NCBI GenBank assembly: GCA_043732185.1
Contig: JAYTHY010000034.1
Span: forward strand, 1-38,339
Direction: 5' to 3'
DNA: 38,339 bases
Source: Fibrobacteria bacterium
GTDB taxonomy: Bacteria; Fibrobacterota; Fibrobacteria; UBA11236
The notes below the pieces were generated by a model. That model was given only the letters and a program-made list of their open reading frames with translations. It did no database searches and had not been told where the DNA came from. Position numbers and translations under genes: made by a program. This document shows positions 1-38,339 of the stretch, in pieces; position 1 is the stretch's first letter; every line of letters begins with the position of its first letter.

Positions 1-7
1 TTTAAGT

Positions 8-31
8 TAGTATTTAAATACTATTTATATT
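8..31. promoter_or_regulatory. Putative operator, copy 1 (TAGTATTTAAATACTATTTATATT), probably serving a minus-strand gene left of the window
   Basis: Perfect 16-bp palindrome TAGTATTTAAATACTA at 8-23. The 24-mer is identical to 25842-25865, which lies just upstream of the virB2 RBS. Confidence 0.65.
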
Positions 32-452
32 CGAATTGGACCACTCCGGGTTGAAGATTTTTGAATTAATGTTGTGAAAAATATTTCCTCCCGGGTTTAT
101 TAAAGAAAACAAAACAAAGTAGGATTTCGGATGAGAATTTCGGCTAAACCACCAAACGGCTTATCTTTAGTAGTGAGACATCGCGTAGATTAGAAGGATA
201 TCAGACCCGAAATCACCTTGCCAGTCCGTTAACATCGAAACAGGGTACCCGTTTAGCCAAAAAGCACAGAATTCCTCACCTCGAAATTAACCGTTGGCTC
301 TAGACTAGGTTTTTAGCCTACCATTTGACCTACTATCGAGGACAAAAAATCCTTTAGGAAACGCGCCCTTGTCTCATCGGTTTTGGATTCCCTGTGTCAG
401 GGCTCCAGGTTTGGATTCAGTACCTCTATTCATAGCTAATGCCAATCGCACT

Positions 453-490
453 ACTTAACAACCACCGACTTTAGTCGGTGGTTGTTAAGT
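453..490. repeat. Perfect 18-bp inverted repeat (hairpin) resembling REP or IS200/IS605 ends
   Basis: ACTTAACAACCACCGACT (453-470), TT, AGTCGGTGGTTGTTAAGT (473-490) are exact reverse complements. The sequence is intergenic and has no U-tract. Confidence 0.8.
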
Positions 491-649
491 GCCAAACTCG
501 AAGGGATGCCGGGCGAAAGAGGCGATTAAAAGCCTCCAAATGGAAAAATGAGTTGTTCGCTTGCGCCCTAGCCTCGTCATTATGTATCTTAGCACCAGGA
601 CTCTCACCCGCACAATACATGGCCTGCGTCCGGAAAGCAGCCCACCATC

Positions 650-1294
650 TTGAAGCGTACCCTATTCGTACTTCACACTAAAATAACCAAAGATTTTTCC
701 CAGGGTGAATTCGAAGCGAAGCTTGCCGAAATTCCCGAGTCGATGCAGGCAGCATGCCTGAAATACAAATCCAACAAAGATAGGCAGGCCGGACTGGTTG
801 GAAAATTGCTTCTAATGGTAGGTTTGCGGCGTTTAGGCCTTGGCGAAACCGCATTGGCGGACCTCAGTTATAACCGATTTGGAAGACCTTACCTACCTGG
901 AAAAATCGATTTCAACATTTCCCACTCCGGAAATTGTGTTTTGATCGGTATCGGAACAGAGATGAAAATAGGCGTCGATGTGGAAAAAATCCGACCAGTG
1001 GAAATCCTGAACTTTGGAAATGCGATACCTGAAAAGCAATTGAGGCTTATCCTCTCCGCTTCCGATCCCCTGAATTCTTTCTTTGATTATTGGACAAAAG
1101 TGGAATGCGTCCTAAAAGCTGAAGGAGGAGGCTTTTCCATTCCTCCAAAATCCATCACTTTTCTGGGAGCAATGGGTTTTTGCGGTGATTCGGTATGGCA
1201 TCTAAAACCGCTCCAGCTTGGCACGGATCTCTGCGCCCATGTGGCTACGGACGCAAATAATTTTGGGATCGAAGGTGAATTCGTGCCGCTCTAG
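650..1294 (+). CDS. Sfp-type 4'-phosphopantetheinyl transferase
   Basis: Motifs FGRPYL, FNISHSG, IGVDVE and FFDYWTKVECVLKAEG (WxxxExxxK). TTG start; adjacent to a PKS. Confidence 0.92.
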   Translation: MKRTLFVLHTKITKDFSQGEFEAKLAEIPESMQAACLKYKSNKDRQAGLVGKLLLMVGLRRLGLGETALADLSYNRFGRPYLPGKIDFNISHSGNCVLIGIGTEMKIGVDVEKIRPVEILNFGNAIPEKQLRLILSASDPLNSFFDYWTKVECVLKAEGGGFSIPPKSITFLGAMGFCGDSVWHLKPLQLGTDLCAHVATDANNFGIEGEFVPL

Positions 1295-1355
1295 CCCAAG
1301 TCCACGTTCATATTTCGGAATAGATGGAATCCTTTTGGTTGATCATCAGATTCCC

Positions 1356-2585
1356 ATGTGTTATTTTTCGCAAGTGCCCGCACCGCAAAATTCTGCCACC
1401 AATATCCAGTCGAATGATTTCGACGTTGCCATCATTGGCGCCGGTCCAGCGGGACTCATGGCCGCGCTGACCTTGGCACAATCTCGCCAGGATTGTAAAG
1501 TGATTCTTTTAGATAAGAAGGATCCCTGGCGGGAACCGGTCGCATGTGGGGAAGGCGTCAGCAAAAGGGGACTGGGAATATTTTTCAATTCGATTCCGGA
1601 AACCTGGATCCGTGGTTCAGTCGATGGAGTACTTTTCGTATCGCCGGACGGTACGAAAGTCAGATTCAGCAAACCTGGAATCGGTCTGATAATCAATCGA
1701 GCCGCAATGCAAGACGAGCTGGCAAAGAAATGCGCCACGCTTGGAGTCGCCTGCGATTTCCGGGCTCGCGTACATTCCGTAGAGTCGAGTGGCCTTTCCG
1801 GTCACACAGTGCGCATGGAAGGGGCTACCCCAAGGGTATTTCGGGCAAGAATTGTAATCGACGCCAGTGGGCCGGGGAGCAGGTTTGGAAATGCACTTTC
1901 CAATCCCGATTCCGTCGATCTGGAGCCGTCCACCTTCGCCCTCGTTCGCGGTATACGATTCCCAAGCAATTACATCCAGCTTTTTTTCGGCCAATCCATC
2001 GCTCCCGGGGGGTACGGTTGGCTTTTTCCGCGCGACAGCGAGGTCGCCAATGTTGGAGTGGTTGTTGGGCGGACCTTGTTCAAGAACGTATCTTCACGGA
2101 AAACCTTGATAGACTTCATCAACCGGTTCTTCCCTGGTTCGCAAATCGACTTGATGCACGGAGGTGCCATCCCATGCTCTGGCTCTGATATCCCTCCCAT
2201 GGCAGTTGGCGGATTGTTCAAAGCCGGTGACGCGGCTTCAACGGTGCACCCCATCAGCAGGGCGGGAATCCTGGAAGCAATGAAAAGCGGTTCGTTGGCA
2301 GCAAAAGGGGCCCTCCAAGCACTTGTTGCCCAGACTGAAGCTGAGAGGGAAGAAATTTACCGAGCGTATCGCGAAGGGTGGCTTGCATGTTATGGACGTT
2401 CGCATATGAGAAATAGGAAAGCCAAGCCGGGGTTTTCCACCCTGCCGGATAAGCTCCTCAACCGCGCTGCGCATAGACTTGCGAAGTCATCGGACGAAGA
2501 TATGCCATTGTCCAGAATATTCCTGACTACCCTTTGGTCATCACCAGGCCTGCTCTGGAGGATGAAGAGCCTTTTCTCTGGTTAA
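1356..2585 (+). CDS. Geranylgeranyl reductase family FAD-dependent oxidoreductase
   Basis: DVAIIGAGPAG Rossmann motif, ACGEG, IDASG, PGGYGWLFP, NVGV and GDAA..HPISRAGI. The ORF track starts at 1218, overlapping the PPTase; ATG 1356 or GTG 1374 is more plausible. Confidence 0.85.
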   Translation: MCYFSQVPAPQNSATNIQSNDFDVAIIGAGPAGLMAALTLAQSRQDCKVILLDKKDPWREPVACGEGVSKRGLGIFFNSIPETWIRGSVDGVLFVSPDGTKVRFSKPGIGLIINRAAMQDELAKKCATLGVACDFRARVHSVESSGLSGHTVRMEGATPRVFRARIVIDASGPGSRFGNALSNPDSVDLEPSTFALVRGIRFPSNYIQLFFGQSIAPGGYGWLFPRDSEVANVGVVVGRTLFKNVSSRKTLIDFINRFFPGSQIDLMHGGAIPCSGSDIPPMAVGGLFKAGDAASTVHPISRAGILEAMKSGSLAAKGALQALVAQTEAEREEIYRAYREGWLACYGRSHMRNRKAKPGFSTLPDKLLNRAAHRLAKSSDEDMPLSRIFLTTLWSSPGLLWRMKSLFSG

Positions 2586-2592
2586 CTCCGTT

Positions 2593-3102
2593 TCAGGCTG
2601 GCGGTAGATTATACCGGGTTACCAGAGACCTGACTCTTGCCTCGTAATTCTTAAGGTCAAGACCGTCTGCATTCAGGCGCATCCTTCCTAAAAAATGCAT
2701 CAATTCGTTCGAGTGTGGGGTTGATTTCCCTGTGCTAAGAGAAATATATCTGAATTCCGTCCAGATCACCGACTTCAGGTTCCGTCCGTCCGTCCGCAAC
2801 ATAACCCCCTCCATCATCAGTGAGTTCTCCGAAAAATGGAGTAAACTGGTCCGGATGCGAACCTCTTCCCGAAATGCGACAGGCGCGAAATAGGAAATCT
2901 GATGCTGAGTAATAACCCAGTTGCATCGGGTTTCCTTGCCCATTTTATAAATATCAAAATCGTAATGCTGAACTAATTGGTCCTCGCGCGCATTTATGAA
3001 GTAGTCGATAAAGCGGGCATTATTCAAGTGTCCAAAAGGATCGCAATCCTGAAAACGGATAGTTACGATGCTTTCTGTTTCCTTGTCTGTATCATTTACC
3101 AT
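2593..3102 (-). CDS. Hot-dog fold acyl-CoA/acyl-ACP thioesterase (4HBT/YbgC/FadM family)
   Basis: IRFQDCDPFGHLNNARFIDYFINARE signature; 169 aa; AAGGA upstream of the start. Confidence 0.9.
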   Translation of the reverse strand: MVNDTDKETESIVTIRFQDCDPFGHLNNARFIDYFINAREDQLVQHYDFDIYKMGKETRCNWVITQHQISYFAPVAFREEVRIRTSLLHFSENSLMMEGVMLRTDGRNLKSVIWTEFRYISLSTGKSTPHSNELMHFLGRMRLNADGLDLKNYEARVRSLVTRYNLPPA

Positions 3103-3309
3103 TTGTTAACCATCCTTTTCAATTCTCATATCCAATCGCCTTGACTGCCATGCCGGACTATATTACCTGCTAAACAGGCCGCTAGCTAAATCCAAGTTGA
3201 ATGTCAATATCCAATGATCACCATTTTTAGTGGTGCTTGAAATCCCACGGATTTTATTAAATATACAATCTCACAGTCAATCCTTCAAAATTTTACAGCA
3301 GGAATAGTA
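3103..3309. promoter_or_regulatory. AT-rich divergent promoter region between the thioesterase and the AT-ER/PKS operon
   Basis: 207-bp AT-rich non-coding gap between divergent starts, with AGGA RBS before ATG 3310. Exact -10/-35 elements were not assigned. Confidence 0.5.
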
Positions 3310-5658
3310 ATGAAGATTCTGCTTTTCCCAGGACAAGGCAGCCAAAAAAAGGGGATGGGCGGGGCCCTATTCAATGATTATAAGTTCGTAACCGAAGAGG
3401 CTGACGCGATTCTGGGTTACTCAATCGCGCAACTCTGTCTGGTGGATCCCGACGGGCGCCTGAACCTGACCGAGTTTACGCAACCTGCGCTCTTTGTCAC
3501 CAACGCGCTTTCCTATTACCGTTACCTGGATAATGGCAATCCGGTTCCGGATTTGGCAGCGGGGCACAGCCTAGGCGAATACAATGCCTTGTTGGCGGCA
3601 GGCGTTCTAAGCTTTGGGTCTGCTTTGAAACTCGTCCAGGCGAGAGGGCGGATCATGGCGGAAGCTAAAGGTGGATCGATGGCCGCGGTGGTCGGAATAC
3701 CCGCAGGCGAAATTGAGGCTTCGCTCCTAAAAGCAGGTTTGACTGGAGTAGACATCGCAGCCTACAACGCTCCTTCCCAAATCGTCCTTTCGGGCCTGGA
3801 AGCGGACCTGCGGAAATGCCGCACCCTTTTCGAGACCGGATTCCCCAGGGCATTCCTGCCTCTCGCCGTTAGCGGAGCGTTCCATTCCAGGTATATGGAA
3901 TCGGCACGGACTCTTTTAACGCCCATCCTCGACGCCTGCGAATTCATGGCTCCCCGCTTTCCCATAGTATCAAACGTACTTGCCAAACCGCATTGGGTGG
4001 GTGAATCCCGCCGACTCCTGTTGGACCAATTGACCCATCCAGTTCGCTGGACGGAGAGTATGCAATACGCATTTTCCAAGGGAATCGAGAACGCCATCGA
4101 AATCGGTCCGGGCCGGGTCCTCTCGAATCTGTTCCAAAAGAGCAAAGCCTCATTTGATACGGCGTTGCGACCGATTCCCGTTTGTACCTCCGAACCAATG
4201 CAATCGGCCAATTTACAGGATGGGTTGTCACTGGATTCGACTGCGCTTGGGGATCAAGAGTTCAAACTTGATTACGGACTAAGGTTCGCTTATGTGGCCG
4301 GCCCGATGTACCGTGGAATCTCATCGGAAGAGATGGTGATAAGGCTCGGCCAAGCCGGACTGATGGGATATTTTGGCACAGCCGGCTTGGAGATGGACCG
4401 CGTTCACAAGGCTATTATGGCAATCCAAGCCGGACTCCGTCCGGGTATGGCCTTTGGGATGAATCTTCTATGCAATTTGGCGGAGCCATGGATTGAGGAA
4501 GAGACTGTGGAGGCCTTCCTATCGCATGGAATCCGGAACATTCAAGTTTCTGCCTATATGAGCATGACACCTTACCTGGTATTACTCCGCATTAAGGGGA
4601 TAACCAAGGATTCAAACGGCATGGTACGCACGAGGACGCGCATCCAGGCGAAACTGTCCCGGCCGGAAGTCGCCGCCGCCTTTCTGGCTCCGGCTCCTGC
4701 CTCGATGATCGCAGCCCTTGTCTCCAAGGGGAAGCTTTCCGTCGTAGAAGGCGAGTTGGCCATGGAAATTTCCATGGCGGACGACATCGTGGTGGAAGCT
4801 GATTCAGGCGGCCACACAGACAGACGCAACCCCCTGACGCTGTTCACCTCCATCAGAGAGTTGCGAGACGAAATGCAGCGGAAATACGGCTATCCTAAAA
4901 AAGTCAGGCTGGGGGCTGGCGGCGGCATTGGAACCCCGGAAGCGGCGGCCGCATCTTTCATCATGGGGGCCGATTTCATTTTAACCGGTTCCATCAATCA
5001 GTGTTCCGTAGAAGCGGGAACCAGCGATCTCGTAAAGGACATGCTTTCCGGAATGAATATCCATGATACGGAGTATGCTCCGGCCGGGGATCTTTTCGAA
5101 TTGGGATCCAAGGTCCAGGTTTTCCGCAAAGGGGTGCTATTTCCGGCCCGAGCGAACAAATTGTACGACATTTACCGAACCCACCAATCCCTTGAGTCGA
5201 TCGACGAACACACCCGAAACCAAATCGAGAATCGCTATTTCGGCCGCAGCTTTAAGAAGGTATATGAAGACATCCGGCAATATTACCTGGTAAAGCGACC
5301 GAAAGAAATCGAAAAAGCCGAAGCTAATCCGAAGCACAAAATGGCGTTGGTCTTCAAATGGTATTTCGCCCATTCCTCCCGAATCGCTATGGCTGGGGAC
5401 CCCGATCGGGTGGCCGACTTCCAAATCCATTGCGGTCCGGCACTGGGGGCCTTCAACCAGATGGTAAAGGGCTCTCCCCTGGAAAATTGGAAAAATCGGC
5501 ACGTTGACGGGATAGCGGAAAAGATCATGTTCGGTGCGGCTGAAATCCTTTCGCAGAGGTTTGCCACCTGGTGGCCCAAGGCGAGCGCAGTCAAGAATTC
5601 CAATGTTTTAAACAATGGTCCGGAATCGCGGAAACCACAGCCCGAGGCAATTTCATGA
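3310..5658 (+). CDS. Trans-acting malonyl-CoA:ACP acyltransferase fused to a PfaD/FabK-type enoyl reductase (PksE/BaeE-like AT-ER)
   Basis: AT: FPGQGSQ, TQPAL, GHSLGEY, GAFHS (malonyl type), PVRW, EIGPG. ER: YVAGPMYRGISS, AKLSRPEVA, VEADSGGHTD, GGGIGTP, TGSINQ, FPARANKLY, QIHCGPALGAFN. Confidence 0.95.
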   Translation: MKILLFPGQGSQKKGMGGALFNDYKFVTEEADAILGYSIAQLCLVDPDGRLNLTEFTQPALFVTNALSYYRYLDNGNPVPDLAAGHSLGEYNALLAAGVLSFGSALKLVQARGRIMAEAKGGSMAAVVGIPAGEIEASLLKAGLTGVDIAAYNAPSQIVLSGLEADLRKCRTLFETGFPRAFLPLAVSGAFHSRYMESARTLLTPILDACEFMAPRFPIVSNVLAKPHWVGESRRLLLDQLTHPVRWTESMQYAFSKGIENAIEIGPGRVLSNLFQKSKASFDTALRPIPVCTSEPMQSANLQDGLSLDSTALGDQEFKLDYGLRFAYVAGPMYRGISSEEMVIRLGQAGLMGYFGTAGLEMDRVHKAIMAIQAGLRPGMAFGMNLLCNLAEPWIEEETVEAFLSHGIRNIQVSAYMSMTPYLVLLRIKGITKDSNGMVRTRTRIQAKLSRPEVAAAFLAPAPASMIAALVSKGKLSVVEGELAMEISMADDIVVEADSGGHTDRRNPLTLFTSIRELRDEMQRKYGYPKKVRLGAGGGIGTPEAAAASFIMGADFILTGSINQCSVEAGTSDLVKDMLSGMNIHDTEYAPAGDLFELGSKVQVFRKGVLFPARANKLYDIYRTHQSLESIDEHTRNQIENRYFGRSFKKVYEDIRQYYLVKRPKEIEKAEANPKHKMALVFKWYFAHSSRIAMAGDPDRVADFQIHCGPALGAFNQMVKGSPLENWKNRHVDGIAEKIMFGAAEILSQRFATWWPKASAVKNSNVLNNGPESRKPQPEAIS

Positions 5659-8600
5659 AATCAGAATTCAATCTCCATATTTCGGAAACAGACTTCGATA
5701 CGGCCGGACATGTCGTGCAAAACTGTGTCCTGTATCCGGCAGTCGCCTATCTGGGGTTGGTGTGGAATTGTGAAAAGGATCTCCGCCGATCCTGGCGCGA
5801 AAAGGGAACGTGCCTGACTTGGTCGGAAGCCTATTGGTGGGCGCCCATGGAGCCTGGAGAAAGGGGAACGGGAATACGGATCGAAACGGAACGGATTGCG
5901 AATGGGACCGCATATCGCGTCTGGTCCGAAAAACCGAATGCTGCGGGTCCGTTGGCCACTGGAGTGATCGGCATATCCGAATTGGAGCCTAAGCGGTTTC
6001 CGTTCCTGGATATTGCATCGATTCGAAATAGCGCTGTATCCCGGCTGGATAAAGAGGAAATTTACTCCGCGTTTTCCCGGCACGGAATCCGGTATGCGGG
6101 ACGGTTCAAATGCATCGAGGAAATCCATTTCGGCGAAGGCGGTACGTTGGCCAGGTTGAAAACCAACAGAGGCGACGGCGGCTCTCCCTGGGACGTTTGC
6201 GCGCTGGATGGAGTCATGCAAACTTTCCTGATGACGCTCCTGGAACACCAAGGGGAAAGGGAAATGTACGTACCCTTCTCCCTCGGCACGTGGATTTTCC
6301 ACGGGCCCATGCCCGGCGATGCCTTCATCTATACGATCCGCTCTTCCACACACCCCCAGGATGGGGAATTCCGCTTCGACGCGATCATCACCGATACCGA
6401 CGGAAAAAGTGTAGCGACACTCGATGGCCTGTGCGTGCGAAGCCGCAGCGTCACCGATTCCGCACTGCCTGCAGGAGACGCGAAGCGGATATGCATCGCA
6501 TCCTCTTTCACTTCGGAGCCAGTCCGGGAACCACTGTCGTTCTGGATGGCAAAAATGAACGGCACGATTCCGGAAATCGTATTCGCCCCCTACAACCAGG
6601 TTTTCCAGACCCTACTCGATCCCTCCGGTCCCTTCGCCAACGGCAGCTCAGGACTCAACCAGGTTTTCATCCGGTCAGAGGATTTGCTGGGACCGGAGGG
6701 GCTCCGGGACACCGAGCTTATGGGAAAGGAAAAGGACGCCCTGCTCGACGGTAAGGAACGGCACACCCTTCCAAACGGCCTTGAGATCGCCCATTCCAAT
6801 CTTTATGAAACAAGGTATCTCTATGAAGAGATTTTCGTGGAAAAAACTTATCTGAAGCATGGAGTAAACCTAGGCGACGGGGACGTCGTCATCGACATCG
6901 GTGCCAATATCGGAATGTTTTCCCTGTTCGTTGCGCGGGAGTATCCAGGCTGCACCGTGTTCGCCTTCGAGCCTTCTCCCGCCACCTTCGAGCTTCTCTC
7001 GGCCAACGCACGGATTCATGCGCCCGGCGTTCGTCCCTGCCCGTGGGGGATTTCCGGTGAAGATGGGGATGCCGAGTTCACCTTTTACGAGCGCTCTTCG
7101 GTGTTTTCCGGTTTCCATTCCGACATTGCCAAAGATACCGAGGCGATTCGGAGTGTGGTGGAAAACGCTATCCGGTCGAGAACGGCTCTTTCCGAGGAAT
7201 CCATGACCGAGCATGTGGATCAACTCATGGAAGGACGGCTCGCAAGCAAATCCATCCGGTGTCCCATCAAAAAGCTATCCACGGTTTTCAGGGAACTGGG
7301 CATAACGCGAGTGGACCTGCTCAAGGTGGATGCGGAAAAGTCGGAATGGGGAGTGCTGGTGGGCATCGACCCCGCCGACTGGGACATGATCCGTCAGGTC
7401 GTCATCGAGGTGCACGGCGAGGATGCCGGACTGGCGGAAAAAGTGATTGGCTTTCTCTCGCAAAAAGGATTTGAGGTTATACACGGAGAAGAAGGAGCCT
7501 TGTCAGGAAGCGGCTTAAGCAATCTCTACGCACGTAGAAAATCGGAACTTTCCGCTGATCGGCCATCGATTCTGCGCGACAGAGTAAGCAGGAATCTCGC
7601 AGAGCTTGAATCAGCGCTCCACGTCTCTGCTGCGCGGGATAAAGCTCCCCTGTTCCTCTGCGTATGTCCTCCCTCTCCCGCCTTCCGTGATTCCGTCCAT
7701 GCGGAATTTATCGATCGGCTCGAGACCCGCTTGGTCGGGAGGCTGAATTCCTCAGGTACGATCCATGCCATCAAGGCTTCAGATTTCGCGGATCGGTATC
7801 CCTTCCGCAGCTACCACGACTCGCTTCGGGACGCGATGGGCCACATCCCGTATACCCCCAGGTTTTTCAGTATATTGGCCACGCTAGCCGCCAGAAGGGT
7901 TTATGGAGTTTCCGGCAGGGCCTTCAAAGCGATAGCTTTGGATTGCGACCAGACCCTTTGGAAAGGTATCTGCGGTGAGGAAGGGGCGAAAGGAGTGAAG
8001 ATCGAATCCGCCCAAGCACTCCTGCAACGGTTGATGGCAGATTTACAAGCGCAGGGTATTCTGCTATGCCTGCTGAGCAAAAATAATCCCGATGACGTAT
8101 TCCAGGTATTCGGACACAACGAGGATATGATCCTCAAGCTCGATCAATTCGCGGCCCACCGGATCGGATGGTCTCCGAAAGATGAGGGCATCCGCAGAAT
8201 GGCGGAGCAATTGAACATCGGCCTGGAAAGTTTCATATTCCTGGACGACAGCCCGCTGGAATGTGCCGCGATGAAAGCCAAATGTCCCGAAGTCCTTACC
8301 CTCCGACTGCCCGATAGGGATTCCGACATCCCCGGATTCCTTCGGAACGTCTGGCCCTTCGATTTATGGACCGTATCCGAGGAAGACCGGTCAAGAAACC
8401 GGAAGTACCGGGAGGAATCCATGCGAAACTCCCTGCGAGAAAGCACGACGAGCTTGCAAGAATTCTTGGACAGTCTGGAAGTCCAGGTCAGGTTCCAAAC
8501 CGCGGCGGATAGCCATATCGCCAGAATCTCGCAACTTACCGCCAAGACCAATCAATTCAATTTCACAACCCTCAGGCGCAATGCCTCGCAAATCGATGCT

Positions 8601-11600
8601 CTGCTGAAGGATCCGGCGTTCGGAGTCCGTATCGTGCACGTTACCGATAGGTTCGGGGACTACGGAATCGTGGGCCTAATCATCTGGCGGGAAGAGGGGA
8701 AACGCCTGATCGCGGACACGGTACTGCTGAGCTGCCGGTCGCTGGGCCGGGGAGTCGAGCATCGCATGATCGCGGAACTGGGACGCTTGGCGATGGAAAA
8801 AGGGATGGTTGAGTCCTTGCTTCCGTTCTCCTCTACGGCCAAAAACGAACCTGCCCGTGCGTTCCTTGCCTCCATCGGAAAGGGCGCAATCACCGGCTCC
8901 CCGGACGACCCGCCACTGGTTTTCCCATCGGCTTATCTAGCGTCTCTGACGTATTCACCCGAGGAAGCACCGGCCGCCGGGAAGAGTGCGGATCGCCATG
9001 GCCCGGATCAGGCCGGTTTGGCCGGATACTCCGCGTCCCTGCCCGCGCTAGGCACCTCATTCCATGAAGTTGTATTGGATTTGCGAGATCCGGATGTCAT
9101 GCTGCTCACCATGAATGCCGGCTTGCTTGACGCTTTTGGGGGGAATGCCAGCTCCGGGCATGCGGAACCGTCGGAGTTTTCGGACAATCCCGCCATTTGC
9201 TACCTCAACCGAATTTTTACGGAAATTCTTCGTCCACAACACCCCTTGCCGGCAGAGGGAGCCGGTTTCGATCGACTGGGCCTCGATTCCATGCGGATCA
9301 TTGAAGTGCTCGGAAGAATGGAAAATGACTTCGGCAAGCTTCCTAAAACCCTGCTTTTCGAATACCAGGACGTGCAATCCCTTGCCGGTTACCTTCTGGA
9401 AAAGTATCCGGATACCTTTAAGCGTTTAAGCCAGGATGACGCAAATGCGGCAGGTACGCCAAGGCTCAATATCGAGGCAATGGGCCCGGAGGAGTTGTCC
9501 GCATCCGGGGCGGCGGAGTTTGTCACTGGTAGGCAGGACATTGCCATTGTAGGCATGTCAGGCCGATATCCCCTGGCGCCTGATCTTGAAAGATTTTGGA
9601 AAAATCTTTTGGAGGGAAAGGATTGCGTACGCGGTCCGGGAGACCGCCGCGGCTTCCATCGGTTTCAGGATCCGCGGGAACCACTCCAACCGGTTGGGTA
9701 TACTGATCAGGGCGGATTCCTGGACGATGTGGAATATTTCGATCCCCTATTCTTTAACATCTCGCCCGCGGAGGCGGAGAGGCTGGATCCGCAGCAAAGG
9801 CTTTTTCTGGAAGAGGCTTGGCATACCCTGGAAGACGCCGGATATGTCTGGAGCGAAAGAGAATCAGATGTCGGTGTTTTCGTCGGAGTCATGACCAGCA
9901 CCTACGGCCTGGTGGGATTGGAAGCGTCCTTGCGCGGCAGCTCCTCCCTTCCCGATTACGATCATTACGAGATCCCAAACCGCGTTTCCTACTTCTTCAA
10001 CTTCAACGGACCCAGCATGGCCGTTGACACGGCTTGCTCCTCCTCCCTCACCGCCTTGCACCTGGCTTGCGAAAGCATTCGGCGTGGTGAATGCGGATCG
10101 GCCTTGGCCGGCGGGGTGAGCCTCATCTTGCATCCTAGCCGGTATGCCCAGTACTGCGCCAAGAACATGCTCTCTCGGGACGGCCGGTCCAAAGCTTTCG
10201 GCGCGGAAGCCAACGGCTTTGCCGACGGCGAAGGCGTCGGTTGCGTTTATCTCAAGTCCCTCCAAAAGGCCCTTGAAGACGGGGATCGAATTCACGGGGT
10301 CATCCGAGGCAGCGCTATCAATTCCGGCGGCAGGACCAGTGGATTTACCGTTCCCAATCCCAAAGCCCAGGAAAAAATGATCCGCCGAGCCATCGAGAAT
10401 GCGGGCCTGGACCCAAGGACCATCACATACCTTGAGGCTCACGGTACGGGGACGATTCTCGGCGATCCAATAGAAATAAAGGGATTGGCGAACGCGTTCT
10501 CTCACTTCACCGGGGAAAAGGGCTTCTGCGCAATGGGTTCCGTCAAATCCAATATCGGCCATTTGGAAGCCGCAGCGGGCATCGCCGGTTTGACCAAGGT
10601 GCTTTTGCAGATGCGCCATCGAACGCTCGCTCCTTCGCTCCATTGCGCGGTCCCCAACCCCGCCATTGAATTCGGAGAGACGCCTTTCCGCCTGCAACTG
10701 CAAGCGGAGGCTTGGTCACGGTCCCGGGCTTCGTCCATTGAATCATTTAAGGAAATCCCCCTGCGAGCTGGAATCAGTTCCTTCGGCGCCGGAGGCTCCA
10801 ATGCGCACGTGATCGTCGAAGAGCCGCCGTTCCCCAAGGCCGGGAAGAACACTCCCGCCGGAATCAGCCGCATATTCGTTTTGTCCGCCAAAACGGAAAG
10901 CGCCCTCAAACGCAAGCGGATAGATCTGGCAAACCACCTACGAAATGGGACTACCATCGATTTGGCCGACCTTTCCTTTACACTCAATTGCGCCAGGGCA
11001 CATTTCGATCGCCGCATTGCATTCATCGCCAAGGATGCCGAAGGATTGCTTATGGCTTTGGACGCAACGGATCAAGTCTCCGGACCGACCGTATACCGCA
11101 AAACGGATTCCGGAAATGCTCCCGTTAACGGATTTCCCACGGAACCATTGAACGATGAATCCAATCTGCGGAAGCTCGCGGAATTTTTCGTTTCCGGCGG
11201 AAACCCGGATTGGAGGTTTTTGTATAAAGACTCGGAAGGCCGAATAATTTCCCTGCCCCCTTATCCGTTCGAAATGATCCGATGCTGGATCAACGTCGCG
11301 TCTCCCGTACCAGACGCGGCCGCCGTAAGTGAATGGCCGGATAGAGTCGATATCGAAACCGGTACCACCCCGGCCCGCGAGGCACTGGTGGGCGCTCCGG
11401 AGGTGCATAGCGACGCACCGGACCCAGATAGGCAAATCGCGATAATCGGAATTGCCGGCGTTTTTCCCGGCGCAGCCGACGTACGCGAGTTCTGGGCTAA
11501 CCTGGCGGAGGGCCGCGACATGATCCGGGAGGTTCCGCCGGACCGCTGGAATTGGAAGGATTATCCGGACTCCGCTCCCAAGGAGGCCGACAAGACAGGT

Positions 11601-14600
11601 ATCCGCTGGGGAGGGTTCCTGGATGACCTGGACAAATTCGATCCCTTGTTTTTCGGAATTTCGCCCAGGGAAGCCGAACTGATGGATCCGCAGCAGAGGA
11701 TTTTCCTCGAGACGGTTTGGAACGCCATCGAGGACGCCGGATATAAGGCGTCCGATCTCTCCGGAACCGATACGGGCCTCTTCGTCGGCGTCGCCGGAAT
11801 CGATTATTTCGAAATGATGGCAAGGCAGGGGACCGAAATTTCCGCGCACACGTCCACAGGCATGGCCCATTCCATACTTGCCAATCGCATTTCCTATCTC
11901 CTCAATTTCAGTGGACCGAGCGTGCCGATCGATACCGCCTGTTCCAGCTCCCTGATTGCCATCCACCGCGCCGTGGAATCAATCCGAAAAGGCCGGTGCG
12001 GCCTCGCCATTGCCGGAGGTGTGAATGCGCTTATTAGCCCCACCATGTCCGTTTCCTTCGGCAAAGCCGGCATGCTGAGTCCGGAGGGCCGATGCCGGAC
12101 CTTCGACAGCCAGGCCGACGGATACGTCAGGGGTGAAGGGGCCGGAGCCCTGCTCCTCAAGCCTTTGGACCAGGCCATCGCTGACGGCGATTCCATCTAC
12201 GCGGTGATCAAAGGAAGCGCGGAAAACCACGGTGGCCGGGCCAATTCGCTTACGGCCCCCAATCCTTCCGCGCAAGCCGACCTGTTAGTCGAGGCCTATA
12301 TCGCCGCTAAGGTCGACCCGCGTACGGTCGGTTATATCGAAGCGCATGGTACCGCTACCCGGTTGGGGGATCCCGTGGAAATTAACGGTATGAAAAAGGC
12401 GTTCGAGCGCCTCTACGCATTGCGGGGACTGGACGCGCCTGCTTTTCCACATTGCGGTATCGGCTCGGTGAAGACCCACATTGGGCATCTTGAAACCGCG
12501 GCCGGCGTCGCCGGAGTGATCAAGGTGCTCATGTCCATGAAACACGCTACGCTGCCGGCCAACCTGAATTTCAGGAATCTGAATCCTTTCATCAAGCTCG
12601 AAGGCAGCCCTTTTCGCGTGGTGGACCGAACCCGGCCTTGGGAACGGTTGCTGGACGATGTTGGAGAGCCTTGCCCCAGGAGGGCGGGAATCAGCTCTTT
12701 TGGTTTCGGCGGCGCCAACGCGCATCTGGTCCTGGAAGAATATATCCCGAAAAAAACCGAACTGAACCCGGTTCTACTCGACCTTCCGCAAGCGTTCAAT
12801 CTCTCCGCGAAGAAACCGGATCAATTGCTTGCGCAAGCGCAGGGTTTACTCGAATTCTGCCAATCATGGAGGGCTTCAGGGGAATCCTCAGGCGAGGCTG
12901 ACTTTATGCGGGAGATGGCTTATACATTGCAGGTTGGCCGCGAGGAAATGGAGGAGAGGGTTTCCATTCTGGCGGAAGACTTGGAAAGCCTCATGTCGAC
13001 CTTGGGGAGGTTCTCCCGAGGAGAAAAAAATCTGGAGGGCGTTTTTCTCTCTAAGGGCAAATTTACCCGCAAGGAATGGGCCGTCCTTTTAGAAGGACGC
13101 GCAGGGGCGGAATTCCTTCGAGCCTTGGCGGCGGATCGGGAAATCGGACGCATCGCGAGGCTTTGGGCAGAAGGCGTCAATATCCCTTGGAAAGAAATGT
13201 ACGGAGCGTCGCGTCCAAGGCGCATATCGCTCCCGACTTATGCCTTCGCAAGGGAAAGGTATTGGATCCTTCACCCGGCGGGAAAACCGGTAAAGACCGG
13301 AAACGGAACCGAAGTGGGAATTGTCGGCCTCCATCCCTTGCTGGATTCCAACGAATCCGGATTGGATAAAGTTCTATTCCGCAAGCGGTTCCTTGGGAAG
13401 GAATTCTTCCTCCGTGATCATATCGTATGTGGCAAGATGTTCCTCCCCGGAGTGGTGTACCTAGAAATGGCGCGCGCCGCATGCTCGCTCGCCAATCGAT
13501 CGGAAGAACCGGTACGCCTGTCGAACATAATCTGGCAAAGGCCATTCGTGGCCTCCGAAAATGGAAAGGATGTGCTTGTCAGCTTGGTCCGCCACGGTCA
13601 GAAGGTGAAATTCAAAATCGTTGACGGGGAAGACCCTGAACACGTATTCTGTTTTGGTGAGACGGAAACTATTCCCGCGCCTACCGCTATCACCGCCATC
13701 GATCTCGACGCCATCCGTAATCGCTGCACCCTTCGCCGCAGAGGCGAGGAATGTTACGGAAACTTCGGAAAAATCGAGTTGGAATACGGACCTGCGTTTC
13801 GTTCCATCATGAACCTGGACGGTAACGAACGGGAATGCCTGTCCGAATTGGAATTTCCGACTTCGGTGAAATCGGAATCAAAAGGTTTCCTTCTTCCCCC
13901 TTCCCTGCTTGATGGCGCCTTGCAATCGGTTATGGGCCTGCTCTGGAATTCCTCGGAAGAGAATGTCGGCCTGCATCTGCCCTACGGACTCACGGAGATC
14001 GAAATCCTGTCACCGATTCCGGAACGATGCTTCGCCTATGCCACTTGGGCCGGGCCGAACCGGCCCGGGAACGGAAACACACTGGGCTTCGATATACTCC
14101 TTGCCGATGCGCGCGGAGCGATCCTGGCAAGCCTGAAGAATTTTACGGTGAGGCCGCTCAATCCGCAAGCCACGGTCATACCGTCCTCAGCGATTGCCGG
14201 GGGCGCACCGGGGGCGGAACTCTCTGTGCTCTTTTTGCGGAAAACCTGGGTGCTGGAAGCTCTTCCATCTCCTGCAAGGGATCCTGGCTCCGTTTTGGTA
14301 TTCGCGCCAGCAACAGCGCGCGCGGTTGGCGGCGGATGGGAATCGACTTTTCAAAAATCGTCCGGCACTGGTCGGGTCATTGTGGTCTACCCCGGAACAG
14401 GATTCCGCGAGATCGGGCCCGGCACCTATGAGATCCATCCCGCCGAGGCAGTGGACTACAGCAGTCTATTGGATCGATTGGCCCTGGATAATGAATTCCC
14501 CGCAACCATAGTCGATGCGCGCGCCGTTTCCGAGATGCCGGGAATCGGAAATGCTGAAAATTCCTTCGATCCCCTGATCGACCACGGTTTTCAGCCCCTG

Positions 14601-16331
14601 TTCCTCCTTTGCCAGGCGCTGCTTAGAAAAAGCACGAGCATTCCGTTGCAGGTCATCCACGTGCATTCGCCACGGGGAGACGCAGCAGGACTCCAAAACA
14701 AAGCCTTGATGGGATTCTCCAAGACCGTGTCGAAGGAGAACCCCCGGATTTCCTTGAAAATCCTGGAAACAGGTTTCGTATCCATTCCCGAAGGATTGGC
14801 GAGCGCATGCCTGGAGGAAGCCCGCAGCATCGGGTCCGGAGAAATCCGCCTTCATGAAGGAAGACGCTGGATCCGGAAATTGACCGAGCTGGGGGACTGT
14901 CCCGCCCACGGTGGTTTTCCGGCCACGATCCGCGAGCGCGGAGTATATCTCGTCACCGGCGGACAGGGAGGATTGGGCCGCTTGTTCGCGGAGCATTTCG
15001 CAACCGAAGCCCGGGCGCGATTGGTGCTCACGGGCCGGTCGCCAGAAACCCAGGAAACCCGCTGGCTGCTCAATAGGCTGCGCTCCCTTGGAGGAGAAGG
15101 CATCTATATTCCTTGCGATGTGGCCGACCTGGGGGAGACCCTGAAACTGGCGGAAACGTGCAGAAACAGATTCGGAGGGGTGGATGGAATCGTCCATGCC
15201 GCGGGAATCATCCGCGACGCCTATATCATCAAAAAGGACGTTTCCGATCTCAAGCGGGTTCTCGCCCCCAAGGTGCAAGGCACGATAAACCTGGACCAGG
15301 CCTTTGCCGGTGATAATCTGGCTTTCTTTTCGCTTTTTTCCTCCATCACTGGTGTCATGGGGAATGCGGGCCAAGCCGACTATTGCTTCGCCAACGGTTT
15401 CATGGACGCTTTCGCTGAATGGCGAGAACACTTGCGGAAACGGGGCGCGCGTAGCGGCAGAACCCTGTCCATTGGATGGCCGCTTTGGAAAGAAGGCGGT
15501 ATGCGCGTCGTTCCTGCCATTGAAAAAATGCTGGCCTCCACCACCGGGATGTCGCCTTTGCCGACCCCGCAAGGAATCGCGGCGTTCTTCAAATGCCTGG
15601 CATCGGAGGAGTCCTCCATTACCGTCGCGGCGGGCCTAGGACCCAAGCTAAAGGGAAGCCTGGGCGCTGATTGGGAACCCTTTGCGTCCCCGGAGCCTTT
15701 CCATCCTTCCCCGCCGCCACCCTCCGGCCCGGCCATGGTTCCCCATGAACATCAAGGTCTTGACCGGGAAGTCCGATTCATGGCGGCATCCATTCTCAAA
15801 CTCGATCCGGACCAATTGGAAGTGGATATGCCTCTGGGTGATTTCGGATTCGATTCCATCAGTCTTACCGAACTGGCCAATCGGGTCAACGACCGGTTCA
15901 AAACGGATCTGACTCCCGCCGTCTTCTTTGAACACGGTACCCTGGCGTCTTTCCAAGACCACCTTCGAAAGACACTAAGCACTACTCGCGATTCCCCACC
16001 CCTGTCAAATACTCCGACCCAACCGCCAGTGTCGGTGGCTCCCAAAGAGGACACAGGACGAGAAGTACTACTCATCGCATGCGACATCCTTAAGATCCAT
16101 GCAGAACAGATCGATTGGGAATCTCCCCTGAGCGATTATGGCTTCGACTCGATCAGCCTTACAGAACTGGCTAACCGGGTAAATGACAGGTTCGGCCTCG
16201 ATTTGACTCCCGTCGTCTTCTTCGAACACGCTACTTTGGATTCGTTCGTCCGGTTCCTGGACCGTGAATTCGGTCCCGGCTTAGCCGGAGCCGGGAAACC
16301 GGGTAAAGTAATTTTCCATGAAGGTATTTAG
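5655..16331 (+). CDS. Trans-AT type I polyketide synthase, 3558 aa: DH-FkbH(N)-FkbM MT-FkbH-ACP-KS-KS-DH-KR-ACP-ACP
   Basis: ATG 5655 overlaps the AT-ER stop (ATGA). DH: HVVQNCVLYP and DGVMQ. FkbM: DIGANIG and LLKVDAE. FkbH: DCDQTLW, FLDDS, SCRSLGRGVE. ACP: GLDSM (~9279). KS1: DTACSS (10026), HGTGT, GHLEAA. KS2: DTACSS (11931), HGTAT, GHLETA. DH: HIVCGKMFLP and DGALQ. KR: GGQGGLG, HAAGIIRD, GQADYCFAN. Two ACPs with GFDSI. No AT or TE domain. Confidence 0.95.
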   Translation: MKSEFNLHISETDFDTAGHVVQNCVLYPAVAYLGLVWNCEKDLRRSWREKGTCLTWSEAYWWAPMEPGERGTGIRIETERIANGTAYRVWSEKPNAAGPLATGVIGISELEPKRFPFLDIASIRNSAVSRLDKEEIYSAFSRHGIRYAGRFKCIEEIHFGEGGTLARLKTNRGDGGSPWDVCALDGVMQTFLMTLLEHQGEREMYVPFSLGTWIFHGPMPGDAFIYTIRSSTHPQDGEFRFDAIITDTDGKSVATLDGLCVRSRSVTDSALPAGDAKRICIASSFTSEPVREPLSFWMAKMNGTIPEIVFAPYNQVFQTLLDPSGPFANGSSGLNQVFIRSEDLLGPEGLRDTELMGKEKDALLDGKERHTLPNGLEIAHSNLYETRYLYEEIFVEKTYLKHGVNLGDGDVVIDIGANIGMFSLFVAREYPGCTVFAFEPSPATFELLSANARIHAPGVRPCPWGISGEDGDAEFTFYERSSVFSGFHSDIAKDTEAIRSVVENAIRSRTALSEESMTEHVDQLMEGRLASKSIRCPIKKLSTVFRELGITRVDLLKVDAEKSEWGVLVGIDPADWDMIRQVVIEVHGEDAGLAEKVIGFLSQKGFEVIHGEEGALSGSGLSNLYARRKSELSADRPSILRDRVSRNLAELESALHVSAARDKAPLFLCVCPPSPAFRDSVHAEFIDRLETRLVGRLNSSGTIHAIKASDFADRYPFRSYHDSLRDAMGHIPYTPRFFSILATLAARRVYGVSGRAFKAIALDCDQTLWKGICGEEGAKGVKIESAQALLQRLMADLQAQGILLCLLSKNNPDDVFQVFGHNEDMILKLDQFAAHRIGWSPKDEGIRRMAEQLNIGLESFIFLDDSPLECAAMKAKCPEVLTLRLPDRDSDIPGFLRNVWPFDLWTVSEEDRSRNRKYREESMRNSLRESTTSLQEFLDSLEVQVRFQTAADSHIARISQLTAKTNQFNFTTLRRNASQIDALLKDPAFGVRIVHVTDRFGDYGIVGLIIWREEGKRLIADTVLLSCRSLGRGVEHRMIAELGRLAMEKGMVESLLPFSSTAKNEPARAFLASIGKGAITGSPDDPPLVFPSAYLASLTYSPEEAPAAGKSADRHGPDQAGLAGYSASLPALGTSFHEVVLDLRDPDVMLLTMNAGLLDAFGGNASSGHAEPSEFSDNPAICYLNRIFTEILRPQHPLPAEGAGFDRLGLDSMRIIEVLGRMENDFGKLPKTLLFEYQDVQSLAGYLLEKYPDTFKRLSQDDANAAGTPRLNIEAMGPEELSASGAAEFVTGRQDIAIVGMSGRYPLAPDLERFWKNLLEGKDCVRGPGDRRGFHRFQDPREPLQPVGYTDQGGFLDDVEYFDPLFFNISPAEAERLDPQQRLFLEEAWHTLEDAGYVWSERESDVGVFVGVMTSTYGLVGLEASLRGSSSLPDYDHYEIPNRVSYFFNFNGPSMAVDTACSSSLTALHLACESIRRGECGSALAGGVSLILHPSRYAQYCAKNMLSRDGRSKAFGAEANGFADGEGVGCVYLKSLQKALEDGDRIHGVIRGSAINSGGRTSGFTVPNPKAQEKMIRRAIENAGLDPRTITYLEAHGTGTILGDPIEIKGLANAFSHFTGEKGFCAMGSVKSNIGHLEAAAGIAGLTKVLLQMRHRTLAPSLHCAVPNPAIEFGETPFRLQLQAEAWSRSRASSIESFKEIPLRAGISSFGAGGSNAHVIVEEPPFPKAGKNTPAGISRIFVLSAKTESALKRKRIDLANHLRNGTTIDLADLSFTLNCARAHFDRRIAFIAKDAEGLLMALDATDQVSGPTVYRKTDSGNAPVNGFPTEPLNDESNLRKLAEFFVSGGNPDWRFLYKDSEGRIISLPPYPFEMIRCWINVASPVPDAAAVSEWPDRVDIETGTTPAREALVGAPEVHSDAPDPDRQIAIIGIAGVFPGAADVREFWANLAEGRDMIREVPPDRWNWKDYPDSAPKEADKTGIRWGGFLDDLDKFDPLFFGISPREAELMDPQQRIFLETVWNAIEDAGYKASDLSGTDTGLFVGVAGIDYFEMMARQGTEISAHTSTGMAHSILANRISYLLNFSGPSVPIDTACSSSLIAIHRAVESIRKGRCGLAIAGGVNALISPTMSVSFGKAGMLSPEGRCRTFDSQADGYVRGEGAGALLLKPLDQAIADGDSIYAVIKGSAENHGGRANSLTAPNPSAQADLLVEAYIAAKVDPRTVGYIEAHGTATRLGDPVEINGMKKAFERLYALRGLDAPAFPHCGIGSVKTHIGHLETAAGVAGVIKVLMSMKHATLPANLNFRNLNPFIKLEGSPFRVVDRTRPWERLLDDVGEPCPRRAGISSFGFGGANAHLVLEEYIPKKTELNPVLLDLPQAFNLSAKKPDQLLAQAQGLLEFCQSWRASGESSGEADFMREMAYTLQVGREEMEERVSILAEDLESLMSTLGRFSRGEKNLEGVFLSKGKFTRKEWAVLLEGRAGAEFLRALAADREIGRIARLWAEGVNIPWKEMYGASRPRRISLPTYAFARERYWILHPAGKPVKTGNGTEVGIVGLHPLLDSNESGLDKVLFRKRFLGKEFFLRDHIVCGKMFLPGVVYLEMARAACSLANRSEEPVRLSNIIWQRPFVASENGKDVLVSLVRHGQKVKFKIVDGEDPEHVFCFGETETIPAPTAITAIDLDAIRNRCTLRRRGEECYGNFGKIELEYGPAFRSIMNLDGNERECLSELEFPTSVKSESKGFLLPPSLLDGALQSVMGLLWNSSEENVGLHLPYGLTEIEILSPIPERCFAYATWAGPNRPGNGNTLGFDILLADARGAILASLKNFTVRPLNPQATVIPSSAIAGGAPGAELSVLFLRKTWVLEALPSPARDPGSVLVFAPATARAVGGGWESTFQKSSGTGRVIVVYPGTGFREIGPGTYEIHPAEAVDYSSLLDRLALDNEFPATIVDARAVSEMPGIGNAENSFDPLIDHGFQPLFLLCQALLRKSTSIPLQVIHVHSPRGDAAGLQNKALMGFSKTVSKENPRISLKILETGFVSIPEGLASACLEEARSIGSGEIRLHEGRRWIRKLTELGDCPAHGGFPATIRERGVYLVTGGQGGLGRLFAEHFATEARARLVLTGRSPETQETRWLLNRLRSLGGEGIYIPCDVADLGETLKLAETCRNRFGGVDGIVHAAGIIRDAYIIKKDVSDLKRVLAPKVQGTINLDQAFAGDNLAFFSLFSSITGVMGNAGQADYCFANGFMDAFAEWREHLRKRGARSGRTLSIGWPLWKEGGMRVVPAIEKMLASTTGMSPLPTPQGIAAFFKCLASEESSITVAAGLGPKLKGSLGADWEPFASPEPFHPSPPPPSGPAMVPHEHQGLDREVRFMAASILKLDPDQLEVDMPLGDFGFDSISLTELANRVNDRFKTDLTPAVFFEHGTLASFQDHLRKTLSTTRDSPPLSNTPTQPPVSVAPKEDTGREVLLIACDILKIHAEQIDWESPLSDYGFDSISLTELANRVNDRFGLDLTPVVFFEHATLDSFVRFLDREFGPGLAGAGKPGKVIFHEGI

Positions 16332-16380
16332 TCGTGGCTACCAGTTACCGGACGGACAGAGTCAGAGGTGCCGCCCCCGA

Positions 16381-16815
16381 TTATATCCCTTTAAGAAACC
16401 GTTTCACCCTGCGAACGATGAAACCAAGGATCGGAAGATTCTCATAGGCTAGCTCACCCAAATCGAAGTATTCGCTGAACCGGATGACCTTGTCCTCCGC
16501 ACCTCCAAACTCGAGCCATGTGGAACCCCTCAAGGGTATTTCCTGCTGCATATTAAGCTTGGAATGGCGGATTAAAGCGGTCCACTGCACAGACACCTGA
16601 CTGCCTTCCACAATTATTGGGCCAAATTCATATTGAATCTTCGAGATATGTTTGAAAAATCGCACATAATGGTGACCCAAGCTTACCCGCCCAGAGCCTT
16701 GGCCCAGAGGATCAGCGAACTCTACCTCTGGATCATAGAATGAGTCGATAAGAGAGAGGGTATCCTTATTCAGCGCGGAAAAAAAAGCCGTTGCCCTCCG
16801 GCCGTACTCATGCAT
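16381..16815 (-). CDS. SnoaL-like / NTF2-family protein
   Basis: FYDPEVEFADPLG..G at the N-terminus and KVIRFSEYFD near the C-terminus; 144 aa; GGAGGTGG RBS upstream. Confidence 0.85.
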   Translation of the reverse strand: MHEYGRRATAFFSALNKDTLSLIDSFYDPEVEFADPLGQGSGRVSLGHHYVRFFKHISKIQYEFGPIIVEGSQVSVQWTALIRHSKLNMQQEIPLRGSTWLEFGGAEDKVIRFSEYFDLGELAYENLPILGFIVRRVKRFLKGI

Positions 16816-17272
16816 TTATCCACCTCCATGGAACCAAATTGGGAACGTATCCAAGTGGAAAGATAATGCCAAAATGCTTCAATTGGCTCACTAGTGCCAT
16901 TTCTTAATCCTGAGATGGTGAGTTCTCTAGCAGCCGTTGTTGAAATAATTGCCATGGTGAATATTCAACTTTGGCTAAAATTCCTAAGGGTACATGATTT
17001 GGTCGGAATCCAGTTTCTTTCCCTCCTTAAACATCGGCACAATCCGGAAACCAGTTGCAAGGGCCTTGCTACTAGCAACCCTATCTCCTTTTTTAAATTC
17101 GGTTCAACAGTCATTACCGCTGGATCGTAAAAGATTGCATCAGCCCTTCGAAGTTAAAAGCGTAGTCCCGAACTCAAAAAAAATACATTCTAGGAGGTTA
17201 TTTGTGTTGGTATTATCCCTTTGCCGTTTTATCGTTAACAGGTTTGAACCTTTTGCTCAGGATGTATAACGT

Positions 17273-18499
17273 CTATTCCCCCAACGCCCGCCCCAAATTC
17301 TCCGCCTCAAAATCAACATTGCTCCTCAGGTTCCTCCTGGCCTCAACCTGATAAGCCCCCACCCCCAGTAACGCCGCCTTAGACTGGGCCAAGTTCATCT
17401 CCATAATCAACTCACTTTCCATCATCTCCAGCCGCTTCAATTCCACCTTATTCTGCAAAGCCAACAAATCCGCCAGCGAAGTTGGTGATGAGGTTTCAGA
17501 TGTATTCTGTTTCGACGGCTTACCTCCATTCATCACCGGAACCGGTACTTTGTCCGCATCGGTTGGGCTATACAGGTCACGGGATATCGCTACACTGGGA
17601 CTTTTAACCGAGCGATCTTTTGATTTCGGCAGCTTATCCTTTGATGCCAATACCCATTCCTGATTTAATCCTGCCAAATCCTTTTGGTGCCGGTCCATCT
17701 GGCCTGAAACCGCGGTAATCTCCCCGCCCAAGTTTTGAGCCATATCCATCAAGAAGGCGATTTGCTTGTCCACTGTAGTTCCTCCCACATCCGGACTCAG
17801 CATTTCCTCTTCCAACGCAGCAATTTCCTTTTCCAAAGCTGACGCCTTCGCCTCCATGACTCGCCGCGTGTCCGAATCTACGGTAGTCCTAAGCCCGGCT
17901 TGAACCGCCGACAATTCCCCCTGCTTGCCAAGCAAGCTTACCCTCTTCGCATTCAGTGCCACAAGCCTTATCTTCTCTCGATTATCCTGATAGTCCCTCC
18001 CCAAGTAATAGGCATTTAAAACCGCCCGCAACTGCCCTTGCGAAACGTCAAATGACAACCCTCGATTCACCTGGCTATAGAACCCGACCGTCATCCGGTC
18101 ATCGACCGTCTTCAAAACGCTATTGAAGAGGATATCCACAAAATCATTCGTTTCCTCGGACACCAATCCATTGGCCCGGTCCAACCAAGCGGCACAGGAA
18201 TTCATATCATAGGGATTGATATTTGACAGGGAACCGAACTGCCCCAGCATTTGCTCGGTTTCCGATTTCAGATCATCGAGCCGACTGGACATGCTTTTTG
18301 CCAGAGCTATTTCCTTATTCACCGCCCTGACCAAGGTCGCCGTTTGCACATAGCAATTGATGGCTCCGGTGACGAAACCGATTTCTGTCAAGGAGGGTAA
18401 ATATTTAGTTGCTTTTTTCAGGAGTTTCGAATTCTGGGCCGAAGCGGGAGAAACCCAAACGTAGATCATTAAAATGGCTGTCAGCCGAAATAAGTTCAT
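17273..18499 (-). CDS. Secreted helical protein, possibly VirB5/TrbJ-like T4SS component
   Basis: Sec signal (MNLFRLTAILMIYVWVSPASA-Q), coiled-coil character, C-terminal SLADLLALQNKVEL reminiscent of VirB5/TrbJ, last gene of the virB operon, ATGA overlap with the upstream gene. The CDS is solid; the family call is tentative. Confidence 0.55.
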   Translation of the reverse strand: MNLFRLTAILMIYVWVSPASAQNSKLLKKATKYLPSLTEIGFVTGAINCYVQTATLVRAVNKEIALAKSMSSRLDDLKSETEQMLGQFGSLSNINPYDMNSCAAWLDRANGLVSEETNDFVDILFNSVLKTVDDRMTVGFYSQVNRGLSFDVSQGQLRAVLNAYYLGRDYQDNREKIRLVALNAKRVSLLGKQGELSAVQAGLRTTVDSDTRRVMEAKASALEKEIAALEEEMLSPDVGGTTVDKQIAFLMDMAQNLGGEITAVSGQMDRHQKDLAGLNQEWVLASKDKLPKSKDRSVKSPSVAISRDLYSPTDADKVPVPVMNGGKPSKQNTSETSSPTSLADLLALQNKVELKRLEMMESELIMEMNLAQSKAALLGVGAYQVEARRNLRSNVDFEAENLGRALGE

Positions 18500-21400
18500 G
18501 GCTTGGCCTCCCCTTTTAACTGATCCTCCACCCAGGTATTTCGGAAAATGGGCTGCACGTCAAATTGCCTGCCAATGGCTTCCGGACTTCGGTCCTGATA
18601 GGCTTTACTAAAGGCATCAGGGCTTCCGGCCAGGTTATGGGTCACATAGTCCTTCATGGTCAACCAATCCCGAGAATCCGATTGAACCGCCATCAGCACA
18701 TTCCTAAGTCCCGAAGTAGACGCTTCTAAGGATTTCACCTGCGTATTGCGAGTTTTCTGAATAGCCAAGCGGGTCAGTGCCGAAAGCCGGATATAGTTGG
18801 AGGTATTGTCACCTCCCCTACCAAGTGCCGCTTGCGCATCCTTTAGCGCCTGATGGGTTCCCGCCCGGTCGCGGTCATTTTCCGTTTCCACTTGGGCCAA
18901 GGAACCGGCGGTTTCCCGATACAGATAGGCCAGAGTCCTTTTTCCCGGTCCATCCATAAACCGGTCCAGGTCGAGGTTTAAGGCATGCAGTGAGGTTTCA
19001 AAATGGAGGAGCTCGTTCCTGAACTCATTCGTGGACCAGTCAAAATAGCGCATGGCCCTCGTGGGATAAACCATGCTGATATTGGTCGGCCTGATTTTGG
19101 CATAATCCAGATTCACGAAAAAATCCACCAGCAAGCCCCCGGACCTTTTAAACCGGGAGTAAGCCCGTTCCAGGGCCCGCCTGGAGTCCCGGATCTCGGC
19201 CAGAATATCCATGAGCCGCCGCCACTCCACATAGCCCTTATAGAAGGCATAAGCCACTTTCGCGCTTTGCTTCACGGCCACCATGTTTTCTAGTCGCTTG
19301 GCGGATTCGTAAATGTAAGGCTTATCCTTTTGGCTGAAGATCCATTTCATGGCCATGTCCAAACCCTCTGAAACCGCGATATAGTAGGCTATCCGCGCCA
19401 TAGCTTCCGACTTATCCTCAAAGGTCGCCGGGTCCCGCTCGTGCAAGGACTTCAGGTCCGTATGGGCTTCTCTGGAACTTAAGTCATAGGTATCCGAAGT
19501 GGAAAGCAGTTTACCGCCTTCCATATGGATTTGATCCACCCACTTCCCGACCAGCTTCTGGCCCCCATCCTCAGAATTTTTCCAGAAAATATTCGAGATC
19601 CTAAGCGTCCCAACTTGTGCCGGATCGCCATGCGAGTTATAAACAAAAAGCCCATAATCCCAATACACCCGGAACTTGAGGTCATCGAGATCGCTTCCCA
19701 GAATGAAATCATCCCATTCCTTGCCATCCGCCCACTTCTGCACCTTCAAGGGCATACCCGTTTGGGATTGGGTGATAAAGGTGCGGGCACTTTTGTATTC
19801 CAAATATTTATCGGAGGTGTTTAGAATCCGAATGGGTTTATTTAGGTCATCGGGATTCCCAATTGCCAAATCCAAATCCAGCTTGCCAAAAGCCGCGAAG
19901 GCTTGGATGGAGCTCGTTCTTCCACCGGGCGATAAAGGTACCGTAACACCACCGCCCCCATTAAACCGTATCTGAAATAATTCCAATAACGGTTCTTTAC
20001 CCTTGGATACCACGGTCTCAAAAAGGGATTGCATATCTCCCATCAAGGCATGAATGCGGGGATTGATCCGGTACTGCTTTTCCTTCGACCCCTCCCAATC
20101 ATCCCAAGCCTTGGGACCATAGCGATAGGCATAGAAAACGGTATTGGCATCAAGCGGATCCATCAAGTCCTCGTGATTGGGATTCAGCCTGGCCCCGGTT
20201 TTATCATAATAGGCAGGCGTTTCCGGCATGATGTCCACGGACAAATCCTCATGGTCAATCGAACCATCTGGATTCATGGATTTATAAACCGGACTCTCCC
20301 CCAGCTTGGACGCCAAATAATCCCCATAGTCCACCCGCCCCCGTAAATCCGGGCTCTGGCGCTCCTCTTTAAGATCCTTTTCCACGCAAATTTTATACAG
20401 CGAAAAATAAGTTCGCTGGTCAGGACAATCCTTGAACAAAGCAGGATTAGAATTCTCGGCGTTATCCGGGGCGATGGGAGTCCAATTGCCCTTTTTATCA
20501 ACCACGGCCACATTGCGATCATCGCCTTCAAAATGAAGGTCCGAGCACCGACACTCAGAATGCCATTCCAAAAGCCTACGATTCGTTATAACCTCCTCAG
20601 GGCGGAATATCCTTGCTCCATAGCGGAGATCCGGCTGAAATACTTCCGTTTCCTCCGCAGGCACTAGCGACCGCGCCGAAAAGTATAAGGGGTCCGAGGT
20701 TGTATATCCAAATCGTTTAGCCTCCTCCGCACTGGTAAAGCGCCCATAATAGGCATATACCTTTCCCGGGTTCCCGAACAATTTCAATATGGCCGGCACC
20801 CACTTCCCCGCCACCACCACTAAACCTGGCTCAAATTGGGTCCAGCCATTGGCCTGCAGTGTCTTGCGAATATCACTCAGCAAGTTTTTGGTCAATACCG
20901 AACCCAGCACTGCTCCGCGCGCACCCCCTGAAGGCGTTGGCACATATTCCAATCGGACCCCAGGCAGAAAGTCAAACTGTTTCGGATAGGATGCAAACTG
21001 GACCCGATCCAATTTCGGTAGGACACCCTTACCTTGCGCCTGGAAAAAGGCCTTAACCTGCATGGCATCCACTTCCTCCATGGGAAATAGGATGGGACCG
21101 GGAATCGTAGACAATATATTTTGGTCCAGTCGTTTGACCGCAGTCATCGAACCTAAAGCCAGCGCATACCAATGAGTAAGTAACACAATATTCCAACCAT
21201 TCAGAGCTTGGTCACCGGAGCGAATCATTTGTTGGCAGTCTTGTTTCTGACCCTTAATAATGGCCGCCACGGTTTTGACTGACCCATCGGCATAGGGGAT
21301 CAATTTCTGACTCAAGAACAGTTGCCCTTGGTAAGCGGGCAAAGGGTCTTCCAACAATAACCCGCGCGCGCCCAAACGCGGAAAGCTCGCTGGCCAATCT

Positions 21401-21558
21401 GGGCAGGCCGTCACCAGGGACGCCAGGGGAAGGGCTTCCGAGGAATAATAGTCCGTGCCAATACATTCACAGGGAGGTATGGCAAGACTTTCGGAAATAA
21501 TTACCAGAGAGCCTAGTCCAATCCTTCGTATCAAATTCTTTGGGTTAAAAGCGTCCAT
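18496..21558 (-). CDS. 1020-aa putatively secreted protein: unknown N-terminal region plus a C-terminal helical region paralogous to the downstream 408-aa protein
   Basis: Long ORF with GGAGG RBS inside the virB4 3' end and a signal-peptide-like start. The segment from Y776 aligns by eye with the segment from Y50 of the 408-aa protein. Confidence 0.6.
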   Translation of the reverse strand: MDAFNPKNLIRRIGLGSLVIISESLAIPPCECIGTDYYSSEALPLASLVTACPDWPASFPRLGARGLLLEDPLPAYQGQLFLSQKLIPYADGSVKTVAAIIKGQKQDCQQMIRSGDQALNGWNIVLLTHWYALALGSMTAVKRLDQNILSTIPGPILFPMEEVDAMQVKAFFQAQGKGVLPKLDRVQFASYPKQFDFLPGVRLEYVPTPSGGARGAVLGSVLTKNLLSDIRKTLQANGWTQFEPGLVVVAGKWVPAILKLFGNPGKVYAYYGRFTSAEEAKRFGYTTSDPLYFSARSLVPAEETEVFQPDLRYGARIFRPEEVITNRRLLEWHSECRCSDLHFEGDDRNVAVVDKKGNWTPIAPDNAENSNPALFKDCPDQRTYFSLYKICVEKDLKEERQSPDLRGRVDYGDYLASKLGESPVYKSMNPDGSIDHEDLSVDIMPETPAYYDKTGARLNPNHEDLMDPLDANTVFYAYRYGPKAWDDWEGSKEKQYRINPRIHALMGDMQSLFETVVSKGKEPLLELFQIRFNGGGGVTVPLSPGGRTSSIQAFAAFGKLDLDLAIGNPDDLNKPIRILNTSDKYLEYKSARTFITQSQTGMPLKVQKWADGKEWDDFILGSDLDDLKFRVYWDYGLFVYNSHGDPAQVGTLRISNIFWKNSEDGGQKLVGKWVDQIHMEGGKLLSTSDTYDLSSREAHTDLKSLHERDPATFEDKSEAMARIAYYIAVSEGLDMAMKWIFSQKDKPYIYESAKRLENMVAVKQSAKVAYAFYKGYVEWRRLMDILAEIRDSRRALERAYSRFKRSGGLLVDFFVNLDYAKIRPTNISMVYPTRAMRYFDWSTNEFRNELLHFETSLHALNLDLDRFMDGPGKRTLAYLYRETAGSLAQVETENDRDRAGTHQALKDAQAALGRGGDNTSNYIRLSALTRLAIQKTRNTQVKSLEASTSGLRNVLMAVQSDSRDWLTMKDYVTHNLAGSPDAFSKAYQDRSPEAIGRQFDVQPIFRNTWVEDQLKGEAKP

Positions 21559-24034
21559 GGATAAGCTCCTCCAAGACCTCGGGAGTCACGAAGGTGACGC
21601 CGAGCCGCCGTTTCACCTTTTCGATTTTCTCCTTGTCCTTGGCATTGGTAGTGGAAAACCAGTAATCATAAGGCGAAGGCCTAAGCCGTAGCGAACCCTT
21701 ATAAATCGGCGTCATCATATAGTAGTCGGCATATTCGGGAGGATTGAATTTCAGATCCTGAATACAGGCATAGTCATGCTCATTCATGGTATGGGTATGC
21801 GAGCCCGTCGCCTTGAGATGCGATAGCGCTTCCATGGAATGGGAGGCACCGCACATAAAGAAATGAGTGGTATTGGCCAGGAGGGCCGGACCCACGGTCG
21901 AACGCAAAATGTCTTCATAAGATTGGGTGACGCAATAAATGAAACCACCATGCTTGCGGATGGTCCTCCAAATCCCCTCCACGGTAGCCGTGAGGCCACC
22001 GCCCGTAAGCTGGGCCCAAGCCTCGTCCAGAATCACCATTTTACGGACGCCACGGCTCCGTACACACATATCATAGGTGAAGCGAGTGATGATCAAGGTG
22101 AGGATGGTTTCCAAATCCGGATGCTCACTCAAGCCCTCCAAATCGAAACAGAAGACATCCACTTCCTGCACCGAGGTCGTGGCCCGGAAAAACCGGGCGT
22201 AAATGCCGGTGCCAATATATTTGCTCATCTGCTCATAAAGCTGATGAAAACGCTCCTGCATATAGGTTTCTGCGAAACCCTCCAGGTTCAGCACATTGCC
22301 TTCATTATTATGAGTTTCCAGATAAGCCTGCCGAAGCGACTCCGAAAGCTTGCCCTCCTCCGTCTTGGAAAACCGGCCATGCGGATCGTCTAGACACATC
22401 AAAGTGATGACTTGAATAAGAAAACTTTCCTTATAGGCATCCACGGTTCCATTCAAGTCCGCCAGCACACCCCCTTCAGCGGATTCACGAACGAACAAAG
22501 GCCCGTCAAAGAAGTTCACCGTAAAGCCTGCCTCCCCAACAAACTTGAGTTCGATATAGCGCCCCGTAGGCAAGTTCATCACCAGATTGCGAAAGCTGCC
22601 CTGCCCCGGACCACCCTTATCAATCAGAAAAACCTTACCGTTTCCTTTGAGGTGATTCATGATCAGATAATTGGTCAGAAACGATTTTCCGCTGCCCGAA
22701 CCCCCACAAATAATTCCGTTCCAAGACGGATCACGCGGGTCCATTAGGTCAAAGGACATTAAGACATCATGGGTATTATGGAAGTAAACGGGAACCTCCG
22801 GTGGCTTGCCTTCCGGGTTCCGGTAGAAAGGTGGATAGAGTAGCGGCAAAAACGGTTCCGCATTCATGGAGATAAGTCGAGACGCGATTTGATTGAGGTG
22901 GACGGCAAAAGGCGGCAAGGCATGGAAGGTCGCCTTGTGGTTATGGGTATCCCGTTTTAGAATCATTTCCTTCCCACGAAAGACATTGGTCAGGATTTTC
23001 ATCTGGCCATTCAGAATCGTTTCACTCGGCCCCCAGGAATGAACCACATAACTTAAATCCAAGAGCCGACCTCCCTCTTCTTCAATAGCGAGTAAAGCCT
23101 GGTCGAGCCTTTCTTTCTGCACCATCAAATCCTTGACCAGTTTCTGAAATAACCCCGAGTACACGCTGATCCGGGACACCATGGCATTGGCCTTCTTTTT
23201 CGCCTCCGCCGGATCCGGAAACCGCAAAGTCGCCTGCACCAGGAACGGCACGGCCTTAAGCTCCTCGCTGAAAAGCAAGGTGGAAAAATTCGGAGCAGCA
23301 TTCTGCGGGAACCCGGTGGTCCGCAAACTCAAGGCCCCGTGAAAATTACCACCATAATAACTGATGCCGCGCTCTCCCCTGGAAAACACATCCGACTCCA
23401 ACAAAGCCGAAAGGTCCGAGGTATTGTTCTGAGTGGAATGATTTAGAAGCAGACCCAAAAATTCCATCACCCCCTGGGTGGAAAGCTTTACGCAGGCGCC
23501 GCCAAAGCGGGAGCGAATCTGATCTATAACCGAGTCCAACGTATCCATCCCCGCACGCACTTCCTTATGCAGCTGCGGATCCGATAGCCGAGGATGAAAT
23601 ACTTTCGCGGTAAGCCTGTCCTTTAGAGACGTTTTTTCAGCACCCTCAAACCGAATTGGGAGAGTAATGGAAAAGAAGGGATGGTATTCCGGTGAGGCGA
23701 AACCATTCAGCCTATCCATCCTCTTTTCCTCCAGGAAATTCATAACCGGGTGCTTGCTTTTAAGCAGGGGTGATATGGCATAGTCCTTGAACTGCTTCAC
23801 CAGGTAAACGGAAACCATGGATCCCGAAGGCAAGGCAAACAAACTGCGGACAAACCCCGCCAGCTCATCCTCCAACGACTGCACATCCTTCAAATAAAAC
23901 GGCGGGAAATAACAAACCGCTGAGACGGCATATGGAGACTCGGTGAGTACGATTCCCTCTTCAATCAATAGGACTTTCCAAAGGTCTCGGAATGACCCAT
24001 GTTCCCGAATCCTATCCTGACCCAGGCTAATCAT
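21545..24034 (-). CDS. virB4: VirB4/TraC family type IV secretion ATPase
   Basis: 829 aa; NGIICGGSGSGKSF Walker A (22682-22705), LIDKGG, MVILDEAW Walker B, IRKHGG..VTQS; follows a pilin and a VirB3-like gene. Confidence 0.92.
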   Translation of the reverse strand: MISLGQDRIREHGSFRDLWKVLLIEEGIVLTESPYAVSAVCYFPPFYLKDVQSLEDELAGFVRSLFALPSGSMVSVYLVKQFKDYAISPLLKSKHPVMNFLEEKRMDRLNGFASPEYHPFFSITLPIRFEGAEKTSLKDRLTAKVFHPRLSDPQLHKEVRAGMDTLDSVIDQIRSRFGGACVKLSTQGVMEFLGLLLNHSTQNNTSDLSALLESDVFSRGERGISYYGGNFHGALSLRTTGFPQNAAPNFSTLLFSEELKAVPFLVQATLRFPDPAEAKKKANAMVSRISVYSGLFQKLVKDLMVQKERLDQALLAIEEEGGRLLDLSYVVHSWGPSETILNGQMKILTNVFRGKEMILKRDTHNHKATFHALPPFAVHLNQIASRLISMNAEPFLPLLYPPFYRNPEGKPPEVPVYFHNTHDVLMSFDLMDPRDPSWNGIICGGSGSGKSFLTNYLIMNHLKGNGKVFLIDKGGPGQGSFRNLVMNLPTGRYIELKFVGEAGFTVNFFDGPLFVRESAEGGVLADLNGTVDAYKESFLIQVITLMCLDDPHGRFSKTEEGKLSESLRQAYLETHNNEGNVLNLEGFAETYMQERFHQLYEQMSKYIGTGIYARFFRATTSVQEVDVFCFDLEGLSEHPDLETILTLIITRFTYDMCVRSRGVRKMVILDEAWAQLTGGGLTATVEGIWRTIRKHGGFIYCVTQSYEDILRSTVGPALLANTTHFFMCGASHSMEALSHLKATGSHTHTMNEHDYACIQDLKFNPPEYADYYMMTPIYKGSLRLRPSPYDYWFSTTNAKDKEKIEKVKRRLGVTFVTPEVLEELIHGRF

Positions 24035-25092
24035 GGGTGCAAAGCCTTCAATACCGCCGGAACTTGACTCACTTCGATGCGGACGCCATCACTCATCAGC
24101 CGGTAATTGCCGGGATATAAGTGGCAATAATTCTCACGGGTACGAATCATGGAAGCATGGAAGGAAATGCCCATCCGACACAAATCCTGAATATAGTCCT
24201 GAGCCCGCAGCCTCAAGTCAACGAGAGTTGCACCAAAAAGCAAGACATAGTGCTTGGCCAAGGCCTTCCCCTTTAAGGTAACGGGAAGCTCCCCACGAAA
24301 CAGGTCTGGAGCCGGGAACCCGGGCTCTCGGCTGGGCCCCGCTTTCCGAAAAAAGTTCAGAAAGGTCAGATAGTCCTCCACCTCCGAGTCCAATCTTCTC
24401 AATTCTTGCGCCTCCGGTTGATGAATGCAGGTAGCGGCCAGATACTCAAGGTCATGGGCTGGATGAGGCACTGGACCTTTTCCAGGAGCATTGAAAGCAT
24501 TGAACTCCACCAAAAGCGCCAGCCGCGCTGGCCCCAGCATCAAATAGCTGAGATTGTAGGTTATGGAATCCAAACATTCGAGAGATGCCTCGTTGATCCG
24601 AATAGGCCCCAGAACCTGCAAGAGTGGCGTGGGATTGGAAAGAAGACGCAAAGACCCAGCCTCACCATTCACACAGCGCAGCAAGGTCTCATAAGTCTCA
24701 CGAGTAGAGAGTTCCAGTCTCTCCAATTCCTGGCCCAAGGCATGATTATTTACCAAGGCACCAAACCTCTGAAGGGGTGAGAAGGGATAGCGGAAAGGGA
24801 CCAAGGCAGACAAGGCCAGAAATTGCTCATCGGTCCCTCCAGGGACATGATGACTATACGCCTGTAAACCGGAAGAAACCGGCATCACCTCCAGAATCCT
24901 ATCCATGGCCATGCCTGCTATCGAAGACGCCTGAAAAAGGCAAGTCAGAACCCCATTCGCCAAAAGCGTATAATGGAGGTCCGAGGCAAAACCATGCACG
25001 GGATACATTTCCGCACTAGGTATAATTCCAGCCATGCCCCGCTCCTTAAGCGCAGGCCAGGCATTGTCAATGGTGATAAAATGGGTTTTCAC
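24031..25092 (-). CDS. 353-aa protein resembling the VirB4 N-terminal (non-ATPase) domain
   Basis: GTG start with GGAGGAG RBS and ATGA overlap with virB4. Contains LYPGN. Its last 73 aa align without gaps to VirB4 aa 329-401 (10 identities), and it has no Walker motifs. Confidence 0.6.
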   Translation of the reverse strand: MKTHFITIDNAWPALKERGMAGIIPSAEMYPVHGFASDLHYTLLANGVLTCLFQASSIAGMAMDRILEVMPVSSGLQAYSHHVPGGTDEQFLALSALVPFRYPFSPLQRFGALVNNHALGQELERLELSTRETYETLLRCVNGEAGSLRLLSNPTPLLQVLGPIRINEASLECLDSITYNLSYLMLGPARLALLVEFNAFNAPGKGPVPHPAHDLEYLAATCIHQPEAQELRRLDSEVEDYLTFLNFFRKAGPSREPGFPAPDLFRGELPVTLKGKALAKHYVLLFGATLVDLRLRAQDYIQDLCRMGISFHASMIRTRENYCHLYPGNYRLMSDGVRIEVSQVPAVLKALHP

Positions 25093-25420
25093 GAGTATGC
25101 TCCTCCAAATGATTGGGTCGGGTAAAAGGCTGGAACGGCATCAAATGGGTGCCGACCAGGGAATCTGGTATCGCGCGGTTGTAATACCAAGTCACCAAGA
25201 AATCCTGTTCCTTGGACTTGGCATGGATAAGCACTGCATCCACAATGGCCACAAGACTAAGCCCCACCAAAATGGGCAGGGCCGTCACAATTCCAAAGAT
25301 GGCTAGGATGCTTTGCAGGAATAAAGGAATCAGCAGGGCGAAGAAAAGGGATACGCCCCACTCGAAGCGGTTCAGCTTCAAAAAGGTGGGTTCGGCCGAA
25401 TGCAATGGGATGATCTTCAT
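25067..25420 (-). CDS. virB3: VirB3/TraL-like small inner-membrane protein
   Basis: 117 aa, two adjacent hydrophobic segments followed by KSKEQDFLVTWYY..IP; lies between the pilin and virB4; GAGGAG RBS. Confidence 0.7.
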   Translation of the reverse strand: MKIIPLHSAEPTFLKLNRFEWGVSLFFALLIPLFLQSILAIFGIVTALPILVGLSLVAIVDAVLIHAKSKEQDFLVTWYYNRAIPDSLVGTHLMPFQPFTRPNHLEEHTRENPFYHH

Positions 25421-25437
25421 ATACGATTCTCCTCTGT

Positions 25438-25821
25438 TTAACCAGAGAATGTGTCAAACTCGGCCTTACCCGTAACAAATCCAAGAAAGTTGGCGGCACC
25501 TAGGGCAATGACCGCCACGACAATGACGCCGATAATCTTCTTGGCCGCCCCTTCATCACCTCCTATCCAGCGGATGGCGTAATATATGACAGCCAAAATG
25601 GCGAGGCCGGCAATGGCAGCATTGGCAATGGTGACGAGGTTTCGGATGGGATTGGTGATTTCGGAAGTGGCAAAGCCTGTTTGGGCATGGGCTGTGGCCA
25701 CTAAGAAATTGAATAGCAGGAAAGCAACTGGATATCTCTGATTTTGTACCCAGGAATAGTAGTTGCGCATCAGGGAGGGGGTCTGGTGATTGGAGGTTGA
25801 TTTTGGAATGGAAATAAGCAT
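25438..25821 (-). CDS. virB2: VirB2/TrbC family conjugative-type pilin
   Basis: Long leader cleaved at AHA-Q, two hydrophobic helices separated by RWIGGDEGAAKK; first gene of the operon; AAGGAG RBS. Confidence 0.82.
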   Translation of the reverse strand: MLISIPKSTSNHQTPSLMRNYYSWVQNQRYPVAFLLFNFLVATAHAQTGFATSEITNPIRNLVTIANAAIAGLAILAVIYYAIRWIGGDEGAAKKIIGVIVVAVIALGAANFLGFVTGKAEFDTFSG

Positions 25822-25841
25822 GGATGACTCCTTTTTAGTGA

Positions 25842-25865
25842 TAGTATTTAAATACTATTTATATT
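25842..25865. promoter_or_regulatory. Putative operator/promoter of the virB2 operon, copy 2 of the 24-bp repeat
   Basis: Perfect 18-bp palindrome ATAGTATTTAAATACTAT at 25841-25858, about 20 bp upstream of the virB2 ATG. The 24-mer is identical to 8-31. Confidence 0.7.
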
Positions 25866-26169
25866 ATTTAAAAACCATGTCCCGGGTAGATAAGCGAAAA
25901 TGCCTTCTATTTTGTCGAAATCGCTGAAATCGATGTGTTTAGGGCGTTTACTCAGAACCAGAAAAATCAACTGGCCATACAGGACGGTCTTCGAACAAGA
26001 ATGGGTGGGAAAAATCTCAACAATTTAACTAGAAGCCGGCTCCACTTTCGGAATCGTCTTCTTTTTAGGAGGTCATGGGAGAGACGGAAGGATGATGGAA
26101 TCAGAAGGCAGAGGAACGTAGGATTTATACGCTTAAAGAGCGGGCGACCTAACACTCCTTCTCATCAAA

Positions 26170-29100
26170 TCATTTCCCGGTAAACCGAATTTGATCAAAT
26201 TGAATTTGTCCTTCAATCTCAGGCAAATCCACTTCCAGATAAATTCTAAAATCACTCAGCGCCTTGCCTTTAAATTTGGCCAACAAAGACTTGGGCACGG
26301 TATATCGGAAAATCTGGTACCCATTTTCACTGGCTCCTGCAAAGGATAAGCGTGCCGCTAAGCTTCGGCATACGCCTATAGATCGGGCATCTAAATACAC
26401 ACGCATTTCACCTTTCCACGGTTTAGAGGATAATCCAGACGGTAATTGTACGCTGATTTCGCCCACTGAATCGACGCCTGAATAATTCATCATGGCACTA
26501 TTCAAATCATGGGTGTGGTGATGATGAGGGTGCCGCTTGCAATTACCAGACGCATACAATTGTACGGCCAAGGCATAAACCCCTTCGGCGGGTTGTGGAA
26601 ACAAGGAAATCGAATCGGAATGGCTGGTCCATCCGCCTTCACTTTCGAAATTGAGGACATCATAGGCCGACAATCGATTGGTGAATTCTTTGCCCTCGGG
26701 CAAGAAATGGATATTATCGAGCAAATAAACGGCTTTCGCTTCCGGCACTAGGACATTCAAGGTTAAACGCGCATCGGCATGCGGCTTGGATTTGAGTTTG
26801 TTCCACACGTCGCAAGGAATATTCCAGTGCAAGGTTTGAAAACTACCTTGGGGCAAGTCGCGGAATTGAACTTCCCCTAAATGCACTTCCCGCATGCGCA
26901 AAGAAGGCACATTGAGATCCACCTCCAGTTCACCCCGATTTTTGGAAGAACGCGGACCAAAGGGAATATTGACATCAATTTGCATTTTAGGGCCCAGAGG
27001 TCTCGCTGCCAAAGGCGAACTGACCAGTCGAACTTCATCGCAGCGATTAGAAATCGGTAAAGACCAAAGCCCATTGGTGCGGTTTGAGTCTAATCGAGGC
27101 GGCGTGAAATTGAAACTCCATAATTTCACGTTTTCAAAACTCAATAGCGAATCCACGATTTGTTCGTCCGGTTTTGGCAAAGTATCGCCAAAAGGCTTCA
27201 CGCCTTGGGAACCGGTTTTCAATAGTTCATATTCCAATCGTATCCAAGCCGAAGTCCGCGGTAATAAGGAAATTCTGGCTTCGTCTATCCCGCCCACAAA
27301 TCCCGTCGAATCGGGTGTACTGCCGAAAAAGAATGAAGACGTATCCGCTCCAAATTCAAAACCTGGAGAAAAAACACCGGTACCAAAAGATCGGCCATTC
27401 ACATAAATACGGCCATCCGGATATTGATTGCGATCAAATACATAGGCCAAATGGTTCCAGCCCCAAGCTAATTTTGCCGGTACGGTCGTTTTTTGGTTTT
27501 CGATTTGCATGGAAATACGGGTAGAATCCAGCGAAGCGCTCCATATTCCATTTTCAGCTTTGGTTTCGCGATGGAACCATTCACCCTTCGCACGATGCAA
27601 AGAATCGGTATAGACCCAAGCGGAAAGCGTAAAGGCGTTGTCGATAGCCAGAGACGGGTTGAAGGGTACGCGCATCCCTACCCCAGGGCTACTGGATAAA
27701 AACCCTTCACCGGTTACCCCCTTAAACCCGGCCGCGCCGAAAACGGCGCCGTCATTGCCATAGCCTGACACATCATGGGCTGACAATTCACGATTGAAAT
27801 GCCACCAACCATTAAGGCCATTGGGAGCATACTCTGCATAATTGCGCGCATAGTCCGCCTCAGGTTTATTGCCCCAATGCAAGGTGAAGTACATATCTTG
27901 ACCGGCTTTTAAAGAGGGGAAACCAATCCACAATGTCGCTTCATTTTCATTGGGACGGTAATACTCCACATGCTGGGGCAGCACCTTGCCATCGGGTAGA
28001 GTGACATAGAGGTCGGAACCATCTTCTTGGGTGCCAAAAAAATTGAAGCCCCCCAAGGAATCATTTTTGAGCTTTAACGGTACCGGAAATCCCGTCAAGG
28101 TTCCATCAATGAAACTGCCGTCGAGTTTGAAATTTTGGAACCTTCGCAGGAACAAAGGCGGCTGCGACCAGGTTAAAATGGTTGTATTACCCACCTCATC
28201 ACGTACCTCTAAAACCAGGCGTAGACTATCACCAAGGTGAGCAGAAAATTGTGCTCCGGTAACGAAAATATTTATGGTTTCGTTTGGACTTGTAAAATAC
28301 TCATGGCTTATTTTCTCGTTGCCTAAATAAGTACTGAGTACTCCAAATGGATCTCCTTGAAGATCGTTCATAGCCACGTTGGCAGTTAAAGTGCCTCCCG
28401 TGCCAATGGTATGAAAAGCAACCTGCAAATCGACTAGCGGCGGGGTGTGATCGACCCAAAAATCAGGACCAGCAACACTGGCGAATTCACCGCTTAAGTC
28501 TCTGGCCTCTAGGATACTTTGATAATGTCCTTCTTCTAATAGTGCTCCCCATTCCGAAGGAATATTGGCATACCCCATTTGTGAGGCGGGCAAAGTTCCG
28601 GGAAAATCAAGACTACCGATGTTCAATCCAAAGCGGTAAAAACGAACGGTCATGTGCATGGCTTGACCGGCCGCATAGGTTATGAAGGGTCTATTTTGAG
28701 ACTCTGAGCCCAGGGGAATGATACTTGCTCCCAAGTAGGAAAAAGACATCGGTTGAACCAGTTCAAGGGTTTGCTGCCGAATCTTGCTGTCTCCGAAGGC
28801 AAAGGCAAAAACATGATAGACTCCCGTTTTTCCGGGTAATTGGATTTGCCCTGTAAGCCCGGCTGAATCGGTGACGAAACCTGAAGTTTCAAGGGCTTGC
28901 GGAGGAGTCGCATCCTCAGCATCGGCGAATATGGAGTCGTCATCAAGATATAGGCGCACGGCCCCCATGGGCAGGCCAGTAACCCTAATATTACGCAGGC
29001 TGTCCGACGAAATTTGTGGTAGGGCCGTTAGCGTAAAGTTAACCGCTTGAGCATGAGAGGCATCGAGAACCAAGAAATGACTGAAACTGGTGGCCGTCCC

Positions 29101-32100
29101 GCTAATGTCCACGATATTCCACAAATTCGAAGTGCAAACCGCATCGGGCGTTTCCGCACAAATACGCACATTATCGTTATAAAAGGCAAAGCGCGTTTGC
29201 TCTAACGGAACCAAATTTTCACCATCGGGTTTATAAATCTTTAAGCTGGCTAAGTTTAAGCTGCCGACTTGCGCCCGTGTAAGGCGAATATGCACCTGCG
29301 GTAGCGGCTTGCTGGGATCAAAAACCAAGGAAGGTTTTACTTCGATCACCGGGCCAATCACGGACAATTGATTGGTTTGCGCCAAACCGGTTTCCGTGAG
29401 ATTGGAAAGTCGCACGGTAAAAAACAGGGAGTCGGGTACCACACCCGGTTCAAAATGCACGGAGGCATCCCCATACAATGATGTAATATCACGACCTGCA
29501 TTCACCGGCTCGCCGATTTGAAGGTCCAATTTACGATAGGTGATACTATCACCGCCTTGGCGTTGGGTTAAAAAGAGGCTGGTTTTGCCCTGTAAGGTTT
29601 TAATGTCAAAAAAAGCACGCGGCGACAAAATCCCCGCACCATTACCGGAAAAGGCATTGCGCAAATTGCCCTGGACGTCCAGATAAGAAACGTCAAAGGA
29701 GCCCTTCGCATTGGTAAGCAAGGTGATCAATTCTTTGGATTTTTTCAGCGGGGACGTGCGTGTAACAACAACTGGAGTAGCGGCAGGGTTACCAAAAGAG
29801 GTACCTACGGTGGCGGTAAACCCTTCATCATGAGAGCTTCCATCGGGATAAAAAAGTTGGGGATTGAAATTCAAATTCGATATTTTGGAATTATAGACCA
29901 CGCTATTATCGGGACGCTCTTGAAACAAGGCCGCCGTATCATGTGACAGTTGGGCCATGGAAGGGCGATACAAATCACGAAAGAGTTCATAAGTGCTACT
30001 TAAGGCCTGAGGCGGAAAAATCTGTTTGGCCACCATGGCCCCGCGTGGATCTTCGGCAATAAGATGATCCCCATCGGCATCATTGGCATTGAGACCGTCT
30101 TCGTCCACTATCCCATCTTGATCCAGATCTCGGCCCCGTAAACCTGGATCCTCAACACCTGACCATGCGCGAGATGAGCCACCGGTAAAATGCATGGCAT
30201 TTTGGCCTGCCACGCTGATTTCCGTATAGGGGAGACCGGTGGGAAGCAATTGAATCGGTACTGCGGACGTGATATTCACATTTTGTCCGAATTTTTCCGA
30301 GCCTTGCTGGTTGGAGTAGGCTCCCCCGGTTTTACGAAAGTATTCGATATCGTCATAGAAAAACTCACTTCCTAAACCGGAAACTAAGGTGCGAGTGAGT
30401 GGAGTCAATATATTTTGCCCCGTCACCACACTTGGCGGCAAGGATTTGGGGGAAACAAAGGCCGGGTCTAGGGGAGTACGATAGCAGCCGGCGGCATCCA
30501 CATAGGCGCTACCTGGTTGCAGAAAGGGCGTCAGTCCATTGACTTCTGCGAGATTATCGCCAATGCCAAACCGCAGATTAGAGGTGGCCGGATAATACTC
30601 ACGACGGTATTTGATTTCGGAGCCGGCTTGCGAAGGCCTGTCTAATGGCTGTGACAAGGGCCAAGGTAAGGAGTCGCTCCGACCCGATAAGGTGCTGTAT
30701 TCCTCTGGTTTGGCTTTCAAGGCAAGTTCAAAGTGGTAATTTCGGAAACGAACCAATCCCGGTACGTCTACAAACAATAAGCTGGATATCTGTTGAGAAT
30801 GGCCTGTCCAAGCATGATCACGGCTATTCCACTCGCCTAATAAAGAATCGGATGCAGACTGAGAGCAAACCGCTTGAGTCGCATTAAACAGATTGAACGT
30901 ATTCAAACACGTAGATTTGGTAAGGCGTAAAACAAATTTTGAGCTTCCACCCATCTCCGGGTTGTTGTTAAATCCAAATTTTAAGCGCGTTCCCATATCT
31001 TGATGATCATCCGGACCAAAGGAAAGAGGGCCGTATTGTGCATATTGATTTCCCGAACCGGGGGTATTGACAAAAGCAGCCTGGCTAAATGGCAACCAGC
31101 TGAATATTTGCTTTTCAAATGGCGTAATGTACCCATTGTAATCGAGGGCGCCATCTTGTCTTGCACCACTGTGATTGTCTTTTCCGTCCTTCATGAAATA
31201 GCCATTACTGGCGTCATACAAAAATGCATTGGCCGGATCCCAACGCATGGACCGACTAGCTAAATTGTTATAGCCGAAAGGTGGATTCCAATACACATCC
31301 GGAACACGAAGTTTAAGTCTAAAACCAAGGCGTGTGTGATTATGGTCAGGGGTGCACAAAGTGGGATCTTCGTTATTATATGGGAATCCCCCAGGAGTGG
31401 AAGGCTCAATATTATATTCCACTAAATTGTCATGGGGGTCATAAGCATTTATTCCATCCGCGCAGCGATCGCCTTTGTCAAATATTTGATTGCCATTACT
31501 ATCCAAACCGGGATGATCGCCTTTGGTTGGATCAGTGATAAAGCCACAATTGGCATCGGGTCCAGGAAGTGGAGTCGATGGAACTAACTGCGTTTTGCGA
31601 AACCAGGAACCGACGGCTGGGTAAGACGCTGCGCTACCATTGGGATTTGATGTCCAGCTACCATTCGAATACACTGGCCCAAACTGAATGATTTGAGAGT
31701 CGAAAAGTTGGATGTCATAGGCTACATAAAGAGCACCAAGCTTTTTATCAACATACTGTTGAGGGGTTGTTATTGGCGGTAATCCCTGAGAACCCGGTAG
31801 CAAATAAAACGACACTGTTCTCTCTAAATCGGGAGCACAACTCGCTTCGCGACATCTAAAGACATAGGATTCACTTTCAGGAGAATAAATAAAATCCGGT
31901 AAGGTTATGGGCTGGCCCTTTTTAAAAGTAAGCGGAATAACAAAAAATCTTTCCATATACACGCTTGCACTTTGACAGGTTGGATGCCAAAATGAATTCC
32001 AATAATTTTTCAATCGTGATTGGAATTTCCCCACTAAAATCACATTGAACTCATCGCGCGTCCGCTGCATCCACACATTAAATCGTTGTGCGTCATAGGC

Positions 32101-35100
32101 CAGAGCTTTTTGTTTGCCCTGATACTGCACTTGATAATTGATTTGAGTCGCATCGGCGATTTGTCCCATAGGCTCCGCGGCCAAGGTAAATTTCGGCAAG
32201 GCCTTGACATAGGTTTGGGATCCAAAGGTATGGCCCTCATCTTCAGGGACTCGTAGCACAAGCGAGGTATCTTCGCGCCAATGGGCCGATTGCACCGAAA
32301 AGCTCATCGAGTCGCGCGCGGAAAGGGGCGTGGATTTTCCGGGAGTCGGACGTGCGGAAACAAAAAACTGCAAGGTTTGCCCGGCGGAAATAAGTTGCGC
32401 GCCACTTTGATCGCGCAATAGCCCGTTCCAATTCAGTGAATATTCGCTGGGTCTTGGCTGATGTAATGAATCGCTGAAAAAGGTGATTAAAGTATCGCCA
32501 TTTTGTTTACGCACTCCGGCAGTTAAATACGCCGGATTGCCGAATAGTTTATACAACAAGGTGATGCGGGATAAATCCGATCCCGGCTGCCACAAGAAAA
32601 CCGATGGGTCGGTTGAAACGGATAAGGAATCCGGCACCTTGCCGATAACGAAAGTCGACTCCGCTTCGCGGACTTGTCCACTTTGCGCATCGCGAATCGT
32701 CGCTTTTAATTGGGCTATACCTGAAGCGGGGTACATGCCATTTTGCCGCAAACCATCCCAAATCGTGGTGAATGCATATGGAGCGGGATTAATCACAAAA
32801 CTGGGTACAATGGAAGCCGGGGCGCCCGGTTCAGGGTGGTTGAAGATCAAGGTTCGGCTTTGCCCCGCAAAAAAGCTTGTGGCTTCAAGTAAAGGAGACG
32901 CAGTATCCGCGGCCGAAATGGGCGTGCGCGCCTTGAGGATGATGAGCCCCGCGCGCGTGGGTAAAGTAAAAATGGCCGCGCCACTGGCCCCTTTCGCAAT
33001 CGTGACTTGTAAGATACGGTTATATGCCAATGCTGGTTCATCGGGGAAATCCACACTGCCTTTGTTCACGGAAAGGTCCTGACACTGCAATCCCCCGCTG
33101 CATTGCAGTGGCATTGCCGCTACACCAAAGTATTGCAGCAGGAATTTGAGCGAATCGGGCGCCTTAGAAACTTGCAAGGTCCATTTTAGGTCGACGCCAT
33201 TCCATAAATATACCCCAGCTATATCCTTATTATTGGGTTCACCGGCAAAAGGGGAAACCTTAACCGCTTCTTTAGGTTGATCCAGCAATATATTGCCAGC
33301 CGCATCGGTCAGGGTGAGGTTAGCGGCGTATATCTGTTCGGGTTTCGGCGTGGAGCCAATTGGGCCTTGCTGCAAAGTCACGCCAAAGCTTACCGGTCCT
33401 GATCGTGGGGCATAAACGACAGGAACATTACCCAAGGTCGCCTTGAAATCGACAAAACTTGATTCGGGAGTCGTGATTTGAACTTCCACCGTATCGGCTT
33501 GCATAGAATCTGTTGACGCAGCGGTGCGTAAGACCAATTGATAGGATTCTCCCTTCACTAGTCCCGTAACATCCCAAGTTGCTAATGAGCCGATGAAAGA
33601 TTGAGCGATTAGGGACCGATTCGCTTGGCCGCCAGGTCCGCGCCGTGTTTCTGGAACGCTAATTCCACTATTCCTCCAAGTACTATCACCCAGTTTCCGA
33701 TAGGCCAATTCATAATAACTGAAGCTGCCCGTGAGACTGGGGTTTTCTGCCAAGCCCATAATCCCGACATGTCCAAATACCGGTACATCCGCAACCGGGG
33801 AGGTTATTTTTGGCGGACGCACATCCAGCCAAATATCACCCGTTGCGTGCGTGGTATTTCCTACAGCATCACTTACCGTCAGTTCAACGGCCCAACGGCC
33901 TTTATAGGATGCCCAAGGTATGGTAGTCGGCAAGGCGGCTCGGAATCGATTGCGTTCTCCGGTTATGGGGACCCAAGTGGGTGTCAATACATATTCCCCC
34001 GCCGGCGACTTCACCTTGAGTTGGGTTCTAGCCACAAACTTTCCCGTATCGGTTTCACGATTTTCAGGGGCATCGAAGGCTTCGTCAACTTGCCAGGTAA
34101 TGGCGGCTGCTGAAGCTGGATGCTGTGAATCAAAGGTTTGTGGACTGGAAACCAAATTCAGTACTCGCGGCGCGGCGCGATCAATACGAAAATTGTAGGT
34201 CGAATCCGAAAAGCTTTGCGCGTTTTTCGCAGCATCGGTAACCTGCACGGCGAAAGTGTAGACTCCATCAGCAAACAAAGACATAGGTGGTTCATCCACC
34301 GTGAGCAGTGGCGCGGAGGACAAGGTTTCACTTTGCAGGGAGTGACGTGTTTCAAACGTTTGCAAAACTTCGGGTGTACCGAAACCTTTTCGGGTTAACT
34401 GCCATCTCACCGTGGCGGAATCGCGAGGGGCTAAATCCGATAAATGAAACCTAAAGGCTTGGTAATCGCCGCTTTTTATCAAAGCAGCGTGCGCGGTCAA
34501 CTGGAATTCTGGCTTATGCCGATCGAGATAAAAGGCGCTATCTGCTTCGGCAAAATGAAACCCTGGCTGGCTTTGCAAGCTATTCCATACGGAATCAAAC
34601 TCCGACGTCACCTTGCCTTCTTTTGCCGGAAGCGAAGGATACAGATTGAGGAGAGCCTGAACCGTATGCAACCCCGCGGAATCCGGTACCGCAGCGTCAC
34701 GAGCGCTTAAATGAAATCGGTATTCGCCATCTGGCAAAGCGTTTCCATCTGCATCAACACCCTGAAAAGCAAAAGCGCTGGATTGGCCTCCCACATGGGC
34801 CATGGGCTTAAATTCATACTGCACCAGACCCGTTTTATCGCGCACCTGGGCGCGGAGGTTTTGTAATTCTTGTACGGGAGCATCGTCAAAGGTATAACGC
34901 AAAAATAGTGGGGAATTATCGGGATTAACGGGAATCGTTGGCGCCCCCAAAGCTAAAATGGGTAAGGCGGTATCTAAGGTAAAAGGAATACGCCGGATTT
35001 CATGGGCGCCTTGAGTGACGCGCCCCAAGCTGTCTAGGCGTCGCGTGGTGGCCGTGATTTCCAGCCATAAATTCCCCTTCTTCGATAAGCTGCCACTGGC

Positions 35101-37752
35101 CCAGTTATGGCGTAAATGAAAAGCCTTTAAGTTGTAATCGGTATTTGGTGTGCCATCGAAATGGATACGGGACGTATTCGACGAGTCGTCCCCGGTAGGC
35201 GTGCGCGGTAAAATTTTGAAATAGGTGGAATCGGGATCACCCAGAATATTGGCATAAGCTTGATTATTTATTTCAGCATCAATTAGTGGCTTTTGATTCG
35301 AGATAACCGAATAGGGCAAGGGCCAATTCATGGTGATAAGCGGCGGTGTAGCCTGGAAGGTGAAGAAAAACCGCTGGTTGCCGATTCGTCCTGCATTATT
35401 GAAGAAGTGCAAGGCCACGGCATTTTGTCCATCCATGTACACGGAGCTCAGATTCACCTTTGTCGTGTCGAGATAGTCTTTCGGACGAATTACCCAATTG
35501 CCTTTTGGATCTATGGGGTTTTCTACGGCGGTTAGAAACGGTTTGGTGTCCAAATTTTTGAAGACGTCGTATTTGCCATCGGCTCGGCGTGACCAAGTAA
35601 GCGAGAATCGATTGTAGTTAAAAACAATTCCGAATTGCTTCATCAAATCGGGGCGTAAATCGTCAACCGTAAAACGCAATTCCTCCGGGAAGCTCGTGAC
35701 CAGCAGCCCATCCGGGACCAGATAGCGTTTAGGATGACGAATAGGCACGGTGGAACCGGGCGCAAAGGTCCATTCATCCTGTTTAATAGCCATTTGGCTT
35801 TGCCAATCGGTGCGGGAGTAGTCGATTTCCGGTTGAGGTTTGACCACCTGGCATAACGATTTGCCTTTGCTATTCATCAACCCAATATCCCAATGATTGA
35901 TGGAGTCTACACTTAGGATTGAGGCATAAGGAGTTTCGTACAAGAAGTCTTCCATCAAGGTGGGCTGAGCCGATAGATCCTGCCCGGCAGGATTCTTTAT
36001 TGTAATCGTGGGGATGCGCTCTATGGTCGATTGGATGGTGGCGTAATCGTGTGAGGTAGCTAATACAGGAAGATCCGTTTTCAGTACATCTGTCCATGTA
36101 TTTGCTGCAGGGACGTTTGGGTAACTCGGCTGAAGTTTTTGTTGTTGTTGCATTTCATAATCCATGGCGGTAATTAACCCGAAAGCTATCGCGGGCTTTA
36201 AAAATCTTGTCCATGCCGTAGCTGGAAATGTCGCCGATTTATTTAGACCTACATAAATAGCCTGACGCAAATATCCATCTCTAACCATTTTTAGCGCACT
36301 ATTTAAGAGTATGCCTTCTAAGCCTAAAGCCTGTGCCCCATTGGCTGGAATACTGAATAAATGCCTACGAATATCAACTTTAGGCTCAGAGAACAGCGCT
36401 ACATTTTCGCCTTTGCTGCTGAATGCCGGAACAACAATTGTACCCTGGTTGCTAAAATTCATTTGGGCTAAAACGCCCAAGGCCGTTGACAAAAAAACAT
36501 TTTCGAAGATTTGTTCCGATGGTGTTGAAACATAGTCTTGCTGCGCCGATCCAAACGCAGCAACAATAGCGGATTGATAACTTTTTGGAATAATCGCCCC
36601 GGCAAAAGTACTACTGCCAACAAACGCTTTTGGATTCGCAGGCGAAATCATCCCCTCATTATGAAATAGGCGAAAAGCCGGAGATGGATATCCATTTCCA
36701 ATCTCTCGTAAGTTATTGATGCGGCGAAGCGGATCACTTTGAGGACTAAGATAAATATTGCCGCCATCTGAAAAGCCATACCCCATTGCCAATGTCATGA
36801 CTCCTGCTGATTTCGCAAGTATTTCTGTACTACCAAACAAAAAAGACGGCCAAACAAGCGCATCGGCAACGAAGTCCGAGGCTTTGTTATTACTAAAAGC
36901 AAGTATGGTACTTCCTAAGGCCAACTGCCCGGAAATTTGAATCGCATCTTTAATTAAAAAGTCTCCGCCATGATTGGCTAGAAGTTCACGATTTAGATCC
37001 ACAGCCCATGATCCTTCATGCGGGGTATCCAGAGTAATGACTTTATCGACATCGCCGGCATATTGACTGGATTGCACATATTCCCGCGTGGTCAAGCCGC
37101 CCATACTGTGGGCAATGATGATAAACCGCGATGGCACGAAATCCTTGCGTTGCAAGCGTAAATCCACCAAGGTCGGCGCCTTTCCCGCGCTATCTCGAAA
37201 ATGCTTGATCCAAAGCTTCACATCACGGTCGGCAGTAGGATCATTGGCTGCTTCTTTTAAAGATTCTCCTTCAAACCAACGAATCACCGCCTGTTCAAAA
37301 AAGCTGTGCAAGGTTTGCACGCCGGAAACTTGCACCGTATCTTTGACAATTTTACCGCCCTTTAACGAATAAACTAGCCTCTGGCCGTCACATTCACGTG
37401 CTATGGCGTAATTGCGATCCGCTAAATTGCCGACTTCTAAGTTTGGAGCCTCGCTGGCATCGCTAAATGCCTGGGCATAGGTCAAATTGAACGTTCCCGT
37501 AACCTGACTTTGCAAAGAGTCCGTCATGCCATGCGTTTTCCAAATATGCGCGGCACCGCCTTGATCATTGCATGCAAAGTCATCGGGATGAACATCACGA
37601 CTAGCTTTTGTGGATCGATACAAATCCCCCGTACGCGGATTAATTCCATGTTCTAGGATAATCAAGGTTTTTTGGATTGGTTCCATAGGTGCGCCAGCGC
37701 GGGCCACGGCGCAGAAAACTGCGATTGTTAAAAATAGTCGAACGAATTTCAT
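26170..37752 (-). CDS. Giant secreted multidomain protein, 3860 aa: alpha/beta-hydrolase (lipase/PGAP1-like), Ig-like and FlgD-like repeats, ZU5-like domain, DUF2341, LamG, two tandem C-terminal beta-sandwich domains
   Basis: Signal MKFVRLFLTIAVFCAVARA (ATG 37752 preferred to TTG 37764). Hydrolase motifs LEHGIN, IIAHSMGGL (37096-37113), VITLDTPHEGS. Ig markers D(A)AGN / DxxxP. FlgD-like FQGVDADGNALPDGEY. DUF2341-like TGFPVPLKL..DGSDL..LHWGN. LamG GWWHFN..DVSGYGNDG..FTLSAWV..WNHLAYVFD..GGIDEARI. Confidence 0.88.
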   Translation of the reverse strand: MKFVRLFLTIAVFCAVARAGAPMEPIQKTLIILEHGINPRTGDLYRSTKASRDVHPDDFACNDQGGAAHIWKTHGMTDSLQSQVTGTFNLTYAQAFSDASEAPNLEVGNLADRNYAIARECDGQRLVYSLKGGKIVKDTVQVSGVQTLHSFFEQAVIRWFEGESLKEAANDPTADRDVKLWIKHFRDSAGKAPTLVDLRLQRKDFVPSRFIIIAHSMGGLTTREYVQSSQYAGDVDKVITLDTPHEGSWAVDLNRELLANHGGDFLIKDAIQISGQLALGSTILAFSNNKASDFVADALVWPSFLFGSTEILAKSAGVMTLAMGYGFSDGGNIYLSPQSDPLRRINNLREIGNGYPSPAFRLFHNEGMISPANPKAFVGSSTFAGAIIPKSYQSAIVAAFGSAQQDYVSTPSEQIFENVFLSTALGVLAQMNFSNQGTIVVPAFSSKGENVALFSEPKVDIRRHLFSIPANGAQALGLEGILLNSALKMVRDGYLRQAIYVGLNKSATFPATAWTRFLKPAIAFGLITAMDYEMQQQQKLQPSYPNVPAANTWTDVLKTDLPVLATSHDYATIQSTIERIPTITIKNPAGQDLSAQPTLMEDFLYETPYASILSVDSINHWDIGLMNSKGKSLCQVVKPQPEIDYSRTDWQSQMAIKQDEWTFAPGSTVPIRHPKRYLVPDGLLVTSFPEELRFTVDDLRPDLMKQFGIVFNYNRFSLTWSRRADGKYDVFKNLDTKPFLTAVENPIDPKGNWVIRPKDYLDTTKVNLSSVYMDGQNAVALHFFNNAGRIGNQRFFFTFQATPPLITMNWPLPYSVISNQKPLIDAEINNQAYANILGDPDSTYFKILPRTPTGDDSSNTSRIHFDGTPNTDYNLKAFHLRHNWASGSLSKKGNLWLEITATTRRLDSLGRVTQGAHEIRRIPFTLDTALPILALGAPTIPVNPDNSPLFLRYTFDDAPVQELQNLRAQVRDKTGLVQYEFKPMAHVGGQSSAFAFQGVDADGNALPDGEYRFHLSARDAAVPDSAGLHTVQALLNLYPSLPAKEGKVTSEFDSVWNSLQSQPGFHFAEADSAFYLDRHKPEFQLTAHAALIKSGDYQAFRFHLSDLAPRDSATVRWQLTRKGFGTPEVLQTFETRHSLQSETLSSAPLLTVDEPPMSLFADGVYTFAVQVTDAAKNAQSFSDSTYNFRIDRAAPRVLNLVSSPQTFDSQHPASAAAITWQVDEAFDAPENRETDTGKFVARTQLKVKSPAGEYVLTPTWVPITGERNRFRAALPTTIPWASYKGRWAVELTVSDAVGNTTHATGDIWLDVRPPKITSPVADVPVFGHVGIMGLAENPSLTGSFSYYELAYRKLGDSTWRNSGISVPETRRGPGGQANRSLIAQSFIGSLATWDVTGLVKGESYQLVLRTAASTDSMQADTVEVQITTPESSFVDFKATLGNVPVVYAPRSGPVSFGVTLQQGPIGSTPKPEQIYAANLTLTDAAGNILLDQPKEAVKVSPFAGEPNNKDIAGVYLWNGVDLKWTLQVSKAPDSLKFLLQYFGVAAMPLQCSGGLQCQDLSVNKGSVDFPDEPALAYNRILQVTIAKGASGAAIFTLPTRAGLIILKARTPISAADTASPLLEATSFFAGQSRTLIFNHPEPGAPASIVPSFVINPAPYAFTTIWDGLRQNGMYPASGIAQLKATIRDAQSGQVREAESTFVIGKVPDSLSVSTDPSVFLWQPGSDLSRITLLYKLFGNPAYLTAGVRKQNGDTLITFFSDSLHQPRPSEYSLNWNGLLRDQSGAQLISAGQTLQFFVSARPTPGKSTPLSARDSMSFSVQSAHWREDTSLVLRVPEDEGHTFGSQTYVKALPKFTLAAEPMGQIADATQINYQVQYQGKQKALAYDAQRFNVWMQRTRDEFNVILVGKFQSRLKNYWNSFWHPTCQSASVYMERFFVIPLTFKKGQPITLPDFIYSPESESYVFRCREASCAPDLERTVSFYLLPGSQGLPPITTPQQYVDKKLGALYVAYDIQLFDSQIIQFGPVYSNGSWTSNPNGSAASYPAVGSWFRKTQLVPSTPLPGPDANCGFITDPTKGDHPGLDSNGNQIFDKGDRCADGINAYDPHDNLVEYNIEPSTPGGFPYNNEDPTLCTPDHNHTRLGFRLKLRVPDVYWNPPFGYNNLASRSMRWDPANAFLYDASNGYFMKDGKDNHSGARQDGALDYNGYITPFEKQIFSWLPFSQAAFVNTPGSGNQYAQYGPLSFGPDDHQDMGTRLKFGFNNNPEMGGSSKFVLRLTKSTCLNTFNLFNATQAVCSQSASDSLLGEWNSRDHAWTGHSQQISSLLFVDVPGLVRFRNYHFELALKAKPEEYSTLSGRSDSLPWPLSQPLDRPSQAGSEIKYRREYYPATSNLRFGIGDNLAEVNGLTPFLQPGSAYVDAAGCYRTPLDPAFVSPKSLPPSVVTGQNILTPLTRTLVSGLGSEFFYDDIEYFRKTGGAYSNQQGSEKFGQNVNITSAVPIQLLPTGLPYTEISVAGQNAMHFTGGSSRAWSGVEDPGLRGRDLDQDGIVDEDGLNANDADGDHLIAEDPRGAMVAKQIFPPQALSSTYELFRDLYRPSMAQLSHDTAALFQERPDNSVVYNSKISNLNFNPQLFYPDGSSHDEGFTATVGTSFGNPAATPVVVTRTSPLKKSKELITLLTNAKGSFDVSYLDVQGNLRNAFSGNGAGILSPRAFFDIKTLQGKTSLFLTQRQGGDSITYRKLDLQIGEPVNAGRDITSLYGDASVHFEPGVVPDSLFFTVRLSNLTETGLAQTNQLSVIGPVIEVKPSLVFDPSKPLPQVHIRLTRAQVGSLNLASLKIYKPDGENLVPLEQTRFAFYNDNVRICAETPDAVCTSNLWNIVDISGTATSFSHFLVLDASHAQAVNFTLTALPQISSDSLRNIRVTGLPMGAVRLYLDDDSIFADAEDATPPQALETSGFVTDSAGLTGQIQLPGKTGVYHVFAFAFGDSKIRQQTLELVQPMSFSYLGASIIPLGSESQNRPFITYAAGQAMHMTVRFYRFGLNIGSLDFPGTLPASQMGYANIPSEWGALLEEGHYQSILEARDLSGEFASVAGPDFWVDHTPPLVDLQVAFHTIGTGGTLTANVAMNDLQGDPFGVLSTYLGNEKISHEYFTSPNETINIFVTGAQFSAHLGDSLRLVLEVRDEVGNTTILTWSQPPLFLRRFQNFKLDGSFIDGTLTGFPVPLKLKNDSLGGFNFFGTQEDGSDLYVTLPDGKVLPQHVEYYRPNENEATLWIGFPSLKAGQDMYFTLHWGNKPEADYARNYAEYAPNGLNGWWHFNRELSAHDVSGYGNDGAVFGAAGFKGVTGEGFLSSSPGVGMRVPFNPSLAIDNAFTLSAWVYTDSLHRAKGEWFHRETKAENGIWSASLDSTRISMQIENQKTTVPAKLAWGWNHLAYVFDRNQYPDGRIYVNGRSFGTGVFSPGFEFGADTSSFFFGSTPDSTGFVGGIDEARISLLPRTSAWIRLEYELLKTGSQGVKPFGDTLPKPDEQIVDSLLSFENVKLWSFNFTPPRLDSNRTNGLWSLPISNRCDEVRLVSSPLAARPLGPKMQIDVNIPFGPRSSKNRGELEVDLNVPSLRMREVHLGEVQFRDLPQGSFQTLHWNIPCDVWNKLKSKPHADARLTLNVLVPEAKAVYLLDNIHFLPEGKEFTNRLSAYDVLNFESEGGWTSHSDSISLFPQPAEGVYALAVQLYASGNCKRHPHHHHTHDLNSAMMNYSGVDSVGEISVQLPSGLSSKPWKGEMRVYLDARSIGVCRSLAARLSFAGASENGYQIFRYTVPKSLLAKFKGKALSDFRIYLEVDLPEIEGQIQFDQIRFTGK

Positions 37753-38218
37753 GGTAAATCCCAATCAAGAGGTTTTTGAAAAAGTTGCCAGTGCGGGCCA
37801 CAATTGTGGGTTGAGTCAGAATGAATGTATTGAGTATTGCGGCTTGTTGTCCCATTTGCAATTGTAAACAAAGTATCGCCAATCAAAGTGTAATCCCCTC
37901 CCCCCCCCCTTGCTTTGTCGCTGTATCCATCACTGATTTAGTCTGACAATTGCACGCAAACGTATTACCCCCTTTTATTGAGAAGGTTCCAGAAAACTCC
38001 CCGAATTGAGATTGAAGATTTCCAAATTTTCCGTAGTACCGATTACTACTCGCAAAACACTGTTCATCACAACTTACTGTTAAATGCGTCGTCTCATACC
38101 AGCACCCCACAATTTGACTTTTGTTCAGCGGGGGATATTTTGGGCCGTCATTTGTGAACCAGTCGCAGGCGGTAAGTTGGAGTACAAAGGCCGCTATTCC
38201 GATTTTAATAGCATTCAT
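37749..38218 (-). pseudogene. Lipoprotein gene frameshifted at a G10 tract (111 aa as sequenced, stop at 37883; 155-156 aa if G8 or G11)
   Basis: ATG 38218 with GGAGA RBS; lipobox LTAC (MNAIKIGIAAFVLQLTA-C). After the G run another frame reads GDYTLIGDTLFTIANG...WDLP* and ends in an ATGA overlap with the giant gene. Confidence 0.75.
37900..37909. repeat. C10/G10 homopolymer inside the lipoprotein CDS
   Basis: Plus strand CCCCT-CCCCCCCCCC (37895-37909); the longest G/C run I noticed in the window. Confidence 0.9.
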
Positions 38219-38337
38219 GGTCTTTCTCCATGCGCCGTGAACGGCAATAAAATTCGACCATTCCATTTTCGATCGCTTCCCGATAATAACTCGCGAAAAA
38301 TCATCCAAGGTCCTTGCGAATCGCGGTAAACCAGGCG
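38215..38337 (-). CDS. 3' end of an upstream CDS running off the right edge of the window (unknown function)
   Basis: Open frame RLVYRDSQGPWMIFRELLSGSDRKWNGRILLPFTAHGERP* whose TGA overlaps the lipoprotein ATG (ATGA). Only 40 codons are visible. Confidence 0.55.
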   Translation of the reverse strand, partial: RLVYRDSQGPWMIFRELLSGSDRKWNGRILLPFTAHGERP

Positions 38338-38339
38338 AT

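Follow-up and report, generated by a model that had tools for sequence, protein, structure and literature searches.

The window analyzed here, 38,339 nucleotides from a Fibrobacteria bacterium (JAYTHY010000034.1), appears to be a whole contig. The six genes that the initial annotation had placed between positions 650 and 16815 were all recovered there, using the list of open reading frames (ORFs) and matches to Pfam and NCBIfam, in the following arrangement:

650-1294, plus strand: Sfp-type 4'-phosphopantetheinyl transferase, PPTase (Pfam AASDHPPT_N 9.5e-8, ACPS 7.2e-6); putative start TTG 650 in the ORF list
1356-2585, plus strand: predicted GGR-family FAD oxidoreductase (TIGR02032, Pfam GGR_cat, PDB 3oz2)
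2593-3102, minus strand: hot-dog (4HBT/YbgC/FadM-type) thioesterase (Pfam 4HBT_2 6.8e-18)
3103-3309, no strand: AT-rich intergenic region (37% GC) from which the thioesterase and AT-ER genes diverge; presumably a promoter region
3310-5658, plus strand: free-standing acyltransferase (AT) fused to a PfaD-family ER, the trans AT-ER (TIGR00128, TIGR02814)
5655-16331, plus strand: AT-less polyketide synthase (PKS), 3558 aa, start ATG 5655
16381-16815, minus strand: SnoaL_2 (NTF2-like) protein (Pfam SnoaL_2 3.1e-12)

The start codon of the PKS gene overlaps the stop codon of the AT-ER gene as ATGA, with a GAGG 7 nt upstream, and from this overlap the two genes are predicted to be translationally coupled. 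As originally described, the PKS gene ends at a clean stop, and the convergent SnoaL_2 gene lies 50 nt beyond it. Whether the SnoaL_2 gene belongs to the cluster is uncertain; its product had no match in NCBIfam and none among PDB sequences at E≤0.1. Within 3103-3309, the minus strand has two promoter-like sites, but site counts overall were no better than in shuffled sequence: scans of positions 1-17500 returned 13 promoter sites (10.9 expected from shuffles) and 11 terminators (22.9 expected). Scans of the window for tRNAs and Rfam families gave no match, and no transporter or regulator was seen in the locus. Downstream, 22 kb hold conjugation genes (VirB4/TraC ATPase, TrbC pilin) and the gene for a giant protein of 3864 aa and surface type; the remaining genes of the window, these 22 kb included, contain no PKS domains. 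The possibility that the contig is circular was rejected, as its ends have no terminal overlap and no common 12-mer.

Most of the accessory set was named correctly at the outset (PPTase, AT-ER, hot-dog thioesterase, and SnoaL_2 protein), whereas the "flavin reductase" is better described, by prediction, as a GGR-family FAD oxidoreductase. Its ORF spans 1218-2585, with a likely start at ATG 1356 and an alternative at ATG 1239. The geranylgeranyl reductase family model TIGR02032 scored 159.2 bits, barely above its cut-off of 158.8; Pfam GGR_cat matched at 3e-14, and the motifs GAGPAG and GYGWLFP are present. The closest PDB entry was 3oz2, an archaeal digeranylgeranylglycerophospholipid reductase (E 1e-25), and 3atq matched at E 5e-20. 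A halogenase reading was discarded, since it drew weak matches only (Trp_halogenase 22.5 bits; CmlS 31.9 bits against a cut-off of 900). Our literature search did not find a GGR, a polyketide synthase gene cluster, and enoyl reduction in combination. The PPTase matches to HetI and AcpT in NCBIfam were weak and under cut-off. The thioesterase, for which TIGR00051 scored 45 bits (under its cut-off of 68.7), has 2cye, 5byu, YbaW, and YbgC as PDB relatives. Hot-dog thioesterases are used for release in PUFA/secondary-lipid synthase systems. The present one is a candidate chain-release enzyme; a literature search on hot-dog release in trans-AT systems returned nothing that is drawn on here.

The AT-ER carries GHSLG and GAFHS motifs and scored well above cut-off for both FabD (TIGR00128, 287 bits against 260.9) and the pfaD family (TIGR02814, 645.7 bits against 449.25). 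Its best 120 relatives, 47-56% identical and drawn from many phyla, are AT-ER or AT-AT-ER proteins, and the named ones among them are ACP S-malonyltransferases or trans-AT PKS acyltransferase/oxidoreductases. The protein is thus predicted to be an ordinary trans-AT component with a malonyl-type AT.

The PKS itself has the order DH-FkbM MT-FkbH-ACP-KS1-KS2-DH-KR-ACP-ACP (Pfam, NCBIfam), all on the plus strand:

5655-6614, plus strand, residues 1-320: DHn, N-terminal DH-like domain (Pfam PS-DH 2.5e-18)
6792-7574, plus strand, residues 380-640: FkbM-family methyltransferase, MT (Methyltransf_21 3.7e-15)
7632-9074, plus strand, residues 660-1140: FkbH, HAD-IIIC phosphatase/glyceryl loader (TIGR01686)
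9192-9419, plus strand, residues 1180-1255: ACP0, loading ACP (PP-binding 3.2e-8; LGLDS)
9522-11294, plus strand, residues 1290-1880: ketosynthase KS1 with flanking subdomain, Cys-His-His intact, ending in LPPYPFEMIRCW
11412-13274, plus strand, residues 1920-2540: KS2 with flanking subdomain (ketoacyl-synt 2.5e-94), Cys-His-His intact
13317-14189, plus strand, residues 2555-2845: DH (PKS_DH_N 3.6e-21, PS-DH 8.7e-23)
14337-15524, plus strand, residues 2895-3290: KR, structural and catalytic halves (Beta-ketacyl_N 1.2e-21, KR 6.4e-50)
15807-16274, plus strand, residues 3385-3540: tandem ACP1 and ACP2 (PP-binding, two stretches, 4.4e-37)

The reading frame is intact, running 10.7 kb without a stop, and all catalytic motifs that we checked are preserved. 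In the loader, His19 and Pro28 of DHn are conserved in 9/9 domain-bearing relatives, and Asp185 together with Gln/His189 in 8/9. The FkbM domain scored 78.6 bits with TIGR01444 (cut-off 37.7), and FkbH scored 289 bits with TIGR01686 (cut-off 146.65) and 57.5 bits with TIGR01681 (cut-off 35.75). The DxDxT residues of FkbH (D763, D765, and T767) are invariant across the 12 sequences of alignment A1, and the domain lies directly upstream of ACP0, as in an FkbH-type glyceryl-ACP loading module. KS1 matches ketoacyl-synt at 1.7e-83 and Ketoacyl-synt_C at 5.5e-42 in Pfam, with a RhiE-like linker. Both KSs show DTACSSS, HGT, and GH motifs and are followed by RhiE-like and CurL-like flanking subdomains. 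The internal DH contains HIVCGKMFLP and LDGALQ, and GFDSISL is present in both ACP1 and ACP2. After ACP2 there is only an 18-residue tail before the stop codon at 16329-16331. Neither DHn nor the direct adjacency of KS1 and KS2 was part of the initial description.

Of the three ACPs and two KSs, none is served by an in-line AT: Acyl_transf_1 gave no match in the 3586-aa PKS ORF, whether searched whole or as nine overlapping pieces. Together with the free-standing malonyl-type AT fused to an ER, these AT-less modules bear out the earlier assignment to the trans-AT class. The count of exactly two KSs and the lack of a thioesterase (TE) domain likewise held up in Pfam, and none of the release domains sought in the PKS (Thioesterase, Abhydrolase, Condensation, NAD_binding_4) was matched, the hot-dog thioesterase being a discrete protein. 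Within the window, the system is not multimodular in the way of trans-AT PKSs, having two KSs and one reductive loop.

The accessory genes had also been described as a PUFA-synthase-like set, a description that did not survive. PUFA/secondary-lipid synthases (PfaA-E) do have a PfaD-family ER, a dedicated PPTase, and tandem ACPs in common with this locus. However, TIGR02814 covers both PUFA and polyketide systems, so the PfaD-family match does not discriminate between them, and the AT-ER is of the generic trans-AT type. Moreover, KS1 and KS2 both retain the active-site Cys and hence do not form a KS-CLF pair; both DH domains match PS-DH (the internal one also PKS_DH_N) with no FabA-type match; an in-line MAT is missing, and there are only two tandem ACPs. 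The omega_3_PfaA model TIGR02813 reached 96.1 bits against a cut-off of 1010.1, and did so on the free-standing AT only. By its predicted domains, the locus is not a PUFA synthase.

What makes the cluster unusual is that its single synthase has two KSs back to back. All that separates them is a KS flanking subdomain plus some 50 residues, and no PP-binding match was found between KS1 and KS2 at E≤0.01. We considered mis-assembly by repeat collapse and rejected it, as the PKS gene has no high-identity repeat of 20 nt or more; KS1 and KS2 are 72% identical at the DNA level over 136 nt. The same ACP-KS-KS-DH-KR-ACP block occurs in an unnamed PKS of 5113 aa (P0196), whose alignment is collinear from the ACP across both KSs into the DH (43% identity over at least 1701 aa), with 49% identity over 1171 aa to the KS1-KS2 region. 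There, too, both KSs have Cys-His-His and no ACP intervenes. This collinearity marks the KS-KS junction as a conserved unit, and we judge from the sequences that it is probably neither an assembly artefact nor a chance deletion. P0196 differs in that its block lies inside a long multimodular protein with a further KS behind it, has one ACP where the PKS studied here has two, and is not preceded by an FkbH loader. Two other candidates for direct KS-KS tandems, P0207 and P0137, were dismissed because the intervening spans of 237 and 205 residues hold, by eye, an ACP-like segment. Across the comparison set, 36 KSs had no detected upstream ACP, and the other 32 of these have gaps of 411-1565 residues.

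The two KSs group with different relatives. KS1 falls in a clade of 12 leaves (support 0.96) in which 8/11 of the other KSs directly follow an FkbH-ACP loader, against a baseline of 17/596 KSs overall. For KS2, 31/50 of the most similar KSs follow DH+KR modules, compared with 161/596 overall. Adjacent KSs within one trans-AT module are also described, in the excerpted text of PMC9057759, for module 10 of oxazolomycin OzmH, a likeness of arrangement; the first OzmH KS has a mutated Cys-Asn-His and is regarded there as redundant, whereas both KSs here are Cys-His-His. Similarly, passages of PMC11260071 report that product was still obtained from a trans-AT PKS engineered to carry a tandem KS without an ACP.

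At the domain level, the loader agrees with the glycerate-derived, O-methylated starter proposed initially (FkbH, 289 bits with TIGR01686; FkbM MT). None of its relatives exceeds about 45% identity, the best match among 1.84 billion representatives being 42%. Cyanobacterial NRPS matches cover 62-78% of the 1300-residue loader query and list an FkbM domain, and NRPS loaders of the aeruginosin family (suomilide/dysinosin) resemble the present one in placing an FkbM-type MT before FkbH and then an ACP. Bryostatin BryA has a DH-KR-FkbH-ACP loader, with a DH ahead of FkbH. For suomilide, FkbH is proposed to load glycerate that is methylated afterwards (in the portion of PMC8609519 consulted), and the phormidolide trans-AT PKS is noted in part of PMC7600079 to have an FkbH-like domain and an O-methyltransferase; our search for FkbH with FkbM in trans-AT PKSs returned just two figure legends. 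Compared with known MT-FkbH loaders, the present one has an extra DH-like domain with conserved His/Asp ahead of the MT, which leads us to expect a dehydrated enol-ether starter rather than O-methylglycerate.

The reading that we favor, although it falls a little short of an even chance, is that of a compact, probably complete trans-AT PKS locus whose product would be a short unsaturated carboxylic acid with a methoxy cap. The PPTase would activate the three ACPs, and FkbH would take a glyceryl unit from a phosphoglycerate and load it onto ACP0. The N-terminal DH would then remove the 3-hydroxyl and the FkbM MT would cap the 2-oxygen, giving a 2-methoxyacryloyl (enol-ether) C3 starter, or 2-O-methylglyceryl if this DH is idle. 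KS1 would accept the starter and condense it with malonyl on one C-terminal ACP, and KR and DH would yield a 2-enoyl C5 intermediate. KS2 may take the chain back from the ACPs and carry out a second extension on the tandem ACPs with the same KR and DH, so that the two KSs would use one common reductive loop and one ACP pair. The resulting C7 methoxy-polyenoyl thioester may have some of its double bonds saturated by the trans ER, the GGR-family flavoprotein, or both, and would be hydrolyzed by the hot-dog thioesterase. The earlier figure of a ~C7 product thus stands as arithmetic (C3+2+2), on condition that each KS acts once. A comparable logic is seen in the 9-hydroxynonanoate of mupirocin, made from a C3 starter with two KSs, shared processing enzymes, and several ACPs (excerpts of PMC10098928). 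The oxygenated starter, the KS pair, and the shared beta-keto processing are alike in outline, whereas the mupirocin starter is 3-hydroxypropionate from malonyl-CoA rather than glycerate via FkbH, its parts (MmpF, MmpB, MacpD, and partners) are spread over several proteins in a 74-kb cluster, and MmpF iterates (PMC10098928, same excerpts).

Completeness is favored by the presence in the locus of its own PPTase, AT-ER, and discrete thioesterase. It must be weighed against a second reading, quite possible though less than probable, in which the locus encodes only the beginning of a larger trans-AT line: the tandem ACPs would pass the chain to an off-contig KS, upstream of position 1 or elsewhere, and the thioesterase would be editing or unrelated. 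In all seven PKSs related to the loader (P0003-P0009), the first KS is followed by further domains and no TE is listed, so their loader starts longer assembly lines. Likewise, the block of P0196 is internal and followed by another KS. Ending in an ACP, followed by a short tail but no TE, is common within multi-protein lines (19/136 multi-KS PKS proteins in the comparison set), and the lack of a TE, transporter, or regulator also fits a partial line. Finally, the contig stops about 650 nt before the PPTase gene, which leaves room for additional PKS genes beyond its end.

Normally, the gene for a loading module has more PKS genes immediately after it. Here, by contrast, the PKS gene is followed by the convergent gene and then by 22 kb of PKS-free conjugation and surface-protein genes, and the upstream 649 nt are non-coding, no ORF there extending past the contig end, all of which speaks for a complete system. 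In addition, the last module is complete (ACP-ACP), whereas 4/6 of the loader relatives other than the partial P0008, each with at least two KSs, end in KS, DH, or KR (P0007 and P0009 end in stretches without a domain match to the probes used). Judged from this contig alone, the self-contained status of the locus is unproven.

The initial annotation had suggested seeking the same six-gene set in other genomes, and the outcome counts against a complete mini-synthase, as none of the relatives recovered has it. We scanned 185,579 species genomes with loader alignment A1, using patterns from the MT domain only, and fetched 80 of the 389 confirmed loci with flanks of at most 10 kb. None of these 80 resembled the set: no GGR, hot-dog thioesterase, or SnoaL homologue was found in them (tblastn E≤1e-5), PPTase matches occurred in 3, and short AT-ER matches (127-341 aa, 26-36% identity) in 26. 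Against 72,556 plasmids, megablast with both halves of the window gave no match, and tblastn with the loader gave 172 records, all below 60% identity and none covering 80% of the query. In the literature, our search for trans-AT PKSs that are small or iterative found no comparable mini-cluster.

A more specific form of the complete mini-synthase, which we hold to be rather unlikely, combines a natural unit of two ketosynthases on one reductive loop with the DH-MT-FkbH loader as a self-sufficient 16-kb synthase, adjoining conjugation genes. Both KSs would be condensation-competent, with differing substrate preferences, and would act in a fixed order on the same KR, DH, and ACPs, which would make this one module with two programmed extensions in which the first KS has no ACP of its own; the product would be an enol-ether-capped short polyene acid.

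One loop for two KSs requires some ACP-to-upstream-KS back-transfer in any case, a point in favor of the iterative system offered earlier as a second option. Here KS2 or both KSs would repeatedly reuse DH-KR-ACP-ACP to build a methoxy-terminated long-chain lipid, the trans ER and GGR-family reductase taking part in the manner of PUFA/secondary-lipid synthases. The tandem ACPs, PfaD-family trans ER, GGR family, and hot-dog thioesterase fit a fatty-acid-like product, and programmed trans-AT iteration is described for mupirocin MmpF (in the mupirocin excerpts, PMC10098928). However, a Cys-less CLF, a FabA-type DH, and an in-line MAT are absent, there are only two ACPs, PfaA stays far under its cut-off, the AT-ER is generic, the KS-KS block also occurs in the ordinary multimodular P0196, and the sequence contains no chain-length determinant. 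We consider such an iterative lipid synthase improbable.

If complete, the locus would be among the smallest working trans-AT systems, at about 16 kb and six genes, and its small size would simplify expression and make it a convenient system for experiments. Three questions could be put to it: the true product of a DH-MT-FkbH loader; whether an ACP-less tandem of two active KSs carries out two ordered extensions on one reductive loop; and chain release from a trans-AT line by a hot-dog thioesterase. The KS-KS question bears directly on present-day engineering of trans-AT PKSs by swaps of KS-bounded units. Should it instead be just the opening part of a longer line, the locus would be an unremarkable orphan cluster fragment, apart from one module of a rare type.

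The phylogeny of the first KSs raises a further reading. Those of the seven DH-MT-FkbH relatives form a separate clade (7/10 leaves, support 0.956), so KS1 may be a non-native partner of the loader, which tells against the favored reading; in the clade of KS1, an FkbM MT was detected in 1/8 of the FkbH loaders preceding its KSs. This mosaic signal, the adjoining conjugation genes, and a best loader match of 42%, at which whole-locus conservation cannot be shown, would suit a non-functional remnant of a larger PKS, with loader and KS-KS block from different lineages and the line cut by a mobile element; the event would have to be recent, as the locus looks intact. We find this very unlikely, given the 10.7-kb open frame with its intact motifs, the predicted coupling of AT-ER and PKS, and the conservation of the KS-KS block in P0196. 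A foreign-DNA signal was sought and rejected: GC3 is 0.61-0.66 for the AT-ER and PKS genes and 0.55-0.62 for the conjugation genes (the last PKS slice was out of frame, its three codon positions permuted), ranges close enough that GC3 does not shift sharply from the PKS to its neighbors, which also argues against a remnant. The look-alikes of the VirB4 protein come from Cyanobacteriota, Bacteroidota, and Pseudomonadota.

The locus at 650-16815 is a real, well-formed trans-AT polyketide synthase (PKS) locus. It has a divergent loader, a rare direct tandem of two predicted-active ketosynthases (KSs), an unusual accessory set that includes a geranylgeranyl reductase (GGR)-family flavoprotein and a hot-dog thioesterase, and adjoining conjugation genes. 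The ORF list, together with Pfam and NCBIfam scans, bore out the six genes that the initial annotation had described:

650-1294, plus strand: Sfp-type PPTase (Pfam, NCBIfam)
1218-2585, plus strand, likely start ATG 1356: FAD protein (NCBIfam, PDB match)
2593-3102, minus strand: hot-dog thioesterase, 4HBT_2 (Pfam)
3310-5658, plus strand: AT-ER fusion (FabD, 287 bits; PfaD family, 645.7 bits)
5655-16331, plus strand: PKS (Pfam, start-site reading)
16381-16815, minus strand: SnoaL_2 protein (Pfam)

The FAD protein, previously called a flavin reductase, instead fits the model for the geranylgeranyl reductase family at 159.2 bits, against a cut-off of 158.8. Among solved structures it comes nearest to archaeal enzymes that reduce lipid C=C bonds (3oz2, E 1e-25). 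The PKS begins at ATG 5655, not at the GTG of the listed ORF: this ATG overlaps the AT-ER stop (ATGA), a GAGG lies 7 nt upstream of it, and the N-termini of relatives align with its Met. The flavoprotein and thioesterase genes converge (2585-2593), with stop codons 7 nt apart; the thioesterase is therefore presumably transcribed from a separate promoter within the gap at 3103-3309 (37% GC), a region shared divergently with the AT-ER/PKS operon.

Scanning the 3558-aa PKS in nine overlapping pieces, with FkbH and FkbM models added, gave the following domain order:

Residues 1-320, at the PKS N-terminus: DH-like domain
Residues 380-640: FkbM methyltransferase (MT)
Residues 660-1140: FkbH
Residues 1180-1255: ACP0, the loading ACP
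Residues 1290-1670: KS1, then a flanking subdomain
Residues 1920-2310: KS2, then a flanking subdomain
Residues 2555-2845: DH
Residues 2895-3290: KR
Residues 3385-3540: ACP1 and ACP2 in tandem, then 18 residues and the stop

These domain scans found neither an AT nor a TE in the PKS, and no ACP between KS1 and KS2. The KS1 flanking subdomain ends in LPPYPFEMIRCW, and KS2 follows after only about 50 residues, in which no serine motif of a carrier protein occurs. The Cys, His and His motifs are present in KS1 and KS2 alike. In the N-terminal DH, His19 and Pro28 are conserved in all nine relatives having the domain, and Asp185 with Gln/His189 in eight of the nine. By eye, the second DH and the nucleotide site of the KR also look intact, as do the serines of all three ACPs and the motifs of the AT (GHSLG, GAFHS) and thioesterase (DPFGHLNN).

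To map domains in the full set of 240 fetched proteins, we used the domains of the window itself as phmmer probes, which are blind to domain types absent from the window. By this measure 36 of 598 KSs lacked a detected ACP between themselves and the preceding KS, and in only four was the gap 255 residues or less. Two of these four, P0207 and P0137, were rejected as direct tandems when an ACP-like segment was seen by eye between their KSs, leaving the window PKS and P0196, a 5113-aa PKS. The two align collinearly over at least 1701 aa at 43% identity, a stretch that starts at ACP0, takes in both KSs and reaches the DH; the junction is therefore probably a conserved, transferable unit rather than an artefact of assembly or a deletion private to the window PKS. 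Both tandem KSs of P0196 have Cys-His-His, and its block is followed by a KR, an ACP and another KS. The window PKS contains no long internal repeat. Module 10 of OzmH also has tandem KSs, but its first KS is mutated (PMC9057759). An engineered tandem KS without an ACP still yielded product (PMC11260071). The KS-KS block is the part of the locus that most deserves experiment.

For residues 1-1300, which span the loader, a search of 5.8 billion clustered proteins restricted to comparable length gave P0003 as the best match, at 41% identity. With length left free, 1.84 billion representatives gave a best match of 42%, and none of the matches listed exceeded 46%. The order DH-MT-FkbH-ACP followed by a KS is common to seven PKS relatives (P0003-P0009, of which P0008 is a partial record). 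All seven have additional domains beyond the first KS and none lists a TE domain, and the loader there therefore begins larger lines; each of the six non-partial relatives has at least two KSs, and in four of them the protein finishes with a KS, DH or KR. Many other matches in the any-length search (for example P0246-P0255, P0258 and P0260-P0264) were proteins of about 1230-1340 aa, matching the loader from residue ~70-280 to ~1080-1150. These are too short for more than the loader, which thus seems to be widespread as a separate gene too. Cyanobacterial NRPSs matched 62-78% of the 1300-residue query region, with an FkbM domain listed; for the suomilide NRPS loader, FkbH loading of glycerate followed by methylation has been proposed (PMC8609519).

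All 598 KSs, none left out, were placed in a midpoint-rooted FastTree phylogeny (LG). KS1 and the leading KS of the P0196 pair shared a clade of 12 leaves (support 0.96), and an FkbH-ACP loader directly precedes the KS in 8 of the 11 other members, versus 17 of 596 overall, in a comparison set biased by having been gathered as relatives of the window PKS. Only one of these eight loaders showed an FkbM MT, and two begin at or near FkbH. In the seven relatives with DH-MT-FkbH, the first KSs make up seven of the ten leaves of another clade (support 0.956), and the window PKS therefore looks mosaic, loader versus KS1. This mismatch, with KS1 grouping instead with KSs behind loaders that mostly showed no FkbM MT and with the P0196 block, suggests recombination near ACP0 (loader 5655-9419, KS1 9522-11294). 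For KS2, 31 of the 50 best-scoring relatives follow modules that carry both DH and KR, versus 161 of 596 overall; its wider tree clade is weakly supported (0.44). The typing of both KSs is thus provisional beside a formal TransATor assignment.

What we observed directly is limited to the parts list and its intact motifs, from which we infer all steps of the following mechanism. FkbH would put a glyceryl unit onto ACP0, and the DH and MT could turn it into a 2-methoxyacryloyl starter, or O-methylglyceryl if the DH is idle. KS1 would elongate this starter onto the C-terminal ACPs, the KR and DH would give an enoyl intermediate, and KS2, as a putative enoyl-type KS, would retrieve the chain for one more extension on that loop. 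Reduction of double bonds may fall to the ER, the GGR-type flavoprotein or both, and the hot-dog thioesterase would free a C7 acid carrying an additional methyl. We see the nearest working parallel in the mupirocin 9-hydroxynonanoate branch, in which a C3 starter is extended by a pair of KSs with processing enzymes in common and several ACPs (PMC10098928).

The likeness to PUFA synthases drawn in the initial annotation breaks down, and an iterative system appears improbable to us. The defining features of those enzymes (a Cys-less KS-like partner or CLF, a FabA-type DH and a PfaA-type protein) are absent, the PfaA model scoring 96 bits against a cut-off of 1010. Tandem ACPs are present, but unlike in PUFA synthases there are only two. 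The PfaD-family ER model covers polyketide systems too, by definition, and among the 120 best relatives of the AT-ER, which come from many phyla, those with a name are called ACP S-malonyltransferase or trans-AT AT/oxidoreductase.

We tentatively favour, at slightly under even confidence, a complete locus with a short-chain product. A PPTase, an AT-ER and a thioesterase are all encoded within the locus, its last PKS module is complete, and it is bounded by a convergent gene with 22 kb of unrelated genes downstream and by a non-coding left flank. Against its being self-contained, only 650 nt of contig precede the first gene, the locus lacks a TE domain, a transporter and a regulator, and the PKS relatives of both the loader and the KS-KS block all lie within larger lines; that it is instead the head of such a line is possible, if somewhat doubtful. 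An ACP end with a short tail occurs in 19 of 136 multi-KS PKS proteins, so the clean stop is no proof of completeness. None of 80 genome loci, with flanks of up to 10 kb, carried the same accessory set. We think the locus unlikely to be a relic.

The window is presumably a whole contig, since the protein collection places this PKS on one contig of 38339 bases, exactly as long as the window; it gave no tRNA, Rfam match, plasmid match or terminal overlap. Positions 1-649 are AT-rich (GC 0.44); they contain no ORF of at least 100 aa, nor any that is open at the contig end. In this non-coding leader before the PPTase gene, at 455-488, two perfectly matching 15-bp arms (TTAACAACCACCGAC / GTCGGTGGTTGTTAA) make up an inverted repeat around a 4-nt loop. 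Neither strand has a T-run after the repeat, which is therefore unlike a typical terminator and may instead be bound by a protein. Beyond SnoaL, all genes are on the minus strand and unrelated to polyketides:

Within the 17273-25821 run, minus strand: four ORFs that overlap, of 408, 1020, 353 and 117 aa, none matching Pfam or NCBIfam models
21545-24034, minus strand: VirB4/TraC-type ATPase (P-loop_TraG, 4e-25; TraC-F-type, 196 bits, below cut-off)
25438-25821, minus strand: TrbC/VirB2 pilin
26170-37764, minus strand: 3864-aa ORF with PGAP1-like hydrolase, Ig-like and LamG domains

The conjugation-type genes (17273-25821) run straight on from the PKS cluster. A conjugative element may carry the cluster as cargo or lie beside it; the contig has no relaxase or integrase. 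GC3 shows no sharp break between the PKS and its neighbours. The 3864-aa ORF carries a PGAP1-like alpha/beta-hydrolase segment at residues 206-253, weak Ig-like matches and, in its C-terminal part, DUF2341 and LamG (Laminin_G_3, 1.5e-15), and looks like a giant surface or secreted protein.
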